In this document: positions 1 through 64,000 of the stretch, one piece after another | Position numbering within the stretch: position 1 is the stretch's first letter | Layout: every line of letters begins with the position of its first letter | NCBI GenBank assembly: GCA_009995545.1 | Contig: JAACPI010000005.1 | Location: 28,244-92,243 of the forward strand | Reading direction: 5' to 3' | Source of the DNA: a bacterium | Lineage (GTDB): Bacteria > Patescibacteriota > WWE3 > 2-01-FULL-39-13 > JAACPI01 | Length of the DNA stretch: 64,000 nucleotides | The notes under the pieces: model-generated | Databases searched by the model: none | Told to the model about the DNA's origin: nothing | What the model saw: only the letters and a program-made list of their open reading frames with translations | Position numbers and translations under genes: made by a program

Positions 1-32
1 CTTTTTGTTGCATATAAGTTTACTGTTATTTT

Positions 33-281
33 TTACCCTAAATCTTCTGACTGATTTATAAATTTACAAAATCTGCTGTCAACAGCATCTTCGTATATAA
101 ATTTTAAGTTTTTATCTTTAAAGGTATTAAAAAACATTGCCCAGGTGATTTTTTCTAAACTATCATCTATAGCATCAAATTTTACCCTTAACAAATCAGG
201 GGTTCCTTTTACAACAGCCGGGACACCCCCTCTTTGTTTAACCCAATTTTCTATTAATTTTATGTTTGTTGTTTCTTCCAT
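33..281 (-). CDS. hypothetical small cytosolic protein
   Basis: Intact 82-aa ORF in the compact minus-strand gene run; no recognisable motif. Confidence 0.3.
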   Translation of the reverse strand: MEETTNIKLIENWVKQRGGVPAVVKGTPDLLRVKFDAIDDSLEKITWAMFFNTFKDKNLKFIYEDAVDSRFCKFINQSEDLG

Positions 282-285
282 AAAA

Positions 286-531
286 TTATCTTACAAATAT
301 GTTACTAATAAAAAGCACTAACAGGGAACCTGCTACAGCCACAACAAATGACATGACATTAAATCCAGTTACACCTACTCCAAAAAATCTTTGCCCTAAA
401 TACCCACCCACTATAGCACCTAAAATTCCTAAAATAATTGAACCCACAATACCACCTAAAGAGCTGGGGGAAATAAAATTTGCAATAGTCCCTGCAAATA
501 AACCAAAAATTATCCAATATAAAATGCTCAT
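286..531 (-). CDS. GlsB/YeaQ/YmgE-family stress-response membrane protein
   Basis: 81 aa with two-to-three TM segments and the family-typical N-terminus WIIFGLFAGTIANFI plus a Gly-rich GILGAIVGGYLG repeat; match judged from memory of the family consensus. Confidence 0.7.
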   Translation of the reverse strand: MSILYWIIFGLFAGTIANFISPSSLGGIVGSIILGILGAIVGGYLGQRFFGVGVTGFNVMSFVVAVAGSLLVLFISNIFVR

Positions 532-555
532 AGTAATTTACTTTAAATTTAATAT

Positions 556-951
556 TTACGAACTTAGCTTTTCTTTTGACAGAACCCTTACTAACTTAAC
601 TAGACCAAAGGCTATAACTACATAAACAATAATCGCTACAAATGTAGAAGGCTCAAAAACCGAAGTTGTTTCTACCCCAGGTGCAAAACCGTTTCTAAAC
701 ATTCCCTGAAAAGGAAAAGTAAAGATTCCGGTTAAAGCATAAATTAACTTTACAAAAGCACTGCCCATACTAGCCCCTGTAAGTTTTAGAATTAACCTAA
801 AAGCTAATAACACCTCTAAAACGCCAAACACATAATAAATTATATATTCAGCAGTTTGGTAACTACTCGCTTCTATCTTTTTAGGATTATCAATAACCAC
901 CTGGGTAGTCGCATCATCGCTAATTACCGTTTCTTTTATAATTTGCTCCAT
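556..951 (-). CDS. YggT-like integral membrane protein
   Basis: 131 aa, two hydrophobic segments; FRLILKLTGAS...FVKLIYALTGIFTFPF resembles the YggT consensus (R.ll.w...n.f...i..lTdP.l.PfR). Confidence 0.4.
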   Translation of the reverse strand: MEQIIKETVISDDATTQVVIDNPKKIEASSYQTAEYIIYYVFGVLEVLLAFRLILKLTGASMGSAFVKLIYALTGIFTFPFQGMFRNGFAPGVETTSVFEPSTFVAIIVYVVIAFGLVKLVRVLSKEKLSS

Positions 952-999
952 ATTTATACCATTCCATTTCTTAAAAATTAATTAACTGATTATAGTTGT

Positions 1000-1236
1000 T
1001 TACTCTGTGGGAGTCACCTGTACATCTACCTTATCAGGAAGGGTTACAGGAACACTTATCTGAGGGGCTTGAACATTTACCTCAGAGGGGACATTATTTT
1101 TAATTGCGGGTATACCAAAGAAAATAAGAAGTAAAACAAGTACAATAACAAGCGCAGCACCAATCAAAAAACCAGCACCACCATTACTACTTGACGGGGG
1201 GTTAGAGTTATTTACTACTGTCGACATATCTTTCAC
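1000..1236 (-). CDS. small membrane-anchored protein, hypothetical
   Basis: 78 aa with a single TM helix (GFLIGAALVIVLVLLLIFFGI) and polar flanks. Confidence 0.3.
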   Translation of the reverse strand: MKDMSTVVNNSNPPSSSNGGAGFLIGAALVIVLVLLLIFFGIPAIKNNVPSEVNVQAPQISVPVTLPDKVDVQVTPTE

Positions 1237-1287
1237 CCTCTTTCATCAATCAAAATTATTACAAACGTTCTTCAACCAAATACTTTT

Positions 1288-1500
1288 TTAAAGCTCAACT
1301 TTTTTTATTATCGTCTGTTTTGGTAAGTAAGCTAATAACGCTTTTCTTACTAAAACTGTTAAACTTGTTTCTTCTAAGACAGCCTGGGCTCTAGCATGCT
1401 TAATGAGCAGGGGGTCCATAAAAAGAGTAAGTCTTTTTTTTACCTTAGTTTTATTTTGGACAAGTTGTATTTCCTTATCTTTAGTTAACATACTACACAT
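1288..1500 (-). CDS. ribbon-helix-helix (CopG/Arc-like) DNA-binding protein
   Basis: 70 aa; KRLTLFMDPLLIKHARAQAVLEETSLTVLVRKALLAYL fits a beta-strand then two-helix RHH pattern. Confidence 0.35.
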   Translation of the reverse strand: MCSMLTKDKEIQLVQNKTKVKKRLTLFMDPLLIKHARAQAVLEETSLTVLVRKALLAYLPKQTIIKKVEL

Positions 1501-1556
1501 ACTACAACTATTTGTACTACTTGTCTAACATTAACTATTCGATGTATAATATTTAA

Positions 1557-1904
1557 ATGCTTATACTTATACTTTTTTTGGTAGTTGGGGGATTTATGGT
1601 TTACCTTGCACAAGACAATTTATCTTTAGTGACTATGCATTTGGGTACCTATGTTTTTGCAGATGTTCCTCTTTTTTATGTAATAATTGGGTCTCTGTTA
1701 GCCGGCCTATGCTTGGCCTATTTTGTTTACCTTATAAACTCAATCTTCACTGCATTAACAATGCGAGGGAAGGATCACAAAATTAAAGAGACCAAAAGTG
1801 AGATAGTAGATTTAACCAAACGAATTCACCAGCTGGAAATACAAAATGAAAAACTTAAAAATAACTCCACCGTTCCCGAAAATGTAGACGAAAACGCGTT
1901 ATGA
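1557..1904 (+). CDS. LapA-domain (DUF1049-like) membrane protein
   Basis: Two N-terminal TM helices followed by a charged coiled coil (KETKSEIVDLTKRIHQLEIQNEKLKN), the LapA/YciS architecture. Confidence 0.45.
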   Translation: MLILILFLVVGGFMVYLAQDNLSLVTMHLGTYVFADVPLFYVIIGSLLAGLCLAYFVYLINSIFTALTMRGKDHKIKETKSEIVDLTKRIHQLEIQNEKLKNNSTVPENVDENAL

Positions 1905-2371
1905 AATCATTTTTAGCTAAAATCTGGAAGTTATTAAACTTGCCAAAAGGGACGCAGCTTTTTATTATGCGTATACTTCAAAACCAATTTTTAGTGGGTG
2001 TTACAGGAGTTATTTTTAATCAAAAAGACGAAGTACTTCTTTTTAAACACACTTATAGAGGACATGCGTGGAGTTTACCTGGTGGGTATATGAAAGCAGG
2101 GGAACACCCTGCGGAAGCATTAGAACGAGAGATAAAAGAAGAATCAGGCTTTGTGATTAGCGCGGATGAGGAACTCAAAACCCGCACAGACCGAGACAGT
2201 TCCAGATTAGATATTTGTTACACAGGGGTATTTATTGGCGGTGACTTTACTGCAACTAAAGAAGTTTCCGAATACGGATTTTTTTCACAAGACACACTAC
2301 CCTTACTTAGAAGTAACCAAGTTTTTTTAATTGAAAAAGCACTACAGAAAAAAAGAAACTTTGAAAAATGA
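1901..2371 (+). CDS. NUDIX hydrolase
   Basis: Canonical Nudix box GEHPAEALEREIKEESGF (GX5EX7REUXEEXGU); 4-nt overlap with the upstream gene. Confidence 0.75.
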   Translation: MKSFLAKIWKLLNLPKGTQLFIMRILQNQFLVGVTGVIFNQKDEVLLFKHTYRGHAWSLPGGYMKAGEHPAEALEREIKEESGFVISADEELKTRTDRDSSRLDICYTGVFIGGDFTATKEVSEYGFFSQDTLPLLRSNQVFLIEKALQKKRNFEK

Positions 2372-2407
2372 AACACTTATTTAATTTTAATTGGGTAGAC
2401 TAAGGCA

Positions 2408-2728
2408 ATGGCTATAATTACATTTTTGAGACAATTTCGTGTCGGTGAGTACGCCCTATTTGATATTGCGGTGTCATTTTTAGGAGTTTATTTGATTGCA
2501 CCATTACTATCAAAAATACTTCTCAAATTTGGCCTAAACGTGCTTAAAATTAGCTGGATGTTTTTAACACTGCCACTTAGTATTGCCACACATTTACTTG
2601 TAGGAGCCCTTACCCCTATGACTATTAACTTTATAGATCTTAAAGGTCATTATGTTTTAAAAGTATTCATCTTAAGTTTACTATTCTTGGGAATTAACCA
2701 GATATCTGCCACACAGAAGAAGAAATAA
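2408..2728 (+). CDS. hypothetical polytopic membrane protein
   Basis: 106 aa with three predicted TM helices. Confidence 0.35.
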   Translation: MAIITFLRQFRVGEYALFDIAVSFLGVYLIAPLLSKILLKFGLNVLKISWMFLTLPLSIATHLLVGALTPMTINFIDLKGHYVLKVFILSLLFLGINQISATQKKK

Positions 2729-3324
2729 ATAAAGGTTTGTTTGTATAATTTAAGAGACTCTCTAGGATCAGCACAGTAGAGAACATTAGAACTATTTTAA
2801 GTCAGATAACTCCTGACAGAATCAAAAAGCACGGCAACTTTGAATACCAATAGTAATTTACGAGGGTATAATTGCAGTATATGGATCCATAGCAACCAAC
2901 CCCTGTTGAAGAAGAGATTATTAGGGGCGGAGGAGCACCAGGATATTTAAGAAACTTCCATATGAGAATGCCCGACGAAATCTTACCTCTGGAAGAGGAT
3001 TTGATGTCGTCATTTTCAGCTAGACAGGCAAAAATTATTAATTGGTTAGACAAAAGGCCAGAAAAAGGAGCAGGGGACGAAATGAGTGAACTACGAGCAA
3101 AAAAAAACAACCCCAGGTTCCTTGGTTCATTATTATTTCAAACTGACCCAAGCAGTATAACCACCTTCAACCCATCTAGCACTAGCTTCGAGTTCTGACC
3201 CAACTCATTTAATTTTTTGGCGCCATACCTCCCCGCCACACTCCAATTACACGGGAAAAATGCTTTTGTTATGGTTACAGCTTAAATCAGAGAGGAATGG
3301 GTAAGGTACAACCTGAATAAGAGT

Positions 3325-3678
3325 TTATGCGATTGGTGTAACGCCAATAGCGTAAACTCCATATTTAGGAAGATTTTCTCTGTATCCAGTAATAGAATTA
3401 TAGCTTTCTATTCCTTGTTCTATCGTCCCACCACTAGATAATACGTTTTTTACCCCTTCTGTTTCGAGCATGGATTGGGTATTTGGATAATGACGTACAA
3501 AAGTAACTGAAACCTCCATCCTTTCGCCCGTGTCTTCGTTTATGATTAGTACAGTGTCTCCTTGTTTCATTTTTTGGTATATATTGGGTATTTCCCTAGG
3601 AACCACCCCTTCAATTTTTTTAGTACCTCTTTTTATAGCGTCAAAAGGTCTATTAGGGAGACTAAGCGAGTATCGCAT
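3325..3678 (-). CDS. ASCH (PUA-like) domain protein
   Basis: 117 aa; N-terminus RPFDAIKRGTKKIEGV...GDTVLII resembles the ASCH fold consensus. Confidence 0.4.
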   Translation of the reverse strand: MRYSLSLPNRPFDAIKRGTKKIEGVVPREIPNIYQKMKQGDTVLIINEDTGERMEVSVTFVRHYPNTQSMLETEGVKNVLSSGGTIEQGIESYNSITGYRENLPKYGVYAIGVTPIA

Positions 3679-4037
3679 GCCAAAATTATATCAGTAATTG
3701 TTATAAGGTGCACACTAAGCTCCCTTAAAGCGTATTAATAAAGGTGTACTTGACAGGCACCATCAACAGTTTAAGGACAAACTAACAGAAATTGAAGCTA
3801 GCATCTCGTTGTTACAGAATGCAGAAGACAGTTAATCAACTTAGCACTATCGCGCCTAGGAATAGAAGGAGATAAATTATGCTACGAAGCGGTTAAACCA
3901 TTTGATACTATACTGTCACCCGCCGATACTAATCTGTGGCTTTACATAGCAGAGATGTTAGAAGTTGTTTATTGTAGCAAAAAGATTATTCAACCATGCT
4001 CATTTACTCTATAACTACTGTTTAATACAATAAGACT

Positions 4038-4697
4038 ATGAAAAAAGCTATCTCAATTTTTCTAATACTTGGTCTAGTAGCTGTTGGTTATTTGGTATAT
4101 TCATCAGCCAATAAGCGGAGTAAGGATTCTGTTATGGATCAATCAGTTGAGGTTACTCCGAGTAATCTTATAAACACAGAAAATAAAAGCAACGAGGGGA
4201 AACCTAGCCGAGCTGAAGAAATCCCAGATGGTTGGAAGATACTTACTAACAAAGACCACTCAATAAAGTATCCTAGCGAAGCTACTGCTGAGGCAAGAGA
4301 AGAAGAGTCCCTAATTTATTATATGGGTCAAAAACAGATCGATTCTGGAAGAACTCAAACAGAGCTTTTTGATGGCTATTCATTTAGAGTAGGGAAAATC
4401 AGGAATGTTACAACTAATGACCTAAAACAACTTGCGCTAAGTGAGAGAAATAATACTATGGAGAACTGTAACAATGAGGATGGGGTAGTTTCAGATTTAT
4501 TACCAGTAAAAGTCGGGGGTCAAGGTGGTTTTCAGTATTCAGCAAAAGGTTGTTATATTGACTATACAGAAACTATTGTTGGTTTTGATGGAAACTTTTA
4601 TCGTATATCCCAATCTTATGTTGGGGATAATGAAGATTATGCTGGATATAAAGAGACCACTAATATGATTTTAGCCACTTTAGAATTTTTCAATTAG
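4038..4697 (+). CDS. secreted hypothetical protein
   Basis: Signal peptide MKKAISIFLILGLVAVGYLVYSSA followed by a polar 190-aa domain. Confidence 0.4.
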   Translation: MKKAISIFLILGLVAVGYLVYSSANKRSKDSVMDQSVEVTPSNLINTENKSNEGKPSRAEEIPDGWKILTNKDHSIKYPSEATAEAREEESLIYYMGQKQIDSGRTQTELFDGYSFRVGKIRNVTTNDLKQLALSERNNTMENCNNEDGVVSDLLPVKVGGQGGFQYSAKGCYIDYTETIVGFDGNFYRISQSYVGDNEDYAGYKETTNMILATLEFFN

Positions 4698-4743
4698 AGT
4701 TATTTGGCTCCCCCGGATTGACGCATTCGTGAACCGAGAAATA

Positions 4744-4756
4744 GGGGGGGGGGGGG
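4744..4756. repeat. homopolymeric G13 tract between convergent genes
   Basis: Thirteen consecutive G in an otherwise AT-rich intergenic spacer. Confidence 0.9.
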
Positions 4757-4789
4757 ACTTTAATTTGCTTATTATGCACTAAAAAGGTG

Positions 4790-5299
4790 CTATTTTGCTA
4801 ATTCTGTAGCTTGTTTTAATACCTGCTCCCTATTATCTTTTGTAACTTCCAATACCGTTACATCCTCTCTTCTTAATATTTCCTTAGTAAAGGAGTCCTC
4901 ATAAATCTTTGATATTGTCCCAAGAAAGGGGAGTCCACTATTCAAGTAGTTTTGCACAAAATCTTTAAACTTTCCGGAAAACAATTGCATTTGTCCGATT
5001 TCGTCAATATATAATAAATCGTTATCTGAATATTCTAAAAGTGACGGTAGCAAAGCATCCATTCCTTTCACTTCCACAAAATATCGGGACACCTTTAGGG
5101 GAGAAGTGTCAAAGTGAGTGCTCGCAATAATTGCTTCTTGCACTTTTGAAGTAACAATTTTAAAACCAGTTCGCTCACCCTTTTCTAAAATTTCTTCTGT
5201 AATAAATCCTGTCTTATTTGAAATATTATTCAATACTTTTCTTAGGATTGTTGTTTTACCACTACGAGGCAGGCCAGTTAATAAAATCTTCTTGTTCAT
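4790..5299 (-). CDS. THEP1-like nucleoside-triphosphatase (NTPase_1 family)
   Basis: Walker A LLTGLPRSGKTT at the N-terminus and Walker B LYIDEIGQMQLFS; the ~170-aa size is typical of THEP1. Confidence 0.55.
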   Translation of the reverse strand: MNKKILLTGLPRSGKTTILRKVLNNISNKTGFITEEILEKGERTGFKIVTSKVQEAIIASTHFDTSPLKVSRYFVEVKGMDALLPSLLEYSDNDLLYIDEIGQMQLFSGKFKDFVQNYLNSGLPFLGTISKIYEDSFTKEILRREDVTVLEVTKDNREQVLKQATELAK

Positions 5300-5457
5300 G
5301 TTGTTATTATAACAACCCTTCCCGGACTTCCCATAGTGGATCTATTTAGTAGCCAAAAAGTAGAATGGGATTTTAGTTTGTAAAGCATAGAAACAGTTTT
5401 TAGCGAAAGGATTATATATTCTGTTAAAGAATTCTAGATAATACTAAGAAATTTTAA

Positions 5458-5517
5458 GAGACGCACGAACACAACTTTTCTGCTTTTGCAGTTAAGTTGT
5501 GCTCGTGCACTCGTCTC
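5458..5517 (-). terminator. long imperfect inverted repeat (~19-bp stem) at the island border, likely intrinsic terminator of the minus-strand island operon
   Basis: GAGACGCACGAACACAACTT (5458-5477) pairs with AAGTTGTGCTCGTGCACTCGTCTC (5494-5517). The loop itself holds a mini-hairpin CTGCTTTTGCAG. It sits immediately 3' of the stop at 5519 and is followed on the minus strand by a T/A-rich run. Confidence 0.5.
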
Positions 5518-5518
5518 T

Positions 5519-6106
5519 CTAGATGTACGTTACGTTCCCGCCAAAGTTTCCTCCCGTGTGGTCAAAACTCTTACAGAAAACATTTCCGTTTACGTTCCCA
5601 CCAGTGATGCGAACTTCGTTTGCATTTCTGATGTTTCCGTTTACGTTCCCGCCGGATATCCAGACATTCTTGCCTTGGGCATCAATGTCGCTGTTGCGCA
5701 TACCACTCGTGATACGAAGGGTACCTGCAGATCCAGAGGGACTCACATTTTGCACAACCTGGGTGGTTACGGTTTGATAGGTGTGCGCGACTGTGCCACG
5801 TACGGGGGTTTCAGCAGCTCTTCTGGTGGGACTTATCTCAAGCTCAATAAGAGCTACTTGTCCACCAGGATTTGCTGTTGCCATAGCCCGAAGAAAATCT
5901 CTAAGTCTCCCTGTTTTTTCTGACCAGTCAATCAGGTGAAAAATCACCTCTGAAAGCTCTTGGCTGCCAGACAGGGATTCCAATTCCTCATTCATTAGTC
6001 TTAAAACCTGCGAAAGGTGTTGTCTGCTAACAAAACTAGCCATAATCACCTTTTGGAGCTTAAGAGCCGAGGCCAGAACCAGGTTATTCTCACTCTCAAG
6101 GAGCAA
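5519..6106 (-). CDS. hypothetical protein with N-terminal helical domain and C-terminal GGNVNGN beta-repeats (GC-rich island gene 2)
   Basis: 195-aa ORF at ~50% GC. The C-terminus carries a 17-residue periodic repeat ISGGNVNGNIRNANEVR / ITGGNVNGNVFCKSFDH / TGGNFGGNV suggesting a beta-helix or beta-roll. An internal Met (MASFVSRQ) is an alternative start. Confidence 0.45.
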   Translation of the reverse strand: MLLESENNLVLASALKLQKVIMASFVSRQHLSQVLRLMNEELESLSGSQELSEVIFHLIDWSEKTGRLRDFLRAMATANPGGQVALIELEISPTRRAAETPVRGTVAHTYQTVTTQVVQNVSPSGSAGTLRITSGMRNSDIDAQGKNVWISGGNVNGNIRNANEVRITGGNVNGNVFCKSFDHTGGNFGGNVTYI

Positions 6107-6137
6107 GATGATGGGATCGCCGACCGCAGGTGCCTGA

Positions 6138-6725
6138 CTACTGACGAAAGGTAGCGCCCTGAGGCTGACCTCCCTTCTCTATTTCGTCATCGAGCTGTTC
6201 CAGACGTACCGCATCCTCCTTGATCGCAGACAACTCCGTGTCCATCAAGGGTGGCTGAATTCCACGCATTCGAAGCTGCGCCAGACGACGAAGGTCCGTC
6301 TTGTCTTCTCCAATCTTGCGAGAACACTTAACGCATCTTCGCGCTCCGTACACAGCCTGTTTTGTGGAGCAGTAAGGACAAGATACTTCTTCGTAAAGCC
6401 TTTTGTCACAGTGCCCACACCTGTTGGCCGCTTTCATTTGCCCAGTCAACAACCCTTGACAGTGAGGACACTGATTCTCGGGGTCACTAACGGTCACTTG
6501 AATGGGGCTTCCATCAGCTTTCTCTGTTGCAAGAGGCTTCGGGCCATAGGTGTCCGCAAGCTTGCGGGCACTGCCTGCCTTGATCTTCATTGCAACATAT
6601 TGGTCGTAAGTAAAACCTGCCAAGTCGTCCTCGGAGGAAAGTTCTTCCTCTTTAAGAATTTCAATCGCAGCCGCACTTACGCCAAGATCTTCGAGCACTT
6701 TCTGAAATGGGGGCTTTGTAGCCAT
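6138..6725 (-). CDS. SAM-like domain plus double zinc-ribbon protein (GC-rich island gene 1)
   Basis: N-terminus LEDLGVSAAAIEILKEEELSSEDDLAGFTYDQYVAMKIKAGSARKL fits a sterile-alpha-motif-like helical bundle. Two CxxC...CxxC ribbons follow (CPHC..CGHC; CPYC..CVKC), then a C-terminal helix. About 50% GC against a 33% background. Confidence 0.5.
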   Translation of the reverse strand: MATKPPFQKVLEDLGVSAAAIEILKEEELSSEDDLAGFTYDQYVAMKIKAGSARKLADTYGPKPLATEKADGSPIQVTVSDPENQCPHCQGLLTGQMKAANRCGHCDKRLYEEVSCPYCSTKQAVYGARRCVKCSRKIGEDKTDLRRLAQLRMRGIQPPLMDTELSAIKEDAVRLEQLDDEIEKGGQPQGATFRQ

Positions 6726-6957
6726 GCTGCTACTTCCTTTCGGGGTGAATGAAAAAAAATGTAGAGAGACGATTCGATTACAACCCTTATATAGCGGTTA
6801 TATCCGAATTACTCTCTACAAGTTATTAGGTTTTAAAAGTGCATAAATAATACACAGGATTATAGTAAATTTGACGGAAAATGTAAAGACTATGGGACTA
6901 AAGGTTTGCGAAGTTAGATAAGACAGCCTTCACTGCATTTTTGAAAGAGTAAATTTA

Positions 6958-7032
6958 TGGCTCCGCGGGGAGGACTCGAACCTCCAACCTTAAAGTTAAC
7001 AGCTTTCTGCTCCACCATTGAGCTACCGCGGA
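6958..7032 (-). tRNA. tRNA-Asn (anticodon GTT), CCA encoded
   Basis: The minus strand reads TCCGCGG-TA-GCTCAATGGTGGAGC-A-GAAAG-CTGTTAA-CTTTA-AGGTT-GGAGGTTCGAGTCCTCC-CCGCGGA-G-CCA. It has a 7-bp acceptor, a T-loop GGTTCGAGTCC and an anticodon loop CUGUUAA, and is near-identical in layout to Bacillus tRNA-Asn. Confidence 0.85.
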
Positions 7033-7088
7033 ATAAGAACAAAAGAATACTATAACATTAATGGCTAAAATTCAATTGTTAACCTTTA

Positions 7089-8159
7089 CTAAAAGCTAAA
7101 AAAGTCTAAAAGTTTAGAAGCTAAAGAGGAACTAGTCGAAGAAATAACTTCACCAGTTTGAGCATCTAAATTTATTTGTTCGGCGACACTGACTCTAAAT
7201 AACCCCAACAGTTTTTCAATTTTTGTCCCTCTAACTTTGTACTCTAATTTAGAAACGGCTCCGTTTTCGTCGCCTGCACCAAGAACATCGATCTCCATAG
7301 AATCAACAGTAAACAGCTCTCTGTTAACATTTACTTTTTCTAAAATACTGTCTGGCATCGTTTTTAATAAAACCTGTCCTGAAGGAGTATCTACATAAAT
7401 ATCCCCTGTAACCTCATCTATTAAAATTGGGAAGTTGATGTGGGCGAGAGACCCCTTAGATTTGAGCTCGAAACCGTCACCCCGGCTTTCTATTTCTACC
7501 TCTTCTTCTTTTCCCTCAACCTCCCCTTCTTTTTCGACCTTTCTTGTAACGACCAAACTTCCATCTTCAGGGTTATATTTTAACCTACCTTCTTCGTCCC
7601 CAGACTTAACTTTTAAGTCTATTTTCCTACCCTCTTTTGTCGATAAAGATAGCTCAGAAAGCCTACTTCCCAAGTTTAACTTTTTTATAGAGCCAGAAAT
7701 ACTTTCGTTTGAACTTTCATTCTCGCTCTCTAATTTAACCTCGTCACTATTACTTTCTATTTTGGTCTCATTAATTTTAGTACCAAAGCTGTTGTATGTT
7801 TTAATTTCAACTTTTTCTTCGTCCCCGTTTATCTCTCTTTTTATTCTGGTTTGGCTACCGTCTGAATTTTTAATTGTTTCCTCAGTTTTAATTTCTTCCT
7901 TTTCTTTTTCATCTTCTTTTTCTCCATCTTTATCTTCTGTTTCTTTCTTTTCTTCCTCCTTTTTATCATCGTCCTTCTCTTCTTTTTCATCCTCTCTGTC
8001 CTCCTTCTCCCCCTCATCCTTGCTGTCATCTCCCAAAACAGACCCACGATTGAACCAACTAGAAAAAGAGAATGCCGTAACTAAGTGATTTGGGTATATC
8101 AAAAAAGCAGAAATTAGGAATACAAAAGAAATTATAGGTAGTGTTACTTTTTTAAGCAT
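7089..8159 (-). CDS. secreted protein with long acidic/basic (E/K/D) low-complexity linker
   Basis: Signal-peptide-like TM (LPIISFVFLISAFLIY), a ~130-residue EKED-rich region, then a structured C-terminal domain. Confidence 0.5.
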   Translation of the reverse strand: MLKKVTLPIISFVFLISAFLIYPNHLVTAFSFSSWFNRGSVLGDDSKDEGEKEDREDEKEEKDDDKKEEEKKETEDKDGEKEDEKEKEEIKTEETIKNSDGSQTRIKREINGDEEKVEIKTYNSFGTKINETKIESNSDEVKLESENESSNESISGSIKKLNLGSRLSELSLSTKEGRKIDLKVKSGDEEGRLKYNPEDGSLVVTRKVEKEGEVEGKEEEVEIESRGDGFELKSKGSLAHINFPILIDEVTGDIYVDTPSGQVLLKTMPDSILEKVNVNRELFTVDSMEIDVLGAGDENGAVSKLEYKVRGTKIEKLLGLFRVSVAEQINLDAQTGEVISSTSSSLASKLLDFFSF

Positions 8160-8216
8160 TAAAACAACTGTATAAGTATAATGTTAAGCAGTCAAGGAAG
8201 CATAAAAGTTTTAGTA

Positions 8217-9140
8217 TCAAGTCTTTAAAACAGTAATATAGTACTTTGCCACGCCATCTTTTATTAAATTGGGCATTAAATAACCCGAAATTGCATTGTA
8301 AACAAATTCATTAGGTAAAACTTTTACTAAAGGTTTTGCCATATGAGGGTGTTTAAAAAGGTGTGAGGCTACTTTTTCTAACCGTTCCATATTGGGTACT
8401 ACGTATTTTGAAACATCTTCTTCTAACTCCATTTTAAATCTAGCTTCCATGGCCTTTTTAATAAAGCTAGAATACTTTTCGAAGCTATCTAACGCCATAC
8501 CTTTTTCAGTTAACTTACTAGCAGTAAGCTCAGTGTTTGATAATTGTTTATCACTTCTATAGCTATCTACCACAATAAAATAACCCCCTTTTTTTAAAAC
8601 CCTGTAAACCTCACTTAAAACTGTTTTTTTATCGGTAGAGTAACAAAGGGCCTCAACTACAAAGCAGACATCAAAAGAATTATTTTCAAAAGTGCTTAAG
8701 TCTTGGTAGGTTCCTTGTGAAGGAAAATAATTTTTAACCTTAGTTGCTTTTTTATAGGCGTAATAAAGTTGACCCTCTGAAAGATCTACTCCATAAAATT
8801 TAGTATTCGGATTTTTACGAGCCAAAAGAGAAGCATCAGCGCCCCTTCCAGTAGCTAGTTCTAAAACCCTACTGGCTTTGGTTCTTTTAACATACTTATT
8901 TACAAACAATGCTTGGGCTGTTAAATCATCTTTAGTGAAAACACCATTTCTAGTAATACCCAAATGCGCTAAATCCTCTTTTGAGTGAAACAGAGAGTAG
9001 GGTATTTGATTTATTTTATAATAACGTTGGATATAACCATCAGTAACTTTTATTGACGCTATTTTAGGTATCTCAAATATATTAGATATTTTGTCAATTT
9101 TTTCTGCAAGTGTAGGTTTCACCCAGGTATTATAAACCAA
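8217..9140 (-). CDS. class I SAM-dependent methyltransferase
   Basis: Motif I VLELATGRGADASLLA and post-I acidic D in YGVDLSEGQL; LKKGGYFIVVD matches motif III. Confidence 0.7.
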   Translation of the reverse strand: MVYNTWVKPTLAEKIDKISNIFEIPKIASIKVTDGYIQRYYKINQIPYSLFHSKEDLAHLGITRNGVFTKDDLTAQALFVNKYVKRTKASRVLELATGRGADASLLARKNPNTKFYGVDLSEGQLYYAYKKATKVKNYFPSQGTYQDLSTFENNSFDVCFVVEALCYSTDKKTVLSEVYRVLKKGGYFIVVDSYRSDKQLSNTELTASKLTEKGMALDSFEKYSSFIKKAMEARFKMELEEDVSKYVVPNMERLEKVASHLFKHPHMAKPLVKVLPNEFVYNAISGYLMPNLIKDGVAKYYITVLKT

Positions 9141-9196
9141 TAAACCCGATCTAGAACCTAGAAAAATCCGGCCCTAATAAATTTTAATTATAAAGA

Positions 9197-10807
9197 CTAC
9201 TTAACATCAAAAATATAGATACTTGGGGAAATAAACCTAACAAATTTAAAGTTGGAAAAAAGAGATATTTCGTCTGTAGAAATTTGACCATTGTTATTTC
9301 CATATTCATATCTTGTTACGTAAATCAGCTTTTCCATTCCATAACTTTTTTGATTTAAAATATTTTTAACCTCTTGAATATAGCTAGAGGGATAATTACC
9401 TTTAAACTTAATGCTTCTATATAAAAACCTTCTGCTATCAGTAATATCGGTGGAACCTCCCCTTCTGGACTGATAAAAAACATTTTCCTTAAAAGATTTG
9501 TTATCTGCTTGATAAATTAAAGTATCACCACCTAGAATATAAATCTTAGGTAAAGTTTCCTTGCCCAAACATTCTCTTAAAGGGTTATACACTGCGTAGT
9601 TGGTAACAATTAAGGACGATAAGTTGTTGAACTCAGAAACCTTGCTACAAAACTCCTTATTTTCTACGTGCAGATTGTAACTGGTTGCTGCGAAATTAAT
9701 GAAATTTAAGACAAAGAACAGAATTACAGCGGGCAATAACCACATTTTTACATTTTTTTTAAGACTAATAATCCCTTTAGCAATTGCAAACAATAAAGGT
9801 AATAAGAAGTAAATGTAGTGTCTGGGGTTTTTATCTCCAATATAGGATACTAAAACTAAGTAAACAATTAAACTAGAAGCAGAGTAAATATATAAATATC
9901 CCGGATTTAACTTTTTAAAATACCTATAAACTAGGTAAATAAACAGGAACAAAACCAAAGAATAGAAAGGTGCATTAGGAGGTATAAGTAGCAGAGAATT
10001 TATTCCGCCTAAAATATTAGGTTTAAAATCAAACACATAAGAACTGCCGCCGCCCATAAAAGTATCGTAGATCCCTTTCTTATATAAAAATAAAAATAAA
10101 GTTACTATAGAAGATAAAAATGTAGTCAGTAATACAAATACATTTTTTTGGTTTTTATACACGTATAATAAAAAAATAGCCACAGCAGCGGAAAAATAAA
10201 TAAATACAGAGGTAGGGTGTATTAATGAAAGCAATAAAGAAGATACAAAAAACAGAAAGTAATTTCTTTTAGTATTCTGTTCCCTTGATAATATTCTTAT
10301 AAAAAAGTATTGATAAAAAATTAAAAGCAAAAACATTAGCCCGTACATTCGAATATAAAAAGAGTAATAGTTTAAAAGGGGGGAGTAAGCAACTAAAAAG
10401 GTAAATGTTAAGGCACTATTCTTATTCTTAAAAACTAATTTTCCAAAAAAATAAGAAGAAACAACACATAAAATCCAAATTAAGTAATTAAAGGCTTTAG
10501 AAATTAAAATATAGTGAGGAGAATAGCTAAATATTTTTAAAATGTAGTAATAAAAGGGAAAATTGTGCTCGTTTTTTAGTGCCTCGGAAATATCGAAAAA
10601 AGACAAGCTGGCAATATTTAGAGTATTCGACTCGTCGTAACTAAAATTAGTAGACCTAATATAGCTAAAAAAGGCCAAATACAGAGCAATAACAAGTATC
10701 AAAAATAAATATATCCTGGGATAAAGGTTTTCGGATTTTTTGTCGTAGATGTAATTAAAATAAAGACCTTTTAAAGATTTAAAGAAAGCTTTTATACGAG
10801 AAGACAT
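9197..10807 (-). CDS. polytopic membrane glycosyltransferase, GT39/GT83-like (PMT/ArnT family)
   Basis: More than ten TM helices, a DE motif in the first extracytoplasmic loop (FSYDESNTLNIA) and a soluble C-terminal domain. It sits next to a methyltransferase. Confidence 0.4.
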   Translation of the reverse strand: MSSRIKAFFKSLKGLYFNYIYDKKSENLYPRIYLFLILVIALYLAFFSYIRSTNFSYDESNTLNIASLSFFDISEALKNEHNFPFYYYILKIFSYSPHYILISKAFNYLIWILCVVSSYFFGKLVFKNKNSALTFTFLVAYSPLLNYYSFYIRMYGLMFLLLIFYQYFFIRILSREQNTKRNYFLFFVSSLLLSLIHPTSVFIYFSAAVAIFLLYVYKNQKNVFVLLTTFLSSIVTLFLFLYKKGIYDTFMGGGSSYVFDFKPNILGGINSLLLIPPNAPFYSLVLFLFIYLVYRYFKKLNPGYLYIYSASSLIVYLVLVSYIGDKNPRHYIYFLLPLLFAIAKGIISLKKNVKMWLLPAVILFFVLNFINFAATSYNLHVENKEFCSKVSEFNNLSSLIVTNYAVYNPLRECLGKETLPKIYILGGDTLIYQADNKSFKENVFYQSRRGGSTDITDSRRFLYRSIKFKGNYPSSYIQEVKNILNQKSYGMEKLIYVTRYEYGNNNGQISTDEISLFSNFKFVRFISPSIYIFDVK

Positions 10808-10809
10808 AG

Positions 10810-11265
10810 TTATCTAGTTCTAACTTCTTTTATCTCTTTATCCATATCTTTTTTTAGTTGCTTTTCTTTTTCAAACTGTCTTTTGCCTGCTTTTCCAACC
10901 CCTTTTGCCAGGCCCAATTTTACTTTTACCAACTTACTTTCATTTATAAATACTTCTAAAGGAATTAAAGTTCTTCCTTTACTAGAGATTTGAGCATTTA
11001 TATCTATTATCTCTTTTTTTGTCAGTAGTAATTTTCTGGATCTAGTGGGATCGTATTTTAAGTTACTACTTCGTGAATATTTTGGAATATTAAACCCTAC
11101 TAAAAATATTTGGCCACCTATGTTTTTTGCAAAAGCCCCTTTTAAATTTCCTTTTCCTTGTCTTAAAGATTTTACCTCTTCACCTAAAAGCTTAATTCCA
11201 GCAGAATAATTTTTTAAGATTTCAAAGCTACCAGAAACTTTCTTACTTAACAGTAACTTTTCCAT
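10810..11265 (-). CDS. smpB: SsrA-binding protein SmpB
   Basis: Conserved blocks LLGEEVKSLRQGKGNL, YDPTRSRKLLL and GLAKGVGKAGKRQ with a basic C-terminal tail match SmpB. Confidence 0.85.
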   Translation of the reverse strand: MEKLLLSKKVSGSFEILKNYSAGIKLLGEEVKSLRQGKGNLKGAFAKNIGGQIFLVGFNIPKYSRSSNLKYDPTRSRKLLLTKKEIIDINAQISSKGRTLIPLEVFINESKLVKVKLGLAKGVGKAGKRQFEKEKQLKKDMDKEIKEVRTR

Positions 11266-11267
11266 AG

Positions 11268-13169
11268 TTACTTTGCCAAATCTATTTTATAAAGTTTAGA
11301 CCCGCTAGATAAAAAGGCTGAGTCCTCGAGTACTGTAAAATGTTGGGCTGAAAAATTTAGATCTACAGTAGTTAACTCTTCCCCACTTTTTTTATCTACT
11401 TTTACTAATTTTTTATCCAAAAGTATCCAAAGATAATCTAAATCTCTATTAGTATAAACACCCACTGCATTGGTAATATTTGTGTTAAATTCTTGCTCTT
11501 CGCTAACATAGTATTCGGTCACTCCCTCGTTACCAACCAAATATATGGAACCGTCAATTGCTAAATCGTTAAAATTCCCAACATTTTCAGCCCAGATAGA
11601 TCGGGTAAAGGTACCATCTCCTTTTATATATTTATAAATCGAGCCATTTGCTAAAACGTAAATATTTCCTAAATATTCAACTGCCCCTGTAAAATTGGCA
11701 ATTTCTGTGTCTAAAGAAAACTCTGTTAAATTCGAAGAGTTAGGACCAATAAAAACGGCTTTTGTTGTTAAAATATACAAATTATCCTCACTAGACAAGG
11801 TAATTAAGTAATTATCATTTTTAGGCAAATCTGCTATTTTGGAAGGCTCCTCATCTGTAAATACATAGGATTGTTTGGCACCCCTATCGGATATTAAAAT
11901 ATCATTATTAAAAGCTGATAAAGAAGAGATTGCCGAACTATCAGACTTAACTTTAAAATTAAAAATACTAGAATCGCTATTTGAATCAAATTTATTAATA
12001 GAGTTTTCAATTTTTACCTTAAGCACCTGTAAATCAGTATCGCTATTTCCATTTTCTATCTCCTTATTAAGGTCACTGAGTAAAACCTCGTATTCTTGTT
12101 TATCAGCATTATTGCTAACTAAATTTTCAAATTTTAAATTAAATTCCGAAACATCTAAGGTTGCTATGGTTACGGCGTCTTTTTTAAATAAATTAATTTT
12201 AGGTATAAAAAAGTAGGAACCTACTAAAATCCCTGTAGCAATAAGACCAAAACCGGCTACCATTAAAGTTTTTTTATTAGGCTTTTTAAAGTATTTTTTA
12301 GTATTTCTTTCGGTTGCCAAAACACTAGACACCCCTGTTTCTTGATTGGCACTACTTGGAATATCAGTTAACGAAGTAATTGAACTTAAGTCGGGGTCAT
12401 TTTCTAAAACCTTTTCAACATTTTCCTCTGGTGAGTTTAAATCTAAGTTTTCATTCAAATGTGTAGAAGTATCTACATCGATTTTGGCACTTCTCTTGGA
12501 TAAGGAGGATACTATACCTACTATATCTCTTTTGTTAGGTAACATAGATTTTTTGAACATAACAACCACTGCCGAAAAAGAGGCGGGGGAATCGGATTTT
12601 TTAAACTCTTCTTCTAAAGATCCTAGTTTTTCTAGGAGTAAAGAGTTATTAAAAGAATCGTTAAATTTTTTAGTGGATAAAATAAATACATCATCACTTT
12701 CTAAAATACCGGAGCTGGTTAAAACCTCCCCGCTGGTTTTATGACCTATATCTAAGACTTCTCCGTTTCTTACCAATAAAACAGCGGACTCACCTAGCTG
12801 AGCTACGTATAAAACCTTCCCCCAAACAACTGCACAAGCCACGTTAAAATTTAACGACTTAACTGAAGAGTCGTTTGTTTTAGCTATTTCTTTTAGTTTA
12901 TCTTTACCTGAAATTAAAGCCTTTTCTAGTGCCTGTAGGGGAGTGCCATCGGAGTCACCATAATACTTTTCTTTTGTTTCATCTATTAAAATTTTAGAGG
13001 CTAGGTGTAAATCAATATTAGAAGAACCCTCAAAATCCAACACCATATACAAACGGCCTCGACTATTTAATACATTTATATCGTCTGGGTCAAACTCATA
13101 GGGAATAGACCATACACCATCAATTGGATCAAAACTTCCCAAAATTTTCTGAGATTTTATGTCGTACAT
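11268..13169 (-). CDS. membrane-anchored protein with degenerate PP2C-like N-terminal domain and large extracytoplasmic C-terminal domain
   Basis: VAQLGESAVLLVRNGEVLDIGHKTS resembles PP2C motif (a.vGDSRa.L.r.g) but with GES replacing GDS. A single TM lies at ~aa 300. The C-terminal half is S/N/T-rich and beta-rich. Confidence 0.4.
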   Translation of the reverse strand: MYDIKSQKILGSFDPIDGVWSIPYEFDPDDINVLNSRGRLYMVLDFEGSSNIDLHLASKILIDETKEKYYGDSDGTPLQALEKALISGKDKLKEIAKTNDSSVKSLNFNVACAVVWGKVLYVAQLGESAVLLVRNGEVLDIGHKTSGEVLTSSGILESDDVFILSTKKFNDSFNNSLLLEKLGSLEEEFKKSDSPASFSAVVVMFKKSMLPNKRDIVGIVSSLSKRSAKIDVDTSTHLNENLDLNSPEENVEKVLENDPDLSSITSLTDIPSSANQETGVSSVLATERNTKKYFKKPNKKTLMVAGFGLIATGILVGSYFFIPKINLFKKDAVTIATLDVSEFNLKFENLVSNNADKQEYEVLLSDLNKEIENGNSDTDLQVLKVKIENSINKFDSNSDSSIFNFKVKSDSSAISSLSAFNNDILISDRGAKQSYVFTDEEPSKIADLPKNDNYLITLSSEDNLYILTTKAVFIGPNSSNLTEFSLDTEIANFTGAVEYLGNIYVLANGSIYKYIKGDGTFTRSIWAENVGNFNDLAIDGSIYLVGNEGVTEYYVSEEQEFNTNITNAVGVYTNRDLDYLWILLDKKLVKVDKKSGEELTTVDLNFSAQHFTVLEDSAFLSSGSKLYKIDLAK

Positions 13170-13170
13170 T

Positions 13171-13428
13171 TTAAAGCAATAAAGTGTTAATTAAGAACAA
13201 CGCGACAATAAATGCAAAGGCTAAGTGAATTAATGCCATAGCTTTTACGTATTTATCAACCCCGGTAATTATAACCTGGCCCATAAGACTAACCTGTCTA
13301 ACAAGAATAACAGCAAAGAGTAAATACATTAATACAATGATTACTACAATTGTATTTAAAAAGATTACTACAATGTTTGAAAATTCCATATTACTCATGC
13401 CCTCCACCTGCTTTTGCAGCCAAATCAC
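13171..13428 (-). CDS. small two-TM membrane protein
   Basis: 85 aa, two hydrophobic helices; overlaps the upstream gene, so likely co-translated. Confidence 0.3.
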   Translation of the reverse strand: MIWLQKQVEGMSNMEFSNIVVIFLNTIVVIIVLMYLLFAVILVRQVSLMGQVIITGVDKYVKAMALIHLAFAFIVALFLINTLLL

Positions 13429-13951
13429 TAATAATGTCTTGGACTTTTGCAGGATTAGGAATATCTATAAATTCAAATTGATTTTGTTCGGCAGCAGTTT
13501 GCATTAAGACATTGCCGTAATTAAAAATAGTTTGAAAAATGTTACTCATACTAAACGAGGTATCCTCTAAATTATCGTAGGTGGCCTCACTAACATTTTT
13601 ATAAAATAAAGGCTTAAAATCGATATCTATAAGTCTACGATCAGTTACAATATAAACATTGAAATACCAAGTTATAAATCTTTCTAGGGTGTATATAACT
13701 GACATCACATACCAAAGAGCAATTGCTATATTTTCTAACTCTAAGCCTTTATAAAAGGAAAACAAAGTACCATACTTCAAAACATAATTCATATAAAAAG
13801 TTGGGGCTAACAGAGCTAAGATACTTAAAATAATCCAGGGAATATTAGTAACAAAAGCTTTACGCAGAGCAAAGATAATCTTTTCTCCGGGTTCTTGTGT
13901 AGCAAATCTTATATTTGTAGGTTTTTCTAAATATGCCGAAAATATGTTCAT
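13391..13951 (-). CDS. bacterial PH-domain (bPH_2/YdbT-like) membrane protein
   Basis: Two TM helices followed by YIVTDRRLIDIDFKPLF, which is typical of membrane-flanked bPH_2 domains. Confidence 0.45.
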   Translation of the reverse strand: MNIFSAYLEKPTNIRFATQEPGEKIIFALRKAFVTNIPWIILSILALLAPTFYMNYVLKYGTLFSFYKGLELENIAIALWYVMSVIYTLERFITWYFNVYIVTDRRLIDIDFKPLFYKNVSEATYDNLEDTSFSMSNIFQTIFNYGNVLMQTAAEQNQFEFIDIPNPAKVQDIISDLAAKAGGGHE

Positions 13952-14004
13952 GGTTTGATTTTACTACGACTAAGGACAAAGTAAAAATATAGGGTATTAT
14001 TTTG

Positions 14005-15795
14005 CTACTTTTTTTCTATATCAAACAATTTAGACTTTATTGCTATATAGCCAGGAGCTCTTAAATTAAAAGCGCTTTTAAATAATTGACCCTCCGCTTT
14101 TAAGGTACCTTTGTCTGTCTCAAAAGTTACTTGGCTGGTGTACCCATTGTCACTAAAACTAACTGACACACTTTTTACTTTTGAGTAACCTGTACCTATC
14201 TCATCTGCTTTTTTTCTAAGGTCACCCATAGAGTAAGGATCTCCTCCCCAACAACTTGTGGTAACGGGCGTAATTCTATCGGTGTCTTTTCCGGCTTTTA
14301 GTAACACATAAGCATTTAATATATCGGCCATTTCCTCTTCATTTAACCAGGGGTGGCTTCTACCGCACTTATCCGAACTAACGGAATAACTTTCGGTATA
14401 CCAACCCTTATAGAACCAAGGTGACCCACCCCGTTTTTCATATGCATCTCCAGGCCAACCACCTTTTTTATCCCAACCAACATCTTCAATGTAACCACCC
14501 GTAGTAGAGGAGTAGTAAGCTACAGTATCCTCGTTATCTAGAATTTTATTCTTAGTATCGTCAACAGCCTTTTTCCAATTTGGGTAGTCCCCATTTTTCA
14601 CACTATCAGCCTTACTTTTAGAAAACACCTGACAACTTTGGCTAGTACATATAGACTTGCCTGCCTTGATATACCTGTAAGCATAGGATCTTCCCGCGAC
14701 AGCCTGTGCCTTTAGAGCTTCGCTTGGCCAACTTGTAGGCATTTCAGCAAGTCCGTATAAATAGTATTGAAAATCCATTTCTCCATAACCATCGACACTT
14801 ATTTTACTGGGCATACCATCTTTGGTTTTTACCCCTGTTTTATAATAAAACTTTAATATTTCGTCGTATTTTTTCCCGTCATCTGCTCTTCCTTTAGCGC
14901 CATACTGACTCATACCTTTATAGTGTGTATAAGCTCCGTAGCTAAAAGCAGCAAAAGCGGGGCTAAAACCCGGGTTATAGCTTGGGGCAGCGTGTGGATC
15001 ATCGGTTTGCACGCCATCTCCCAAAGAAGAATAGAACTCTCCTCCACTTTTTTTAGCTAAAATATCTTGCTGCTTTTTAAGCAAGCCATTTAACTTTTTA
15101 CTTAAACTTCCTAAGTCACTATTCTTAGCAGAGAGCTCTTGCTGCTGTTCTGCTAACTTTTGCTCTGTATCTGCTTTAATAGAATCTAACTTAGTTTTTT
15201 CGGCAAGTACCTCGTTTTGTAATTCTTCTAAACGGGCTTTGTTTTGTTTGTTGATGATGATATCAGAATTTATATTAGAAATAACATTTAGAGAGTCATC
15301 AAAGTACTTTTTTAAGTACTCGGCTCTCTCTGTTGTTGCTAATAAAGAGTTAGACTGCACAATTGCAGTCATGACATTATTTGGGCCTTTTTTATAAAAA
15401 TTGCGAATAGTTCTATCTCTAAGCACAGTTTGGGTAGTTAAAACACCCGACTTAGTATTTATATCGTAAGTAATACCATCTATTTGGTTTCCTATATTAC
15501 TTATTTCCACTTCTATCTGTTTTATAGAGAAAAGTATTTGGCTTAAAGAACCCGACAAGTTTCCAACCTCACCTTTTATTTTAGAAATTTGATCCGATAA
15601 ATTATCAATTTTATTTTGGGTTTTTTGGATATCCTCTTCAACCTTTTGTAGGTCATCCTCGGCAAAAATATAGGCAGAATTATTGACTATAAAAGTCGAT
15701 AAACCTAACATTAAGGTAACAATGATTAAAAAACTAATTCTAGGCAGTTTCATATTTTTTATTATAACCTTTTTATGGGGTTTTTTGGATGTCAA
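14005..15795 (-). CDS. SpoIID/LytB-domain cell-wall protein with N-terminal coiled coil
   Basis: The C-terminal half matches SpoIID (YLYGLAEMPTSWPSEALKAQAVAGRSYA...CTSQSCQVF...YYSSTTGGYIE). The N-terminal ~250 aa is a heptad-rich coiled coil. The true start is probably Met-15 (MKLPRISFLII, signal peptide) at 15753. Confidence 0.65.
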   Translation of the reverse strand: MTSKKPHKKVIIKNMKLPRISFLIIVTLMLGLSTFIVNNSAYIFAEDDLQKVEEDIQKTQNKIDNLSDQISKIKGEVGNLSGSLSQILFSIKQIEVEISNIGNQIDGITYDINTKSGVLTTQTVLRDRTIRNFYKKGPNNVMTAIVQSNSLLATTERAEYLKKYFDDSLNVISNINSDIIINKQNKARLEELQNEVLAEKTKLDSIKADTEQKLAEQQQELSAKNSDLGSLSKKLNGLLKKQQDILAKKSGGEFYSSLGDGVQTDDPHAAPSYNPGFSPAFAAFSYGAYTHYKGMSQYGAKGRADDGKKYDEILKFYYKTGVKTKDGMPSKISVDGYGEMDFQYYLYGLAEMPTSWPSEALKAQAVAGRSYAYRYIKAGKSICTSQSCQVFSKSKADSVKNGDYPNWKKAVDDTKNKILDNEDTVAYYSSTTGGYIEDVGWDKKGGWPGDAYEKRGGSPWFYKGWYTESYSVSSDKCGRSHPWLNEEEMADILNAYVLLKAGKDTDRITPVTTSCWGGDPYSMGDLRKKADEIGTGYSKVKSVSVSFSDNGYTSQVTFETDKGTLKAEGQLFKSAFNLRAPGYIAIKSKLFDIEKK

Positions 15796-16486
15796 AAGTA
15801 TCTATGCGGAGACAGCTACCTATAACTGTACAGCGTCAGGTTTTGTGTCGGTAACCTCCGAACCACCTGTGGGAGGTCAAACCAGGGTAATCGCATCAGT
15901 AAATGGCCTAGATCCGCTATCCTGGAACCAATCAGAATATCAGATGGAAATTCAGGCACGAACAGCTTCAGGGTGGCAAACTATAAACCCCAGCACTGCT
16001 AAAATCGGAAAAAGCGGTTCAGGAACGACTGCAGGTAACTACCCCTCGGACAGTATAAACTCGGGCAATCTGAGAGTTATTGTATGGCACAGAAATAACC
16101 TATTCTTTGCAGATGATTGCTCCGTAGCAAGCACTTTTGCTGCAGCAAACCCCAATCCTGTTCCGGCACCAGCTCCGGCACCAGCTCCAGCACCCGCACC
16201 CGCACCGGCCCCTTCAAGCTCCCCCTCGTCCGGTTTAAGTCCAGATCAGGCTTTGGATAAAGTAAAAAATATGGTCGGTTGGGTTTATAATTTAGCTTTT
16301 CCAATTGCAATTATTATTGCGGTTGTAAAAATACTTATTAACTTAATGGCGCTGGCTACAAGTTCGGGAGATCCAACTAAATTACAACAGGTAAAAGAGG
16401 AGCTCTATGCGATATTAATGGGATTGTTAGTAATTGGCGGTGCGGCTACCTTAATTAATATTCTGGGTAATGCCATGGGAATATAG
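15722..16486 (+). CDS. VirB2/TrbC-like pilin paralog 1 with extra N-terminal secreted domain and (Pro-Ala)n linker
   Basis: Signal peptide MIKKLILGSFIFFIITFLWGFL, a ~150-aa domain, a PAPAPAPAPAPAPAPA linker, then a C-terminal two-helix pilin module homologous to the three downstream genes. The start is chosen at the second Met because the track start (15683) overlaps the divergent gene further. Confidence 0.4.
   Translation: MIKKLILGSFIFFIITFLWGFLDVKSIYAETATYNCTASGFVSVTSEPPVGGQTRVIASVNGLDPLSWNQSEYQMEIQARTASGWQTINPSTAKIGKSGSGTTAGNYPSDSINSGNLRVIVWHRNNLFFADDCSVASTFAAANPNPVPAPAPAPAPAPAPAPAPSSSPSSGLSPDQALDKVKNMVGWVYNLAFPIAIIIAVVKILINLMALATSSGDPTKLQQVKEELYAILMGLLVIGGAATLINILGNAMGI
16163..16210 (+). 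repeat. (CCGGCACCAGCT)-type tandem repeat encoding a Pro-Ala linker
   Basis: ccggcaccagctccggcaccagctccagcacccgcacccgcaccggcc. Confidence 0.8.
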
Positions 16487-16495
16487 ACAGAACAT

Positions 16496-16524
16496 TTGAT
16501 TTAATCGGAGTTATCTAATATTAT
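16496..16524 (+). promoter_or_regulatory. sigma70-like promoter for pilin paralog 2
   Basis: TTGATT, 17-bp spacer, TATTAT, about 30 nt upstream of the 16555 start. Confidence 0.35.
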
Positions 16525-16554
16525 TTAATAAGTTACAGTAAATTTTTATATTTT

Positions 16555-16917
16555 ATGATTAACATTAACGAGCTTTTAAGTTATGTAACTTTAAGGGTAG
16601 CCCATGCAGGTACAGCAATTGACTTACCGGATACTGGGGGAACTAGCACCGTGTTTGGAAGTTTAAGTGCATTTGTTACTTTCATAATTAATTTGGTTTT
16701 TGGTGTAGGTATATCCATTTCGTTAGTATTTTTAATTGTTTGTGGTATAAAATATGCCATGTCCAGTGGCGACCAAAGCAAAGCTGAAGAGGCACGAAAC
16801 TGTATAACAAACGCCATTATTGGTGCTGTAGTTATTATTGCCTTTAGATTATTAATAAACTTGGCTTTAAACTTATTTGGATTCAAAGGAGTAGACGAAC
16901 TACTACCAACTTCGTAG
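16555..16917 (+). CDS. VirB2/TrbC-like pilin paralog 2 (probable major pilin)
   Basis: 120 aa. A long leader is followed by two hydrophobic helices flanking IVCGIKYAMSSGDQSKAEEA. It has its own promoter and a strong terminator. Confidence 0.45.
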   Translation: MININELLSYVTLRVAHAGTAIDLPDTGGTSTVFGSLSAFVTFIINLVFGVGISISLVFLIVCGIKYAMSSGDQSKAEEARNCITNAIIGAVVIIAFRLLINLALNLFGFKGVDELLPTS

Positions 16918-16945
16918 TATTAAACTTTAATCTGAACTTAAAACT

Positions 16946-16977
16946 AAAGCCTCTGCTTTTGCAGGGGCTTTTTTTAT
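16946..16977 (+). terminator. rho-independent terminator
   Basis: AAAGCCTCTGC-TTTT-GCAGGGGCTT followed by TTTTTTT. Confidence 0.65.
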
Positions 16978-17049
16978 GCCCAAGTAGGTTTATTCAAAGG
17001 GTGCCAGTTTTAACTACACTTTAAAACTGTAATACTGTAATATAGGGAT

Positions 17050-17373
17050 ATGAACAGAGTACTAGCAAATTTTGGCAACCCAGACAACACAGCAGTTGGA
17101 AAACTTACAGACGTCACAAATCTATCGGATATCTTTGGAATACTGTACAACTTATTATTTGGAGTAGGGTTATCGCTTTCAATAATTTTTGTAATTGTTT
17201 GTGGTATAAAATTTGTCACGTCAGCGGGCGATCCCAATAAAAAAGCTGAGGCAGGTCAGTGCCTAACCTGGGCGGTTATATCTGCGATTGTAATTGTTTC
17301 GTTTAAGTTAATACCTTTCTTAATTTTTAATATCTTTGGTTTTGACGACCCTACAACAATAATAAACACATGA
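17050..17373 (+). CDS. VirB2/TrbC-like pilin paralog 3
   Basis: 107 aa; IVCGIKFVTSAGDPNKKAEA is homologous to paralog 2. Confidence 0.45.
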   Translation: MNRVLANFGNPDNTAVGKLTDVTNLSDIFGILYNLLFGVGLSLSIIFVIVCGIKFVTSAGDPNKKAEAGQCLTWAVISAIVIVSFKLIPFLIFNIFGFDDPTTIINT

Positions 17374-17771
17374 ATTTAATTAATTTGGTTTTTATTTACA
17401 TAAATGTATATGGCAAAAATTTTATTTTTGCAGCTTTTGAAGAACCCCCATTTACTCACGACCAGGCTGTAAAGGTTGACGAGGCTTTCAATAGTTTGGC
17501 TGGTGGTATAACAACTTTAATACTATCCTTAAGAAACGTGACCTTGGCTTTAGGTTTTTTATTTATTTTAGTTGGAGGAATTAAACTAGCGACAGGGCAA
17601 GGAGACCCGGAAAAAATTGCTTCAGGAAAACAGACACTTATGTGGGCTTTAGCTGCAATGGTTTTAGCTGTATCCTTTTGGGCCATTGTAAAAGTTGTAC
17701 TAGGGCAAATTTTCGGGGTTACCGGGATAGGGGACGAAATAATGTTCGATGTAACCATACCCCATTTTTAG
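17370..17771 (+). CDS. VirB2/TrbC-like pilin paralog 4 (divergent)
   Basis: 133 aa; ILVGGIKLATGQGDPEKIASGK has the same helix-loop-helix layout; 4-nt overlap with paralog 3. Confidence 0.4.
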   Translation: MNLINLVFIYINVYGKNFIFAAFEEPPFTHDQAVKVDEAFNSLAGGITTLILSLRNVTLALGFLFILVGGIKLATGQGDPEKIASGKQTLMWALAAMVLAVSFWAIVKVVLGQIFGVTGIGDEIMFDVTIPHF

Positions 17772-17835
17772 TTAAAATAAAAAACTTCCAGTAACTTCTT
17801 TTATAGTCCAATTTCTCTTATAATTAGGGCAATAC

Positions 17836-20800
17836 ATGTTTAAAAAATATCTAATATTCACCACTCTTTTAATAGCCATCTTTTTAAATAATACGACTCC
17901 CGTCTCTGCAGCCTGTGTGGATATGTTAGATTATTTTAAACCTAACTCAGATAAAGCAGTTTTAAGTAGCGGGGGCTTAACTTATGTTGTTGAAGATGGA
18001 AGGGTAATAGGAGGTAAACCAACATTTTACCTTGCAAAAAGTGCAGATGGCAGTGTTTACGAAGAATTCGCCTATGATGATCAATTTATTTATCACGGAA
18101 GAGATACTTCATGGGCAACAGGTCCTGGACAGGATGTTAGCTGTTTGGACGGCAGGGCAGCGGGTTTTACTATGGTAGACGGGTCCGTAGGCGGGTGTGG
18201 AAGTGTGGATTTACAAAATTACACGCCAGCCAAGTGGGTTAAAAGGAATATGTGTGAGGGCGAAACTATGTCTTCAAATCATACCGTTGTTGCCTTTGCA
18301 AAGGATGGAGCTACTTGTGGTTGTTGCGAAGCACCATTTACAGGGTCTGTATCTTTTAAAATGCGGTTCAACAAAATTTATAGTGTGTACTCAAACCCCA
18401 ACAAACCCGAAATGCCACAACTTAATAACGTAATAGAAATAGAAATTGTTGAGGGAAACGGCCAGGGTGAAAAATTCTTATTTAATAAAGAATATGGGTG
18501 GGTAGGATTTATAAGACCTGGGGGAGAAACCAGTATCGCAGACGCCTTAAGACCAAAACCCGGTTCATCAATCGATTACTGCCCCTTTGTGCCAAACGAT
18601 GGAGACGGTTTAAGCTGTGAAAGTCCCTTAGTGCTAAACGCAGATACCTCTTGTGCAACATGTTCAGCAGATGGGGAAGTTGAAAACGGGTCCAGTATTT
18701 GGCAAACCCTACTCGCAGGAGTAACAGCACCCTTTACCAGCAAGGTTAAACGAATGATAACTTTAAAAGACTACAAAGGAGCTATTCCTCCTATAGACAG
18801 CTACGCAAGCAGACAAAAAGGATCTGCAGAAGAATCTCCCTTAGCCTACTTTACCACCCACCTAAATCAAAATATGGAGTCAACCTATGGGGGAGCGCCC
18901 CAAACCGGGGGAGCTGGCGACGTAGAGGTGCCTCCAAAAATTGCAAATATAGATAGATTTTTACCTCCAGGAAAATCTACGACAGATCTACAACAAGAAT
19001 ATATCCGGTGTCTTGAAACCCCAACCGAGGTCGATATAGTAATTGAGGGAGCACCTAATTTAAAACACGCTGACATGCGGGTATACTGTGCCCAAAAAAT
19101 AGCCAGCACAATTACCAATAGTTTTTGGTCTACACCCACAAATCAAATAAGCTGGATACCTCCAGTAGGATACACTAAAGAAGAAGCTTTTGGAGTTGAA
19201 AAAACTAAACAATATAATGAATACCTGGCGGAGGCACAAACTAATTATTTAGCAAAAAATTATAGTAACGAACAAAAACAAGAGATTGTATTTAACACTA
19301 TAAAGCAAAGACAGATTAGTAATAGTATTAAATACGATCCAAAATATGCGCTGATAAATGATCCAAATAGCGGTAAAATTCAAACCGCCGCCGTAAGCCA
19401 AGGATTCACAGTTCCTGCCTGTATGTTTCCTGTGAGAACAAACGTTAAAACGACTTGTGAAGAACTTTTGGGACAAAGAGAGGTCAAGTTTGAAAGAGAC
19501 ATCGGAACAGCTAACTGTAGTAAAAATGCGGATGGGACCGGAGGGTGCGGGGGGAAAAGTACTGATATAGATATTGGAGTAGTAGTACAAGGATACGGAG
19601 GCTCAGATATTACACCCGGTATATCCATTATTGGCCAAGAAACAACCTGTGATGCAAACTGCGCACTAAAACAAAATTCCTCAGGAAGCTCTTTAGCTAA
19701 TAATGACAGTATAAAACTAGCATCCACTGTTGGGGGCTATAACGGGGGGTATAAATCACCGGGCTACACTGCTTTAACAAGTACGTTATATACAGCATTT
19801 ACACCACCAGGTGTAAAGGCTTTAACAGAAATGGCTGAAGAAATACCGATCAATGTAAGTGCTAAAAGTTCTGGTTTATTTTCGGGTTTAGGAAATTTAA
19901 CCTCAAACAGTAATCAAGAAAACAGTGTTGCGGGTTTTGCAAAAAAATGTGCCCTACCCAAACTTACTTCAATATCCCTAGCCCCAGGAACCGATGAGGC
20001 CAATAATTTAGAAAATTTCCTGTACCAGTGCGAAGGTGAGGCAGGAATAGCTACCGACAGTTATTGTGGTAGTGTAAATAATTCAATGAGCAATAGTAGT
20101 AAAAACTTCACAATTACTAGAGGCGGAGTAGATTTAAACGTGGATCCTAACAATAAATATTATTTTTTAGACAAATCTTCAGACTTAAAGTTATCTGTAG
20201 CTAATAGGTATGTGGATGGCGCAACTTTAATTTTAAATCACCAAGTGGTAGTGATGAACCCAGGGCAAACATCTGCATCAAGATGTGGCAATACGCTAGA
20301 GGAATCCAACGGAACCTTTTATCAAATTATGTATCTACCAAGGGCGTTGCCTCCGGAAATAAACGTTTCAAGCCATGCAGACTGGCTTAACTATGCGTCC
20401 GTTCTTGAATATAAGGGAACGGGATATACAAACTCGGTATCAACTTTCAATGTTAAAGAAGGGTATTACAAAATTCAGGTAAAACATTTTCCTTGCTTAC
20501 ACGATGCACAAAGTTACCTGCCAGACAGTGGTGTTATTAAAATGTTTAAAGAAAATACAGATAAAAATTTTTGTGCAAAGATAACCAATAACTCCAATAT
20601 GCCAGGTGGAGGTTACGCAAGCCCGATTACCCACGAAAGGTACAATAACGACCAAACTCAGACCATGGGTTGTACCTTAGCTGATCCCTACAACGTACTT
20701 GCAAATAACTCGTGCGGTGGGCTACACGGAAATAACCCTGAGGATAACTTTTGGAGCCGAGTTACAGGTATAAAGTTGGGAGACGGGGATATAGTTTTTA

Positions 20801-21405
20801 ATAACAAGTACACCTACTCAGCAGAGTGGTTAGTTAAAGGCAAAGAGATGTATACAAAAATGTTTGGTATAAATTTTGACGGTACAGGAAGTTGCAAAAC
20901 TAGTTTTCCAACGACTTTAGTAGAGGTAAAAGGGGAAGAGTGCTTAAATTTAAGTAATAGAGATATTGGCCAAGTTAACCCAGGAGTGCCTGTAGACCCA
21001 GATATATCTATGAGCTTAGATCCACCTTATAGTTCACCCTCTAATTTACCTGCTAGCGGAAAAGCTATGTATTACTCACGAGGGGTGATGGATACAGCTA
21101 TGGCAAACCAACGCAAAAACTACCCAGGAAAAATACCCGACGGTTTAAGTATGCAAAACAAGGGTAAATATAAGGGATTTGTAGCCCTACTTAGAGCAGG
21201 AGATATTGGTAGAGAAGTTTACATAACAAATCCTAAAACTAACCAGGTAGAAGGGCCTTTCTTAGTAGTAGATGTTGCAGCAATGCATGACATACCCTCT
21301 CTGTTACAAAGAAACTGGGTAGTAGACGTTGATTACGATACAGCTGTAAGGTGGGGAATGGCAGGCGTAGGTCCGGCCAAGGTATCTGTTTACGAATCAA
21401 ATTAA
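17836..21405 (+). CDS. giant secreted cysteine-rich surface protein (1189 aa)
   Basis: Signal peptide MFKKYLIFTTLLIAIFLNNTTPVSA and more than 40 Cys with many paired CxxC/CGG motifs. It is G/N/S/T-rich and has no TM, and lies directly downstream of the pilin array. Confidence 0.5.
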   Translation: MFKKYLIFTTLLIAIFLNNTTPVSAACVDMLDYFKPNSDKAVLSSGGLTYVVEDGRVIGGKPTFYLAKSADGSVYEEFAYDDQFIYHGRDTSWATGPGQDVSCLDGRAAGFTMVDGSVGGCGSVDLQNYTPAKWVKRNMCEGETMSSNHTVVAFAKDGATCGCCEAPFTGSVSFKMRFNKIYSVYSNPNKPEMPQLNNVIEIEIVEGNGQGEKFLFNKEYGWVGFIRPGGETSIADALRPKPGSSIDYCPFVPNDGDGLSCESPLVLNADTSCATCSADGEVENGSSIWQTLLAGVTAPFTSKVKRMITLKDYKGAIPPIDSYASRQKGSAEESPLAYFTTHLNQNMESTYGGAPQTGGAGDVEVPPKIANIDRFLPPGKSTTDLQQEYIRCLETPTEVDIVIEGAPNLKHADMRVYCAQKIASTITNSFWSTPTNQISWIPPVGYTKEEAFGVEKTKQYNEYLAEAQTNYLAKNYSNEQKQEIVFNTIKQRQISNSIKYDPKYALINDPNSGKIQTAAVSQGFTVPACMFPVRTNVKTTCEELLGQREVKFERDIGTANCSKNADGTGGCGGKSTDIDIGVVVQGYGGSDITPGISIIGQETTCDANCALKQNSSGSSLANNDSIKLASTVGGYNGGYKSPGYTALTSTLYTAFTPPGVKALTEMAEEIPINVSAKSSGLFSGLGNLTSNSNQENSVAGFAKKCALPKLTSISLAPGTDEANNLENFLYQCEGEAGIATDSYCGSVNNSMSNSSKNFTITRGGVDLNVDPNNKYYFLDKSSDLKLSVANRYVDGATLILNHQVVVMNPGQTSASRCGNTLEESNGTFYQIMYLPRALPPEINVSSHADWLNYASVLEYKGTGYTNSVSTFNVKEGYYKIQVKHFPCLHDAQSYLPDSGVIKMFKENTDKNFCAKITNNSNMPGGGYASPITHERYNNDQTQTMGCTLADPYNVLANNSCGGLHGNNPEDNFWSRVTGIKLGDGDIVFNNKYTYSAEWLVKGKEMYTKMFGINFDGTGSCKTSFPTTLVEVKGEECLNLSNRDIGQVNPGVPVDPDISMSLDPPYSSPSNLPASGKAMYYSRGVMDTAMANQRKNYPGKIPDGLSMQNKGKYKGFVALLRAGDIGREVYITNPKTNQVEGPFLVVDVAAMHDIPSLLQRNWVVDVDYDTAVRWGMAGVGPAKVSVYESN

Positions 21406-21415
21406 TAATTAATAT

Positions 21416-22453
21416 CTACTGACTAACCGGCATAAAGTTTACCTCACTGTTTAACAGACCTTGCACGTTTTCTACACTCCCACTAAAAGCGATTTGTGGT
21501 ACTAATAAACCACTAAAAGAGTCATAGATATAAACCAAATTAGGGTCTTTACTACTTTCAAATTTAAAGTCGCTGGTTTTTAAAGTAACATTACCATCGA
21601 GCACTAAGGCAGTTAAATTCGCATCTAAGGAAATTTTTGGAACTAAAAAATAATTCTTTGCTTCAAAAAACCTGTTCCCCACAACATCAATTCTTTTTGG
21701 AAAAAAATTTAATATGTTAAAGTCTACTGTTTTCTCAAACTTATTATAAATGGCAGAAACAGAAGATTGGCCATATTCATCAACAAATAAATTACCGTTT
21801 AAATAAACCCCATAAGTAACCTGAGAGTATAAAGTTCCCATATTAGAAAAGGCTGCGGGAACAAAATACTCATCACCCCCTAAATCTATATCTCTTTCCG
21901 TAAGCTTTTTAAGGGAAAAGCTATACACACTGCTAGTAGAGGCACCGTTTAAAAGGTAGGTGTAGGCAGAAACAAATTCATCTAGAGTACCTTCTTTAGT
22001 ACCCTTTACACTGGTAATGTTTGAAAAATTTAAATTTTTAAAGCGGGGGTTCTTAGCTAATTCTTCAGGTTTATACTGAATAACTGAATAAATAAAAGAT
22101 CTGTTATTAATCTCTGTAAGATCACTTTCCGTAACCTCTTTTTTAACTTTAACCTCATTACCATAAAAAACGGCAGGTAACTGAGGAACATTTTTATCAA
22201 AATTTTGCACTACCCTATTGGACTTACTTACAACATCCTTAACATCTGTAAGATTTTCTTGTTTTTCTACGGAGGTTGTTTTGGTAACCGGCTTGCTAAA
22301 AAACCGAGACAGATAACTAGAAAATAAGGTGCCCACTACAACCAAAACAATTAAGATTAAAACAAAAAAAGCATATTTATTTTGGCCAATTACTTGCTTT
22401 ATATTTTTAAGGAAGATAAGGTTCATATTCGGCATAACATTCTCCTCTGCCAT
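21416..22453 (-). CDS. N-terminally anchored extracytoplasmic protein, hypothetical
   Basis: Single N-terminal TM (YAFFVLILIVLVVVGTLF) then a 300-aa beta-rich domain; 47-nt overlap with the upstream gene. Confidence 0.4.
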   Translation of the reverse strand: MAEENVMPNMNLIFLKNIKQVIGQNKYAFFVLILIVLVVVGTLFSSYLSRFFSKPVTKTTSVEKQENLTDVKDVVSKSNRVVQNFDKNVPQLPAVFYGNEVKVKKEVTESDLTEINNRSFIYSVIQYKPEELAKNPRFKNLNFSNITSVKGTKEGTLDEFVSAYTYLLNGASTSSVYSFSLKKLTERDIDLGGDEYFVPAAFSNMGTLYSQVTYGVYLNGNLFVDEYGQSSVSAIYNKFEKTVDFNILNFFPKRIDVVGNRFFEAKNYFLVPKISLDANLTALVLDGNVTLKTSDFKFESSKDPNLVYIYDSFSGLLVPQIAFSGSVENVQGLLNSEVNFMPVSQ

Positions 22454-25400
22454 TTAAATTACTACCACTCACACCACCACATAAAGTACCACAGCTGAAT
22501 ACCGAACAAGGGTTTACCGCAAAAGCCGAACCCGTTCCACCAGACCTTATTTCGTAATGTAAATGCGGGCCAGTGCTGTTACCAGTACTTCCAACCAGCC
22601 CCACCTGTTGCCTGTGTATAACTGTTTGACCTGTCGTTACATCTATTTGACTCATGTGGGCTAAATATATGTAAATATCCGCGCTGTTTGCTTTTAAAAC
22701 CACCAGGTTACCATAACCACTTGTATTCCAACCTGCAGAAATCACTGTAGCAGAACCGTTATAAGGCGATAAAATAGGGGTTCCAGTAGTAGCTCCGTAG
22801 TCTATACCCGTGTGAAAATTATACTTTGTAGACCCTGCCTGTGTAAAAGATCTCCAGCCAAAGCAGGAAGTTTCGGTAGGAGCCACAGGATTTGCGTCTA
22901 GTCCAGAGGCAGAACTACCGGCAAAGTTAGCTGCACCTCGGCAGGCCAAAGTTGGGTCATCAAAAATGCTTCCCATGTAGGCCGTTGCTCCAAAATCTCG
23001 ATCATCCTGAGCTACACTACCCCCTAGTATCATTATAATAAAAACAAGAATTATAGCTAAAGCGTAAAGCAGTATTTTTACTACAAACTTAGTAGGGTTA
23101 ACTATTAAATCATCAACTAAATTTTTAAATGCATAGTAAACACCTTTTATATCCCCCTTAAGTAAACTCATTGCCGATTTAATTACCGCTTGACCTACCT
23201 TCGCTATTATTAGGGCCAGTAAGGCGGGTACGGCCTGTGGACCTGTCAACCCTGCTGGTAAAAACTTAGAAAACACACTACCCAGTTTTCCTAACGCGGA
23301 GACGATAGCTTTATAAAAAGCTTTGTTTGCATACTTCATTCTCCACAGTCTTAAAAAGACTTTAGCCTGTCTAACTGGACCGTATCCAGGCTTGTTATAC
23401 CTCCACAACCTTCGAGTAAATTTTCCAATGCCAAAACTCTTAATTTTAAAAACTCCGTATAAAAGTTTATGTTCTAACGTAGCAAAAACGGTGCTCTGTA
23501 CTGCATTAAGCTTGGTTGCTACCCAAGGCAGGACTGCCATATACTTTACTAATTTCCCATCTCGGATAAATTTCTGCCCTAACAGGAGGGTAAGTGATAA
23601 AAAGTCGTCCCTGTCTACACCTTTTTTTTCTAAAGATTCTAAAGTTTTGAAAATCGAGATAAAGGATTTCTTCAGAACTGCGGTATCCCCCGTATATCCG
23701 GTAAGATTACCTCCAGCTATAAGCGCATCTATAAAGTCCGCATTTTTAGTTAGTTCCCATTGCTCGTACCAGCCCTTGAAGAGGTCGTGAAAATTACTAA
23801 TGTTAACTACACCACCCACAGCGGGCACATTCGAGGACATTGTGTTTAGCGCAGCAAGAACATTGACTAAACCATCAAGCTGTCTTGCGGAAATATGCAC
23901 CCTCCCCATATCTGTACTGCTAAAGCTGTTTTTAAAGGAAGTAAACTTATTTTTAGTTTGCAAGTATGTTTCTCCCACAAATAAACCGATTTTGTTACCA
24001 CCAATTTCTGCAACATTTAATCCGTTGATAAAGTCTCCGGGATACAAATACTCTTGCTGGCTTAAAAAAGCGGTGAAAAAGCGGTGAGTTGCGAACTCAG
24101 TATAACCCTCCCCTGTTAAACCAATAAAATCCTGGGTTTTAACACTTGCGGTTTTCACTAGATTTCTAAGCTCCCCTAGATTACTAGCACCAAAAGCCCT
24201 AAGTGGTAATTTAATTTTATCTAACTCCTTTTGTATGGGAGTATACTTTGCTAATAGATCCCACTTACCCAAAAATACATAGGGTTTATAGAGATCCCCT
24301 TTTAGCACGGCGTCTAAAAATTCCTGCTGAGCCAGCATAGTGTTCCGAGTCTCCACGTAGTCCCTCAAGCCTATGGCTCGGGATAATCGTCTTCTAAAAT
24401 CGCCCCTCTGAGCTATGGGTATACCTGCAGAAAGAGTATCTAATATATCTTTTCTACTCTCCTTAAGTAAGGTTAAGCTGTCATTAACCAAGACTTCTTT
24501 AGCTTTCATCACGGCATCATCGAGGTTTGCAAAAGACTGCTGAGCTAGTAAAAAGTCTCTACTCTTAGCATCAGAAAAGGTCCCAGGTAATACTTTAGGG
24601 TTAAAAGCTCCTTCTGAAAGCCACTCCCCAAGTCTTTTATCTTTCTTATCAACACCGATTGAAAAATCCAGAACCTCTCTAGCTGCTGCTGCACTAGAAA
24701 AACCTAAAGTTTTCCAGTTATTTCCAGTTAAAACATAATTTTTAAAATCCTGATAATACCTAACATCTTTGCCACCCATACTATCTAAAAGCTTTCTTGC
24801 CTGTAGTTTTGATTTAACTATCGCTCTGCTACCGCTGACTCCCTGAACCATGTCGCCAAGGGTATATCCTTTGACAATTTCCGCGTCTAGTTTGGTAGCA
24901 TAAGTAGCCGCAACACTGTCTGTGGACAGAAATCTCTCTAGGTTAGGGTTAATCGCCCCTGCGGAGGCAATTATTCCACCAGGAGACTCCATTGCCGTGT
25001 AAAGTTGGGTGTCATTAAAGAGCGGTTTACCATAAGCATCCACCCAAGTCCCCCCTTGATGGGCAAGTTCTTTCTCCATCAACTCTATAAGTTTCTCATC
25101 GACACCTGCCCTCGCACCCACCCTCTTCCCTATAGACTGGCTTTTTTCAACCCACCCTTCAATAGACTTTGCGTAGTCCTTGTAGCCAGAAACCCCATCA
25201 ATACCTATTGCCCCTTCTAAGGTAATGGGGTTTCCTCGAAGCGTATGGGTAGTTTTGGAGGTAAGGATTTGATTATTTACAATGTAACCCGTTCCCATAT
25301 GTTGCTTATCCACGTTTCCCGACATAATCTCCCGTAACATCTTCATTTCAAGCTCGCGCTCGATATCAGACCACTGTAGAACTCCCTTAGCCCAGTTATT

Positions 25401-25757
25401 TAGTGTTTTCTTTGCCTGCTCTCCTGGGTTTTTCCAATCTGCAGGGTTTAAAGAAATCTCTACCTGGACACCCGCCAAATCCTGAAACTCGTCCTCTCCG
25501 TAATTTATTAAACCATTTGCAGCTTTTTCAGAAGTGGCATTAAAAAGAGCTTTTTTGTAGGTATCGATATACATCTCCTTCGTCTTAGAAGGAAGGCTCT
25601 CAAAATACTCGAAAGATTCTTGGCTTAAAACACTTTTTAAAACCTGAGACTCAAAAAGCTCGGTAGGGATATTTATCTGTGCGCTTGGTGTTATTGTGGG
25701 CCCAGGGTTCATGGGTCTTCCTGGACCCCTACGAGGACCTCCTCTTTTTTGTGCCAT
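22407..25757 (-). CDS. large T4SS-associated membrane protein with C-terminal M23 (LytM) peptidase domain
   Basis: C-terminal HTGIDYGATTGTPILSPYNG...GYGNLVVL...YLAHMSQIDVTTGQTV...GSTGNSTGPHLHYEIR is a complete M23 signature (HxxxD, HxH). Two to three TM helices precede it. The ~850-aa N-terminal region has a basic RGGPRRGPGRP head. Confidence 0.65.
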   Translation of the reverse strand: MAQKRGGPRRGPGRPMNPGPTITPSAQINIPTELFESQVLKSVLSQESFEYFESLPSKTKEMYIDTYKKALFNATSEKAANGLINYGEDEFQDLAGVQVEISLNPADWKNPGEQAKKTLNNWAKGVLQWSDIERELEMKMLREIMSGNVDKQHMGTGYIVNNQILTSKTTHTLRGNPITLEGAIGIDGVSGYKDYAKSIEGWVEKSQSIGKRVGARAGVDEKLIELMEKELAHQGGTWVDAYGKPLFNDTQLYTAMESPGGIIASAGAINPNLERFLSTDSVAATYATKLDAEIVKGYTLGDMVQGVSGSRAIVKSKLQARKLLDSMGGKDVRYYQDFKNYVLTGNNWKTLGFSSAAAAREVLDFSIGVDKKDKRLGEWLSEGAFNPKVLPGTFSDAKSRDFLLAQQSFANLDDAVMKAKEVLVNDSLTLLKESRKDILDTLSAGIPIAQRGDFRRRLSRAIGLRDYVETRNTMLAQQEFLDAVLKGDLYKPYVFLGKWDLLAKYTPIQKELDKIKLPLRAFGASNLGELRNLVKTASVKTQDFIGLTGEGYTEFATHRFFTAFLSQQEYLYPGDFINGLNVAEIGGNKIGLFVGETYLQTKNKFTSFKNSFSSTDMGRVHISARQLDGLVNVLAALNTMSSNVPAVGGVVNISNFHDLFKGWYEQWELTKNADFIDALIAGGNLTGYTGDTAVLKKSFISIFKTLESLEKKGVDRDDFLSLTLLLGQKFIRDGKLVKYMAVLPWVATKLNAVQSTVFATLEHKLLYGVFKIKSFGIGKFTRRLWRYNKPGYGPVRQAKVFLRLWRMKYANKAFYKAIVSALGKLGSVFSKFLPAGLTGPQAVPALLALIIAKVGQAVIKSAMSLLKGDIKGVYYAFKNLVDDLIVNPTKFVVKILLYALAIILVFIIMILGGSVAQDDRDFGATAYMGSIFDDPTLACRGAANFAGSSASGLDANPVAPTETSCFGWRSFTQAGSTKYNFHTGIDYGATTGTPILSPYNGSATVISAGWNTSGYGNLVVLKANSADIYIYLAHMSQIDVTTGQTVIHRQQVGLVGSTGNSTGPHLHYEIRSGGTGSAFAVNPCSVFSCGTLCGGVSGSNLNGRGECYAEYEPYLP

Positions 25758-25831
25758 ATATTATGTATATGTTAACTTTTAGCACTTTAAATAACTAGTA
25801 AATTAAAGGTTTATTTATTAAACTGTAATCA

Positions 25832-27289
25832 ATGAACAAATCTGGCTTAAAACAATTCGGCAAACTATTCATCTTATTTTATATTTTCATTTTTATACTA
25901 ACTGCATTTTTAGTAAAAACAGGTATAGCAAACTATAAAACTCACGTTGGAAGATATTGGGAAGACGAAAAACATTTGGCCATGATTATGCCCAACGCAG
26001 GGGATCGTTTAAACAATAATGTATACGCCTTATCAGTACCTGGATGGGTACCTTGGTCTGGGGGTATAAATGCTAAAATTGCGGGAATAGAAGCAGCTTA
26101 CGACTGTGTGTCTAACATACAAGGTTTTGGTCAATGTGCTACCACCGGAGTTGCGGAAACTGCAACAGTAGCCTTTCAAGGGGGAACTTACTCCGAGTGT
26201 AAAAAAGTAGCAGAAACTGCGGATTTAAACTCAGGAACTTTAACAGAAACGGAGAAATGTCCTATTGAAGACTCCATGCTAAACAAGCTAAATAGCGAAC
26301 AAACTTCCGATACAATCACTATGGCAAAACCCATAAAAGGAGGGTTTATGGGCTTAACAACCTACGTTACTAAACAAGTATCCTTAGAAAGCGAAAATTT
26401 AGCCAATACCACATACTATGCAGACTACATGCAAGAACAATTACCGATTTTCGGGGCTAAAACTGCTAAAGCATATACTTGGGAAGGGTTCTTAACCGAC
26501 ACTACTTTAGGAGAGGGGTTTTTTAATATCTGGAAGACAGCCCTTAATTTTTCTTACTATTTAATAATAATTCCTACAGTAGCCTTTGGATTTGCAATAA
26601 TGTTTAGAATGCAAATAAACCCACAAACTCAAATTACCCTAATGCGGGCTATACCTAAGTTGCTCATTACAATACTCTTAATTACTTTTTCGTACCCAAT
26701 TGCCTCCTTAATGATTCAGCTAGCCAAGCCGATTACTGATGTAGTTATAGGGATGCTAGCCTCTTTTGGAGATGCGGCTACAAACAGCATGAGCCCAGAG
26801 CTCCAACAAGGGGCATCTGGAAATTTTATAATGTTCATGCTTTTGTATACTGTAGTTGCCAGCTTAGGTGGAGGGTTTGTAGGAATAATAATATTTGTAA
26901 TACTTCTTGTTATGTGGGTAATTTCAATGATAAGGTATTTGTTCGCAATAGTAATAATAAGCTTTAAAACAGGTATTTTAATAGCCTTTGCCCCTCTAAT
27001 TCTTTTAGTTTCGGCTTTTCCTGGCAAAGAAGGCATGATTAAAACTTATTTTATGAACTTAGCCAGTAAAATCTTTGGCCTAAGTGCAATATCCGTAATG
27101 TATGCGGCTTCTTTTTATGTAATATTTATAGGATTTGCAAGTGCAAAATTCATAGTTATGCTGGCCTCAATATTTATGAGTATCGGTATAATGTGGAACT
27201 CACCCAAGGCCCCAAAACATTTAGAAAAAATGTTGGGTGTAGAACCCTTATTTGGAGGGGGAGATGCGGGACCGCCAAAAAGAAAATAG
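25832..27289 (+). CDS. VirB6/TrbL-like polytopic membrane protein
   Basis: Signal/TM, a ~200-aa periplasmic-type domain, then at least six TM helices. This architecture and its position next to the VirB4-like ATPase are typical of VirB6 family channel proteins. Confidence 0.4.
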   Translation: MNKSGLKQFGKLFILFYIFIFILTAFLVKTGIANYKTHVGRYWEDEKHLAMIMPNAGDRLNNNVYALSVPGWVPWSGGINAKIAGIEAAYDCVSNIQGFGQCATTGVAETATVAFQGGTYSECKKVAETADLNSGTLTETEKCPIEDSMLNKLNSEQTSDTITMAKPIKGGFMGLTTYVTKQVSLESENLANTTYYADYMQEQLPIFGAKTAKAYTWEGFLTDTTLGEGFFNIWKTALNFSYYLIIIPTVAFGFAIMFRMQINPQTQITLMRAIPKLLITILLITFSYPIASLMIQLAKPITDVVIGMLASFGDAATNSMSPELQQGASGNFIMFMLLYTVVASLGGGFVGIIIFVILLVMWVISMIRYLFAIVIISFKTGILIAFAPLILLVSAFPGKEGMIKTYFMNLASKIFGLSAISVMYAASFYVIFIGFASAKFIVMLASIFMSIGIMWNSPKAPKHLEKMLGVEPLFGGGDAGPPKRK

Positions 27290-27363
27290 AAAAACATAGT
27301 AAAGTCGCTTCCTGCAAAAGCTTTAATAGTTACTTACCTCCTGTTTACTGCTAAAATTAGGTT

Positions 27364-28761
27364 ATGCAAATTGAGTCTGCCAATAAACAACACCCTATTC
27401 CTCAAAATGTTATGGACGTGGAGTTCAAACTTATTGGGGATTTAACTGTTAGACAATTTAGCTACTTAGTAGTATTTGGCATCTTAATCCTCATAACCTT
27501 TAAAATTAGCTTACCTGGGATTTTTAAATACCCCTTGCTTTTAATTGAAACTTTAGCAGGGCTTGGATTTGCCTTTTTTCCAATGAATGATATTACTCTA
27601 GATAAGTGGGTAATAAACTACATCAATGCAATCAAAAACCCAAGGCTTAGAGTTTGGCAACACACTATAAATATTCCAACCTTTTTTACATTGGATGTCA
27701 CTAGAAAAACCCAAAGCAGTAATCAACAACCTTCCTATAACCAAAAAAGAGTAAGTATCGATGATTTTTTTGCTAGTCAAAAAGACAATAACCAAACTCA
27801 AACACCAAAAGATTTTGATGATGACACCGACTTAAAAACTAAGGAACAAGAATTTTTTAACCAAATAGGTGTAGCTACTAAGCCCAAAAAAATTAGCGAT
27901 TCTGAGCAATTAAATTTGGCTAAATCATTACATCAGGACGAACACGAATCCAAGCAACAGTTTGTTAATCACACGCCACCGGTTACTACTAATCAGTTAC
28001 CTATAACCCCTAGCAAAGATACTAAACCAGAAAACAAGATAGAGATTAAGGTAAACTACAGCAAAAATATGGAAGAAATGAACCAGCTAAAAGATAAACT
28101 AATTAAGGAGATAGAAAAAAATAAGTATAAAGTAATTGAAGGTAAAGAGGACATACTCGAAGAAAACTCACAGCAAGTACCTCAATCAAATGTAAAGGTA
28201 GTGACAGATAAAGCCGAAAAAGTTGGGTTAGTGCCCCCACCTACTACACCTACGATACCTGCTTTAGAGCAAGTTAAACCCGATATAAAAGTTAGTGCTC
28301 CCGTTGTAGAGGAGTTAACTACCCCAGTTAAGGATAAAGAAAAGGAACCTACTAGCGTGTTTAGTAGTTTTTTGCACAGTTTGAAATCTAACAAACAAAA
28401 AGAAGGGAAAGAAATAAAGGAAAAGCCTAAAACTCCAGATAATAATAATATAAAAACAAGTGCACCAACTGGAGCTATCTCTACAAACCCGGTTAAGGCA
28501 AATATAATAATTGGAACGGTAGAGGATAAACAAGGAAACCTGCTTCCAGACTGTATTGTTATAATTAAAGACTCTGATAATGAGCCGATGAGGGCCTTAA
28601 AGACTAATAATTTAGGGCAGTTTGAATCCTCTACATCCCTTGAGAACGCAGATTACAGAATAGAAGGTATTAAAGAAGGATATAAATTTACACCAGTTGC
28701 GGTTAGTGCTTTAGGAAAAGCCCTAGATCCAGTAAAATTAATAGGAGAAAAAATATTATAA
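27364..28761 (+). CDS. membrane protein with VirB3/PrgI-like N-terminus, long disordered linker and C-terminal carboxypeptidase-regulatory-like beta-sandwich
   Basis: N-terminal two-TM hairpin (FSYLVVFGILILITF...LLLIETLAGLGFAFFP), a P/T/K/E-rich ~250-aa linker, and a C-terminal IIIGTVEDKQGNLLPDCIVIIKDSDNEPMRALKTNNLGQFES matching CarbopepD_reg-like domains. Confidence 0.35.
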   Translation: MQIESANKQHPIPQNVMDVEFKLIGDLTVRQFSYLVVFGILILITFKISLPGIFKYPLLLIETLAGLGFAFFPMNDITLDKWVINYINAIKNPRLRVWQHTINIPTFFTLDVTRKTQSSNQQPSYNQKRVSIDDFFASQKDNNQTQTPKDFDDDTDLKTKEQEFFNQIGVATKPKKISDSEQLNLAKSLHQDEHESKQQFVNHTPPVTTNQLPITPSKDTKPENKIEIKVNYSKNMEEMNQLKDKLIKEIEKNKYKVIEGKEDILEENSQQVPQSNVKVVTDKAEKVGLVPPPTTPTIPALEQVKPDIKVSAPVVEELTTPVKDKEKEPTSVFSSFLHSLKSNKQKEGKEIKEKPKTPDNNNIKTSAPTGAISTNPVKANIIIGTVEDKQGNLLPDCIVIIKDSDNEPMRALKTNNLGQFESSTSLENADYRIEGIKEGYKFTPVAVSALGKALDPVKLIGEKIL

Positions 28762-28785
28762 CTGCCTGTAAATAAATAATAACCC

Positions 28786-29484
28786 ATGGAAACCACTAAG
28801 GTAAACGCATCTACACAAGAGCATTTAGATATATACGATATAAAAGAAGATATGGTGATCTTAAAAAACGGTGCCGCATCCGCTGTAATACAAACTAGTG
28901 CTATTAACTTTGAACTTCTGTCACAAAGAGAACAAGATGCAGCTATTTTTGCATACTCAGGACTTTTAAACTCTATTAGTTTTCCTATGCAAGTCATTAT
29001 TAAAAATAAAAAAATGGATATTTCTAACTATATAGATAAAATATCTGAAGCAAGAAAAAAAATTGAAAGCCCCTTGCTACAAAAGGCAGCGGAAGACTAT
29101 CAAAACTTTGTAAGCGGGATAGTACAAAATTTTGAAATTTTAGACAAAAGCTTTTATGTCGCAATCACTTATAACGAAGGTTTAATAGTACCCGGAGAAA
29201 ACCCCTTTAACTGGTTAAAAGATCTACTTGGTTTTGGACACAGGGCTAAAAGCCAAATCGATGTTGCCGACATAGCGGCAAAGGCTAAAAGCCAGCTTTC
29301 ACCAAAAACAGAGCATATTGTAAAAGAGTTTAGAAGAATAAATATTCAAGCAAAAAGACTTAACACAGAGGAGCTAATTAAGTTATTTTATGAATATTAC
29401 AACCCAGAAAGCACTATAAATAAAGAGGCCCAAGAAAATGTGGCAGATTACACTACCCCTATGGTAGAAACTTTACAAGATTAA
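28786..29484 (+). CDS. hypothetical soluble protein of the T4SS-like cluster
   Basis: 232 aa, no TM; its end is tightly coupled (2-nt gap) to the VirB4-like gene. Confidence 0.35.
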   Translation: METTKVNASTQEHLDIYDIKEDMVILKNGAASAVIQTSAINFELLSQREQDAAIFAYSGLLNSISFPMQVIIKNKKMDISNYIDKISEARKKIESPLLQKAAEDYQNFVSGIVQNFEILDKSFYVAITYNEGLIVPGENPFNWLKDLLGFGHRAKSQIDVADIAAKAKSQLSPKTEHIVKEFRRINIQAKRLNTEELIKLFYEYYNPESTINKEAQENVADYTTPMVETLQD

Positions 29485-29485
29485 A

Positions 29486-31615
29486 ATGAAAATACCTTTT
29501 TTAAATACAAAAAAAACAGCTACCTTACCTCCCCCAGTACCTCAAAAACCGGGGAGTACTAATGTTACAAGTTCCCCAACGCCGTTAAAAGAGGGGATTA
29601 AAACAGCAGACATAAAAATAAACACTAAAGAGGCCAAAGTGGATAAAGCAGTAAATACTTTTTCTGCTGGTGTCACAGATATTAAAGATATAATAGCTCC
29701 GGCCTCAATCTATGTAGATTTTAACCACTTAAAGATTGGAAACAAATTTTACAGAAGTTTTTTTATCTCGGGATACCCAAGATATGTTGGAGCTAATTGG
29801 TTAACCTCCTTAATCAATTTTGAGCACCCTGTAGAACTCTCTATGTTTTATTACCCCATAGAGGCTAAAGGGGTTTTAGAGGATCTAAGAAAGAAGATTA
29901 CAGAATTTCAGGCTACACTTTCAACAGACAGAGAAAATGGCAAGGTGATGGATCCAAAGGTTGAGGCTGCCCTTAAAGACGCGCTCGCCTTACAAGATAA
30001 ATTAGTAAAAGGAGTAGAACGATTTTTTCAATTCTCTTTTTACATCACAATTCCAGCCGATTCACTAGAAGAGTTGGACAATACGACCAAGATGCTTCAA
30101 GGGGTTTTGGGAGCACTGCTTATTGTAGCTAAAGAAAGCACTTTACAAATGGAGCAGGCATTTCAGTCAACAATCCCACTTTGTGTAGATAAAATGCTTT
30201 ATGTTAGAAATATGGACACCTCTTCTATTGCCACAACATTTCCTTTTACATCTAGTGAACTAACCAGAAACGAAGGAATACTTTACGGAATTAACAAACA
30301 CAACGGCTCTTTAATTATCTTCGACAGATTTTCTTTAGAAAACGCTAATTCCTGTATTTTTGCAACTTCTGGTGCTGGAAAATCCTATCTGGTAAAACTA
30401 GAAATTTTACGTTCCCTAATGTTTGGCACAGAGTGTATAGCCATCGACCCAGAAAGAGAGTATAAATCCCTGTCGGAGGCGGTAGGGGGAGAGTTTATTG
30501 AATTTTCTGAAAACTCAGCTTCTAAAATTAATCCGTTTGATATACCGACCACAGATAATCAGGAGGGTGGGGAGCTTGCTGAAAATGCATTAGGATCAAA
30601 AATACTTAGCTTACACTCTCTGTTTAAAATAATCTTTGGAAATATGAGTAACACCGAAGAAGCTATTTTAGACAAAGCTATTGTAGAAACCTACCGACTA
30701 AAAGGAATCGGACCAGACCCTAAAACACACGCTAACGAATCACCAATTATGGAAGATCTTTACAAAGTACTATTAGGAATGGATGAGCCAGAGTCCAAAA
30801 ACCTTTCGGCAAGGCTAGAAAGGTATGTTAAAGGTTCTTTAGCAGGAATATTTAATCAGCGAACTAATATTAAGTTAGATAACCCTTTTACAGTTTTTTC
30901 CGTTAGAAATTTAGAAGACGTTTTAAGACCCATTGCCTACTACATTATTTTAGACTTTATTTGGACTAAGGTGAAAATGAAAATGAAAAAAAGACTTCTT
31001 GTAGTAGACGAGGCTTGGTATTTAATGACCCACGAAGACTCCGCCTACTTCATGTACTCCATTGCAAAAAGAGCTCGAAAATATTATTTAGGGCTCACCA
31101 CCATTAGTCAGGATGTTAACGATTTTTTAAATTCCGAACACGGCCAAGTAATCATAACTAACGCGGCTATTAAAATACTGTTAAAACAGTCTCCCAGCTC
31201 TATAGATAGATTATCCGAAGTTTTTCATTTATCTGAAGGAGAAAAAAGACTTCTATTGTCTGTTGGGATAGGGGAGGGACTCTTTTTTGCAGGTAATAAC
31301 CATGTGGCTATGCAAGTTGTTGCTAGCAAAGAGGAACATAAAATTGTAACTACAAACCCAGAAGAAGTATTAAAAAAACAGGCAGGAATAAAAGAGGCGG
31401 AACTGAAATCTGAGATCACAGCAGGAAGGGCTTTAAACCAAGAAGATAAACCTAAAACAGAACCAATAAACGAAGAGGTGGTAAACAAAACTCTAGAACA
31501 AGTTCAAGAACCAAGTAATTCTATAGAGAATACAAATGTAAAAGATAATGTATCTAAAACAGCAGAAAGTAAACCATCCCAGGAATTAAAAAAGAACACA
31601 ATTGCGCTGGAATAG
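29486..31615 (+). CDS. VirB4/TrsE-like conjugation-type ATPase
   Basis: Walker A ATSGAGKSY and Walker B LLVVDEAWYLM; the 700-aa size and N-terminal non-ATPase domain are typical of Gram-positive VirB4 homologues (DUF87/AAA-like). Confidence 0.7.
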   Translation: MKIPFLNTKKTATLPPPVPQKPGSTNVTSSPTPLKEGIKTADIKINTKEAKVDKAVNTFSAGVTDIKDIIAPASIYVDFNHLKIGNKFYRSFFISGYPRYVGANWLTSLINFEHPVELSMFYYPIEAKGVLEDLRKKITEFQATLSTDRENGKVMDPKVEAALKDALALQDKLVKGVERFFQFSFYITIPADSLEELDNTTKMLQGVLGALLIVAKESTLQMEQAFQSTIPLCVDKMLYVRNMDTSSIATTFPFTSSELTRNEGILYGINKHNGSLIIFDRFSLENANSCIFATSGAGKSYLVKLEILRSLMFGTECIAIDPEREYKSLSEAVGGEFIEFSENSASKINPFDIPTTDNQEGGELAENALGSKILSLHSLFKIIFGNMSNTEEAILDKAIVETYRLKGIGPDPKTHANESPIMEDLYKVLLGMDEPESKNLSARLERYVKGSLAGIFNQRTNIKLDNPFTVFSVRNLEDVLRPIAYYIILDFIWTKVKMKMKKRLLVVDEAWYLMTHEDSAYFMYSIAKRARKYYLGLTTISQDVNDFLNSEHGQVIITNAAIKILLKQSPSSIDRLSEVFHLSEGEKRLLLSVGIGEGLFFAGNNHVAMQVVASKEEHKIVTTNPEEVLKKQAGIKEAELKSEITAGRALNQEDKPKTEPINEEVVNKTLEQVQEPSNSIENTNVKDNVSKTAESKPSQELKKNTIALE

Positions 31616-31628
31616 TTAAAAAAGTAGT

Positions 31629-32753
31629 TTATTCCCAGTAGGGTTGAAGAGGTACCGCCACATGTAAATAATCTTTTCGAGTATCAGGAATAAATAAGGC
31701 GGGGGTAGTTTGTCCGGAACAGTGGACTGTTATATTTTCACAGCTTACATTGTTTAAAAAATCTAAAAGATAAGAAACTTTAAAGGCCATTTCTAAGTCA
31801 TCTCCCTCAGAATCTATCAAGGTTAAACCTTGTTTGTGGCTTCCTAATTGAACATCATCACTTAGTATATTTAAGGTCTTTTCTTTGGTTTTTAGGCTCA
31901 GTCTAACTGCTTCAGTTTCTTTAGAAAATACAGAAGCAAGCTTAATCGCATTTAAAAAATCCCCATGGGGTAAAGTAAAATGGGATATAGGGCTTTTAGG
32001 TATAACACTTTCGTAATCTGGAAAATCACCATCTAAAATTTTAGATACAAAAAATAAATCTTCTAAGTCGAAAATTACATTCCCAGAGCTGGGTTGAAAG
32101 TCTATAGTAATATCAGACTCAGGTTTGGCCATTCTGATAACCTCTAACAGGTTTTTAGCCGGTACAATCATATCTTCCATGTCTTTTGGCATAGAAGTAA
32201 GACTGCTTAAAGGGAGTAATTTTCTAGATAGCCTGTAACCGTCTAAACCAACGAAATGTAAATCCTTACCTACAGTTTTTAGTAAAATTCCTGTCCAAGC
32301 TGGCCTCATATCATCTTTGCTTGAAGAAAAATGGGTTTCATCCACCGAGGATTTTAGTACTGCAGCGGAAATTTTCATTTTATTCTCGCTAAGAGTGTAA
32401 TTAATTGCGGGGTACTCCTCGGCACTCATACCGTTAAAAGAAGCTTTTGCCGTTTTTGTTTTTACAGAAAAAGATTCTCCTTTTATTTCACCTTCAATGT
32501 ACTCATCCTTTAGACCGTTTACAAAGTCATAAAGAGATTTGGCTGGTACAGTAATACTACCTTCCCCTTCAATTTTACCGCCTACCCAAGTAACAATGGA
32601 CTTTTCTAAATCACTAGCAACAAGCTTAAGACGCCCACCATCTGATTCCAATAAAACATTCTGTAGTATAGGCAAAGAAGATTTAACAGATATAGCCTTT
32701 AGAGTAATGCTTAAGGCTTTGGCAAATTTTTCACGCACTAGAGTAAACTTCAT
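31629..32753 (-). CDS. dnaN: DNA polymerase III beta sliding clamp
   Basis: 374 aa with the three-domain clamp pattern (KFTLVREKFAKAL...LPILQNVLLE...); located in the origin region. Confidence 0.85.
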   Translation of the reverse strand: MKFTLVREKFAKALSITLKAISVKSSLPILQNVLLESDGGRLKLVASDLEKSIVTWVGGKIEGEGSITVPAKSLYDFVNGLKDEYIEGEIKGESFSVKTKTAKASFNGMSAEEYPAINYTLSENKMKISAAVLKSSVDETHFSSSKDDMRPAWTGILLKTVGKDLHFVGLDGYRLSRKLLPLSSLTSMPKDMEDMIVPAKNLLEVIRMAKPESDITIDFQPSSGNVIFDLEDLFFVSKILDGDFPDYESVIPKSPISHFTLPHGDFLNAIKLASVFSKETEAVRLSLKTKEKTLNILSDDVQLGSHKQGLTLIDSEGDDLEMAFKVSYLLDFLNNVSCENITVHCSGQTTPALFIPDTRKDYLHVAVPLQPYWE

Positions 32754-32812
32754 TAAGGCAAGTGTATAATTTTATAGAAATTTAATCCAGAGAGGTTTTA
32801 GTTTTAGGTAGC

Positions 32813-33283
32813 TTATTTTAAATCAGACTTAGAAACAACAACTCGTCTTTCCATATCTTCGCCAATACTAAACGAAACTACATCTTTGTACAAAGCTATT
32901 TCTGTATGAATAACTCTTCTTTCTACAGGTTTCATAGGAGGAAACTTATAAGTACCCCCTTCACTGGATATCTGCAGCGCAACAGATTTCACTCTTTCTC
33001 TTAGTTTGTCTTCTCTATCTTTTCTATAGCCACCAATATCCACAAAAATACTAAACTCACCCTCTATATTTCTAGATACAAAAGCGTAAAGGATACTTTG
33101 GATCGAAAAGATATTCTCCCCATGATAACCAATTAAATTACCAAAATCCTCCCCTTCGATTTCCACTGATAATAAGTTTTCTTCGGAATCGAAGGTAGTA
33201 ACTATATCAAAATCACTAACATCTAAACTCTCTAAAAGAGACTTTAAAAATTCGTTTATGCTGTTTATATCTTTATCTCCCAT
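32813..33283 (-). CDS. khpB: RNA-binding protein KhpB/Jag (KH + R3H domains)
   Basis: C-terminal R3H motif (ERRVIHTEIA) after a KH-like GNLIGYHGENIFSIQ; conserved position after yidC. Confidence 0.7.
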   Translation of the reverse strand: MGDKDINSINEFLKSLLESLDVSDFDIVTTFDSEENLLSVEIEGEDFGNLIGYHGENIFSIQSILYAFVSRNIEGEFSIFVDIGGYRKDREDKLRERVKSVALQISSEGGTYKFPPMKPVERRVIHTEIALYKDVVSFSIGEDMERRVVVSKSDLK

Positions 33284-33297
33284 ATTTATAAAATAAA

Positions 33298-34026
33298 TTA
33301 ACCTTTAATAATGTACTTTTTTAAGGCCCAATTCTGTAAAATAGTATACAAGCTACTGACAAACCAATACAAGGCTAAACCAGAAGGAAAGTTGATAGTA
33401 AAAAATACAGTCATAATTGGAAACATATATAGCATTTGGGATTGCATTTGAGTAGCTATATCATCCACCCCAGATTCGGTTTTTTTTGCAATCTTTTCAG
33501 CGGCTTTAACTTTAGGCATCATATACTTAGATGCAAAAAATTGAGCTATACCCGTTAAAACAGGAAGTATATAGTAGGGATCTTTTTTAAATAAATCTAA
33601 ATAGAGAAAATAATGGTTTATAGGGTTTTCCCTTAAAATACTAGAATAATAAAAGCTAGGGTCTATAGTCCCGTCAAAAAGGCCCCTAAAAACATTAAAT
33701 AGGGCTAACAGAATAATCATAAACACTATACTGGGCAAACAGCCTCCTGCTGGACTAACTCCGTGCTTTTTATAAAGATCCATCTGGGCTTTCGCCAATT
33801 CTGACTTATCTTTATGCTTTTCTTTAAGCTTTTTTAAATCCTCATCCATATCTCCTTTTTTAAGAGACAGCCTAAGTTGAGGTATGCTAAGTGGGACTAA
33901 AATCGTTTTTAAAATAAGGGTCAGAAGAATAATAGAAATACCTAAATTACCGGTATAAAGCTCCAAAAAAACTAATGAGTTAAATATCGGCTTTTTTAAT
34001 ATTTCTATCCAAATAAAATTTAACAT
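33298..34026 (-). CDS. yidC: membrane protein insertase YidC (short Gram-positive/OxaA type)
   Basis: KHGVSPAGGCLPSIVFMIILLALF core motif and five TM helices. Confidence 0.8.
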   Translation of the reverse strand: MLNFIWIEILKKPIFNSLVFLELYTGNLGISIILLTLILKTILVPLSIPQLRLSLKKGDMDEDLKKLKEKHKDKSELAKAQMDLYKKHGVSPAGGCLPSIVFMIILLALFNVFRGLFDGTIDPSFYYSSILRENPINHYFLYLDLFKKDPYYILPVLTGIAQFFASKYMMPKVKAAEKIAKKTESGVDDIATQMQSQMLYMFPIMTVFFTINFPSGLALYWFVSSLYTILQNWALKKYIIKG

Positions 34027-34033
34027 ATTTATA

Positions 34034-34270
34034 TTATTTTAAGGGGTCATGGCCCCCTTTTGCAAAGGGATGACACCTTAAAAGTCTTTTTATACCTAAA
34101 TAAAAACCTTTTATAACACCATACTTATTCACCGCTTGATAAGTGTATTCCGAACAAGTCGGATCGTAAATACAAACTGCAGGATTACCAAATAACTTCC
34201 CTAGATACCCCTGATCAATACTAAGATATTTTTGATAAAACCTTATTAATCTCGAAACTGATTTTTTCAT
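34034..34270 (-). CDS. yidD: membrane protein insertion efficiency factor YidD
   Basis: YQKYLS...CIYDPTCSEYTYQAVNKYG...CHPFAKGGHDP matches the YidD/haemolytic domain. Confidence 0.8.
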   Translation of the reverse strand: MKKSVSRLIRFYQKYLSIDQGYLGKLFGNPAVCIYDPTCSEYTYQAVNKYGVIKGFYLGIKRLLRCHPFAKGGHDPLK

Positions 34271-34562
34271 TTGTTAAATCCTCTTTTTTAAGGGTATCTT
34301 TTACTATAAATACGTAATGACCCTTAAGTAATTCTAAACTAGTATACTTTTTATATAAGGTGGCCTTAATATGCCTTCTTAAAAAATTTCTATCCGTTGA
34401 CTTACTCAAAAACTTTTTACCTACTATAAAAGTAAACTTAGTTGTCTCGTTAGAATAAAATTTAAGTTTTAAATAAGAAGAGGTAGCAGACTTGTCGGGA
34501 TATTTAGTCTTTAATAATAGAACCTCGAAAGACTTTAGTCGTAACTCTTTGGGAAGATTCAC
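34221..34562 (-). CDS. rnpA: ribonuclease P protein component
   Basis: Basic 113-aa protein with the RnpA motif region (FIVGKKFLSKSTDRNFLRRHIKA); lies between rpmH and yidD. Confidence 0.75.
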   Translation of the reverse strand: MNLPKELRLKSFEVLLLKTKYPDKSATSSYLKLKFYSNETTKFTFIVGKKFLSKSTDRNFLRRHIKATLYKKYTSLELLKGHYVFIVKDTLKKEDLTNEKISFEINKVLSKIS

Positions 34563-34570
34563 CCTAAAAG

Positions 34571-34735
34571 TTAGCGCCCCTTAAATTTGGGGACATCTAC
34601 TGCTAACTTTTTTCTGCCTTTAGTACGGCGTCTTTTAAGCACATTCTTACCTCCAGGAGTCTCTCTCCTAGCCCTGAACCCGTGCTTCTTTCTTTTTCTT
34701 TTACTGCCTTTGTTATCGGCTCTTTTAGATCCCAT
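34571..34735 (-). CDS. rpmH: 50S ribosomal protein L34
   Basis: Not in the ORF track (54 aa). Manual translation of the minus strand gives [54 protein letters not shown], carrying the L34 core KRKRxHGFRAR...G..VL.RRR.KGRK.L. Confidence 0.8.
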
Positions 34736-34870
34736 GTTTAAAAAATAAATTTACACTAAAGACTGCAGTAAAGATAATAGCACATTTTCTTTTAAATAAA
34801 AGGGAATGTTAGTATAAGTATAACCAAAATGAAGTAAAGGTATAAATTAAGTATATTGTTTGACAAAGAA

Positions 34871-34879
34871 TGTGGATAA
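34871..34879. promoter_or_regulatory. perfect DnaA box (TGTGGATAA) in rpmH-dnaA spacer
   Basis: Exact match to the TTATCCACA consensus (reverse orientation), 95 nt upstream of the dnaA start. Confidence 0.55.
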
Positions 34880-34974
34880 CTTATTATTACAACACGGTAT
34901 TTAGACTGTATAAATCTTCTAAATGCTCCTGTTAAAGCCCTTATCAAATTGTGCCCTAATCTTAAACTATACGA

Positions 34975-36390
34975 ATGGAACCCGAAAAATTGTGGAAAAG
35001 TGTACTAGGTGAGCTGGAGCTAGCGGTCTCCCCAACTTACTACAATACTTTTTTTCCAAGCACTAAAATTACAAAAATTGAAAACGAGAGTATAGAAATT
35101 TTTTGCCAAAACAATGTTTCAAAGGAAATTCTACAACAGAGGTATAGTAAAGACATAAAAAAACTGATAAAAGATAGGACTGGACAGGAATTTGACATTA
35201 TATTTACTACTAAAAACTCAGTAGACCAGGGGAAGTTTATTACGGATGCACCCCTTTTTGGCAATAAGAATACAAGTACCGTAAGAGAACAAGACTTAGA
35301 ACAAAGTAGGCACACCTCAACGAACACACCCCTAAAAGAGACGGTAAGCAATGGTTTAGTTAAAGAATATAACTTCCAAAACTTTATAGTAGGCCCTAAT
35401 AACAGATTAGCTTATACCGTTGCCAAAACTGTTGCCGAAAACCCAGGTAATAGTTATAACCCCTTCTTAATATACTCGGGTGTTGGACTTGGAAAAACGC
35501 ATTTGCTACACGCAATTGGGAATGAGATTTTTAAAAACCACCCAGATTACAAAATCGTTTATTGTACCGGACAAGAGTTTTTAAATGACTTAATGGAGGC
35601 CCTACAGAACACTAGAACTAATGGTGGGACTATTAGAGACTTTAAAAAAAGATTCACAGACATAGATGTTTGGCTAATTGATGACGTACAAGTTATAGCC
35701 GGAAGAGAAGCAACTCAGGAGGAATTTTACTTCGCTTTTAATCATTTATATTTGAGCAAAAAGCAAATAGTACTCAGCTCAGATAGACATCCTTCAGAAA
35801 TTAAGAAATTACACGAAAGAATATCCTCAAGATTTAATATGGGCATGGTTGCGGATGTACAAAAGCCGGATGTAGACGTAAGAACAGCTATTTTAAGAAA
35901 CAAAAGAGAGGATTTGGGCATAGATATCGATAATGAAACCCTCGATTACATAGCTAACAACATTAACTCGAATATTAGAGAACTAGAAGGGGCCTTCACC
36001 CAGGTAGTTACTTATGCCAAAGCTATGAATATTAAAGCTAATATAAGTGCTGCCAAACAGGCTTTAAATAACTCTATAGTAACAAAAGAAGAAAAGAATA
36101 TTAAACCTAACAAAGTTGTTAGGGAAGTATGTGAGTATTACCATTTAGAAACTCGAGAGGTTAAAGGTCCAAGAAGGACAAAAGAGGTAGTATTACCTAG
36201 GCAAATAATCATGTATCTTCTAAAAGAAATTAACCAACTTCCTTTAATGGAAATAGGCGTATTACTAGGAAATAGAGACCACACCACAGTTATGTACGGC
36301 ATTGGAAAAATCAAAAGTGAGCTTAAAAACGACAACTTCAAAATTAAAAAAGATATATCAATAATTAAAGAAATAATTCTGGATAAGTAG
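34975..36390 (+). CDS. dnaA: chromosomal replication initiator DnaA
   Basis: AAA+ Walker A GVGLGKTHLLHAIGNE, Walker B LIDDVQ, sensor motifs, and the C-terminal DNA-binding helix-turn-helix (HTTVMYGIGKIK). Confidence 0.9.
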   Translation: MEPEKLWKSVLGELELAVSPTYYNTFFPSTKITKIENESIEIFCQNNVSKEILQQRYSKDIKKLIKDRTGQEFDIIFTTKNSVDQGKFITDAPLFGNKNTSTVREQDLEQSRHTSTNTPLKETVSNGLVKEYNFQNFIVGPNNRLAYTVAKTVAENPGNSYNPFLIYSGVGLGKTHLLHAIGNEIFKNHPDYKIVYCTGQEFLNDLMEALQNTRTNGGTIRDFKKRFTDIDVWLIDDVQVIAGREATQEEFYFAFNHLYLSKKQIVLSSDRHPSEIKKLHERISSRFNMGMVADVQKPDVDVRTAILRNKREDLGIDIDNETLDYIANNINSNIRELEGAFTQVVTYAKAMNIKANISAAKQALNNSIVTKEEKNIKPNKVVREVCEYYHLETREVKGPRRTKEVVLPRQIIMYLLKEINQLPLMEIGVLLGNRDHTTVMYGIGKIKSELKNDNFKIKKDISIIKEIILDK

Positions 36391-36707
36391 AAAAATTTGT
36401 GGATAAAATAGGAGGACAGGGGATAAAATAGTTAATTACTAGAGGCTTTGTTAATAAGTACACACAATTTTCCACAAGTTCTCCACATAATTATTAGGGT
36501 TATTAACAGTAAAGAAACCCCATAAACAAAGGTGGTACGTAGTTTGTAGTAATGTAAATAGCTAAGGTAGGGGAGGTTGAATAATTAACATTGGCAAAGT
36601 GAGTTTTATGTTGTGAGTACAGAGGTTACAATGGTTATACACTTATTAACACTTACTACTACTAACTCTAATAAATTAAAACAAAAAAATTATAATAATA
36701 AGAACCA
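36391..36707. promoter_or_regulatory. probable oriC segment: DnaA-box cluster plus AT-rich unwinding region downstream of dnaA
   Basis: TGTGGATAA (36398-36406, perfect), AGGGGATAA (weak), TTTTCCACA (36468-36476, 1 mismatch), TTCTCCACA (36479-36487, 1 mismatch), then an A/T-rich stretch (36660-36705). Confidence 0.55.
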
Positions 36708-37859
36708 ATGTTTAAAACTTTTTCCAAGATACATCTGTCTATAATATCTTTCTTTCTTATTAAGATAAGTTATTTATTAAAATTTTTTAAGTTAGGAAAT
36801 GGCTCTACTCTTCCGGGGCTTTTACTTCAAAAGTTACCTTTAAATTATCTTTCTATCTACTTTAAATATTTTGATTCTAAATACATATTTATAACTGGGA
36901 CTAACGGAAAAACTAGCACAACAGCTTTACTGAATCAGTTACTTTTGGAATCTGGGTACACAGTACTGTCTAATTTAACTGGGTCAAATCTAAAAAGAGG
37001 TATTCTTAGCGCTTTTAGTTTAGGTTTTAATAGTTATAAAAGACATAGCCCTAACTTTTGTGTGTTTGAAGTCGACGAGGCTAGTGTTCCAGGGATTATA
37101 GAAAGTTTTCCAAAAGACAAAGTTTTTAGCTTATTAGTTCTTAATCTTTCCAGAGACCAGTTAGATCGTTACGGAGAGATAGATATTTTAGTAGATAAAA
37201 TTAACGATAGCTTTAAAGACTTTATTAAATATAATTTATTTCTAAAAAAAGATAACTACACTGCAAATTTTAATGAACCCTACTTTCTAGCTAATAAAGA
37301 CTCTGGTGAGTTTAAAAAAGCATGTGTAAAGTTAAGACTTCTTACAAAGGATCATTTGATAGAAAATTTTAGCTTTATATTCACCCTTTTAAAGGAGCTA
37401 AAAGTATTTGTTAATTACGAAAAAATTACCCCCTTTAAGCAAGTCCCCGGCAGGGGTAATAATTATTATTTTAATGGTGTAAAAGTTAATCTTAATTTAA
37501 CAAAAAATCCTGCTAGTTTTAATATTAATCTAAAACAACTGCCCGTAGAAAGTGAAAATATTTTAATTTATATGAACGATAATATACCCGACGGACACGA
37601 TGTCAGCTGGTTTTACGATATAGACTATGAACTATTAAAAGAAGCTTTAAAGGGTAAGAATACTTATGTTGCCGGCTCTAGATCTACAGACTTTTTTAAT
37701 TTACTAAATATCTTAGGTATACCCGCATTTAATTATAGTAATCTAAACAATACCTTATTGTTTTGTAGTAGCTGGGGTTTTAAGGATCTATATATACTAT
37801 CTAACTATTCTGCAACTAGACATCTAGTAAAAGAATTTGCAGAAAATAAAAATGTATAA
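36708..37859 (+). CDS. murT: Mur-ligase-family protein, MurT-like (lipid II isoglutamine synthase ligase subunit)
   Basis: Mur ligase P-loop ITGTNGKTSTTALL. It is immediately followed, and overlapped, by a CobB/CobQ-type glutamine amidotransferase gene, the MurT-GatD arrangement known from Staphylococcus. Confidence 0.55.
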   Translation: MFKTFSKIHLSIISFFLIKISYLLKFFKLGNGSTLPGLLLQKLPLNYLSIYFKYFDSKYIFITGTNGKTSTTALLNQLLLESGYTVLSNLTGSNLKRGILSAFSLGFNSYKRHSPNFCVFEVDEASVPGIIESFPKDKVFSLLVLNLSRDQLDRYGEIDILVDKINDSFKDFIKYNLFLKKDNYTANFNEPYFLANKDSGEFKKACVKLRLLTKDHLIENFSFIFTLLKELKVFVNYEKITPFKQVPGRGNNYYFNGVKVNLNLTKNPASFNINLKQLPVESENILIYMNDNIPDGHDVSWFYDIDYELLKEALKGKNTYVAGSRSTDFFNLLNILGIPAFNYSNLNNTLLFCSSWGFKDLYILSNYSATRHLVKEFAENKNV

Positions 37860-38574
37860 AATAGCCCATCTTTACCCAAAAGAGTTAAATTTGTATGGGG
37901 ATAAAGGTAATATCTTGTATCTAACCTATTTTTTAAATCAAATTGGGATAAAAAGTGAGGTGACTGATATTGGTTTAAAAACTAATATCACCGAGGATTT
38001 TGACTTTATTTTTTCTGGAGGGGGCCCGGACTCTCTACAAAATCTAGTTTATAAAGATTTTTTAACTAAAAAAGATTTTTTAATAAAACATATAGAAATG
38101 AACAAACCCTCTGTTTTTGTTTGTGGATCTTTTCAACTACTTGGTAAATATTATTTAAATTCAAAAAACGAAAAAGTTCCTGGACTTGGTATTTTTAATT
38201 TTTATACTCAGTCCCCTTTAAATCAAAACAAGAGAATTGTTGGTAATACTTACTTTAAATTTAAAGAATCTTTTTTTGGAAATACAGTTGTCGGGTTTGA
38301 AAACCACAATGGGAGGACCTATTTAGAAGATAAACTTACACCTCTAGGAGAATCCTTTTCAAAGGATTCCGGAAACAATGATTTCGATAAAGGTGAAGGT
38401 TTACTTTATAAAAAAACTTTAGGTACCTACTTGCACGGCCCTTTATTTGTAAAAAATCCGAATATTTTAGAATTTTTGCTTAAAGATCTTTTTATAAGGC
38501 AAAAAAATCTAGATTTAAAAACTTTTTATCCCGAATTTGTCGCTCATCAAAATGTACTTAACAAAAAATTTTAA
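37837..38574 (+). CDS. gatD: glutamine amidotransferase GatD-like (CobB/CobQ-type GATase)
   Basis: FSGGGPDS nucleophile-elbow region, catalytic Cys in VFVCGSFQLLG, and a His near the C-terminus (YLHGP). Confidence 0.55.
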   Translation: MQKIKMYKIAHLYPKELNLYGDKGNILYLTYFLNQIGIKSEVTDIGLKTNITEDFDFIFSGGGPDSLQNLVYKDFLTKKDFLIKHIEMNKPSVFVCGSFQLLGKYYLNSKNEKVPGLGIFNFYTQSPLNQNKRIVGNTYFKFKESFFGNTVVGFENHNGRTYLEDKLTPLGESFSKDSGNNDFDKGEGLLYKKTLGTYLHGPLFVKNPNILEFLLKDLFIRQKNLDLKTFYPEFVAHQNVLNKKF

Positions 38575-39733
38575 AACTAAATTACCTAACATTTACTTTG
38601 GTTTAATACTTTTAAATTCCTCAGTTAGTTTTATATTACCAAATAGTTATGTTAGAGGGGTTTTAGTGGATTACCTTATTTTTAGAGTTTACTTAAATCA
38701 AATATTTATCTTTTTCTTAATTATTTTTTACTATAAATATTTAGTAGTTTATAAAAAAGAAATATTAACTTCTCTTGTTGTATTGGGTTTTTTTATTTTA
38801 GTATCTAATAACCCCTCAATTACTCTCTTGTACATTTTAAGAAGAATTATATACATTCCTTTTTTGTTTCTTTTATTCAGACTTAAAGAGTTTAAACCCT
38901 CTTTTAAATTTCTAATTTCTTTAAATATTCTTTACTTAACGGTTTTAGTACTGCAGTTTTTATTTAATTCCAATATTTTTTCTTATTTCCCTTTCGGGTT
39001 TTATCCTTTTCACGGAGTTGGGGTTAGACTAGACTACCTATCTTGGTTTGGTATTAAAAGAGTAATTCCTTTAGGTAATTTTCCTCATCCAAATGTCTTT
39101 GCGGCTTTTTTAAGTCTATTAAATACTGCTTACTTATCTCTATTTTTTAAATCTAAAAATAAAAATAATAACTACATTTTAATTTTATTTATATTTAATA
39201 TAACTGCCTGTCTCCTACTAGGATCCCTAACTGCCCTTTTATTTAATTTTCTTTTAGTTACCTACTTTTTATATATAAATAATAAATTTAAAATACTACC
39301 TTTTATACTGATTTTTATTTCTTTATTTTATATTTCTTATTTAGGGTCCTTTAAGATCACCTCTGTAAATTCTCGAGTAGATCAAATTAAGAGTGGTTAT
39401 TATTTGATTAAAAAAGCTCCTATTATTGGGGTTGGTGTAGGTAACTATATTCCTAGTATTTTAGAATATGAAAATTTTATAGGGGGAATATCTGATCTTC
39501 AACCTGTGCATAATATCTTTATTTTGTATTTTGTAGAGACAGGTTTTTTTGGATTAATTACCCTTCTATATTACTTATTTAAGTACAAAAATTTTTTAAA
39601 ATTGACTCCTTTTTTGCTTTTTATTATAGTTTTTAGTGCCTCAGACCATTTTTTGATTACTTTAAATCAAGGTTTGTTAATGCTTACATTGACTATATTT
39701 ATGCATAAATCTATCATTAAAGAAGATGCCTAA
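38537..39733 (+). CDS. O-antigen-ligase-like (Wzy_C) polytopic membrane protein
   Basis: About 10 TM helices and a central loop with VHNIFILYFVETGFFGL resembling the Wzy_C/WaaL motif. Confidence 0.4.
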   Translation: MSLIKMYLTKNFKTKLPNIYFGLILLNSSVSFILPNSYVRGVLVDYLIFRVYLNQIFIFFLIIFYYKYLVVYKKEILTSLVVLGFFILVSNNPSITLLYILRRIIYIPFLFLLFRLKEFKPSFKFLISLNILYLTVLVLQFLFNSNIFSYFPFGFYPFHGVGVRLDYLSWFGIKRVIPLGNFPHPNVFAAFLSLLNTAYLSLFFKSKNKNNNYILILFIFNITACLLLGSLTALLFNFLLVTYFLYINNKFKILPFILIFISLFYISYLGSFKITSVNSRVDQIKSGYYLIKKAPIIGVGVGNYIPSILEYENFIGGISDLQPVHNIFILYFVETGFFGLITLLYYLFKYKNFLKLTPFLLFIIVFSASDHFLITLNQGLLMLTLTIFMHKSIIKEDA

Positions 39734-41042
39734 TAAAATTACCTCAGTAGCTCTACTACTATTATCCTCATTTGTGCTTGGTGGGTGCAGTGTTTTAGGT
39801 TTTCATATCCCTTTTACTAGCAAAGATTCAGATACAGTTAAAACACCTAGCGAGCCTATTACTCTTACTTACTGGTCTTTGTTTGAGCCTTATGAGGTCT
39901 ACCAACCTTTAATTGAGGAATATCAGCAACAAAACCCTAATGTTACTATAAAATTCGAGCAGCGGAATTTTGATAACCTGTACACTTATAAAGATAGTCT
40001 TTTAGCAACTCTACAAACAGGTTCTAATAGTCCGGATATAGTGAGAATTCATGTGACTTGGCTACCTCTTTTTCAGAACAGCTTATCTCCTGCTCCCAGC
40101 AGTATAATTAGTTTTGATGAGTATTCTGCAGATTTTTATAACACAGCTGTTGAAAATACTATATTAAATGGAAAAATTTATGCTGTTCCCTTAATGTTCG
40201 ATTCCTTATCCTTATTTTATAACAAGGATATTTTTGCTCAGAAAAATTTAAATCCACCAACTACTTGGTCAGACTTTTTAGATACCTCCGTAAATTTAAC
40301 TGTTTCTAATTCCGGTCAAATATCTCAGTCGGGGGCTGCTTTTGGTTCTGCAGAAAATGTAGCATTTTTTTCGGATATAATCGGTTTGTTGTTACGACAG
40401 AGTAATATACAGCTTCCTAAAGACTTTAAATCACCAGCATTTAGAGACACTATTTTATTTTATACAAACTTTGTTAAGGAGTCTGGTGTTTGGAATCGAG
40501 AGCAAGCCTACTCACCTTTAGCTTTTTCTCAAGGGCGTACTGCTATGATGTTTGGAACTAGTTGGTCTCTTTTAGATATTTTACAAAAGACACCTAACCT
40601 AAAAGTTGGTGTTGCGCCAGTTCCTCAAGTTGTTTCTGACTCTAAACTTACAGAAATAAATTACTCTACTTATTGGGTAGAAAGCGTAGCTAGCTCCTCT
40701 AAAAATAAAGAAGAATCCTGGAAATTTATAAAATGGTTATCTCAGCCCGAGCAATTGCGAAAAGTTTATTCTAAGGCTTCTGATACTAGAACCTTTGGAG
40801 AGCCTTATCCTAGAGTATCTATGCAAGGTGAGTTAGTTAGCAACCCTTACCTTTCACCCTTTTTCGTTTACGCTCAAAATTCAGATACTATGCCTATTTC
40901 GGATAGATCCGGAAACAATAATTATGTGGATATTTTTAAAAATATTGTTGAGGGAGTGTTAAATGGCGGAGACCTAGATTCTTTAATAGATACTGCCGAA
41001 AAAGAATATAACCGGGTCTCTGGTTTTGTTCCTACCAACTAA
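39726..41042 (+). CDS. ABC-transporter extracellular solute-binding lipoprotein (family 1, sugar-type)
   Basis: Lipobox LGGC at residues 18-21; the mature domain has SBP_bac_1-like segments (IYAVPLMFDSLSLFYNKDIF). Confidence 0.55.
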   Translation: MPNKITSVALLLLSSFVLGGCSVLGFHIPFTSKDSDTVKTPSEPITLTYWSLFEPYEVYQPLIEEYQQQNPNVTIKFEQRNFDNLYTYKDSLLATLQTGSNSPDIVRIHVTWLPLFQNSLSPAPSSIISFDEYSADFYNTAVENTILNGKIYAVPLMFDSLSLFYNKDIFAQKNLNPPTTWSDFLDTSVNLTVSNSGQISQSGAAFGSAENVAFFSDIIGLLLRQSNIQLPKDFKSPAFRDTILFYTNFVKESGVWNREQAYSPLAFSQGRTAMMFGTSWSLLDILQKTPNLKVGVAPVPQVVSDSKLTEINYSTYWVESVASSSKNKEESWKFIKWLSQPEQLRKVYSKASDTRTFGEPYPRVSMQGELVSNPYLSPFFVYAQNSDTMPISDRSGNNNYVDIFKNIVEGVLNGGDLDSLIDTAEKEYNRVSGFVPTN

Positions 41043-41084
41043 ACTCATTTTCTAATCTATCTTTTTATCCTATATAATAGCTCT

Positions 41085-42125
41085 ATGTTAATTTTGGCCA
41101 TCGAAACCAGCTGTGATGAAACTTCTGCAAGTGTAGTTAAAGACGGTATTGAAGTTTTGTCTAATGTTGTTTCTACTTCAAGTAATTTGTTTGAAGAAAC
41201 TGGGGGAGTTGTTCCTGAAGTAGCTGCGAGAAAACAGGTTGAATATATAGTTCCCGTAATTCAAAAAGCTTTGGCGAAGGCTAGTTTAGATATAGAACAA
41301 ATAGATAGTTTAGCAGTTACAGTTGGTCCTGGTCTTGTTGGGTCTTTACTGGTGGGAGTTACTGCGGTTAAAACATTGTCCTTTATTTATAACAAACCTG
41401 TAATACCCGTTAATCACCTACTTGGACATGTTTATTCTGTCTTTATAACCGAATATTTAGGTAAAACTGTGCAGCCTAAAAAACCAGATTTCCCGAATTT
41501 AGTATTAGTGGCTTCTGGGGGCCACACTGATCTAATTTTATTAAACGATAGAACCCAGGTCGAGTACTTGGGTGGTACAAGAGATGACGCCTGCGGAGAA
41601 GCGTTTGATAAAGTTGCGAGGGTTGTGGGCTTATCAAATTACTTAGGTGGTCCCATTTTGTCTAAAACTGCACTAGGGTCCGTAAAAAAATACGACTTTA
41701 GTTTTCCCCGACCCATGTTAAATTCGGGTACTTACGATTTTTCTTTCTCAGGCTTAAAAACCGCTGTGATAAATTATCTACAGTTTGATTTACAAGGTAG
41801 AAAATTAAACAAAGGCGAAGTTGCTAATGTATGTAAAGAATTTGAAGATTCTGTTACAGAAGTACTTTTAACTAAAACTCTAAAGGCTTTTAATGAATTT
41901 AATCCAAAATCGATTTCGGTTGTTGGTGGGGTGTCTGCAAATTCCAAATTACGAAACGTTTTTACTAAAGAGTTCGGAGATAAATTATTTTTACCCCCCC
42001 TGTCTTTGTGTGGTGATAATGCTGCGATGATAGGTTGCGCAGCTTACTATTTACAAGATTTATCTACAAGGGACTTGTCTACTTTAGATGCAAACCCCGG
42101 CCTCAGCCTTGAAATTTTAGGGTAG
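41085..42125 (+). CDS. tsaD: tRNA N6-adenosine threonylcarbamoyltransferase TsaD
   Basis: N-terminal LILAIETSCDETSASVV and metal-binding HLLGHVYS are characteristic of Kae1/TsaD. Confidence 0.85.
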   Translation: MLILAIETSCDETSASVVKDGIEVLSNVVSTSSNLFEETGGVVPEVAARKQVEYIVPVIQKALAKASLDIEQIDSLAVTVGPGLVGSLLVGVTAVKTLSFIYNKPVIPVNHLLGHVYSVFITEYLGKTVQPKKPDFPNLVLVASGGHTDLILLNDRTQVEYLGGTRDDACGEAFDKVARVVGLSNYLGGPILSKTALGSVKKYDFSFPRPMLNSGTYDFSFSGLKTAVINYLQFDLQGRKLNKGEVANVCKEFEDSVTEVLLTKTLKAFNEFNPKSISVVGGVSANSKLRNVFTKEFGDKLFLPPLSLCGDNAAMIGCAAYYLQDLSTRDLSTLDANPGLSLEILG

Positions 42126-42139
42126 GGTGATAAAATCTC

Positions 42140-42372
42140 CGTACAGTAATGATTTGGATTTAATGTCACCAAATTTTTCCTAAAGGATGCTGGGGGAAGA
42201 AATTTTAAAATATTATTTTAAAATACTAGAACCCCTCGAGTTTAAATGGCGTCGAAACAGCCTTAAGAGTGTTTTAGAAGTATTTCTAAAAAAATAGAGT
42301 GGTACCGCGAAAAGCCTTTCGTCTCTATACTAGTATTTATAGTATAAAGTCGAGAGGCTTTTTTTGTTTTTA
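42140..42372 (+). promoter_or_regulatory. T-box leader (tRNA-sensing riboswitch) upstream of valS, candidate Val specifier GUC
   Basis: The conserved T-box sequence AGAGUGGUACCGCG is at 42296-42309. A downstream hairpin (AAGCCUUUCGUCUC...GAGAGGCUUUUUUU) ends 7 nt before the valS ATG. A stem I candidate loop contains AAUGUCACC. Confidence 0.55.
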
Positions 42373-42376
42373 AAAT

Positions 42377-44650
42377 ATGGAAAAAATATATAACCACAAA
42401 GAAATAGAAAATAAAATGTATCAACTTTGGGAAGAAAAAAATGCTTTTTCTCCTGAGAAAGTTATTAAACTTCGAAACCCAAAAAACATAGGTGAGCCTT
42501 ATTCTATTTTAATGCCCCCTCCAAACGCCAATGCCCCCCTGCACTGCGGTCACGCTACCTACGCCATTCAAGACTTAATGGCTAGGTTTAAACGTATGCA
42601 AGGTTTTGATGTTTGCTATTTTCCAGGCACTGACCATGCTGGTTTTGAAACCCAGTATGTTTATGAAAACAAGTTAAAAAAAGAGGGCAAAAGTAGGTTT
42701 GATTACGACCGTCAAACTCTTTACAGTTTGGTTTTAAATTTTGTTAAATTAAACAGTGATTTGGCTATAAACCAACTTAAAAAAATCGGAATAAGTGCCG
42801 ACTGGAGGAGAAATACTTTCATGCTTGATAAGAAGGTAGTAGATAGGGTTTATAAAACTTTTATCAAAATGCATAAAGAGGGGCTAATTTACAGAGACGG
42901 CTATATGGTAAACTACTCGACTTTTTATGGTACCACTTTTAGTGATCTAGAAACGGAATACAAGGACTCAGTTTCTCCTTTATATTATATAAAATACTCA
43001 GTTAAAGGCACCGAGGAATCTATAACAGTAGCTACAGTAAGACCGGAAACTATTTATGCTGACGTAGCTATAGCAGTAAATCCTAAGGATAATAGATATA
43101 AAAAGTATGTTGATAAGGTTGTTATTAATCCCTTAAACGGACGAGAAATGCCTATTATCCAAGATGAGTATGTAGATATTGATTTTGGAACAGGGGCTCT
43201 AAAAATTACTCCCGGGCACGATATAAACGATTACAAGATAGGTAAAAAACATAATTTAGAGATTATTTCTTTAATAGATTTAGACGGTAAGTTAAATGAA
43301 TTAGCAAAAGATTGTGCGGGTCTTTACCCCAACCAGGCCAGAGTTAAGTCTGTGGAGATTTTAAAGAAAAAGGGGGCACTTGCTAAAGTAGATGAAGCTT
43401 ATGAAAATAGGGTGCTTATAGACTATAAAGATGGAAGACCTATCGAACCTATGATACTTCCCAATTGGTTTATAAATATGGAACAACTTTCAGAGGCGGC
43501 TATAAAATCGGTTGAAAACGAGGATATAAAGTTTAATAAAAAACTTTGGAAGAACGAAATCTTACGGTGGTTAAAAGAAAAAAAACCCTGGCCAATAAGT
43601 AGACAAACTATATTTGGTATAAGCATACCTGTTTGGTACCCTATTGAAGATAACGATAATCTACAAGTAACCTTTATTAACTCAAAAGGTGAGTCTAAGT
43701 TTGGAAGCATTAAATCTTTATTATCTATTTACAACTTAAAAGAAATAGAAGATGGGTTGCAAAAGGTAATTGTTCCTGCCAACGCAAAATATGTAGTTTC
43801 TGTAGATAAACCTGGTGATGGAAAACAATATTTACCTGAAACAGACACCTTTGATACCTGGTTTAGTAGTGGCCAGTGGCCTTTTACCACAACAGGGTTT
43901 CCAGATTCTAGTGATTTTAAAAAGTATTTTCCTACAAGTTTTATGGACTCTATGTGGGATATTATGTTTTTTTGGATAGCTAGAATGTTAATGTTTAGTC
44001 TCTATCTAACAAAAGATAGCAAAAAGGGTTCTCAAGTTCCTTTTAAAAATGTTTATTTTCACGGTGCAATCGCAGATAAGAGTGGTAAAAAAATGAGCAA
44101 GAGTAAGGGAAATACTATTGATCCTTTAGAATTTGTAGAAAAGTACGGAGCAGATGCTCTGCGTATGGGGATTTTAGTTGGTGGTAACACTGCTTCTAGG
44201 TACTCTCCTTTAGATGAAGACAAAGTTAGGGGGTATCGAAATTTTGCAAATAAAATTTGGAATGTAGCTAGGTTTATACAAATTAGCGAAGAAAATGCGG
44301 CTGTCCCATTTGGGATAGAGTTAACAGATAAAACTTTAAGATCGGAAGATATTAAAATACTTACTGATTGTAGTGCCCTTGTAGAGTCTGTAACTTCAAA
44401 ATTGAATAAGTATAACTTTAAGCTTGCCGGGGAGGAAATTTATGAGTTTATCTGGAATAGACTAGCAAATCAGTATTTAGAAGAAATTAAAGATCGAAAG
44501 GATATAACTGCAAAAAGAACGCTAAAAGAAGTATTTAGTATTTGTCTAAAATTACTTCATCCTTTTATGCCTTTTGTAACTGAGGCAGCTTGGCAAGAAT
44601 TAAAACAAAAGGGGGATTTAGATTTAATAGTTTCTAATTGGCCCAACTAA
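42377..44650 (+). CDS. valS: valine--tRNA ligase (short form)
   Basis: HIGH region PPPNANAPLHCGHA followed by FPGTDHAGFETQ (ValRS-type) and KMSKSKGN. At 757 aa it is shorter than canonical ValRS. Confidence 0.6.
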   Translation: MEKIYNHKEIENKMYQLWEEKNAFSPEKVIKLRNPKNIGEPYSILMPPPNANAPLHCGHATYAIQDLMARFKRMQGFDVCYFPGTDHAGFETQYVYENKLKKEGKSRFDYDRQTLYSLVLNFVKLNSDLAINQLKKIGISADWRRNTFMLDKKVVDRVYKTFIKMHKEGLIYRDGYMVNYSTFYGTTFSDLETEYKDSVSPLYYIKYSVKGTEESITVATVRPETIYADVAIAVNPKDNRYKKYVDKVVINPLNGREMPIIQDEYVDIDFGTGALKITPGHDINDYKIGKKHNLEIISLIDLDGKLNELAKDCAGLYPNQARVKSVEILKKKGALAKVDEAYENRVLIDYKDGRPIEPMILPNWFINMEQLSEAAIKSVENEDIKFNKKLWKNEILRWLKEKKPWPISRQTIFGISIPVWYPIEDNDNLQVTFINSKGESKFGSIKSLLSIYNLKEIEDGLQKVIVPANAKYVVSVDKPGDGKQYLPETDTFDTWFSSGQWPFTTTGFPDSSDFKKYFPTSFMDSMWDIMFFWIARMLMFSLYLTKDSKKGSQVPFKNVYFHGAIADKSGKKMSKSKGNTIDPLEFVEKYGADALRMGILVGGNTASRYSPLDEDKVRGYRNFANKIWNVARFIQISEENAAVPFGIELTDKTLRSEDIKILTDCSALVESVTSKLNKYNFKLAGEEIYEFIWNRLANQYLEEIKDRKDITAKRTLKEVFSICLKLLHPFMPFVTEAAWQELKQKGDLDLIVSNWPN

Positions 44651-44738
44651 GATTTAGGTTATAGATCTTGGGGTTTAGCGAGCAAGTTTAGTATACGAGT
44701 GTTCGGGAATTTATTGCAAAATGCAAGATATTCCAACT

Positions 44739-45458
44739 TTACTTATCTTCTTTATCCTTTTTTTCCTCTTTTGCCTTTTCTGTTTTCTTTTCCCCTTCTT
44801 TCCCTTCTTCTCCTTCTTCTTCTTTATCTTTTTGCTCTGTAACTTCGATATCGTCAACATCCATAGGCTCTTCCTCCTCTACTTCTAGCATTTCAGCGTA
44901 GTCAAGCTTGGCTATAACTGCTTCTTTATCTTCTACTAAAAGAGTTACTTTAGTCGTATCTATATATTTTTCTAATTCCACTACTGTAAGCACATCTTCT
45001 ATTTCTTTTAATCCCTCTATAGAAACTTCAATTTGGTGTGGTATATCTCTTGGCAAAGCCTCTATTTCTACCTCATCAAAAAGAACAATTAATATAGCTT
45101 TACCATTTTTAATTAGAGGATGGGTTTCTTCTCCTGTGTAAGTAACTGGTACTGATACTTTAACAGTTTCTGTTAAATCTACTTCTTGAAATCCTACATG
45201 AATAGGTGATTCTAGAACTGGATCATACTGCAATTCTTTTATCAAAACAGGTCTTGGAGTTTTTTCGCCAACAACATTTATGTCAATAATTTCAGTTTCC
45301 CCTGCCTTAGAAAAAGCTTTAATGAAGTCTTTTAAAACTAACTCTATTGAAAGAGATTCTTTACCCTTGCTAAATATAACTGCAGGTAAAATCCCCTCTC
45401 TTCTAAGTTTTTTAACTTTACTTCCTAGAACTTCTCTTTTTTTTACTTCAAGCTTCAT
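44739..45458 (-). CDS. rplY: 50S ribosomal protein L25 / general stress protein Ctc form
   Basis: N-terminus MKLEVKKREVLGSKVKKLRREGILPAVIF and the two-domain Ctc layout with an acidic C-terminal tail. Confidence 0.8.
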   Translation of the reverse strand: MKLEVKKREVLGSKVKKLRREGILPAVIFSKGKESLSIELVLKDFIKAFSKAGETEIIDINVVGEKTPRPVLIKELQYDPVLESPIHVGFQEVDLTETVKVSVPVTYTGEETHPLIKNGKAILIVLFDEVEIEALPRDIPHQIEVSIEGLKEIEDVLTVVELEKYIDTTKVTLLVEDKEAVIAKLDYAEMLEVEEEEPMDVDDIEVTEQKDKEEEGEEGKEGEKKTEKAKEEKKDKEDK

Positions 45459-45543
45459 AAAAGGTTTATATAATGATGTATTTGAACGTAGTTGATTTTA
45501 ACTTCTTTTTCGTTTAAATACAAGGAAATTCTGTTAGTAAGCT

Positions 45544-47958
45544 TTATTCTTCCTCAATTATAAAATCTTTATTAATTATATAGTCTTTTTCAAATACTTT
45601 TTTGTCTGGAATATTTAATAAGATTTTAAAGCTGTAGTCCTTGGCACCAGGCTGTTTTTGTACCTTTAACCGGTAGGGACTTTCTAAAAATACTGGGTCC
45701 TTTACTTCGTAAGACAGGGTTACGAAAATTTCTTCTAAAGGTCTTACTGTAAATGGGATATAGACTACATTCACATTGTTGACTTTTTTAACAAAGATAT
45801 TTCTAGTAATGTCTATTTCCTTTGAGGTGTCTATCTGCTTAACTTTTGCCCCTGTTACAAAACTTGATTCTGGTATGCCGATATTTAAATAACCTTGATA
45901 GTCTCCATAGGGCCAATTATAGTTATTACTAAAGTTTGAGATTGTAATAAATAGGTCATTAGATTTAATGCCTCTTCTTTGATCGTAGTTTACGTTAAGC
46001 TCAACTTTTTTTTCAGTTTTTTTATTAACTTTATTTTCTCCTAGATTACTTTCTAAAATGTATAAGTAATCTTTGGTTTTATCTCGATTAACAACATTTC
46101 CGTCTAATTCCAAATTTTGTATTACTCTTTGATAATCTAAATTTTTTGCATTAATTACAATATCTTTACTCTCCAAAATTTGTAATAAATTTAACACCAG
46201 ATTTAAACTCATTTTGTCCTTCGTACTTAGCTTTTCTAAAACCTTACTGCCCAGTAGAGTTATAAAATTTTTCTTTTGAGTACTGCCTTCGTAGTAATTC
46301 TTTTCAGAATAAGTTTGTGCAAGAGTATCAAAATTTTCTGCCGTTACTTCTTCATTGTAGGTAGCCAGCTTTATGGGGCCGGTTATTTCCAAAAGTTTTT
46401 TTAGGCTATTAAGATTTACATACACTACGTAATCCAGCTTTAAATCTAGTGCTTTTTCAAAGTAAGCAGTTACTATTTCATCTCTTTGACTAGCTTCTAG
46501 AATTAAATTGGCATCCCTTGTGTACAAATAGTCGGTTTTAATAAAATTCATATACTCTTTGGGCATTTCTAAAAGTATGTTTTTATACTTTTCTTCTAGA
46601 GTTCCGTCTATGTTATAAATATCGTCAAAAATGTAATCGGTTATCTTCAAATTTTTAGTTTTAACGATTGCATAAGACCCTATAAACCCTCCAGAGGGTC
46701 TAAGTTCATTCGAATTTTGGATAAGTACTAAAGCTGTTTGCTCTGTTTTAGTATCGGGGTACAAAGATAGTAACTCCAGGTACTTAGTTTTTTCTTGTAG
46801 ACCGTCAATAAGCTCCCTTTTACTGTTAAATAAGTCTCTCTCTAGGGGAGTTAAAAAATAAAGTGAGTCAATTTCTTGTGCATAATCTATGGCCTTTGTG
46901 CTTATACCCATAACTGAGGATATTGTTTCTTTATCTAACGTGCCTTTGGACTCTAAATCTCTATTTGTTAAATTTAAGGCACTTAGTGCATAATAAATGG
47001 CGTTGTAGGTGTTTTGGTAGTTCTCTCCAACTTTTGTGGGCATAGAAACAGCTCTTAGTTTATTTGCATAAAGGGTGGCCTTTTCAAAGTCCCCCGATTT
47101 TAGGCTTTTATATAAATAGTAGTTGTCTAGTCCCAAGTCCAAGGCACTTAAGAAACCTACAAAAACTAAAGCTATTATTAGTGTTTTAATTATTGAAAAA
47201 GTAGTTTTTACCCCTGATTTAAGCTGTATTTTAGGTAAGGAAAGCTTTAATTTTAGCTTACCCTTTTTTTTAACTTTTTTCGTCGGTAGAAAATCTTTGT
47301 TTAAGGTGGTTTTAATATAGGTACCTATTGTTGTTTCTGGTTTAAAACCAATTATTTTATTTGTCTCTACTTCAATTATTTTTTCGCTAAATTTATCTTT
47401 AAAGTTTTCTAATGGTTCTACAGAAAATTCGTAGTGTTCTGCAAGCCTACTAATAATTTCTCCTTCCCTTACTTTATTTAGGGTTATGTTAAAAATTTCA
47501 CCTGAAACATTAGTTTTAATTATTTTTTCTATAGATCTTATTAGGTCTTGTAAACTAATAAAATACCTAAATTGGTCTCCATCGCTATACGAAATCTTTT
47601 TGCCTGATCTGATCTCCCTTATTAGGTTGTTGATGTAGCTTTTATTTTCTTCTAAAAGAGCCCCTGCCCTTATTGTATTTACTTTCTTACCCTTTTTGCT
47701 GTATGTTTTGCCAATTTTTTCTAGTAGTTCAAACTCCCTTCCATAATCAAACCCTCCTAGAGATTTAAGGTGTCTGATTTTAGATAATAAAATAACTTGG
47801 CCGTTAGGGTGGATGCCAAAAAAATCATTTATTTTTGACCCGATTTCTCTAGAGGTATTTTTAGGGTTAATTTCTTGTACCAAAACTTCGTATGAGGTGT
47901 TAATCCTATTTAATTGTTCTTTAAGAACTTTACTGGTGATGTTTACTGGTTTAATCAT
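45544..47958 (-). CDS. DUF4012-domain membrane-anchored protein
   Basis: A cytoplasmic N-domain, one TM (TFSIIKTLIIALVFVGFLSAL), then a large external domain containing LRPSGGFIGSYAIV, remembered as the DUF4012 signature common in CPR/Firmicutes. Confidence 0.45.
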   Translation of the reverse strand: MIKPVNITSKVLKEQLNRINTSYEVLVQEINPKNTSREIGSKINDFFGIHPNGQVILLSKIRHLKSLGGFDYGREFELLEKIGKTYSKKGKKVNTIRAGALLEENKSYINNLIREIRSGKKISYSDGDQFRYFISLQDLIRSIEKIIKTNVSGEIFNITLNKVREGEIISRLAEHYEFSVEPLENFKDKFSEKIIEVETNKIIGFKPETTIGTYIKTTLNKDFLPTKKVKKKGKLKLKLSLPKIQLKSGVKTTFSIIKTLIIALVFVGFLSALDLGLDNYYLYKSLKSGDFEKATLYANKLRAVSMPTKVGENYQNTYNAIYYALSALNLTNRDLESKGTLDKETISSVMGISTKAIDYAQEIDSLYFLTPLERDLFNSKRELIDGLQEKTKYLELLSLYPDTKTEQTALVLIQNSNELRPSGGFIGSYAIVKTKNLKITDYIFDDIYNIDGTLEEKYKNILLEMPKEYMNFIKTDYLYTRDANLILEASQRDEIVTAYFEKALDLKLDYVVYVNLNSLKKLLEITGPIKLATYNEEVTAENFDTLAQTYSEKNYYEGSTQKKNFITLLGSKVLEKLSTKDKMSLNLVLNLLQILESKDIVINAKNLDYQRVIQNLELDGNVVNRDKTKDYLYILESNLGENKVNKKTEKKVELNVNYDQRRGIKSNDLFITISNFSNNYNWPYGDYQGYLNIGIPESSFVTGAKVKQIDTSKEIDITRNIFVKKVNNVNVVYIPFTVRPLEEIFVTLSYEVKDPVFLESPYRLKVQKQPGAKDYSFKILLNIPDKKVFEKDYIINKDFIIEEE

Positions 47959-48885
47959 GGCAAGTTATTTACTGCTGTAATTTTAGCATTTGGCGTAGCT
48001 AAGGTCATTATTTACATTTTTACATCAAATAACTATAAGACATCGTGTTTTAATGCTATAAGTCTTTATAGGGGGTATATTGCTTTAAATAAGCATTTAA
48101 AGTGTATGTGGATAAATTCTAATAAGTATGTGGAAACTTTTGTAGTGAAGAGTCAAAAAGTAAATTAAAATAGAGTTATTAACTACTTAAGATTACTTTT
48201 TCCCCTCAAATATATAAATTTTGTGGTAAATTAAGCATTAAAGACTCTGCTTGCAACGACTGTACGCAAAGTTTATTTTTTAATTATGCTTTTATATGCC
48301 CTGTTTGCCAGCAAAAGTCTTTAGAGGGTTATACACACGATTTTTGTAGACAAAGTAGACCACTCCTTCCTGACTCCCTTATAACTCCTTATAGCTACTC
48401 TGAATTGGTTAGAGAGGCTTTTTAGCCTAAGCATTGCAAAAACAGAAGTTGTTTTAATAGATTCTCTGGTAAATTATTTAAACCCTCACTAGGAGCAGTT
48501 TAACTTAAATAATTTAAGTGGCGATACGGCGACTTTTGTGCCCCCAGACCATCAAAGGCTTAAAGAACGGGGCTTTTCTTTGCCGCGAATAATTTGCAAC
48601 AAAAGGAGTAAGAATTTAAATATTAATTCAGAAGTATCCTTAAAAAAGACAAAATCTACAAGTGCTTTAAGCCTTCAAAACAGGGCAAAACGAAAAGAAT
48701 TGGTTAAAAATTGTTATAGCGTCACTGCTTCTTCTATCCCCAAAAAAGTATTTTTAATAGACGTACAGGTTCGACTCTTTTAGAAAATACTGGGGTATTA
48801 AAAAAGATCGGGGGCAAAAAGCGTTGTGTGCTTTGCCTTAGCTTATAACCCTTTTAAATTTATAGAACAAAACTTAAATTAAAGG

Positions 48886-49383
48886 TTATAAAACTACTAG
48901 TATTAGCGCGAAGGCTAGCATGATTACTAACTGAAATCCTGCATCCACTAAAAACAGAGCTACACTTTTTCTTTGGTACAAAACATTAATTCCAGTTGTT
49001 GTTGCTACAAAGCCTATCCACAATACAAAGGCTAGCATTAGTGCATCTAAAACTTCTGTTAATCCCATTATGGTTATAAAGTAGTTTAGAATATTCGCCA
49101 TAACTAAGGACAATACAAAAGATCCTGCAACAGCTAGATTCATTCCTGGAATTCTTCCATTTTTATCTTTTTTTAAACCCAACTCTTTTTGCCAGATATC
49201 TCCAAAAATTGCAGGGGAATACCACAAGATTCCTATCAATATAAAGCTAACCCCAGACATTAATAACGGAAATATATTTTGAAAAAATAGTGTTGTATTC
49301 ATAAGCAGAGTATAGCTAACTAAAAACAAAATGTCACTTTTGAAAACCCGAGACTTATAAAATAATACAATGGTAGAATTCAT
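48886..49383 (-). CDS. DUF1761-like small polytopic membrane protein
   Basis: 165 aa, four TM helices, conserved W..P.IFG segment. Confidence 0.35.
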   Translation of the reverse strand: MNSTIVLFYKSRVFKSDILFLVSYTLLMNTTLFFQNIFPLLMSGVSFILIGILWYSPAIFGDIWQKELGLKKDKNGRIPGMNLAVAGSFVLSLVMANILNYFITIMGLTEVLDALMLAFVLWIGFVATTTGINVLYQRKSVALFLVDAGFQLVIMLAFALILVVL

Positions 49384-49390
49384 TTAATAT

Positions 49391-50803
49391 ATGCCAAAAT
49401 CGATTTTAAAACCCCAGTTGGGTGAAAAATGTGGAGTTTTCGGTGTTTTTGGCCCCTCTTTAGACACCTCACGTTTGACCTATTTTGGTTTGTGGTCCCT
49501 ACAACATCGGGGTCAAGAAAGTTCAGGTATTTGTACTAGTAGCGGAAAATTTTTTTCAATTCATAGGGGTTTGGGTTTAGTGGCTAATGTTTACAGTGAA
49601 AAAAACTTAAAAAAACTAAAAGGGGGTATTTCTATTGGTCACAACCGTTATGCAACAAGTGGGGGAGGTAAAATTAAGTTTGCACAACCCGTATACGACG
49701 ATGATAACAGGGTTGCCCTAGCTCATAATGGAAATTTGCCTGTAACTAAAGCATTAAAAGTTTTTTTAAAAGAAAAAGGTATAAATACTTTCGGACACAA
49801 CGACTCAAATCTAATGCACAAAGCTCTTCAGTATTATTTAATTAAAGGGCATTCTATAGAGGGCGCTCTAAAGGAGTGTTTTCCTCTTTTTACAGGGGCT
49901 TTTTCGCTAGTTTTAATGACTAAAAACAAGCTTGTAGGCGTCAGAGACCCTATGGGGATAAGGCCACTGAGTATAGGAAAAATTGAAGGTGGTTATGTAT
50001 TATCCTCAGAAACATGCGCTCTTCACACTGTTGGTGCAAAATTTATTAGAGATGTTAAACCTGGAGAAATAGTAGTTGTATCTAAAAAAGGAATAAAGTC
50101 TACCCAACTGGTAAAAGGGGAAGAGCATTTAGATATTTTTGAGTTTGTATATTTTGCCCGGCCCGACAGTGACCTTTTAGGTACTAGCGTTTATCAGGCT
50201 CGTAAAAGAATGGGTGCCTTATTATATAAACAGCATAAAATTAAAGCCGATGTAATTATTCCTGTGCCAGATTCTGCCACCTCTGCCGCCTTAGGCTATT
50301 CCCAAGAGTCTGGGATTCCTTTAGAAGAAGCTTTGATTAAAAACAGGTATATCCACAGAACTTTTATTAAACCCACTCAAAGACTTCGCGAAAATAGCGT
50401 TAAATTAAAACTTAACCCTATTAAATCTGTTATTAAAAACAAAAGGGTGATTTTAGTAGACGACTCTATTGTTAGGGGAACAACTTCTAAAAATTTAGTA
50501 AAAATGGTAAAACAAGCCGGAGCTAAAGAGGTTTATATGGTTGTAAGTTCTCCTCCGGTAAAATTTCCTGATTTTTACGGAATAGACACTCCCGATCAAT
50601 CACAACTAATTGGGGCAAACAAAAGTGTAGAGCAAATTCGAAAATATATTGGGGCAGACAAATTAATTTTTTTATCGTTAAAAAATTTAATAAAAGCGAT
50701 AGATCTGCCAAAGGTAAAACTAACCACAGCTTGTTTTACAGGCGAATACCTTATTGATATAGGTGTTAGAAATAGAGGAAGGGTTAAGTATGTTGACCTA
50801 TAA
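49391..50803 (+). CDS. purF: amidophosphoribosyltransferase
   Basis: Short propeptide then nucleophile Cys (CGVFGVFG), an Ntn-glutaminase domain, and a C-terminal PRTase motif VILVDDSIVRGTT. Confidence 0.85.
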   Translation: MPKSILKPQLGEKCGVFGVFGPSLDTSRLTYFGLWSLQHRGQESSGICTSSGKFFSIHRGLGLVANVYSEKNLKKLKGGISIGHNRYATSGGGKIKFAQPVYDDDNRVALAHNGNLPVTKALKVFLKEKGINTFGHNDSNLMHKALQYYLIKGHSIEGALKECFPLFTGAFSLVLMTKNKLVGVRDPMGIRPLSIGKIEGGYVLSSETCALHTVGAKFIRDVKPGEIVVVSKKGIKSTQLVKGEEHLDIFEFVYFARPDSDLLGTSVYQARKRMGALLYKQHKIKADVIIPVPDSATSAALGYSQESGIPLEEALIKNRYIHRTFIKPTQRLRENSVKLKLNPIKSVIKNKRVILVDDSIVRGTTSKNLVKMVKQAGAKEVYMVVSSPPVKFPDFYGIDTPDQSQLIGANKSVEQIRKYIGADKLIFLSLKNLIKAIDLPKVKLTTACFTGEYLIDIGVRNRGRVKYVDL

Positions 50804-51019
50804 ACAGCATCCTCGATCTTCTTTATGACAGTGGTGAGTATTTAAATCACAGCCTGCACAAGAACATTCGCATTCTTCTTTTGTTGCTCCTTCTGATGCA
50901 ACTTGCCATTGTTGTAAGGCTAATAAGTAGGCTGGGTCTAAAAAATCTAACTGCTCCCATTCCTCTATTACTGGAGTGTCTTGGAGTTCAGTTTCAGGAG
51001 TAACTGTTCGTAAATTCAT
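50798..51019 (-). CDS. possible small cysteine-rich protein (uncertain)
   Basis: 73-aa ORF in the convergent spacer between purF and the ABC-F gene. It ends in CECSCAGCDLNTHHCHKEDRGCC and has locally elevated GC. No RBS was checked. Confidence 0.2.
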   Translation of the reverse strand: MNLRTVTPETELQDTPVIEEWEQLDFLDPAYLLALQQWQVASEGATKEECECSCAGCDLNTHHCHKEDRGCCL

Positions 51020-51087
51020 AGGCTTTCTAAATGCCTATAGTATACTACTAGAAAAATATACGTCCACCCACTAAATAAGCTTTTAGG

Positions 51088-52596
51088 CTAATTTCCCACA
51101 AAAACAATATTTTTCTCTCGAAGGTTAAAGGTTTTGGTTATGTTTACACTTTCTACAAAGTATCTGTCGTGGCTTACTAAAATTAATGTTCCTTTGTATT
51201 CATTTAAGCTTTCTTCAATAACCTCTTTAGTTGAAATATCTAAATGGTTAGTAGGCTCATCTAATATTAAAACGTCGTAGTCGTTAACAGAAAATATAGC
51301 AAAAACAAACCTAGCTCTCTGTCCGGGGCTTAAATCACCAACTCTTTTGTATTCAACGTCTTCTTTGTTAAATAAAAACTTTCCAAGTAAGCTGTATACC
51401 TGGCCTATTTCTGCAACAGTTGAGTTTTCAAAAACAGCGTCTTTTAATAAACTTTTGTAGTTTAAAAAACTAGATTTTTGAGCAAAATAACCTACCTTTA
51501 AGTTTGGTCCGACGGTAACTGTCCCTTTTGTTAGCTCTAATGGGTCTTTTTCGCCCCCAATATTTGTATATTGATTATTGGTTTGCTTAAATGCCGTGTT
51601 TATTATTTTTACTAAAGTGCTTTTACCCGTACCATTTTGTCCATAAATCCAAATTCTATCTTTTCCTCTAATTTCTAAATTTAAATCGTTAAATACAGTT
51701 ACATTTTCAAACTTTTTTTGTCCCTTTTGTATACTTACTACTAACTTCCCGGCGTGAATTTGGGTGTCAAATTCTACAGTTTTCATTTTTTCCTCTATAT
51801 ATTCTTCTTTTTTATCTTTAGTTATTTCTCTTTCAAAGCGTTTTTTAGCTGCCCTTACAGCCTTTCCTCTCTTTGTTCCTGCTTTTATTTTAGCTACATT
51901 AACAATCAAATTTTCTAACTGGGTCTTTTTTCTTAGAAATCTCGTGTATTCCTCATTCCATTTACCAATAAGCTTTAGCTTTTGTTCTTTGTAATTATCA
52001 TAATCTCCTACAAAAGATATAATTTTACCTTTTTCTATTTCCCAAACAGAGTCTACAGTATTATTTAAAAATTGCCTGTCGTGGCTAATCATAACCACAC
52101 TGATATCCAGGTTTTTAATATATTTTTCAAACCACATTATTCCCTCTATATCTAAATGGTTAGTGGGTTCATCAATTAGTAGGGTAGTGGGGTCTTTTAA
52201 AAGTTGCTCAATCATTACTAATTTCATTTTTTGCCCTTCACTTAAAGTTCCTATTCTTTGATACTCGTCGTAGTTATTAAATTCTAATTTTTGTAATAGT
52301 GCTTCAACTTTGTAAAATTCCCACTCCTCCTCTAGCAAATCTAATAAAAAAGTTCCCACCATCTGATTAGGGTCTAGTCTGAATTCCTGGGGAATATAAC
52401 CTATTTTTTCATTTTCTAAAGTCACTCGGCCTTCCGTAGGGGATTCTTCCCCAATAAGTATTTTAAACAGAGTAGTTTTTCCACACCCGTTAGCACCAAC
52501 TAAGGCTATTTTTTTATTTCTCGGCAACACAAAATCTATACCATTTAAAACAATGTTGCCGTTGTATATTTTTATTAAACCACTTGCTTTTATCAT
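51088..52596 (-). CDS. ABC-F family ATPase (ribosome-associated translation factor type)
   Basis: Two ABC cassettes: Walker A GANGCGKTT with signature LSEGQKMKL, and Walker A GQNGTGKST with signature LSPGQRARF. No TM domain. Confidence 0.8.
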   Translation of the reverse strand: MIKASGLIKIYNGNIVLNGIDFVLPRNKKIALVGANGCGKTTLFKILIGEESPTEGRVTLENEKIGYIPQEFRLDPNQMVGTFLLDLLEEEWEFYKVEALLQKLEFNNYDEYQRIGTLSEGQKMKLVMIEQLLKDPTTLLIDEPTNHLDIEGIMWFEKYIKNLDISVVMISHDRQFLNNTVDSVWEIEKGKIISFVGDYDNYKEQKLKLIGKWNEEYTRFLRKKTQLENLIVNVAKIKAGTKRGKAVRAAKKRFEREITKDKKEEYIEEKMKTVEFDTQIHAGKLVVSIQKGQKKFENVTVFNDLNLEIRGKDRIWIYGQNGTGKSTLVKIINTAFKQTNNQYTNIGGEKDPLELTKGTVTVGPNLKVGYFAQKSSFLNYKSLLKDAVFENSTVAEIGQVYSLLGKFLFNKEDVEYKRVGDLSPGQRARFVFAIFSVNDYDVLILDEPTNHLDISTKEVIEESLNEYKGTLILVSHDRYFVESVNITKTFNLREKNIVFVGN

Positions 52597-52735
52597 TTCT
52601 ACAGTATTTTATACATTTTGGTTCCTAAAATAAACCAAAAAGTAGCTGAGTAATACTCTTTATATAGGGTGGGGTAAATTAAAACTTTAATTTTTCAACT
52701 TTTTAGCACCTGGATTATGGCTCACACCCTTCAGT

Positions 52736-52744
52736 GGGGGGGGG
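52736..52744. repeat. homopolymeric G9 tract ~140 nt upstream of the ABC-F start
   Basis: cagtgggggggggagatt. Confidence 0.9.
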
Positions 52745-52758
52745 AGATTAAAAAGTAA

Positions 52759-53391
52759 TCATTTTAAGATCTCCAGCAGGGATTTTAGGATACCACTGTC
52801 TACTTCTAAGCGATCTTTAGCACTGATCTCCGTGGAATATATATAATTATTGCCTACCTTTACTTTTGTTATTGCCCTTAGAGGATAATTACCTACCTTT
52901 TCTACCCCCCTTGGCTTGCTAACCAACTTTGCACGGATAACTGACTCTTTGCTTTTAATCCCCGCCTTATCTATGTAAGCATGGCCATATCTAAATAAAA
53001 TATCAATTTCCCCACCATACTTTTTAGCAAGGCTGGAGTAAAATTTTATCGCCGTTGCGTTATTGAATTTTCCGTATCTATTTATCACAGGTGATTTTAT
53101 AGATAATCCTGAATTGTCCTCTTTAGAAACATTTCCACAAAAGTCTAAAACATCATCTTGAGTTAGTACTGCGATACTTTTTCCTAATTTAGCCCAATAA
53201 TACCGTGCCTTTTCTTCGGCAATTTCTTTTGGACTGAATCCTGTTTCCTTTGGCGCTATTATTTTTTCAGGTATATCTGCAAGAGATAAAATTTCATAAT
53301 TTAGATCTTTTAGTAGTCTCTTTATTTTGGCATACTTATTTTCATTTTTTGTAGCGAAAATAATCTTTTTTTTATTACAGGACATAATCAT
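52759..53391 (-). CDS. Ham1/RdgB-like non-canonical NTP pyrophosphatase (divergent)
   Basis: N-terminus KIIFATKNENKYAKIKRLL...ETGFSPKEIAEEKA follows the ITPase pattern (ATxNxxKxxE...ETG.TF.ENA). The C-terminal half is divergent. Confidence 0.4.
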   Translation of the reverse strand: MIMSCNKKKIIFATKNENKYAKIKRLLKDLNYEILSLADIPEKIIAPKETGFSPKEIAEEKARYYWAKLGKSIAVLTQDDVLDFCGNVSKEDNSGLSIKSPVINRYGKFNNATAIKFYSSLAKKYGGEIDILFRYGHAYIDKAGIKSKESVIRAKLVSKPRGVEKVGNYPLRAITKVKVGNNYIYSTEISAKDRLEVDSGILKSLLEILK

Positions 53392-53531
53392 GCCTCATTG
53401 CAAACTTACTATATAAATAAAGAATCCAAATAATTTTTGATTATAAAGCTAATATACCTAGCCAAGAGATCTTCTCTGATTTTCAGTCTAACCCATATTT
53501 TCCATAAATAGCAAAAATATTATCGCTTTAT

Positions 53532-55256
53532 CTAAGATTTACGGTAGTCCTCAACCCGAACTTCTGGCAATCTTAAACCTATATTAAAACCCATTTCTTC
53601 CCTCTCGGATAGTCTCGGATCGTGGGATACAATTATTAAAGTACCTGTGTAATCTTCTAGAGCCTCGACTAGTAAATCTATATCTGCATTAGAAAAATCC
53701 CCAATTGGCTCGTCTAGTATAAGCAAATTGGGTTTGTCTAGCATTAATTTAGCCATATAAAGCTTCACTTTTTGGCTTCTGCTCAAATGTTCTTTAGTGA
53801 CCTCATAAGGAGTGGAACCTACAAATCCCCAGTACGCTAAAATTGCTGCAGCGTGTTTTTCACTTATACCGGGTCTGTCTTTTATCATCTCTCTAATTAA
53901 AAGGTCATCTCCCAGGGCCTCCTCAGCTCCCGGAGTGTAAAAACCAATGTCAACATTTGTTCCAAATCCAATCTCTCCGGCGTCTGGGAGATTTTCACGA
54001 TTATCTCTTTTTGCTATCATTCTTAAGAGAGTACTCTTACCTGTTCCATTAGGGCCGTAAATATATAACCTATCTCCTCTTTGAACCTGTAGTTCTAACT
54101 TTGATAAATCAACGTGAACAGTGCCTGCATCCGTTTCAAAAAGTTTTTCCACACCGCTAATTTTAACTACATTATCCCCACTTCTTCTTCCTGCTTCAAA
54201 GAACCTGTTCCTTGTATAGTCGTTTTCGTCTAAAAGATCCTGACCAGGGTGATTGTCTAATTGTTCCCCAATCCTTTCAGCACGTCTTTCCATCACCTTC
54301 ACATTCCTCATCATGTCTTTACTTCTTTTAGCCATAGGCCTAAGTTTCGCAGCAGTTCTCTCCAACCTTTCCTTGTCTCTACTTAGATTAGTCGCCTCTC
54401 TTCTCCACTGACTAGTGACTTCAGCTACTTTTGTTAAAAAGTTCTTATAACCTCCATCTGCGCTAAATACCCTCCCAGTACTCGTTATCCCACAAGTTCT
54501 ATTGGCACACGCTGTTAAAAATAGTTCGTCTCCCGTGGCAACCAAATAACCTCGTTTATCGTCATTTTTAATGTATTCAGCCAACCAGGCGGTAGACTCC
54601 CTATCTAAAAAAGCTGTAGGCTCATCTAATACTACTAATTCTGCTTTTTTATTAAAGAGAGTGGCCCCAATTAGTACGCGTTGCAGTTGGCCACTACTTA
54701 ATTGATATAGTTTTCTTGTAAGCGGAATGTCTGAAATTCTTAAACCATCTAAAATTCTCAGCATTTCACTCTCAGCTGTATATGCCCCAAGTGTTTCGAG
54801 CTCGCGGGTTATTTCTTCTACTCGAGCTGTTGCCTCTGAATTTTCTAGCCATCCATCAGACAAATAAATTTCCTCTAGTTCGTGTTGGAGAGAAGGCAGC
54901 GCTGTTCTTCCCACACAAAAATCTAGTATGGATACGTCTCTGTTTTGGTCTCTAACTTTTTCTATATCTTGGGGTAAATAATCAATCACATCTTGCCCTA
55001 CAAGTATATGGCAATCTCCCGAATCTGGTTTTCTTAATCCACAGGCAACTTCGATAAGACTAGTTTTACCCGAGCCACTTTCTCCAGTTACCGCCGTACA
55101 AGATCCTTGCTGCACGAGAACTTCCCCAGCAAAAAATAGATTGTCTCTACCATCTAATGAGCGTAAAGTTAAGTCATGGGAATTTATAAATGTTTTTCCA
55201 GTAATAGGCAATCGTTCGTCCATTTTATTTGAGTATAAATATAATAATGAGAACAT
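53532..55256 (-). CDS. second ABC-F family ATPase with long inter-domain linker, atypically GC-rich
   Basis: Cassette 1: Walker A GESGSGKTS with signature LSSGQLQRV. Cassette 2: Walker A GPNGTGKST with signature LSRSQKVKL. The ~70-aa basic linker QWRREATNLSRDKERLERTAAKLRPMAKRSKDMMRNVKVMERRAERIGEQL resembles the ARD/PtIM of antibiotic-resistance ABC-Fs. Codon usage is visibly GC-richer than in neighbours. Confidence 0.75.
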   Translation of the reverse strand: MFSLLYLYSNKMDERLPITGKTFINSHDLTLRSLDGRDNLFFAGEVLVQQGSCTAVTGESGSGKTSLIEVACGLRKPDSGDCHILVGQDVIDYLPQDIEKVRDQNRDVSILDFCVGRTALPSLQHELEEIYLSDGWLENSEATARVEEITRELETLGAYTAESEMLRILDGLRISDIPLTRKLYQLSSGQLQRVLIGATLFNKKAELVVLDEPTAFLDRESTAWLAEYIKNDDKRGYLVATGDELFLTACANRTCGITSTGRVFSADGGYKNFLTKVAEVTSQWRREATNLSRDKERLERTAAKLRPMAKRSKDMMRNVKVMERRAERIGEQLDNHPGQDLLDENDYTRNRFFEAGRRSGDNVVKISGVEKLFETDAGTVHVDLSKLELQVQRGDRLYIYGPNGTGKSTLLRMIAKRDNRENLPDAGEIGFGTNVDIGFYTPGAEEALGDDLLIREMIKDRPGISEKHAAAILAYWGFVGSTPYEVTKEHLSRSQKVKLYMAKLMLDKPNLLILDEPIGDFSNADIDLLVEALEDYTGTLIIVSHDPRLSEREEMGFNIGLRLPEVRVEDYRKS

Positions 55257-55393
55257 TATACTATAAGTCTATAATATAGCAATGATAAAGTTTGTAAAAA
55301 AGTCATCATACCTTTAAATCCTTTAAGGATAACAAATTAATTGTTGACATATTCGATATGTATGTACTACTATAGGTATATTAAAGTTTATTT

Positions 55394-55801
55394 TTGCAAA
55401 TGAAAAAATATATATTTTTGGCGGGCCCAATGAGAGGAGTACCTAGGGAGCAGTCTTTAGGGTACAGAGAAGAAGCTACAAGACTTCTTGAGGAGAATTT
55501 TAGAGTACTTCATGCTATGAGAGGCAGAGAGCTAAAAGAAACGATGCCGGATCCAAAAGGGGCTGTTATTCGGGATAAGATGGATATTGATCAAGCTGAT
55601 ATAGTTTTAGTAAACGATTCCTATACAAATGTAAGTAATATTGGTACTGCAATGGAAATAATGTATTCTTGGGAAAGAGGCAAGGCAGTAATTATTTTTG
55701 GAGAAGAACATTTGCATGACTACTGGATGAACTTTCACAGTCATTTAAGATTTAAAAATTTGGAGGAGGCGTGTCATTTTATAAATAAAATGTTTAAGTA
55801 A
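55394..55801 (+). CDS. nucleoside 2-deoxyribosyltransferase-like protein
   Basis: YIFLAGPMRG N-terminus and 135-aa flavodoxin-like size match the Nuc_deoxyrib_tr family pattern. Confidence 0.4.
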   Translation: MQMKKYIFLAGPMRGVPREQSLGYREEATRLLEENFRVLHAMRGRELKETMPDPKGAVIRDKMDIDQADIVLVNDSYTNVSNIGTAMEIMYSWERGKAVIIFGEEHLHDYWMNFHSHLRFKNLEEACHFINKMFK

Positions 55802-55814
55802 TAGTTATTTAATT

Positions 55815-56828
55815 ATGCAAAAGTTTCATAATATTAGCGGCCTGAAGAACTTGGCCAAAGAGCTAAAAGGTAACGAAAATATTTATTTAGGCATAAGGCC
55901 GTACGGTTTTCATTCTGGAAACGCATTGGTACTGTACGTGTACCCTCTCTTGTTGATGAAAGAGATGAAAAAGCTGGGTATTGAGCCGAAACTCAACTTT
56001 TTTGTTTTCATAAATGATTATGAGCAGGCCAAGCTAGATGGGCCAGACTTACTTAATCGCCCATTTAATGTCCACCCTAAATGCACTACACTTCAACAAA
56101 AAATGTGTGTTGAGTTTCCAGACATCCCCTTGGTAGATTATTGGCAAAGGGTAATAGAGTTTTATGTTAAGTTATTGTTGAACACTTTCCCAAAAATTAA
56201 TATAAAATTCGTGAGAAATTCTGAAATGAAAAATTACGATGTATTTAAATCTGCCTTGATTAAAACGATAAAGAATCCTGAGGAATTAGCCAAAATTTTT
56301 AAAAAATACTCTAAATGGAAAGTGCCTAGTCAATATGCTCTCTATGCTTCCGCTGTTTGTCCTAAATGTAGGATGGCTAGGGGATTTACCGAGATTACTT
56401 CTAAAGGCAATGTTACCTTTCAGTGTTCAGTGTGTGGATCAAAACATCTTAGTCACTACGAGGATTTTGATTATTGGTTTTACCACAAACCTTTAGCCGT
56501 TCCCAGAATAGAGTCTTTTAAGATCGATTTATGTATTACTGGATCTGATCATCACGAGGAGGGAGATTTCGAGATAAGGAAGGCGTTAATGGACTACTTT
56601 AATGCAAAGGTACCCTACCCCAAAACACTATATACACCTACTGTTTTCTTAGGGGGTAGAAAAATGGGTAAGAGCAAAGGAAATGCCTATACTATTAAAA
56701 TGAGTAGATTAGAGAAAGTTGCTTCTAAGGTTGATGTAGACTTTTTACACCTAGATGGGGAAGTTAAAAGGGATAAATTTTTACAATACATAAACAATGG
56801 TTACAATAAAAATGATGGAAAACAGTAA
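55815..56828 (+). CDS. class I aminoacyl-tRNA-synthetase-like paralog (TrpRS/TyrRS-like core) with inserted C4 zinc ribbon
   Basis: HIGH-like IYLGIRPYGFHSGNALV near the N-terminus and KMSKS-like GGRKMGKSKGN near residue 290. CPKC...CSVC is inserted between them. At 337 aa there is no anticodon-binding domain to speak of. Confidence 0.45.
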   Translation: MQKFHNISGLKNLAKELKGNENIYLGIRPYGFHSGNALVLYVYPLLLMKEMKKLGIEPKLNFFVFINDYEQAKLDGPDLLNRPFNVHPKCTTLQQKMCVEFPDIPLVDYWQRVIEFYVKLLLNTFPKINIKFVRNSEMKNYDVFKSALIKTIKNPEELAKIFKKYSKWKVPSQYALYASAVCPKCRMARGFTEITSKGNVTFQCSVCGSKHLSHYEDFDYWFYHKPLAVPRIESFKIDLCITGSDHHEEGDFEIRKALMDYFNAKVPYPKTLYTPTVFLGGRKMGKSKGNAYTIKMSRLEKVASKVDVDFLHLDGEVKRDKFLQYINNGYNKNDGKQ

Positions 56829-57933
56829 AACCTTTGTTTTTTTTTCTAACCCTTTTGGGTTTGGAACGGTAGGGACAATGCTTGCAGTTTTAGAGGAATT
56901 TCTAGAAAACGGGGAGAAAAGAATTATATACGTTGCGGATGAGACTACTTTGGAGCCTTTTGGGAGTAATCGGGGGGTAAAAATTATTAGATCCGATCAA
57001 CGAGATTTAGACAAAATAAAAGAAATCTTGAAAAACATAAAAAACCCAGTTGTGATTTCTTCACAGAATAGGTTCGCCTTAAAAGCGGCAAAAGATCTGC
57101 AGATTCCAAACGCATTTATTGATACTTTAACCTGGTTCTGGGAGGCTATACCCGAGTGGTATTACGACGCAGATTTATATTTTACCCATAATATGCCTAA
57201 AACTAAATCCAAGATAAAGATTTTAAAAAAAGCATACGTAGTACCGGGAATTTTTGGAGAGGGGCTGCCTAGTGTAAGTAAAAAAAGTGATTTAGTAATG
57301 TATGTTGGAGGCAGTGTAAATCCTTTAGTCAAAGGTATTCCTAAAGACTATCTTAGCCTGCTGTGTTTAGCCTTAGATAGATTAGGTAGCTGTGGAGAAA
57401 GAATTACCGTTTTTTCTGATAAAGCATCAGTAAAATTCATGGGTAAAACGATAAAGAATCCCTTAGTGAGGATTGAAAATTTACCAAGAAAAGAATTTTT
57501 AGATAGGGTAAATAAGTCGAAATCTTTTTGTGCTACAGGCGGTTTGACTGCGACAATGGAGTCCTTTAAGCTGGGAACTTATGTTTCCTTCCTCCCTTCT
57601 ACAAACCTTAGTCAATTGGGGTTAAAAGACTTACTCGTAAACAGGGGAGTTATCAAAAATTCTTTTGAGAGAGACGAAGTTTCTAGTAAGTTTAGTATAC
57701 CTAAAAAAATTTCCGAAAAAGAAGCAATATCTAGATTCAGAGAGATGGATAGGGAAATACTTCAAAACGACCAATACAGGAAGAGCTTTGTCGAAAAATT
57801 AGAGGATTTAATTAAAAATTCCTTTAAAATAGATAGCAATGTTCTTAATTCGCAGACTGACTTTATTACCCGTGTTGGTACTAGCGGTGCTAAAGAAATA
57901 TACGGAATTTTAAAAAAAGAGTGGGGCTTTTAG
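56797..57933 (+). CDS. GT-B fold protein, MurG/PseG (GT28)-like
   Basis: C-terminal domain motif FCATGGLTATMESFKLGTYVSFLPSTNLSQ resembles the GT1/GT28 donor-binding motif (HGGxGTxxEa...P....DQ). Confidence 0.4.
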   Translation: MVTIKMMENSKTFVFFSNPFGFGTVGTMLAVLEEFLENGEKRIIYVADETTLEPFGSNRGVKIIRSDQRDLDKIKEILKNIKNPVVISSQNRFALKAAKDLQIPNAFIDTLTWFWEAIPEWYYDADLYFTHNMPKTKSKIKILKKAYVVPGIFGEGLPSVSKKSDLVMYVGGSVNPLVKGIPKDYLSLLCLALDRLGSCGERITVFSDKASVKFMGKTIKNPLVRIENLPRKEFLDRVNKSKSFCATGGLTATMESFKLGTYVSFLPSTNLSQLGLKDLLVNRGVIKNSFERDEVSSKFSIPKKISEKEAISRFREMDREILQNDQYRKSFVEKLEDLIKNSFKIDSNVLNSQTDFITRVGTSGAKEIYGILKKEWGF

Positions 57934-57941
57934 GTCTCTAC

Positions 57942-59141
57942 TCAATCCGTTAGTATATTATAGATTTTCTCAGTATCTCCCGACCATTTTTGTGGTACAA
58001 CCTTCTTTAATGGGTTTCCAGATTCGTTGTAGATTTTTAGGTATTGCCCCGCAATATTTTGCCAGGAGAAGTTGTTTGACCACTTTTTGCCTACTTTTAT
58101 TATTTGTGTTCTTTTGTCAGGATTATCCAGTATTTTTAGCATAATTTTGGTGAGATCTTTTTCATTTTCGCTTTTGAATAAAAGCCCCGTATTGTCATTT
58201 ATAATATATTCGGGAATACCCCCTGTATTACTGCCTACAGGCAGAGTTCCACAGGCACTAGCTTCTATGTTTACAAGACCGCCCCCTTCTTGTCTTGAGG
58301 GACACACATGTGCAATAGACCCTTTCATTATGGAAAGGGCTTTTTTATGTTCAATGTATCCTAAAAACTTTACTTTGTTCTGAATATTTAACTTGTTTGC
58401 AAGATTTTCTAAGTTCTGTCTTTCAGGTCCGTCCCCTGCAATTATTAAATTGGTATTTGGGTGCTGTTTTAAAACCTGGAAAAAGGCTCTTAGTAAAATA
58501 TCTACACCTTTCTCGTAGTCTAATCTTCGAACAGTGCAAAAATAAGGGTTTTTGCACCTATATTGTTTTGTTTTTTTAATCTCCTCGACGTTAATACCGC
58601 CGTAGACTAACTTAACACTTATGTTTTTACTAATGTTTCTCTTTACTAAGCTTGATAAGCTACGGGAGAAGGAGATGTGCTCGTCAGCAAACATTAAGGC
58701 TGGTTTTACGGTATCTTTTCCCTCATTCCATACCTCTATGCTGTCCTGACTGTGCTCGTCTGGTAAATCTCCGCCAGCGTAGTTTGCAATAAAAGGTACC
58801 CCCCATTTTTTAGCCAATGATAAAGAGATAATAGGCATGGGTCTTCTGACTCCAATTAGATGTACCACGTCTGCCCTAATTTCCGATTCTATTGAATCCA
58901 AAAATTCCCTAGTCTTTTTAAAATCTTCAGCTATTTTAGGCCGATCTATTCGGTAGATCTTCGTTTCATTGTAGACGTCCTTTTCAGACAAATAAGAGGG
59001 GAATTTTTTAGTTAAGATAACAGTTTTGATCCCTCTTTTTTTATATTCCTCAATTAATTGTTCTATAACTGTTTCTATGCCTCCTACATTGGGTTTGTAC
59101 ACAGAGCAAATGATTAACACCTTTTTGATTTTATTTTGCAT
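57942..59141 (-). CDS. glycosyltransferase family 4 (GT-B, retaining)
   Basis: Glycos_transf_1 C-terminal motif PSRQEGGGLVNIEASACGTLPVGSNTGGIPE (E-x7-E). Confidence 0.7.
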   Translation of the reverse strand: MQNKIKKVLIICSVYKPNVGGIETVIEQLIEEYKKRGIKTVILTKKFPSYLSEKDVYNETKIYRIDRPKIAEDFKKTREFLDSIESEIRADVVHLIGVRRPMPIISLSLAKKWGVPFIANYAGGDLPDEHSQDSIEVWNEGKDTVKPALMFADEHISFSRSLSSLVKRNISKNISVKLVYGGINVEEIKKTKQYRCKNPYFCTVRRLDYEKGVDILLRAFFQVLKQHPNTNLIIAGDGPERQNLENLANKLNIQNKVKFLGYIEHKKALSIMKGSIAHVCPSRQEGGGLVNIEASACGTLPVGSNTGGIPEYIINDNTGLLFKSENEKDLTKIMLKILDNPDKRTQIIKVGKKWSNNFSWQNIAGQYLKIYNESGNPLKKVVPQKWSGDTEKIYNILTD

Positions 59142-59147
59142 AGCAAT

Positions 59148-60035
59148 TTATAGGCAATTAAAAGGTTTAATAATCCACATACTTTCAGTTTCTTCAGACC
59201 TGTCTTTTTCCATCTCTGTAAGTAGTTCTTCGCAGATCTTTTCACCAGAACCGGACCCCGTAAATATTATGTCTATTTTTTTAGTGGTTTCTTGGCTTAT
59301 AGTTTTTTTGGCAAGTTCGTAAATATTGTACTCGGGCATTTTTAGCACAAATATTTCTCCACCCTTCATAGTTACTGCCGCGGTAATTACTAGGGACACA
59401 GCGTCTTTTATTTCCATAAAAAATCTTTTCATCCTCTTGTCTGTAACCGTCACAGGCCCGCCCAACTTTATTTGCTGTCTCCACTTAGGTAAAAGGGATC
59501 CTCTAGAGTTTAAAACGTTACCAAATCTAACAACAGCAACCTTGGTATTACATTGGGGGTTATTGATGGAGTATTTTATTAACAAGTGTTCCATTATAAG
59601 CTTTGTTGAACCCATGACAGATGTAGGATTTACTGCCTTGTCTGTAGATATCGCTATAACTTTGGGAACATTATTCACAGAACAGGCATTAATAATGTTT
59701 AGGGCACCGATCACATTAGTTTTTATAGCTTCCTCCGGGTTTTTTTCTGCGAAATAAACGTGCTTTATAGCGGCTGCATGGAATACAATGTCGATATTTT
59801 TAGTAACCCGTTCTAACTTTTCGTAATCTCTCACATCTCCCAGGCAGTATCTGATATTTATTTTGGGAAAATCTCTATCCATTTCCTGCTTTAACAAAAA
59901 ATGTTTATATTCATCTCTAGCATAAGCAGTTATCTGCATAGGTCCCATTGAAGCTAGTTGTTTTACTAATTGCGTACCAATAGACCCTGTCCCCCCAGTT
60001 ACTAATATTTGTTTGTTCGTAATTAAATTTTTCAT
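59148..60035 (-). CDS. UDP-GlcNAc 4,6-dehydratase-like short-chain dehydrogenase (PseB/CapD/FlaA1 family)
   Basis: ILVTGGTGSIG Rossmann motif, ARDEYK, GDVRD, FHAAAIKHV and STDKAVNPTSVMGSTK (catalytic K) follow the PseB/CapD pattern. Confidence 0.65.
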   Translation of the reverse strand: MKNLITNKQILVTGGTGSIGTQLVKQLASMGPMQITAYARDEYKHFLLKQEMDRDFPKINIRYCLGDVRDYEKLERVTKNIDIVFHAAAIKHVYFAEKNPEEAIKTNVIGALNIINACSVNNVPKVIAISTDKAVNPTSVMGSTKLIMEHLLIKYSINNPQCNTKVAVVRFGNVLNSRGSLLPKWRQQIKLGGPVTVTDKRMKRFFMEIKDAVSLVITAAVTMKGGEIFVLKMPEYNIYELAKKTISQETTKKIDIIFTGSGSGEKICEELLTEMEKDRSEETESMWIIKPFNCL

Positions 60036-61141
60036 AATAAACTCTTCAAGGTATTAGTGATCTCCACGATGTCCTTTTCCTTTAATCCTATATAAAAAGG
60101 CAGTGCTAGGGTTTTAGCAGAAATTTTTTCACATATTGGGAAGTCACCTTTTTTGTATCCAAACTTTTTTTTCATAAAAGGCTGTAAATGTATAGATGGT
60201 AGATAGGGTTTAGAGTGTATCCCTCTCTCTGATAGTTCTACAATAAGGTTATTTCTAATATTTTTTGGAACTTGTATAACATAGACAAACCAAGAATATT
60301 TACCATCTTTGCAGGATAGTGGGGGAGTAGTAATGTTTTGAGTACCCTCCAAATATTTATTATAGTAACCCGCTATTCTAGCCTTCTCAAAGTTCATCCA
60401 TTCAAATTTGTCCATCTGAGTGCTGCCAAGAGAAGCACTCATATCATCCATCCTATAGTTATAGCCAAGTCTAGAGTGTTTTAGCCATTGCATATTTATC
60501 CCTCTACCTTGATTTTTTAAACTGTCAATTAAGTTTTTACGGTCTCTATTATTTGTAATTACTATGCCTCCTTCTCCTGTGGTAATTTGTTTATTTGGAT
60601 AAAAGGCGATTACTCCAAAATCCCCTAATGTTCCTACATGTCTATTTTTATAATATGTTCCCAAACTTTCACACGCATCTTCGATAACCTTTAAATTATA
60701 CTTTTTGGCTATTTTCTGAATTTCGTCAATTTTAGCTGGTCTGCCAAAAATGTGGACAACTAGTATCGCCCTGGTCTTTTTTGTAATAGCTTTTTCTATC
60801 TTAGAAACGTCTATATTAAAATCTATGGGATCCACGTCGACAAATACAGGTATTGCTTTTTCAAATAGGATTGCATTACTGGAGGCTATGAAAGAAAAGG
60901 GTGTAGTTATTACTTCCTCTCCTTCTCTAATGTTTAAAGCTTTTAGTGCTAAATGCAGCCCAGCAGTACCGCTTGAAACTGTAGAAGCATATTTAGCTCC
61001 TGTGTACTTACACATCTTCTCTTCAAAAAGTTTGCTTTTGGGTCCCATACCTAGAATTCCAGAATTCAAAACATCGATTACCCCATCTATATCTTTCTTA
61101 TCTAAGTAAGGTTTAGCTAGTGGGTAATTAAATTTCGTCAT
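60032..61141 (-). CDS. DegT/DnrJ/EryC1/StrS-family PLP-dependent sugar aminotransferase
   Basis: GTLGDFGVIAFYPNKQITTGEGGIVITN contains the PLP-lysine region typical of DegT enzymes. Confidence 0.75.
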   Translation of the reverse strand: MTKFNYPLAKPYLDKKDIDGVIDVLNSGILGMGPKSKLFEEKMCKYTGAKYASTVSSGTAGLHLALKALNIREGEEVITTPFSFIASSNAILFEKAIPVFVDVDPIDFNIDVSKIEKAITKKTRAILVVHIFGRPAKIDEIQKIAKKYNLKVIEDACESLGTYYKNRHVGTLGDFGVIAFYPNKQITTGEGGIVITNNRDRKNLIDSLKNQGRGINMQWLKHSRLGYNYRMDDMSASLGSTQMDKFEWMNFEKARIAGYYNKYLEGTQNITTPPLSCKDGKYSWFVYVIQVPKNIRNNLIVELSERGIHSKPYLPSIHLQPFMKKKFGYKKGDFPICEKISAKTLALPFYIGLKEKDIVEITNTLKSLL

Positions 61142-61811
61142 AAGACTTAACTAATTTAAAACTTTCGGCATATTTATAGCCAGATTCCAGCCCTCTATAT
61201 TTAGCGAAAACCTCAATCCCCTCTAAACTTCTAGGGTGGGGGTACCTTCGGATTTCGGTTTCATACAAAGAGAACGATCTTTTTTTATCTTCAATATACT
61301 TTTCTATATTTATATAGGTGTTTGGTTTAAAGGAATTATGTAATGACCATTCCGAGGAGGAAGGTACCTCATATTCAAAAATCTTGGATAGATATTTTTT
61401 TCCGGGTCTAGATATTACTTCTAAGGAACGGTTAACTATACTGTGGTCTAAATTTACATCGGTGTTCGTATGGGTAAAAACTATGTTTGGTTGTAGGGTT
61501 TTAAAAACATCCTCTATAACCTTGTTTAAATCTACATGGTCAACCTTTTCTAATCTCATGTCTGGCTGGTCTAAAAAAATAACTTCTTTAACCCCGAGAA
61601 CCTTGTTAGCCGCCCTACACTCATCTATTTTTTTGCTGTATTTTATAGTATCTCCCGCATATTGAGCTGTAGAACCTTCTGTAACTATGCAAACAAAAAC
61701 TTCATTTTCGTTTTCAGAAAGTAATTTCATAGTGCCTCCACACCCCAGGATCTCGTCGTCGGGATGTGCCGCAACTACTAGTATTTTTTGTTTAGAAAAC
61801 ATCTTTTTCAT
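61128..61811 (-). CDS. PIG-L/LmbE-family N-acetyl-sugar deacetylase
   Basis: Zinc-binding motif VVAAHPDDEILGCGG at the N-terminus. Confidence 0.7.
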   Translation of the reverse strand: MKKMFSKQKILVVAAHPDDEILGCGGTMKLLSENENEVFVCIVTEGSTAQYAGDTIKYSKKIDECRAANKVLGVKEVIFLDQPDMRLEKVDHVDLNKVIEDVFKTLQPNIVFTHTNTDVNLDHSIVNRSLEVISRPGKKYLSKIFEYEVPSSSEWSLHNSFKPNTYINIEKYIEDKKRSFSLYETEIRRYPHPRSLEGIEVFAKYRGLESGYKYAESFKLVKSYDEI

Positions 61812-62745
61812 TTAATTGGTGCCCTTGTTTGAAAGCTTTAGTTATATCCACTTCTAACCCATCACTAAAGATTTTTGACAAGTATAGTAATTTATTATTA
61901 GAAACAATCCCTAAATGTTTTTTGCTAACGCTAACTATCTGGCCATTTCTACCAGAGAAAAAAGGAACATTGTCTTTTATCACTACAGATTTAAATGTAT
62001 ACTTTTGGTCCTCATAAAAAAAGTATGCAAGTGGGTATATATCTGTAACGGCTCTAACCTGGTTTAGTATATGTTGTGAGTCTTTATTAAAGTTAACATA
62101 ACTATCCCTGGGTTCCCTCTTTAATAAATATGTAGCATTTTTTGAATACTGTGGTTTTGCATATTCTTTTGCGGTGCCAGAAGAGATATCGTCAAAGTAC
62201 TTTAAAAATAGTTCAGCCCCAAACTTTGATATCTTTTCGTAATAGGATGAGGCATTGTCCTCCGGTTCTATTTTGAATTTTTTTTGGGTTATGATCGGTC
62301 CATCATCAACCTCGGCGTTTAAATAGAAGATGGTTATACCCCCGTATTCTTCATTGTTAATAAAATGCCAAGGTATTGGAGCCCTCCCCCTATTTTTAGG
62401 GAGTAGTGCTGGGTGTGAACCAACGCATCCCTTCTTAGAGCTTTGAAGTATTTCCTTGGTCAGAATCTGAGACCAACCATTTACGATCAGTATGTTTGGT
62501 CTTTCTTCTATAAACTGGTTTTTCAGGCTGTTTATATTTTTAGTATATATGACTTTAAGGCAATATTCTTTAGCTAGGGGTGTAAAGTCAGTATAGTCGG
62601 ATATTTCCCCAGAACCCTCTTTAGGGCGGGTTATCACCACGTCCACTTTTTTGCGATGCTTTAATAAACTCTCTAATGCAAGATACCCATCCTTTGTCAT
62701 AGATAAATATACATTTTTGTCTTTAAGAGATGTACAATTGATCAT
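61792..62745 (-). CDS. sugar N-formyltransferase (Fmt/ArnA-N-like)
   Basis: HPALLPKNRG and the downstream Asp (GITIFYLNAEVDDGPII) match the formyl-transferase catalytic SLLP/His/Asp triad region. Confidence 0.6.
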   Translation of the reverse strand: MINCTSLKDKNVYLSMTKDGYLALESLLKHRKKVDVVITRPKEGSGEISDYTDFTPLAKEYCLKVIYTKNINSLKNQFIEERPNILIVNGWSQILTKEILQSSKKGCVGSHPALLPKNRGRAPIPWHFINNEEYGGITIFYLNAEVDDGPIITQKKFKIEPEDNASSYYEKISKFGAELFLKYFDDISSGTAKEYAKPQYSKNATYLLKREPRDSYVNFNKDSQHILNQVRAVTDIYPLAYFFYEDQKYTFKSVVIKDNVPFFSGRNGQIVSVSKKHLGIVSNNKLLYLSKIFSDGLEVDITKAFKQGHQLNEKDVF

Positions 62746-62821
62746 ATTAACAATGCTTTTTGACCCCTGGCATTTAACACAGTATACTACTACATATTGA
62801 ATATGTAAAATAACTTTTTTT

Positions 62822-63559
62822 ATGAAAACAAAATCACAAGAATTATACGACAGTTTTGCACCGTACTACAGAAATTATTCAAAAAAGAAGCATTGTTATT
62901 TGGATTCTGTGGATAGTCTAGTTGTTGAAGAGATACGTAGTTTTTCCAAAACGGGGATTAAATGGCTAGATGTAGGGACGGGAGATGGTGTAAGAATAAA
63001 AGAACTACTAAAAAGGCTACCTAAAAAGAGTTGTAAAGTAGATCTGGTAGAGAATAGTGTAGAAATGGCTAAAACCTGTGAAGAGAACTTTAAGAAGCCC
63101 CATTTATTGGATATTTCCTCATCCGACTTGGCCGGGATCGATAGTAGTTACGATGTAATAACCTGTTTATGGAATGTATTTGGGCACATAGACCCGGAAG
63201 TTAACAGGGCTAGTGCATTAAAGAATCTAGCATCCCTGCTGGGGCCAACTGGGAAGATACTTATAGACGTAAGTAACAGATATAACCTAGAAAATTATGG
63301 AGAGAGTAATTTTACAGCCAACATAGAGGAGGATATTAAAAGTCCCAGTCCTAAAAATGGCGATATTTATTACCCTATTTCAGTAAGTGGTAAAACAATC
63401 GATTCTTTTTGTCATTTTTTTAGCCCCTTTGAGATAAAGGAACTTTTTTTAAAGGTGAATTTAAAAATAAAAAAGGAATTGTACATAAACTACGATACAG
63501 GTAAACTGGAAAAAACTTGGTTGAGAGGGCACTTATTCTTTGTACTGCAGCGGGGATAA
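62822..63559 (+). CDS. class I SAM-dependent methyltransferase
   Basis: Motif I WLDVGTGDGVRIKEL; divergent from the sugar genes. Confidence 0.55.
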   Translation: MKTKSQELYDSFAPYYRNYSKKKHCYLDSVDSLVVEEIRSFSKTGIKWLDVGTGDGVRIKELLKRLPKKSCKVDLVENSVEMAKTCEENFKKPHLLDISSSDLAGIDSSYDVITCLWNVFGHIDPEVNRASALKNLASLLGPTGKILIDVSNRYNLENYGESNFTANIEEDIKSPSPKNGDIYYPISVSGKTIDSFCHFFSPFEIKELFLKVNLKIKKELYINYDTGKLEKTWLRGHLFFVLQRG

Positions 63560-64000
63560 GTTTTGGGAGAAGATCATAGATTATTTTCGTACCTACTCTA
63601 CTATGGAATTTTTGCATTTTAAAACAATATTGCCGTTGTATATTTTTATTAAACCACTACTTTTGTGGCTATCTAGCTACTCATTACTAGTCACTTGTTA
63701 TTACAAAACCCTTGACAAAAGTAAATCTGTCTGTTATATTAATGCCTAATTTGGGGATGTATCAGAAATCGCCTAATAGAAGCACATTAAAAAGCAAGCA
63801 GAGCAGAACTAACTCTTAAAACTTGATCAAACAATAAATGCTAATAATAAAGCTAAACTTCCTGTAGTTAACGCAAACGCTTTGGTTTTTGCCTAAACTT
63901 ACGGAAGCCTTACTCCTTCTTTTTAGCGAGGGTTTAAGATTTATATTGCTAAAATAATTTAAAAAGCCCGATTAGTGACTTTTTACTTTAAACTTAAACT

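Follow-up and report, generated by a model that had tools for sequence, protein, structure and literature searches.

Results and discussion

Composition and gene content of the locus

The window (the whole 64-kb stretch of DNA analysed) contains a GC-rich cassette at positions 5458-6772, delimited by a GC step and by boundary repeats, which carries two genes on the minus strand. Gene 1 (6138-6725) codes for 195 aa and combines a SAM-like N-domain, two C4 zinc ribbons, two C-terminal helices and a GG...TFR tail. Gene 2 (5519-6106) consists of an EAD1 domain, a linker and a bactofilin-like beta-helix, and likewise codes for 195 aa if read from TTG 6106. On the upstream side lies tRNA-Asn(GTT) (6958-7032, minus strand). 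On the downstream side a long imperfect hairpin of ~62 nt (5456-5519, minus strand) is found, past which the next gene codes for an NTPase_1/THEP1-type NTPase (4790-5299). An earlier note on this DNA reported two co-oriented genes with a gap of 31 nt; the orientation is correct, while the gap requires gene 2 to start at TTG 6106. Alternative starts in public gene calls are ATG 6043 (174 aa) and ATG 5995 (158 aa). We favour an early start since EAD1 is matched from residue 16 onwards when gene 2 is read as 195 aa. Candidate ribosome-binding sites are AAGGAAG before gene 1 and AAGGTGA before ATG 6043 of gene 2. A 145-aa ORF on the opposite strand (5486-5923, plus strand) and other antisense ORFs in the island were treated as by-products of the high GC content.

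The cassette has a GC content of 43-53% by segment against 30-31% in the flanks. Values are 0.43 for 6726-6772, 0.52 for gene 1, 0.53 for the intergenic region and 0.48 for both gene 2 and the hairpin, with 0.31 for the spacer on the tRNA side (6773-6957), 0.30 for the spacer on the other side (5300-5457) and 0.34 for the NTPase gene. In 300-nt windows the region 5550-6750 yields 0.47-0.53, with ~0.33 on either side, and every other 1-kb bin of the window stays at or below 0.44. GC at third codon positions amounts to 0.51 for gene 1 (z = 5.2) and 0.45 for gene 2 (z = 3.8), measured against 46 other window genes (0.29±0.04, maximum 0.37). The tetranucleotide distance peaks at 5401-6600 (z = 5.7), the largest value within the window. 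The compositional profile that the earlier note had called for is thus not uniform, and all three measures bear out its GC-rich segment in AT-rich surroundings.

A word-indexed search of 5.8 billion proteins (clusters) returned self-matches only for both genes, for gene 2 even at E <= 10. In a distant relative (L016, NTPase 44% identical) tRNA-Asn lies 52 nt from the start codon of the NTPase with nothing between them. The foreign composition combined with this empty site in a relative, albeit a distant one, marks the segment as an island; together with the lack of close protein relatives it agrees with the lateral acquisition that had been proposed. The best reading of segment 5458-6772 is a horizontally acquired two-gene operon in a variable tRNA-Asn/NTPase interval of an AT-rich genome that probably belongs to the Patescibacteria. 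The cassette is fixed, being identical in 24 of the 24 contigs read that carry an identical NTPase. None of the contigs with this NTPase contains a SNP inside the cassette, which makes dN/dS estimation impossible, or an empty-site allele. A phage or plasmid origin was rejected: in tBLASTn searches phages gave no match to gene 1 and plasmids none to gene 2, and two scans of viral contigs were empty too.

The tRNA gene and the THEP1-type NTPase

The tRNA-Asn was identified by both ARAGORN and Rfam (tRNA, 65.4 bits). It is intact and its 3' end faces the island, as the earlier note had observed. Likewise, the THEP1-like NTPase does lie just past the hairpin (Pfam 127.7 bits). With the cassette beside a tRNA 3' end and an NTPase immediately downstream, one could argue for a tRNA-targeted integrative island in which the two adaptors and the NTPase form an NTP-dependent defence module. 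The flanks do not agree with the 'classic tRNA-island configuration' this requires. No integrase (tyrosine or serine), transposase or recombinase is present in or beside the island, where the flanking genes code for the NTPase, a 219-aa protein, an ASCH protein, a 356-aa acidic protein and a methyltransferase. The tRNA is separated from the GC-rich block by 185 nt of AT-rich, host-like DNA. Searching the 64-kb window with the 25-nt tRNA-Asn 3' end (up to 3 mismatches) recovers only the tRNA itself. The partial direct repeat suggested near 5300-5520 was not found either: the best local alignment of the tRNA 3' end to 5250-5560 spans 6 nt, under the shuffle mean, and Rfam detects no tRNA fragment at E <= 10. 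Given that both an integrase and an att repeat are missing, tRNA-directed integration is not supported. The tRNA-Asn is a host gene outside the cassette and delimits the variable interval at its upstream end.

The role of the NTPase as a system component does not hold up. The gene has a host-like GC content, lies beyond both the hairpin and a 158-nt spacer as seen from the cassette, and is the direct neighbour of tRNA-Asn in the cassette-free L016. In two other loci (L020 and L027) it is linked to tRNA-Asn with other genes intervening, and its PADLOC matches are generic P-loop only. Judging from these sequences, the NTPase is native and predates the island. A tRNA-targeted island that works with this NTPase is therefore very improbable and largely refuted.

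Gene 2 joins an EAD1 domain to a short beta-helix

Residues 16-83 of gene 2 (5858-6061, minus strand) match EAD1 (Pfam PF19955; 37.4 bits, E 3.5e-9, cutoff 24.2). The helical adaptor domain that the earlier note had compared to those of NTP-dependent conflict systems is thus a known one, and its statement that neither protein resembles a characterised family fails for gene 2. Among the 64 window ORFs gene 2 is the only EAD1 protein in a Pfam scan, and phmmer of both proteins against the six-frame translation gives the same outcome. Core components are lacking in or beside the island and in the 64-kb window: no STAND, vWA-MoxR (with VMAP or iSTAND) or GAP1/DO-GTPase core was found, and NACHT/nSTAND matches in the Pfam scan of the 64 ORFs are weak and sub-threshold. 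The window contains no enzymatic effector, and PADLOC-DB 2.0 gives zero families for gene 1 and gene 2 at E <= 1.

Residues ~129-195 (5522-5722, minus strand) form the predicted bactofilin/MinC-C-like helix with GGNVNGN-type turns. In the AF2 model this is a right-handed triangular beta-helix that superposes at 1.4-1.8 A over 64-65 residues on bactofilins and the MinC C-domain, which are also its best structural matches. The Pfam Bactofilin model (PF04519) scores 17.2 bits, below its cutoff of 27.9. The structural matches support the beta-helix proposed before. The Gly/Asn repeat itself is real as well, but the strict period of 17 residues is not, as the DNA repeats at 5530, 5590 and 5641 are 60 and 51 nt apart (periods of 20 and 17 aa).

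The similarity to bactofilins raises the question whether the two genes serve the cytoskeleton or cell organisation and play no part in conflict, as a laterally acquired mini-bactofilin tethered by its zinc-ribbon/SAM-like partner and used for episymbiont shape, division or attachment. SAM-like domains are common polymerisation modules, and a cassette that is fixed and invariant in the population would suit such a role, as would the structural matches and the sub-threshold Pfam score. Nonetheless, the helix comprises only ~64 residues (3-4 turns) against ~110 in bactofilins, and EAD1 has so far been described only as a conflict-system adaptor. Moreover, the partners found with gene-1 homologs are EAD7 and TIR proteins, not bactofilins (see below), and a sporadic, orphan-like distribution and foreign composition are ill-suited to a core structural function. 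We consider this explanation improbable.

Gene 1 and the neighbourhoods of its homologs

The SAM/HhH-like N-domain of gene 1 (residues ~6-62; 6540-6710, minus strand) was delineated by exhaustive phmmer and alignment. It is shared by at least 12 proteins with unrelated C-terminal regions. Its similarity to SAM domains stays sub-threshold: of the 14 family members, 3 match SAM_2 and 3 match SAM_1 (best E 1.7e-4, all below cutoff), and HHH_5 and RNA_pol_A_CTD give single matches, also below cutoff. The two zinc ribbons (residues 86-134; 6324-6470, minus strand), each of the form CxxC...CxxC, follow the pattern CPHC-x13-CGHC and CPYC-x11-CVKC. All eight cysteines are kept in the homologs P0003 and P0004, and seven are invariant once the divergent P0012 is added. 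Zn_ribbon_6/DZR matches stay sub-threshold for gene 1 and exceed the cutoff for P0012. The two ribbons reported earlier are borne out. As a whole, gene 1 matches nothing above cutoff in Pfam, NCBIfam, PADLOC or PHROGs; its AF2 model is poor (pLDDT 52) and gives no significant fold match. A homotypic EAD in gene 1 was rejected, given the negative results of BLASTP against gene 2 (E >= 5.8) and of hhalign of the N-domain profile against EAD1 and EAD7 (probability 0.2%, unrelated). Since gene 1 is unrelated to these domains and only 1 of the 64 ORFs matches EAD1, a homotypic EAD partner is missing within 64 kb.

Only four homologs have the same architecture, two of them from contigs shorter than 1.5 kb, and statistics on the neighbourhoods are correspondingly thin. 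The closest full-length homolog is P0003 (42% identity). In its locus (L033) the next gene, again 31 nt away, codes for an EAD7 protein (63.3 bits, cutoff 32). The end of this protein is GGSVHGNIIVGN, a GGxVxGN motif as in gene 2 that makes up only ~1.5 turns. P0012 (L035), which shares the gene-1 architecture, overlaps a ThsB-like TIR gene (PADLOC 4.9e-10), after which a nucleoside 2-deoxyribosyltransferase-like gene is found. In P0013 the gene-1-type N-domain is fused to EAD11 (47.6 bits, cutoff 26), and in L052 an N-domain gene is located two genes from an EAD7 protein (63.7 bits). The gene-1 family thus repeatedly adjoins, or is fused to, EAD1, EAD7, EAD11 and TIR. Seven other N-domain contexts (L036-L039, L047, L048 and L050) have neighbours without a recognisable conflict domain. 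A metagenome scan with the double-zinc-ribbon alignment yielded nothing, and one with the N-domain alignment yielded two loci.

Two further relationships were considered and rejected. Across the N-domain family a downstream small protein is conserved while the C-terminal families differ, which is the opposite of what cognate immunity would give, and a toxin-immunity or polymorphic-toxin reading of the family was dropped on this ground. A resemblance between the C-terminus of P0008 and the beta-helix of gene 2 is not significant (E 0.37).

The recurrence of the minimal pairing in L033, at 42% identity and with the spacing kept, points to selection on the pair. This also bears on the view that the cassette is what is left, inert or in decay, of a larger EAD-type system whose NTPase core and enzymatic effectors stayed in the donor. 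Such a remnant would account for an EAD1 partner, a core NTPase and an enzymatic effector all being absent within 64 kb. It fits poorly with the recurrence just described, with two intact ORFs that have candidate ribosome-binding sites, a promoter-like site and a terminator, and with a cassette that is identical in every contig sampled, the more so as reduced genomes seldom retain junk. We regard decay as quite improbable. The label of an undescribed accessory system, given in the earlier note, is reasonable for the gene-1 family and for the pairing of genes 1 and 2.

Cassette boundaries and possible mobility

A sigma-70-like promoter candidate, TTTACA-17-TATAAT (6859-6887, minus strand; consensus match only, 11/12), sits in the AT-rich spacer between tRNA and island. 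At the other end, the unusually long hairpin noted before is confirmed, with a deltaG of -38.9 kcal/mol (z -6.7); 0 of 200 shuffles are as stable. It is followed by TTAAAATTTCTT and is probably the operon terminator. An integron attC reading of the hairpin was rejected as the R''/R' core sites (RYYYAAC...GTTRRRY) are unmatched by inspection.

The repeat that bounds the cassette is TCGTCTCTCTA. Its upstream arm, TCGTCTCTCTAcAT in minus-strand reading (6759-6772), coincides with the GC step. The downstream arm (5511-5524) overlaps the stop codon of gene 2 and the outer stem of the hairpin, which reuses the boundary-repeat sequence. Both arms are complementary at 13 of 14 positions and include a perfect 11-mer. 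For comparison, 41 of 5000 shuffles and 19 of 1583 genomic control pairs also yield an 11-mer inverted repeat between the boundary zones (p ~0.01, post hoc). In addition, a 7-nt direct copy, CGTCTCT, is present in the distal hairpin arm (~5459-5465) and at 6765-6771.

These boundaries could indicate that the genes are cargo of a small non-autonomous mobile cassette, ended by inverted repeats and mobilised in trans, or a phage or plasmid moron, in which case they would serve the element through addiction, superinfection exclusion or anti-defence. An inverted repeat of 11-14 nt exactly at both GC steps and a direct copy at the outer edges are what one would look for in such an element. Three N-domain cassettes (L038, L039 and L048) are also bracketed by perfect 13-14-nt inverted repeats of near-identical sequence, ATAC[T/G]ATCAAT; L039 and L048 furthermore stand out as islands with a GC content of 53-61%, compared to about 28% and 39% in their hosts. 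Besides its TIR neighbour, P0012 lies beside DnaD-like and DnaC/IstB-like replication genes. On the other hand, the repeat in our window differs in sequence from that of the three cassettes, and its significance was assessed post hoc. Since conservation in L048 and L039 runs ~60 nt outside the left arm, their repeat may have a regulatory role and not mark the end of an element. The missing transposase, integrase and recombinase, the empty phage, plasmid and viral-contig collections and the lack of an empty-site allele in the population argue against mobile cargo as well, and we judge it rather unlikely. It is compatible with a conflict-related role of the two proteins.

Proposed function

Taken together, we tentatively favour the reading that the cassette is a laterally acquired, minimal EAD-coupled conflict unit of the immunity or abortive-infection type, without a dedicated NTPase. 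Kaur et al. 2020 (PMC7159879) define EADs as adaptors through which effectors are coupled to the cores of conflict systems, and recognise non-enzymatic superstructure-forming repeats as a class of module in the effector position. A text search of that article gives no mention of bactofilin as a conflict-system effector. The operon layout, with one promoter-like site upstream, tight spacing and one strong hairpin downstream, supports the favoured reading.

The steps we infer are as follows. Gene 1 would be the constant component and may act as scaffold or as sensor of a presumed cue, with its SAM/HhH-like domain putatively self-associating or binding nucleic acid. Gene 2 would be the variable partner, whose death-fold-like EAD1 adaptor would dock to a putative partner, while its bactofilin-like beta-helix may polymerise end to end. 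Activation, whichever protein senses, would then result in a higher-order filament or assembly that is itself the effector or recruits one, with a defence phenotype as the presumed consequence.

A broader and more speculative possibility, which we consider unlikely at present, is that the cassette is one of an undescribed class of small, GC-rich, inverted-repeat-bounded cassettes spread among ultra-small Patescibacteria-like genomes. These would be built on a SAM-like hub that couples EAD1, EAD7, EAD11, TIR and beta-helix modules, and would encode an NTPase-independent, signalosome-style immune or suicide pathway, possibly on a transposase-less mobile element.

The gene-1 zinc-ribbon family is rare and unannotated, and the pairing looks like a new, stripped-down bacterial immune or cell-suicide module. 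EAD adaptors have been described as hallmarks of elaborate, NTPase-centred, apoptosis-like immunity that is enriched in multicellular bacteria. Here EAD1 occurs in a unicellular, host-dependent lineage of the ~1-Mb class, in a protein paired only with a small zinc-ribbon/SAM-like protein whose homologs recur by EAD7, EAD11 and TIR modules. A functional pairing would represent a much simpler core for EAD signalling, extend the prokaryotic set of death-fold, TIR and SAM modules by a new hub domain and offer a compact two-gene system for testing how a signal is passed on by EADs and by beta-helix polymerisation. The recurrent GC-rich, repeat-bounded cassettes in AT-rich reduced genomes suggest that Patescibacteria exchange genes by a route that has gone unrecognised.

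Comparison with known systems

The locus resembles tRNA-linked integrative islands in having foreign DNA beside a tRNA 3' end and an empty site in a relative. It differs in its lack of an integrase and of a duplicated tRNA 3' segment, in the host-like spacer and in a size of only 1.3 kb.

With bactofilins (PF04519; BacA 2n3d, T. thermophilus 6ria) and the C-terminal beta-helix of MinC, gene 2 shares the right-handed triangular helix, turns of ~17-20 residues and Gly at the corners. Differences are the ~3-4 turns and the Pfam score below cutoff; polymerisation is predicted. Whereas bactofilins carry short disordered tails, the helix of gene 2 is fused to an EAD1 adaptor.

Amyloid-signalling pairs (HET-s/NWD2; BASS, Dyrka et al. 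2020, 10.1101/2020.01.06.895854) also have C-terminal G/N-rich repeats of the beta-solenoid type in an adjacent gene pair, and the ~1.5 turns seen in L033 have the size of a signalling motif. Those pairs carry the same short motif on both partners, C-terminally on the effector and N-terminally on an adjacent NLR. Gene 1, however, shares no motif with gene 2 and has no NB-ARC or NACHT domain, and a BASS/HRAM-type pair was rejected for this reason.

Eukaryotic SAM-domain hubs (e.g. SARM1, SAM-SAM-TIR) and the TIR protein ThsB of Thoeris are similar in that a putative SAM-like module is genetically coupled to a death-fold-like (EAD) or TIR module. In the present family the SAM similarity is sub-threshold, the genes are coupled by adjacency instead of fusion and no partner of the ThsA/SLOG type is seen. 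The resemblance is best regarded as analogy and not as demonstrated homology.

A further parallel is with the EAD-coupled NTP-dependent conflict systems (Kaur, Burroughs, Iyer & Aravind 2020, eLife 9:e52696; 2021, eLife 10:e70394). Compared to these, the cassette has no vWA-MoxR, iSTAND, GAP1/DO-GTPase, STAND or Ubl core, and its EAD does not recur on the partner or anywhere else within 64 kb. In text searches of the two articles and one supplement, a constant partner with a SAM-like domain and a double zinc ribbon does not figure among the components described. The systems described there are enriched in multicellular prokaryotes, whereas the host here is unicellular and ultra-small. What the cassette has in common with them is a genuine EAD1 in gene 2, a constant component with variable EAD- or TIR-bearing neighbours, a non-enzymatic, putatively superstructure-forming module in what may be the effector position and a sporadic, laterally mobile distribution.

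Composition and boundaries of the island

In sliding windows of 300 nt, the GC content at 5550-6750 is 0.47-0.53 against approximately 0.33 on each side, and elsewhere in the 64-kb window every 1-kb bin stays at or below 0.44. Read from the tRNA side, GC content is 0.31 in the tRNA-island spacer (6773-6957), 0.43 in the segment 6726-6772, 0.52 in gene 1, 0.53 between the genes, 0.48 in both gene 2 and the hairpin, 0.30 in the spacer on the hairpin side (5300-5457) and 0.34 in the THEP1-type NTPase gene (4790-5299). GC3 is 0.51 for gene 1 (z = 5.2) and 0.45 for gene 2 (z = 3.8), against 0.29±0.04 (maximum 0.37) for the 46 other genes of the window. The tetranucleotide distance from the window average peaks at 5401-6600 (1.2-kb windows, z = 5.7). 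The GC-rich segment proposed in the earlier note is thus borne out by the GC, GC3 and tetranucleotide profiles, and its edges are sharp. Next in tetranucleotide distance (z 3.3) comes 38100-39900, a region overlapping ORFs 37837-38574 and 38537-39733 where the AT content of the window is highest (GC 0.26). Several antisense ORFs of 45-145 aa lie within 5500-6750, including 5486-5923 (+); these were rejected as genes, being an expected by-product of high GC with few stop codons.

Both GC steps carry one arm of an inverted repeat (6759-6772 and 5511-5524, 13 of 14 positions complementary) that contains the perfect 11-mer TCGTCTCTCTA. Among 5000 shuffles, 41 produced an 11-mer inverted repeat between the boundary zones, as did 19 of 1583 genomic control pairs. 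This post hoc test is suggestive of a non-random repeat.

As described earlier, the island holds two co-oriented ORFs of 195 aa each, gene 1 (6138-6725, minus strand) and gene 2 (5519-6106, minus strand). The downstream hairpin (5456-5519) has a folding energy of -38.9 kcal/mol, against a mean of -17.9±3.1 for shuffles (z = -6.7), and none of 200 shuffles was as stable, which confirms it as unusual. It is followed by TTAAAATTTCTT. A candidate promoter, TTTACA-17-TATAAT (6887-6859, 11/12 consensus positions), lies within the AT-rich spacer. On the far side of the island an intact tRNA-Asn(GTT) (6958-7032, minus strand) is found by both ARAGORN and Rfam, its 3' end pointing into the island as claimed.

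The SmpB, SpoIID and DUF5657 genes are located directly upstream of the island. The 356-aa product of gene 7089-8159 (minus strand) has a hydrophobic segment at the N-terminus and a long low-complexity region rich in Glu, Lys and Asp, and it matches no Pfam family; the long antisense ORF at 7435-8088 results from the strong strand skew of the gene. Four window ORFs match the T4SS_pilin family. The window genes and the NTPase relatives fit a Patescibacteria/CPR origin with the standard genetic code.

Gene 2 combines an EAD1 with a predicted beta-helix

Contrary to the view that gene 2 could not be placed in a family, its residues 16-83 match EAD1 (Pfam PF19955) at 37.4 bits (E 3.5e-9, cutoff 24.2). 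Candidate starts are TTG 6106, ATG 6043 (174 aa) and ATG 5995 (158 aa). Public gene calls use one of the two ATG codons, and AAGGTGA precedes ATG 6043. Since the EAD1 match already starts at residue 16 of the 195-aa form, an early start is favoured. The reported 31-nt gap to gene 1 holds with TTG 6106 and is lost with either public start.

For the C-terminal Gly/Asn repeat, the Pfam Bactofilin score of 17.2 bits falls short of the cutoff (27.9), and the top Foldseek match of the gene 2 model, built like that of gene 1 without alignments, is the MinC C-domain (E 8e-4). Together with the EAD1 match, these results lead us to a predicted architecture of EAD1, linker and a bactofilin-like beta-helix of 3-4 turns. 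A periodic repeat is indeed present, but not with a uniform 17-residue period: the DNA repeats lie at intervals of 60 and 51 nt, which correspond to periods of 20 and 17 residues. Beside the sub-cutoff Bactofilin score and the MinC match stands an EAD1 above its cutoff, and we consider a purely cytoskeletal role quite improbable.

The gene 1 family and its conflict-system neighbours

Gene 1 has no above-cutoff match in Pfam, NCBIfam, PADLOC or PHROGs, in line with the absence of a characterised family noted before; its zinc-ribbon matches in the profile libraries are all sub-threshold. PADLOC likewise has no model for the gene 2 protein. A word-indexed search of 5.8 billion clusters, the method also used for gene 2, retrieved only gene 1 itself. 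Gene 1 was in addition searched exhaustively with phmmer against 1.84 billion representatives, yielding 16 proteins at E <= 1e-3. Three of these have the full architecture: P0003, 42% identical across residues 7-187; P0004, 44% identical in the ribbons and C-terminus; and P0012, 32% identical along the full length. Two of four same-architecture homologs are on contigs shorter than 1.5 kb. The eight-Cys zinc-ribbon pattern described earlier is kept completely in P0003 and P0004, and seven Cys are invariant once P0012 is added; the motif LD..IE.GG...FR is common to the C-termini. Leaving out P0011 (717 aa; seven short low-identity stretches), the remaining matches align only to residues ~6-70. 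This N-domain of ~60 residues is well conserved (L..AGVS.AAI..L.EQEL.T...L.GFTY.QF.AMGIKAGSA..LA..Y) and is joined to at least three unrelated C-terminal regions.

Neighbours and fusions, which point to conflict systems, give the strongest functional lead. In the window, the gene next downstream of gene 1 encodes the EAD1 protein. Behind the closest homolog, P0003, and again at a distance of 31 nt, lies the gene of a 102-aa EAD7 protein (63.3 bits, cutoff 32) whose tail, GNVQAGPGGIAVGGSVHGNIIVGN, has the GGxVxGN motif of gene 2. P0012 overlaps a ThsB-like TIR gene (PADLOC 4.9e-10; Pfam TIR_2 6e-4). Among N-domain proteins, P0013 is fused to EAD11 (47.6 bits, cutoff 26), and a protein with EAD7 at its C-terminus (63.7 bits) is encoded two genes downstream of P0007. 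We judge five independent EAD/TIR links in ~12 contexts to be far above expectation for such rare domains; seven other N-domain contexts have no recognisable conflict neighbour. According to Kaur et al. (PMC7159879), EADs are small adaptors that couple effectors to NTP-dependent conflict-system cores by homotypic contacts, and a distant relationship links EAD1, EAD6 and EAD7.

After the TIR gene, the P0012 locus continues with a nucleoside 2-deoxyribosyltransferase-like gene (the two span L035:703-1685) and with DnaD-like and DnaC/IstB-like genes. It has the look of a replication module from a phage or plasmid, a mobile-element-like setting.

Related cassettes

Similar islands are seen around other N-domain genes. 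On a 995-kb contig of ~28% GC, P0009 together with a small gene downstream makes up an island of 53-56% GC (L048:7758-9430); the P0010 cassette (L039:7806-9645) has 58-61% GC in a host of ~39%. These two and a third cassette (L038:3693-5246), all from different genomes, are each enclosed by a perfect inverted repeat of 13-14 nt, near-identical in sequence among the three (ATAC[T/G]ATCAAT): AATACTATCAATAC for L048, AATACTATCAATTT for L039 and ATACGATCAATAC for L038. The window cassette is alike in layout but differs in repeat sequence. Between the left arm and the N-domain gene, L048 (7790-7860) and L039 (~7830-7900) share a 5'-leader hairpin, CTGACTGGCGGCAC ... GTGTCACCAGTCAG, without an Rfam match. 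Conservation between these two loci takes in the hairpin and runs ~60 nt beyond the left arm, so the repeat could have a regulatory function instead of marking the end of an element.

Directly downstream of N-domain proteins, a small protein family (~90-150 aa, no Pfam match) recurs at L047:1146-1601, L048:~9040-9348, L039:9172-9555, L038:4956-5234 and L037:4131-4493, and probably, by position only, at L052:892-1272. It accompanies any C-terminal family; for this reason a toxin-immunity reading of the N-domain family was rejected, and the small protein would be a constant partner, not a cognate immunity protein. Divergent from the cassette, L048:5433-7406 (-) and L039:5644-7623 (-) encode proteins of 657 and 659 aa, 36% identical, with a weak Pol-beta nucleotidyltransferase match, which may belong to the same system.

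Origin of the island

The cassette is present in all 24 contigs read with an identical NTPase, and those compared base by base have zero SNPs across 5458-6725; it is therefore fixed in this population. That so uniform a pair of ORFs should be a decayed remnant strikes us as very improbable. Near the island the population varies at only three places: at 6730, where L002, L005 and L008 have a SNP 5 nt ahead of the start codon of gene 1; near 4745, where an indel lies downstream of the NTPase gene; and at ~6964, where one ENA contig (L008) seems to have an indel in the 3' end of the tRNA.

The nearest species-representative genomes, nearly all Patescibacteria MAGs, are distant (NTPase identity <= 53%). 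In one of them (L016), 52 nt separate the tRNA-Asn end from the NTPase start codon, and this junction is an empty site. Two Saccharimonadales MAGs have a different ~4-kb block there (L020:1025-5139, L027:3726-7997). The linkage of tRNA-Asn and NTPase is thus old, and what lies between the two varies. By eye the conserved block appears nucleotide-metabolism-like (thymidylate-synthase-like, GTP-cyclohydrolase-II-like, OMP-decarboxylase-like and guanylate-kinase-like genes and a small Cys-rich protein), and the NTPase there bears a ~100-aa Cys/His-rich extension. The NTPase, which had been proposed as part of the system, is a native neighbour: its GC is host-like and it adjoins tRNA-Asn in L016 without the island.

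Hallmarks of the suggested tRNA-directed integration are missing: no integrase gene lies at the island, 185 nt of host-like DNA lie between tRNA-Asn and the GC step, the proposed search for a direct repeat gave no second copy of the tRNA 3' end, and Rfam found no tRNA fragments at E <= 10. A role as mobile-element cargo seems unlikely, but deserves some weight.

Comparison with known conflict systems

The best-supported reading, held at somewhat less than an even chance, is that the island is a laterally acquired two-gene operon that would function among EAD-type conflict systems. Gene 1, with its SAM/HhH-like domain and its pair of zinc ribbons, might serve as scaffold or sensor, and gene 2 as polymerising adaptor or effector, its EAD1 providing docking and its bactofilin-like helix end-to-end assembly. 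The main weakness of this conflict reading is that searches of gene 1 and of the 64-kb window did not find the homotypic EAD partner that defines such systems. The literature searched holds no paper joining EADs to Patescibacteria or to bactofilin-like domains. Compared with known EAD-type conflict systems, the cassette lacks an NTPase core, and text searches of the two defining papers, within the text available, gave no gene-1-type constant partner. EAD-based conflict modules are known already; what is new here is the constant partner family, the minimal architecture and the unexpected host type.

Follow-up and report, generated by a model that had tools for sequence, protein, structure and literature searches.

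A relaxase-less and probably pilus-bearing type IV secretion system (T4SS) of Patescibacteria type is encoded on the chromosome, beside the replication origin, in this MAG of candidate division WWE3 (Katanobacteria), a member of the ultrasmall Patescibacteria. The locus occupies ~16 kb (15722-31615) of the window, i.e. the whole 64,000-nucleotide stretch analyzed here. The T4SS-like apparatus proposed in the initial annotation is real: all 11 of its ORFs were located (Table 1), and profile searches back the pilins, PrgI, TrsD and VirB4. The whole is best explained as a vertically inherited chromosomal T4SS with a role in host contact, one of the monoderm MPF_FATA systems in their Patescibacteria branch, a reading to which we give a probability of about 0.8. 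The kind of system has already been published, between 2023 and 2025 (Wang 2023, PMC10633639; Quinonero-Coronel 2025, PMC12102498; PMC12857230).

Table 1. The WWE3 T4SS locus and adjoining origin region, in window coordinates.
Feature	Coordinates	Strand	Remarks
Pilin 1	15722..16486	+	VirB2-like C-terminal two-helix domain; PF18895 19.6 bits, E 1e-3, below gathering score
Pilin 2	16555..16917	+	VirB2-like; PF18895 39.5 bits (cutoff 26.6); two TM helices
Terminator-like hairpin	16946..16971	+	11-bp stem and T run, after pilin 2
Pilin 3	17050..17373	+	VirB2-like; PF18895 43.5 bits
Pilin 4	17370..17771	+	VirB2-like; PF18895 38.2 bits
1189-aa protein	17836..21405	+	Signal-peptide-like N-terminus, 29 Cys, modular, C-terminal DPBB
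Double-psi beta-barrel (DPBB; barwin/RlpA/expansin-like) domain of 1189-aa protein	21049..21402	+	Predicted, AF2 and Foldseek
Bitopic ~340-aa membrane protein	21416..22435	-	TM residues 28-46, large extracytoplasmic part
1116-aa M23 protein	22407..25757	-	TM helix ~892-910, C-terminal M23 metallopeptidase
485-aa polytopic membrane protein	25832..27289	+	Putative VirB6/PrgH-like channel subunit; TM pattern
PrgI/VirB3-like membrane protein	27364..28761	+	PF12666 35.3 bits (cutoff 27)
TrsD/TraC-like protein (232 aa)	28786..29484	+	NCBIfam VirB4_plasma E 1e-9, TrsD 3e-7
VirB4 ATPase	29486..31615	+	MPF_FATA / CD1110 type; Walker A GAGKS, Walker B VVDEA present
Origin-region context	31629..36487	.	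dnaN(-), jag/khpB(-), yidC(-), yidD(-), rnpA(-), rpmH(-), dnaA(+), DnaA-box cluster

The VirB4-like ATPase of the initial annotation is borne out by the NCBIfam CD1110 model (385.7 bits, cutoff 325), by P-loop_TraG (106 bits), by PDB 4AG5 (E 2.5e-51) and by its Walker motifs. On plasmids, its closest relatives all come from monoderm Bacillota or Actinomycetota; by sequence the protein is of the monoderm MPF_FATA type, and its best hits would place it within the Patescibacteria clade. The gene immediately upstream was described initially as encoding a small soluble protein, which the NCBIfam matches correct: the 232-aa product covers positions 18-102 of the CD1110 profile and supplies the part of the VirB4 profile missing from VirB4 itself, and its orthologue matches PF26593 (TraC-like). 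Judged by these matches it is a TrsD-like, split-off N-terminal part of VirB4.

Two further membrane subunits precede this pair. The PrgI assignment of the VirB3/PrgI-like protein stands, and its N-terminal fragment by itself scores still higher against PF12666 (38.8 bits). A long charged linker is followed by a C-terminal beta-sandwich-like domain, and the carboxypeptidase-regulatory-like label given to it earlier falls below cutoff (CarboxypepD_reg-like, 19-22 bits against 32), although the domain is conserved in relatives (loci L001-L008). The 485-aa protein has no sequence match in Pfam, NCBIfam or the PDB, so that the earlier VirB6-like call loses that support but keeps its topology and gene position. 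In addition, the best five Foldseek matches of its AF2 model (pLDDT 68) in the PDB are to TrwI/VirB6 of R388 (E 0.02-0.16, TM-score 0.29-0.40), and hhalign pairs it with the polytopic protein of a Pontibacillus T4SS locus (E 9e-5, probability 60%); together these weakly suggest a VirB6.

Four VirB2/TrbC-like pilins head the locus, as had been proposed. Pilins 2-4 (38-43 bits) are above the gathering score of PF18895 (T4SS_pilin; 26.6 bits) and pilin 1 is below it, but an SGDP loop and two-helix hairpin are common to all. Pairwise identities are 22-43%, with pilins 2 and 3 sharing 43% and pilin 1 sharing 22-30% with the others. Pilin 1, whose ORF opens with a TTG codon at 15683, has a signal-peptide-like N-terminus, a ~150-aa extracytoplasmic domain, a (PA)n linker and a C-terminal pilin domain with TM helices at residues 204-222 and 243-261. 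Pilin 4 also matches the NCBIfam Mbov_0395 pilin-like family (E 1e-7, below cutoff). Pilin 2 probably serves as the major pilin; directly 3' of its gene lies the region's only strong terminator-like hairpin (fold energy -22.9 kcal/mol, z-score -3.2), which may act as a terminator.

Between the pilins and the channel-like subunit are three proteins, whose general features agree with the initial annotation. The secreted Cys-rich 1189-aa protein gave no matches in sequence searches of Pfam, NCBIfam and the PDB, and its C-terminal domain fits no Pfam model; however, the AF2 model of that domain is confident (pLDDT 90.7) and predicts an expansin/RlpA-like DPBB fold, with Foldseek matches to 7ksn (7e-5), 4avr (1.3e-4) and expansins (1e-3 to 2e-2). 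The DPBB domain is present in more than 100 of the 150 representative proteins among the matches listed. Orthologues occupy the same slot in two other WWE3 loci (L008 and L010), and the N-terminal module (residues 1-255) is swapped between orthologues; the modules in the middle of the protein carry no assignment. The opposite strand encodes an anchored protein with a single TM helix, called at 345 aa and probably 339 aa with a start at 22435. It evolves fast: a word-index search found only four homologues, and its positional orthologues (L002, L008, L010) are 21-41% identical. No VirB8-like component was identified among the locus proteins, and this one is a candidate VirB8-like scaffold. In its neighbor, the 1116-aa M23-peptidase membrane protein, the N-terminal ~890 aa lack a signal peptide and are predicted to be cytoplasmic; the M23 domain (residues 981-1075, nt 22533-22817; 86 bits) retains both the HxxxD and HxH motifs, and full-length orthologues are 27% (L008) and 32% (L010) identical.

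The cluster does abut dnaN and the origin, as first noted: dnaN starts 14 bp past virB4, dnaA is 3.4 kb away and the DnaA-box cluster 4.8 kb away (four boxes, 36378-36487; perfect boxes at 34871 and 36398). Five WWE3 loci, with protein identity down to 21-75%, share this gene order together with the virB4-dnaN junction, the order from the pilins through dnaA is identical in L002, L008/L009 and L010, and all seven loci of a genome scan contain the PrgI-TrsD-VirB4 core. This check of synteny, proposed with the initial annotation, agrees with vertical inheritance as a core locus rather than with recent integration of an element. Between the window and L008 the envelope components are 21-34% identical and VirB4, dnaA and dnaN 52-75%; fast divergence of the envelope parts is as expected for surface or host-facing components. 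The composition, reported initially as that of the core genome, is slightly higher in GC (0.382 against 0.342 in the remaining window), although its GC3 falls among the values of the housekeeping genes. Just outside the window, on its upstream side, is a gene for a type IV pilin-like protein, and some ORFs inside and around the window carry no annotation.

The experimentally studied T4SS of Patescibacteria is that of Ca. Southlakia epibionticum ML1 (SEML1_0006-0019), which includes a pilin array but no relaxase or coupling protein, and whose genes the epibiont cannot do without when growing on its host (PMC10633639). A Patescibacteria VirB4 clade with pilin arrays, TrsD, PrgI, proximity to dnaA/dnaN and no relaxase has also been described, and in Patescibacteria VirD4-like hits are frequent at a distance from virB4 (PMC12102498). 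The WWE3 locus resembles it in its MPF_FATA-affinity VirB4, in TrsD and PrgI/VirB3 beside virB4, in a divergent PF18895 pilin array, in an M23-type hydrolase replacing canonical VirB1, and in a chromosomal position adjoining dnaN/dnaA without a relaxase or coupling protein nearby. It differs in its class, WWE3 being absent from the main text of PMC12102498, and in the extras of its sub-lineage: the conserved giant Cys-rich DPBB protein, the fast-evolving bitopic ~340-aa protein, and the ~890-aa predicted cytoplasmic N-terminal region of the M23 protein.

With the monoderm MPF_FATA references, CTn2 (CD1110) of Clostridioides difficile, pGO1 Trs (TrsC/TrsD/TrsE) of Staphylococcus aureus and pCF10 Prg of Enterococcus faecalis, the locus shares a VirB4 above the CD1110 cutoff, a PrgI-family VirB3, the lack of outer-membrane core components and, for pGO1, a separate TrsD-like protein preceding VirB4. 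Those systems have relaxases, coupling proteins, surface adhesins and SLT/CHAP hydrolases and lie on mobile elements; none of this applies to the WWE3 locus, which differs also in its pilin array and in its place in the chromosomal origin region. Among the VirB4 proteins of the plasmid collection, the closest (37% identity) is from Pontibacillus sp. ALD_SL1, in a relaxase-less, pilin-containing locus at 351.8-362.5 kb of an 898-kb replicon (NZ_CP062975.1) typed non-mobilizable, with no relaxase or coupling protein annotated within 12 kb. It likewise encodes two pilin-like proteins (Mbov_0395 family), a polytopic protein, a small two-TM protein, a TrsD-like protein (30% identity) upstream of virB4, a ~1050-aa M23 protein and an opposite-strand bitopic ~360-aa protein, the last without detectable similarity to the WWE3 ~340-aa protein when the two were compared. 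It differs in its Bacillota host, in adjoining flagellar genes rather than an origin, in lacking the DPBB giant protein, and in an M23 protein with an N-terminal TM helix that is predicted to be entirely extracytoplasmic. Bordetella Ptl, Brucella VirB and H. pylori ComB are alike in being non-conjugative without a VirD4-type coupling protein (PMC12102498, PMC12857230), but they belong to the diderm MPF_T class, have VirB7/9/10 core complexes and show no close sequence kinship with the WWE3 locus.

Every detectable homologue is a conjugation protein (CD1110, TrsD, PrgI, and the Mbov_0395/0397 ICE families), the plasmid relatives of VirB4 are mostly on plasmids typed conjugative, and a number of ORFs inside the window and beside it lack annotation. 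The locus could on these grounds be a degraded ICE, or export DNA with a relaxase and coupling protein that are unrecognizable or elsewhere, but we consider this very improbable. The ±20-kb search suggested at the outset was run over the scanned ORFs of the 64-kb window plus 8 kb upstream, and in a span reaching roughly from -24 kb to +32 kb no VirD4/coupling protein, relaxase, integrase or tRNA-flanked boundary was found, as the initial annotation had stated for the genes. This absence is meaningful because a conjugative-looking actinobacterial relative has a coupling protein and relaxase-like gene immediately after virB4. Synteny with dnaN, yidC, rnpA, rpmH and dnaA is moreover conserved in WWE3 genomes at 21-75% identity, there is no clear compositional anomaly, and 3,035 Patescibacteria genomes yielded just 109 relaxases (PMC12102498). 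The chromosomal, non-conjugative T4SS read from the sequence initially is thus supported by VirB4 type, profiles, synteny, missing conjugation genes and the Patescibacteria literature.

As to cargo and direction, protein export or adhesion is favored at somewhat under even odds, taking in macromolecules of the host, DNA for instance, is clearly less probable, and other uses account for the remainder. The machine working inward, in a ComB/Ced-like uptake of host DNA or macromolecules supplying nucleotides that the cell cannot make, is unlikely as an overall account, although a DNA-importing T4SS without a coupling protein exists (H. pylori ComB) and uptake has been proposed for Saccharibacteria, where the T4SS is essential but ComEC can be dispensed with (PMC11665869, PMC12857230). 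A host wall could be opened by the M23 and DPBB domains, both of them wall-directed, and VirB4 weakly resembles CedB, a DNA importer of archaea (E 7e-12, far under that family's cutoff); this similarity, however, is of the generic VirB4/HerA type, profile searches detected no DNA-binding or translocase component in the locus, and the sequence carries no sign of direction. Less likely again is a VirB2 filament mainly for attachment, with no substrate translocation. Four divergent pilins, one with an extra displayed domain, and fast-evolving surface parts would suit such an organelle, and adaptation of pilin arrays to different host strains has been suggested (PMC12102498), but the locus still encodes a polytopic, channel-like subunit together with large proteins that are secreted or hydrolytic, and type IV pili already serve Patescibacteria for attachment (PMC10633639, PMC11623550), with the pilin-like gene just upstream of the window also in point.

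In a vertically inherited T4SS for host contact, a VirB4 hexamer at the cytoplasmic membrane, with the TrsD-like N-terminal domain, the PrgI/VirB3-like anchor and the polytopic VirB6-like subunit, would pull VirB2-like pilins out of the membrane and build a pilus or conduit from them, with pilin 2 probably as the major component and pilin 1 carrying a surface-displayed domain. The M23 endopeptidase, presumably active, would open peptide cross-links of the cell wall, the C-terminal DPBB of the secreted 1189-aa protein would bind or cut glycan strands, and its exchangeable N-terminal module may act where the cell touches its bacterial host. The machine would then serve contact-dependent interaction with a host cell and not conjugation.

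The T4SS-like cluster comprises 11 ORFs grouped into three transcription blocks, whose coordinates are collected in the table together with those of neighboring features. A promoter scan was non-discriminating, with 46 sites versus 43 expected.

Coordinates of the T4SS-like cluster, its parts and neighboring features
Feature	Coordinates	Strand	Content
Paired ORFs in GC-rich patch	5519-6725	-	two neighboring 195-aa ORFs
SpoIID-like gene	14005-15795	-	596-aa protein; most plausible ATG 15753
Head-to-head overlap	15722-15753	+/-	pilin 1 gene (ATG 15722) and SpoIID-like gene
Block 1	15722-21405	+	four small pilin genes and 1189-aa ORF
Pilin 1	15722-16486	+
Pilin 2	16555-16917	+
Terminator-like hairpin	16946-16971
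Pilin 3	17050-17373	+
Pilin 4	17370-17771	+
Giant protein	17836-21405	+	1189 aa
Giant protein, N-terminal module	17836-18600	+	~255 aa
Giant protein, C-terminal domain	21049-21402	+	~120 aa
Block 2	21416-25757	-	345-aa and 1116-aa ORFs
Block 3	25832-31615	+	485-, 465-, 232- and 709-aa ORFs
DnaA box, perfect	34871
dnaA	34975	+
DnaA-box group	36378-36487		four boxes
DnaA box, perfect	36398
MurT/GatD pair	36708-38574		lipid II amidation

The 709-aa product of block 3 is a VirB4 ATPase, as the initial annotation had proposed. Against P-loop_TraG it reaches 106 bits and against the NCBIfam model CD1110 385.7 bits (cutoff 325); it also matches the solved VirB4 C-terminal domain (PDB 4AG5) with an E value of 2.5e-51 and has intact Walker A and Walker B motifs. 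Its closest genome matches are all from WWE3 or Dojkabacteria (51-75% identity), with 59-67% identity to candidate division WWE3 MAG proteins and 51-55% to those of Dojkabacteria/WS6, and non-CPR proteins reach at most 37%. Within the plasmid collection, every one of the nearest VirB4s comes from Bacillota or Actinomycetota (30-37% identity), and these exclusively monoderm best matches reflect an affinity to MPF_FATA. Placement by best matches thus supports a predicted Patescibacteria-type VirB4 of MPF_FATA derivation.

The 232-aa ORF is separated from virB4 by a single base, and its product, previously listed as a small soluble protein of no assigned family, does have relatives, matching the NCBIfam profiles for TrsD and the VirB4 N-terminal part (E 1e-9 to 3e-7). 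It covers positions 18-102 of CD1110 and 101-230 of VirB4_plasma, while the 709-aa protein covers CD1110 positions 172-735, such that the two jointly span most of a VirB4 profile; this split corresponds to the TrsD arrangement of pGO1-type systems. The 465-aa protein contains a PrgI (VirB3-like) domain (Pfam, 35.3 bits versus a cutoff of 27), whereas the carboxypeptidase-regulatory-like domain proposed for its C-terminus, a beta-sandwich-like region, falls below the cutoff and yet is conserved in relatives. The TrsD-like and PrgI/VirB3-like genes adjoin virB4 here and in the relatives' loci compared (L001-L010), and each of the seven loci of the genome scan contains the PrgI-TrsD-VirB4 core. 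One relative (MAS3.bin101, locus L004) encodes a second, divergent VirB4 paralogue (28% identity; L004 coordinates 8352-9929) about 4 kb downstream of the first.

All four small proteins of block 1 have the predicted two-helix hairpin typical of VirB2/TrbC pilins, and three exceed the gathering score of the Pfam family PF18895 (T4SS_pilin), with pilin 1 below it at 19.6 bits; the assignment of four pilins is thus upheld. They share an SGDP loop motif at pairwise identities of 22-43%, and such an array of divergent VirB2-like PF18895 pilins near virB4 is characteristic of the Patescibacteria-type T4SS. Pilin 1 is a fusion in which a signal-peptide-like N-terminus and a ~150-aa domain are joined by a (PA)n linker to the pilin domain. 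The strong hairpin directly 3' of the pilin 2 gene (-22.9 kcal/mol, z-score -3.2) suggests that pilin 2 may be transcribed in excess, in the manner of a major pilin. Pilins 2 and 3 each contain two cysteines flanking the SGD loop (VCGIK ... NC/QC), which pilins 1 and 4 lack at these positions, and the pair may form a disulfide staple across the hairpin.

Divergent from the pilin array and adjoining it is a gene whose product combines a SpoIID (lytic transglycosylase-type) domain with coiled coils in its N-terminal half; this protein could be an additional wall-remodelling partner of the T4SS. The two genes overlap head-to-head by about 32 nt, and this segment encodes signal-peptide-like N-termini on both strands; the promoter of each gene would therefore lie inside the other.

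An exhaustive HMMER search shows the giant Cys-rich protein to be modular, with an N-terminal module (residues 5-260), a middle part, a second module (residues 740-1050), and a C-terminal domain. Neither the whole protein nor its fragments have a sequence match in Pfam, NCBIfam or the PDB, and a profile of the N-terminal module finds nothing in the PDB. In this module an IYH..DTSWA motif is invariant, and Cys, Glu, His, and Asp residues are conserved; the module has been swapped between orthologues and also occurs in further giant proteins, the largest with 3118 aa. The C-terminal domain, although matched by no Pfam or NCBIfam model, recurs at ~50% identity in more than 100 of the 150 representative proteins listed (P0041-P0176), many of them small, and the named carriers among those listed are from Chloroflexota only (Caldilinea sp. 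WP_287482513.1 and HHY58973.1).

An AF2 model of this domain (23-sequence alignment; pLDDT 90.7, pTM 0.82) has a double-psi beta-barrel (DPBB) fold. Foldseek returns 7ksn, 4avr, and expansins at probability 1.0 (E 7e-5 to 2e-2), the closest structures being sugarwin/barwin, the RlpA-like PA4485, and bacterial expansins, with MltA and LtgG lower in the list. DPBB domains of such types bind or cleave glycan strands. Three aspartates are invariant in the family alignment (D84, D107, and D125, numbered in the 150-aa fragment), and we take D125, from its likeness to the IDLS/HFD motif, to be the candidate for the catalytic Asp of MltA/RlpA/GH45. The modelled fold points to a putative wall-binding or lytic domain.

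An M23 peptidase domain forms the C-terminus of the 1116-aa protein, in agreement with its initial annotation, with the HxxxD and HxH motifs present and the closest likeness to LytM and lysostaphin. The protein has no signal peptide and a strongly hydrophobic helix at residues ~892-910, and about 890 residues are therefore predicted to be cytoplasmic; its N-terminal 900 residues have no match. The 345-aa protein is bitopic, one of two marks of VirB8/PrgL/TcpC-like scaffolds, the other being an NTF2-like extracytoplasmic domain. Word-index searches find just four homologues, and nothing emerged from sequence comparison, PDB profiles, or hhalign against the bitopic protein of a Pontibacillus T4SS locus; calling it VirB8-like is a guess.

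The 485-aa polytopic protein (of which GW755_03160 is a deposited identical copy) had been described as a VirB6-like channel protein. Sequence profiles do not bear this out, as neither the protein nor its 21-member family finds anything in Pfam, NCBIfam, PDB phmmer, or PDB profile searches, and tblastn against the plasmid collection is likewise negative. Two weak signals favor the description. Its AF2 model (pLDDT 68) comprises a helix at the N-terminus, about 200 residues of poor model quality, and a bundle of long helices; the top five Foldseek PDB hits of this model all fall on TrwI/VirB6 of the R388 T4SS, though scores are weak (E 0.02-0.16, TM-score ≤0.40). The most conserved stretch of the protein (P..ILL..AFPG) can, moreover, be aligned by hhalign to a polytopic protein from a Bacillota T4SS locus (E 9e-5, probability 60%). 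We regard it as a putative subunit, probably VirB6/PrgH-like.

Three other WWE3 genomes (L002, L008/L009, and L010) contain the locus in identical order up to their contig ends: pilins, a large secreted protein, the bitopic and M23 proteins on the opposite strand, and the polytopic protein, followed by PrgI, TrsD, VirB4, dnaN, jag, yidC, yidD, rnpA, rpmH, and dnaA. The synteny that the initial annotation proposed to check is thus found across WWE3. The DPBB-ended giant protein is present only here and in L008 and L010; L002 has in the same slot a cysteine-containing protein of unrelated sequence. Between our locus and L008, identity is 75% for VirB4, 59% for both DnaA and TrsD, and 52% for DnaN, and it falls to 34% for the polytopic protein, 28% for the giant protein, 27% for the M23 protein, and 21% for the bitopic protein. 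The conserved order and this spread of identities argue that, as judged from sequence, the locus is old and vertically kept, with its architecture under selection and its envelope parts fast-evolving.

The cluster abuts the origin region as first described, with dnaN starting 14 bp past virB4 on the opposite strand, followed by jag/khpB, yidC, yidD, rnpA, and rpmH. Two DnaA boxes are perfect, and the group of four lies within an AT-rich spacer downstream of dnaA. DnaA-box-like 9-mers (TTATCCACA, ≤1 mismatch) are more frequent in the window than in shuffles (53 versus 16.9 +/- 4.2 expected), and are distributed window-wide rather than just at the dnaA flanks. The MurT/GatD pair directly follows dnaA and the DnaA-box group, as it also does in L008/L009. 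Some distance upstream of the pilins, a GC-rich patch (0.44 versus 0.35) contains two small ORFs, one with an EAD1 effector-associated domain (PF19955, 37 bits) and the other, which matches no family, with four CxxC zinc-ribbon motifs; an Rfam search of the patch, at 5-7 kb, found no RNA, and the two ORFs might form a small module for conflict or defence.

An integrated conjugative element would also account for a VirB4-containing cluster, and was rejected. Pfam scans of the window ORFs and an 8-kb upstream extension from an identical deposited contig, spanning -24/+32 kb of the locus, identified no VirD4/TcpA-type coupling protein, no relaxase (MOB), by whose family an oriT would be recognised, and no integrase, consistent with the absence first claimed; the other sizeable window ORFs are housekeeping genes or matchless. 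The sole tRNA is 8.7 kb upstream. GC3 is inside the core-gene range, and this and the order shared within WWE3 speak against such an element, although the composition is not fully that of the core genome as proposed, since overall GC is slightly higher in the cluster (0.382 versus 0.342 in the remaining window). A conjugation system whose transfer genes are hidden is unlikely. A conjugative relative is exemplified by Embleya, in which a coupling protein gene, a relaxase-like gene, and an NlpC/P60 hydrolase gene directly follow virB4. In the scanned region, the present locus is chromosomal, near dnaA/dnaN, and has neither relaxase nor coupling protein, as in the Patescibacteria-type T4SS.

This class has been described. 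Southlakia epibionticum encodes an essential T4SS (SEML1_0006-0019) that includes an array of pilins and in which neither a relaxase nor a coupling protein could be recognised (Wang et al. 2023, PMC10633639), and it is in this species only that a T4SS has been shown to be required for host-dependent (epibiotic) growth (PMC10633639). In 2,417 of 3,035 Patescibacteria genomes a VirB4 was found, mostly belonging to a single clade within MPF_FATA, together with TrsD, PrgI, M23-containing hydrolases, and VirB2 arrays of 2-11 genes, with VirB6 scarce, VirB8 rare, and relaxases almost absent, often near dnaA/dnaN (Quinonero-Coronel et al. 2025, PMC12102498); a 2025 review repeats these findings, and a 2024 perspective calls the role of the system "completely unknown" (PMC11665869). 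The main text of Quinonero-Coronel et al. does not discuss WWE3, and we found no WWE3-specific description in the literature.

The initial reading of a chromosomal, non-conjugative T4SS is therefore supported by the lack of conjugation genes in the scanned region, the WWE3 synteny, and the match to this published class. Given the gene content, motifs, folds, and synteny observed, the cluster is best interpreted as encoding an envelope machine powered by VirB4, which would serve contact with a host bacterium rather than conjugation. As to its assembly, target, and cargo, we infer that it would build a VirB2-like pilus or conduit, assisted by wall-cutting or wall-binding proteins, and would be used in contact with the host. 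The same machine might alternatively serve inward transport, or pure adhesion, two variants that would look alike in sequence. A further proposal, which we consider improbable, is that the T4SS of this WWE3 sub-lineage gained a dedicated wall-breaching module, in which both the M23 endopeptidase and the giant disulfide-rich protein would target the host wall from the tip or the base of the pilus; if true, a former conjugation machine would have been turned into a feeding or injection conduit.

A locus of similar layout occurs outside the CPR. The best VirB4 match in the plasmid collection is on an 898-kb replicon of Pontibacillus sp. ALD_SL1, typed as non-mobilizable (NZ_CP062975.1, 351.8-362.5 kb), which like the window encodes VirB4 (37% identity), a TrsD-like protein (30%), a polytopic protein, a 1050-aa M23 protein, and a bitopic protein (364 aa) on the other strand, plus a small two-TM protein; no relaxase or coupling protein is annotated near its virB4. 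It also has two pilin-like genes (Mbov_0395 family), matching the window pilins with E values of 1e-5 to 5e-8 in a comparison among the 12 proteins of that locus. A Bacillus mycoides plasmid (NZ_CP036106.1) has an annotated pilin gene ahead of virB4. Pilin-like genes adjoin the monoderm VirB4s nearest to that of the window, in Pontibacillus, Bacillus, and Mycoplasma ICEs. Published reviews describe Gram-positive T4SSs as without VirB2-like pilins, Patescibacteria excepted, and the proposal so far has been that the pilin came to Patescibacteria by co-option from diderm systems. The Pontibacillus and Bacillus genes indicate that pilin-like genes beside monoderm MPF_FATA VirB4s also occur outside Patescibacteria, a lead from sequence comparison that would bear on the co-option proposal; the pilus may go back to the ancestor of an MPF_FATA sub-branch that has pilins but no relaxase and is also found in Bacillota.

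With the T4SS class already published, the WWE3 locus adds no new principle and its interest is modest, lying in accessory proteins specific to this lineage and in the parallel with Bacillota. For WWE3 it provides a clear example, syntenic throughout, that has additional conserved parts, and the DPBB-ended giant protein, the M23 protein with its large predicted cytoplasmic region, and the pilin with a displayed domain are its host-facing candidates; the Bacillota locus of the same layout offers a possible cultivable organism for a pilin-bearing, relaxase-less monoderm T4SS. Knowledge of what the Patescibacteria T4SS moves would help to account for the dependence of much of bacterial diversity on other bacteria.

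Follow-up and report, generated by a model that had tools for sequence, protein, structure and literature searches.

What does a synthetase-like protein that lacks a tRNA-reading half do beside a block of sugar-modifying genes? The question is raised by a 337-aa protein, called KRSL here, encoded in the window (the whole stretch of DNA that was analysed, 64,000 nucleotides). The original prediction held that it has a class I aminoacyl-tRNA synthetase core and may attach amino acids to a sugar or small molecule instead of tRNA; the second idea is still the best reading, while the family and pathway first proposed for it have changed (below). KRSL and its closest neighbours on the same strand are as follows.

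55344-55373, plus strand: sigma-70-like promoter match (TTGACA-18-TACTAT), weak and from a consensus scan only
55394-55801, plus strand: NDT/SLOG-fold protein, 135 aa, probable ATG at 55400; candidate nucleotide N-glycosidase
55815-56828, plus strand: KRSL, 337 aa, ATG start; LysRS-I-derived stand-alone catalytic core
56797-57933, plus strand: CGASL, GT-B glycosyltransferase, 378 aa, likely true start near 56815; CGA-synthase homologue

The predicted open reading frame and class I core are found exactly at 55815-56828. The HIGH-like motif FHSGN occupies aa 32-36 (nt 55908-55922) and the KMSKS-like motif KMGKSKG aa 283-289 (nt 56661-56681), and a Cys4 zinc ribbon is made up of CPKC (aa 182-185) and CSVC (aa 204-207; nt 56358-56435 for the ribbon). 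In a 25-sequence family alignment H33, G35, N36, K286, S287 and all four cysteines are invariant, and they stay so in a wider set that runs from 30% to 73% GC and includes archaeal MAGs, as do N67, D68, E70, W221, D245 and N290. Because of this invariance the motifs are not chance matches, and the alignments indicate that the active site is under selection. The AF2 model of KRSL has a pLDDT of 90.9. The anticodon-binding domain is missing, as had been predicted, and so is the stem-contact domain, since the hhalign alignment with genuine class I LysRS (LysRS-I) stops at about residue 294 of 539; Anticodon_2 finds no match in KRSL by Pfam, and the genuine LysRS P0225 has one. These comparisons support the view that KRSL is a non-canonical, catalytic-core-only class I synthetase paralogue with the ATP-binding motifs HxGN and (K)M/I-x-K-S intact.

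The relatives first considered for this protein were of the TrpRS/TyrRS/CysRS/MshC type, and that assignment does not hold. The class I LysRS family PF01921 gives 53.7 bits (gathering score 27; hmmscan span aa 122-321), versus 14.5 bits for PF00579 (TrpRS/TyrRS, class Ic), which is below its gathering threshold of 21.1. PF01406 has no match in KRSL, and an NCBIfam scan at E<=1 returns no MshC, CysRS, GluRS or GluQRS model. Alignment of profiles by hhalign against genuine LysRS-I gives 99.2% probability and E 1.2e-19, joining KRSL aa 14-295 to LysRS 17-294 of 539 with HxGN, both CxxC pairs, Trp221, GxDH and the KMSKS loop all aligned. Foldseek with the AF2 model places 1IRX first (E 9e-12, versus about 1e-6 for CysRS folds) and GluRS as the second-best fold family, and TyrRS structures rank under LysRS-I, GluRS and CysRS. 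Neither KRSL nor its family profile finds a significant synthetase match in a direct PDB sequence search, and the LysRS-I relation is seen by profile-profile and fold methods only. By these alignments and the modelled fold, class I LysRS is the origin of KRSL; an origin from TrpRS/TyrRS or CysRS/MshC is ruled out by Pfam, NCBIfam, hhalign and the fold ranking.

The zinc ribbon was correctly noticed at the outset but was taken for an insertion. The four cysteines align with C185, C188, C208 and C211 of LysRS-I, and because these are invariant in genuine LysRS-I the ribbon is ancestral, which rules out a novel insertion. KRSL has a Rossmann-fold core homologous to that of LysRS-I, with the ribbon in the same position, but differs from it in several ways. 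It ends just past the KMSKS loop, without the stem-contact fold and the helical anticodon-binding domain; around the amino-acid pocket, family-specific invariants (INDWEQ and WxYHKP) stand where LysRS-I has its "WDDYD" block and the "RE" that follows HIGN; and it is rare, patchy and clustered with sugar-nucleoside enzymes.

The KRSL family is small, isolated and uncharacterised. An exhaustive search of 1.84 billion proteins yielded 117 representatives, with true LysRS-I reaching only E ~5e-5, and KRSL is present in 23 of 185,579 species genomes. A literature search gave nothing relevant on the family or on CPR nucleoside clusters. Some databases label family members "lysyl-tRNA synthetase class I", and one APH::KRSL fusion protein was found. 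For comparison of gene neighbourhoods 27 loci (30-73% GC) were gathered by KRSL homology alone from Patescibacteria, two archaeal MAGs and two high-GC organisms; they are phylogenetically non-independent, and the labels of the MAGs that supplied many of them are unreliable. A rare and patchy gene shared by CPR, archaeal and high-GC organisms fits a horizontally mobile specialised pathway. Mid-tier LysRS-I-like mini-families were considered as bridges to known BGCs and rejected; none is in a nucleoside cluster, and for this reason they mark the boundary of the KRSL family. P0189 and P0210 have neither HIGH nor KMSKS and adjoin gcvTHP, P0165 has an ABC transporter and a MetE-like gene as neighbours, P0188 adjoins an unrelated 373-aa protein, and archaeal housekeeping genes surround P0226 and P0228. 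The N-terminus of P0122, checked as a possible NDT::ligase fusion, gives nothing in Pfam.

The NDT-like gene ends 13 nt upstream of KRSL on the same strand, in agreement with the predicted cotranscription, and belongs to the same operon; the 137-nt gap upstream of this NDT-KRSL-CGASL operon holds the promoter match, although such sites are no more numerous here than in shuffled sequence. The NDT-like protein is present in about 21-22 of the 27 loci, with 48-61% identity between them. Its Pfam scores are low (Nuc_deoxyrib_tr 25.2 bits, below the gathering threshold; DUF4406 22.6), and in the PDB its family profile has a single meaningful match, to the CMP N-glycosidase 4JEN (E 0.0077). Foldseek with its AF2 model (pLDDT 87.4) lists a true deoxyribosyltransferase first and BcmB and MilB at ranks 2-6, these having the highest identity (19-22%), a result that does not separate N-glycosidase from transferase.

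The glycosyltransferase gene overlaps the 3' end and stop codon of KRSL. The original prediction thus had its position right, but its "GT28-like" label gives way to that of a GT-B enzyme, for which cytosylglucuronate (CGA) synthase (TIGR04467) is the nearest curated family. The window protein scores 27.4 bits over its full length against a cutoff of 300 and is not an equivalog; it may therefore use an acceptor other than cytosine and a donor other than UDP-glucuronate. TIGR04467 is nonetheless the first match of 17 of 20 members of the CGASL family (best E 4e-22). At one locus, L037, the gene adjoining KRSL scores 301.7 bits and passes the equivalog cutoff, and hhalign of the CGASL family with this L037 protein gives 99.4% probability and E 5.6e-22 over 356 columns. 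Such a gene accompanies KRSL in 26 of 27 loci (25 with CGASL plus L037 with its bona fide CGA synthase). The L037 enzyme has as neighbours a radical SAM enzyme whose top match is BlsE, two DegT proteins, a nucleotide-sugar dehydrogenase and an ABC-F protein, for which a producer-type model comes second, as it does for one of the window's own ABC-F proteins (ABCF2). The remaining genes of the window cluster are these.

51088-52596, minus strand: ABC-F ATPase 1 (ABCF1), 502 aa; NF000355 best match
52759-53391, minus strand: Ham1/ITPase-like protein, 210 aa; Ham1p_like E 6.7e-10, aa 10-82
53532-55256, minus strand: ABC-F ATPase 2 (ABCF2), 574 aa, divergent from the NDT-KRSL-CGASL operon; candidate ribosome-protection/self-resistance factor
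57942-59141, minus strand: GT4 glycosyltransferase, 399 aa; Glycos_transf_1 154 bits; frequent member
59148-60035, minus strand: PseB-like UDP-HexNAc 4,6-dehydratase, 295 aa; Polysacc_synt_2 328 bits; accessory in the subclade of this locus
60032-61141, minus strand: DegT/PseC-like sugar aminotransferase, 369 aa; DegT_DnrJ_EryC1 378 bits; core member
61128-61811, minus strand: PIG-L/LmbE-type de-N-acetylase, 227 aa; PIG-L 97.8 bits; accessory
61792-62745, minus strand: sugar-amine or Met-tRNA-type formyltransferase, 317 aa; Formyl_trans_N and Formyl_trans_C; accessory
62822-63559, plus strand: SAM-dependent methyltransferase, 245 aa; Methyltransf_23 E 2.8e-13; frequent member

Pfam and NCBIfam agree on the predicted block of GT4, PIG-L, DegT, PseB-like and formyltransferase genes, which lies on the strand opposite to the KRSL operon and converges on it. 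The predicted placement of KRSL within an amino-sugar pathway is supported. The cluster is compact (7-12 genes), and across the 27 loci gene order and strand are shuffled among lineages. DegT aminotransferases are found in 25 of them, and 22 have an ABC-F gene no more than 10 kb from KRSL, in varying position. GT4 occurs in 17, methyltransferase orthologues in 16 and an APH kinase in 15 (with four more that are APH(3')-like). BlsE-like radical SAM enzymes are present in nine; the best of these, of the L004 type, scores 196.7 bits on TIGR04466 (BlsE; cutoff 400) with the next family at 92.6, and a known anti-phage role was rejected for it (pVip 100 bits versus BlsE 197). Fem/GNAT-like proteins (Acetyltransf_6) are encoded at five loci, PseB-like dehydratases at four, and PIG-L deacetylases and formyltransferases at three each. 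The conserved partners of KRSL are the NDT-like, CGA-synthase-like, DegT, ABC-F and kinase genes, often joined by a BlsE-like radical SAM gene; the PIG-L, PseB-like and formyltransferase genes are accessory. KRSL is co-inherited with a group of sugar-nucleoside enzymes. The L001 cluster also contains an inositol-phosphatase-like gene. No BlsE-like radical SAM enzyme or APH kinase was found in the window within 44-64 kb, PADLOC gave no defence-system matches on the core genes, and there is no upstream riboswitch or T-box to hint at amino-acid specificity.

A synthetase core without its tRNA-reading half, whose neighbours resemble blasticidin-type enzymes and ribosome-protection-like proteins, therefore probably joins an amino acid to a sugar-nucleoside. 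We consider the odds somewhat in favour of KRSL being an amino-acid ligase that depends on ATP but not on tRNA and belongs to a blasticidin/gougerotin-like hexosyl-nucleoside pathway. In such a pathway the NDT-fold enzyme would free a base from its nucleotide, as the CMP N-glycosidases MilB, BlsM and BcmB do, and the CGA-synthase homologue would attach an NDP-sugar to that base. DegT would then add an amine, acting on a keto-sugar supplied in the window by the PseB-like dehydratase and at other loci after a BlsE-like radical SAM step. KRSL would bind ATP together with a carboxylate substrate that is most likely an alpha-amino acid, form the acyl-adenylate and pass the acyl group to this amine of a hexose or hexuronate that is N-linked to a free nucleobase, not to tRNA. 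GT4 and the methyltransferase, joined in the window subclade by the PIG-L deacetylase and the formyltransferase, might decorate the product. Several points weigh against this scheme. Among them, the window is without a BlsE-like enzyme and an APH kinase, the amine made by the window DegT could instead be the substrate of the formyltransferase, and the Fem/GNAT-like protein of five loci could form the amide bond from an aminoacyl-tRNA, in which case KRSL would have some other role.

The likeness to the blasticidin S (BlsM/BlsD/BlsE/BlsH/BlsK/BlsL), mildiomycin (MilB/MilC), gougerotin and arginomycin systems lies in the candidate NDT-fold N-glycosidase, the CGA-synthase homologue (bona fide by score in L037), the DegT enzyme, the methyltransferase, the BlsE-like radical SAM enzyme of nine loci, an amino-acid-adding step (here proposed for KRSL), and a kinase or modifying enzyme together with resistance-like genes. 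There are differences as well. The window has a BlsH-type DegT (378 bits) but no BlsE-type radical SAM enzyme, and this variant uses PseB/PseC-type sugar chemistry; the KRSL clusters have no aminomutase and no ATP-grasp gene; and the hosts are mostly Patescibacteria with genomes of about 1 Mb, with ABC-F as the conserved companion. In the literature examined no LysRS-I-like ligase is described in a blasticidin-type pathway. To our knowledge the characterised pathways of this type form their amide bonds with enzymes of other classes, and a ligase of the LysRS-I type is thus without precedent there. Precedents of another kind are MshC, a synthetase paralogue that ligates an amino acid to a deacetylated amino sugar, and GluQRS (YadB), which consists of a catalytic core only, has a zinc site and acts on a non-canonical acceptor. 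By analogy KRSL would share with these the class I core and the concept of an amino acid that is adenylated and passed to an acceptor other than a tRNA 3' end, but their parents are CysRS and GluRS and that of KRSL is LysRS-I, and the amine proposed for KRSL would arise by DegT transamination on a putative nucleoside rather than belong to deacetylated GlcNAc-inositol or queuosine.

More speculatively, the product could be a blasticidin/gougerotin-like aminoacyl-aminohexosyl nucleoside aimed at the ribosome, which is the target inhibited by blasticidin S (PMC5572114), and the two ABC-F ATPases, with the APH kinase and the Ham1-like protein where present, might shield the producer. Like the ARE ABC-F proteins of producer clusters (TlrC/CarA/OleB/SrmB type), ABCF1 and ABCF2 have two ABC domains and a linker, lie beside a putative antibiotic pathway and have NF000355, "ribosomal protection-like ABC-F", as their top family; the antibiotic-producer ABC-F model NF000171 is second for ABCF2. 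On the other hand they score below every curated cutoff (ABCF1 371.8 bits, just under the NF000355 cutoff of 380, and ABCF2 226), and they may have a housekeeping role. ABC-F proteins also serve as housekeeping translation factors.

The broadest form of this idea is that ultra-small Patescibacteria (CPR), together with a small number of archaeal MAGs and of high-GC bacteria, possess a horizontally mobile cluster for a new ribosome-targeting aminoacyl-hexosyl nucleoside antibiotic, made with a new tRNA-independent, LysRS-I-derived ligase and with ABC-F and kinase shielding the producer; we regard it as tentative and rather doubtful. Were it true, episymbionts with genomes of about 1 Mb would possess a chemical weapon or a tool for host manipulation, the repurposed class I LysRS core would have its first functional assignment, LysRS would join CysRS (MshC) and GluRS (GluQRS) as a third parent of class I cores recruited for non-tRNA acylation, and the ABC-F proteins of the cluster would become candidates for conferring resistance to inhibitors of the peptidyl-transferase centre. 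Patescibacteria are generally portrayed as having almost no secondary metabolism, and how they interact with their hosts is poorly understood; the KRSL clusters suggest that they have a nucleoside pathway that is conserved and probably bioactive. The compact cluster and the small, confidently predicted ligase lay the hypothesis open to heterologous expression and in vitro assay.

Among the alternatives, a role linked to tRNA is unlikely but has the most to be said for it. KRSL would in this case charge a tRNA or acceptor stem for an aminoacyl-tRNA-dependent transferase, such as BlsK or a Fem-type enzyme, or act on a modified tRNA nucleoside in the manner of GluQRS. A CGA-type pathway with tRNA-dependent aminoacylation does exist, as BlsK of blasticidin S biosynthesis is reported to be a [3Fe-4S], Leu-tRNA-dependent transferase (PMC12710036). 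Homology of BlsK to KRSL was suspected and rejected; none of the 117 family matches is a Streptomyces or named producer protein, and BlsK therefore serves as a functional analogy only. A class Ib core with a zinc site would likewise parallel GluQRS, and GluRS is the second-best fold family, but the GluQRS and other synthetase models are silent at E<=1, KRSL has no stem-contact or anticodon-binding domain, and the LysRS-I "RE" and "WDDYD" residues are replaced. The Fem/GNAT-like protein of five loci would suit such a role, but 22 of the 27 loci do not have it and neither does the window; the ABC-F association hints at translation, but neither a tRNA gene nor a T-box accompanies the cluster.

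A cell-envelope glycan or glycoprotein decorated with an aminoacylated, formylated amino sugar of the pseudaminic or bacillosamine type, with the ABC-F genes as mere neighbours, is distinctly unlikely. It would account for the window's PseB-like protein (268 bits on TIGR03589, cutoff 408), PseC-like DegT (282 bits, cutoff 423.5), formyltransferase (134 bits on the ArnA formyltransferase model) and GT4, all typical of surface-sugar pathways, and for the lack of any defence or BGC-specific model that matches the core genes. However, the PseB-like, PIG-L and formyltransferase genes are accessory, no flippase, polyprenyl-phosphate transferase or polymerase is among the recurrent families of the KRSL loci, and the NDT-fold protein, the CGA synthase and BlsE-like enzyme of sister loci and the shuffled ABC-F linkage would be left unexplained.

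The original prediction saw in GT4, the deacetylase and the ligase the logic of mycothiol synthesis (MshA/MshB/MshC). On such a model the product would be a mycothiol- or bacillithiol-like aminoacyl-aminosugar, for example a low-molecular-weight thiol, and KRSL would act like MshC. This now appears improbable, and at the family level the logic fails because PIG-L is present in so few loci and the conserved partners fit cytosyl-hexose nucleosides of the blasticidin/mildiomycin/gougerotin type; GT4, too, is missing from 10 loci. The best NCBIfam matches of the window GT4 are indeed BshA (102 bits) and MshA (89 bits), and that of the PIG-L protein is BshB1 (67 bits, cutoff 182.5), but all three are far below their equivalog cutoffs. 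The precedent of MshC and the L001 inositol-phosphatase-like gene would favour this route; the LysRS-I-like rather than CysRS/MshC-like ligase speaks against it, as does the partnership with the NDT-fold protein, CGA-synthase homologue, DegT, BlsE-like enzyme and ABC-F, which it does not explain.

Modification of a translation factor or other protein is highly improbable. The class II LysRS paralogue EpmA/PoxA lysylates EF-P, and by analogy KRSL might aminoacylate a protein, with the GT-B enzyme acting like EarP and the persistent ABC-F neighbourhood tying the cluster to the ribosome. But this glycosyltransferase is homologous to CGA synthase over its full length, the radical SAM enzyme is BlsE-like, the NDT-fold protein, DegT, methyltransferase and kinase have no role in known EF-P pathways, and no efp gene recurs in the loci. 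Finally, a housekeeping-synthetase role is very unlikely, and the notion that KRSL is the organism's own short lysyl-tRNA synthetase, which its database name and the PF01921 match might suggest, is effectively refuted by its length (337 aa versus ~535 aa), its lack of tRNA-binding domains, its 25 bits on TIGR00467 (lysS_arch; equivalog cutoff 147.55) and its rarity, always inside a sugar-nucleoside cluster.

The Ham1-like gene lies between the two ABC-F genes of the window, and only the N-terminal ~70 aa of its product match the family. Similar genes are found in the L001 and L002/L003 clusters and form a seven-locus family in ORF clustering, so that the Ham1-like protein is an occasional member of the cluster.

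The 337-amino-acid window protein, which we call the ligase, is encoded and organized as follows:

55815–56828, + strand: ligase ORF, ATG start, 337 AAs
AAs 32–36: FHSGN, a HIGH-like motif
AAs 182–207: CPKC...CSVC, a Cys4 zinc ribbon
AAs 283–289: KMGKSKG, a KMSKS-like motif

In a narrow family alignment of 25 members, which are 37–49% identical to the window protein, H33, G35, N36, M284, K286, N290 and all four cysteines are invariant, as are N67, D68, E70 and Q71 of an INDWEQ block, N135 and S136 of an RNS block, W221, Y223, H224 and K225 of a WxYHK block, and D251 and R255; D245, H246 and E249 of a DHxxEGD block are nearly so. A wider alignment that takes in archaeal MAGs and organisms of 68–73% GC retains H33, G35, N36, N67, D68, E70, the four cysteines, W221, D245, K286, S287 and N290. 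Because they are invariant across the family alignments, the motifs are functional signatures and not chance strings, and the class I motifs and CxxC pairs of the original prediction are present as it described them. The gene context it gave is accurate in part: a nucleoside-deoxyribosyltransferase-like (NDT-fold) gene on the same strand stops 13 nt upstream of the ligase, whose stop codon is overlapped by the next gene (a glycosyltransferase, "downstream GT"), but the GT4, PseB-like, DegT, PIG-L and formyltransferase genes, although real, lie on the minus strand, convergent to the ligase.

The original prediction likened the ligase to the CysRS paralog of mycothiol synthesis; Pfam, profile-profile comparison and fold ranking all point to class I lysyl-tRNA synthetase (LysRS-I). 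The Pfam model PF01921 (class I LysRS) scores 53.7 bits against a GA of 27, and PF00579 (TrpRS/TyrRS) scores 14.5 bits, below threshold. The ligase profile matches genuine LysRS-I proteins of 535–539 AAs with 99.2% probability (E 1.2e-19), aligning the HxGN motif, both CxxC pairs, a conserved Trp, GxDH and the KMSKS loop, and this alignment ends at about LysRS position 294 of 539. Thus the zinc ribbon, previously taken for an insertion, was inherited from LysRS-I, and the C-terminal tRNA-holding half of LysRS-I is absent, which bears out the reported lack of an anticodon-binding domain. The high-confidence AF2 model (pLDDT 90.9, pTM 0.89) has 1IRX, the sole LysRS-I structure, as its best fold match (E 9e-12, TM 0.61), followed by GluRS, CysRS and then TyrRS. 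That the ligase might be a housekeeping LysRS was considered and is effectively refuted, as TIGR00467 gives 25 bits against a cutoff of 147.55 and other residues stand in place of two LysRS-I elements, the "RE" after HIGN and the "WDDYD" block; the Glu of "RE" reportedly contacts the lysine substrate in 1IRX. Judging by its sequence, the ligase is a class I LysRS derivative and not itself a LysRS. The window also encodes a canonical full-length class Ia synthetase of 757 AAs (42377–44650, + strand) with tRNA-synt_1, Anticodon_1 and editing-domain matches, so the normal synthetases of this genome keep their anticodon-binding domains.

A word-indexed search found 115 protein clusters of the ligase family, all of 217–369 AAs, mostly from Patescibacteria and named nothing beyond "hypothetical" or "LysRS class I" in the database. 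When 1.84 billion representatives were searched exhaustively with a HMMER profile, only 117 family matches came up, none of them from Streptomyces, and canonical LysRS-I surfaced at E ~5e-5, which makes this a small and isolated family. It occurs in just 23 of 185,579 species-representative genomes: MAGs labelled as Shapiro-, Saccharibacteria-, Staskawicz-, Beckwith- and Paceibacterota, some MAGs whose labels are doubtful, and two MAGs from archaea (taxonomic labels of carrier MAGs are unreliable). Literature searches on the family or its cluster gave no match. More distant LysRS-I-like mini-proteins lie in unrelated gene contexts, which marks the family boundary. A separate mini-family of about 300 AAs (P0189, P0210 and P0192; loci L029, 10001–10930, L032, 8990–9892, and L033) has lost both HIGH and KMSKS and kept the Cys4 ribbon, and its gene, on independent contigs, is divergent from and adjoins gcvT-gcvH-gcvP (glycine cleavage); this derivative may have no catalytic activity or may not adenylate. 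Three fusions were seen: an APH kinase::ligase protein (P0118), a ligase-like N-terminus joined to an Abhydrolase_3 esterase (P0181), and a ligase preceded by a 205-AA N-terminal domain that has no Pfam match (P0122; locus L028, 8001–9575), the last with DegT and radical SAM/SPASM genes close by.

To describe the neighbourhood, 27 loci were picked by ligase homology alone and all of their ORFs were clustered without prior labels. Many contigs are incomplete, so the counts below are lower bounds, and the loci are not independent samples.

Gene families found with the ligase (27 loci)
CGA-synthase-like GT: at least 25 (26 with sister locus L037)
DegT: at least 25
ABC-F: at least 22
NDT-fold protein: at least 21
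GT4: at least 17
Methyltransferase: at least 16
APH-type kinase: at least 15 (plus 4 APH(3')-like)
BlsE-like radical SAM: at least 9
Fem/GNAT-like: at least 5
PseB: at least 4
PIG-L: at least 3
Formyltransferase: at least 3

Conservation in relatives holds for gene membership, which is kept, but not for order and orientation, which vary among lineages. This kept membership with shuffled order, together with the APH::ligase fusion and the presence of the same operon in organisms of 73% and 68% GC, indicates that the genes are linked in function and move horizontally, which goes beyond simple synteny. Two architectures occur. Type A combines GT4 with a methyltransferase and APH; in type B a radical SAM enzyme is joined by a pair of DegT genes, a Fem/GNAT-like protein and an APH(3')-like kinase. 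The window cluster belongs to type A and has PseB, PIG-L and formyltransferase as accessories; no APH gene was found within 44–64 kb. Type B clusters (L004, L005, L007, L009, L037) also encode a conserved 316-AA protein that matches no family, and L037 a DUF6271 protein; both are candidates for further steps of the putative pathway.

The opening of the blasticidin S, mildiomycin and gougerotin pathways consists of release of the base from CMP, its N-glycosylation with UDP-GlcA, radical SAM processing and transamination. The NDT-fold, GT, radical SAM and DegT set resembles the enzymes of these steps; most scores against curated pathway models fall below cutoffs. BlsE and cytosylglucuronate (CGA) have been described (PMC3715490). 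TIGR04467 (CGA synthase) aligns end to end, though weakly, with the downstream GT of the window (56797–57933, + strand) and is the top match for 17 of 20 of its orthologues (best E 4e-22). With 301.7 bits the ligase-adjacent gene of L037 passes the equivalog cutoff of 300, and the Patescibacterial GT family matches this L037 CGA synthase over 356 columns (99.4% probability, E 5.6e-22). The L037 operon also has a radical SAM enzyme with BlsE as top match, two DegT genes, a methyltransferase, a kinase/phosphatase, an ABC-F and a nucleotide-sugar dehydrogenase that would supply UDP-glucuronate. For the L004-type radical SAM enzyme, TIGR04466 (cytosylglucuronate decarboxylase BlsE) leads with 196.7 bits, ahead of MoaA (92.6 bits) and viperin (88.8 bits). 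The NDT-fold protein is the most conserved cluster member (48–61% identity); the only meaningful match of its profile among PDB sequences is the CMP N-glycosidase BcmB (E 0.0077), and in searches with its model (pLDDT 87.4) a true deoxyribosyltransferase is at rank 1, and BcmB and MilB fill ranks 2–6 with the highest identities.

The ligase is predicted to make amide bonds and to have evolved from an aaRS lineage that is new as a parent of such enzymes; its setting would be a CGA-type nucleoside cluster. The intact HxGN and KMSKS-type motifs, which set the ligase apart from the motif-less mini-family, argue for use of ATP; the ligase would adenylate an amino acid and then pass it to a DegT-installed amine on a hexosyl nucleoside, a step analogous to that of MshC on GlcN-inositol. 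In the window the PseB-like and PseC-like enzymes could make UDP-4-amino-4,6-dideoxy-HexNAc, whose amines PIG-L and the formyltransferase may remodel. A tRNA-linked role is disfavoured, as the ligase lacks tRNA-binding domains and a Fem-like partner is rare, and a surface-glycan role would leave the NDT-fold, CGA-synthase-like, BlsE-like and ABC-F genes unexplained. The mycothiol logic (MshA/MshB/MshC) first suggested for this cluster fails on two counts: PIG-L is an accessory gene, and the ligase does not resemble CysRS. Protein modification of the EF-P type is unsupported. The cluster occurs in unexpected hosts and has ABC-F as a conserved companion.

Three genes upstream of the ligase may bear on self-protection:

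51088–52596, – strand: ABC-F protein (ABCF1)
52759–53391, – strand: Ham1/ITPase-like protein
53532–55256, – strand: ABC-F protein (ABCF2)

"Ribosomal protection-like ABC-F" is the best model for both ABC-Fs (371.8 and 226 bits, cutoff 380), with a producer-type ARE model second for ABCF2, and blasticidin-type nucleosides inhibit the ribosome (PMC5572114). It is therefore plausible that the ABC-Fs serve self-protection, together with the APH kinase and the Ham1-like protein; no other part of this reading is as speculative. The match to the Ham1 profile is confined to its first ~70 residues; Ham1-like genes recur in several sister clusters, and the protein is possibly a nucleotide-analogue house-cleaning enzyme. 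Directly downstream of the L002 cluster (10138–10527, – strand), and only in the L002/L003 locus, is a 129-AA cytidine/dCMP-deaminase-family gene, whose product is about the size of a blasticidin-S deaminase-type resistance enzyme.

A partial tmRNA match (ssrA; Rfam RF00023, 23.6 bits, E 3e-6) directly follows the methyltransferase gene of the cluster at 63753–64000 (+ strand), where the window end cuts it off. Since tmRNA genes are common integration sites of genomic islands, a mobile region may have one of its boundaries here. About 20 kb from the cluster are dnaA (34975–36390, + strand; Bac_DnaA E 8e-60) and, adjoining it, the lowest-GC stretch of the window (36000–40000, 27–29% GC), which is probably the chromosomal origin. 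At 29486–31615 (+) the window encodes a P-loop ATPase of the TraG/VirB4 kind, as in type IV secretion or conjugation, and two very large ORFs, of 1189 AAs at 17836–21405 (+) and of 633 AAs at 11268–13169 (–), have no Pfam match.
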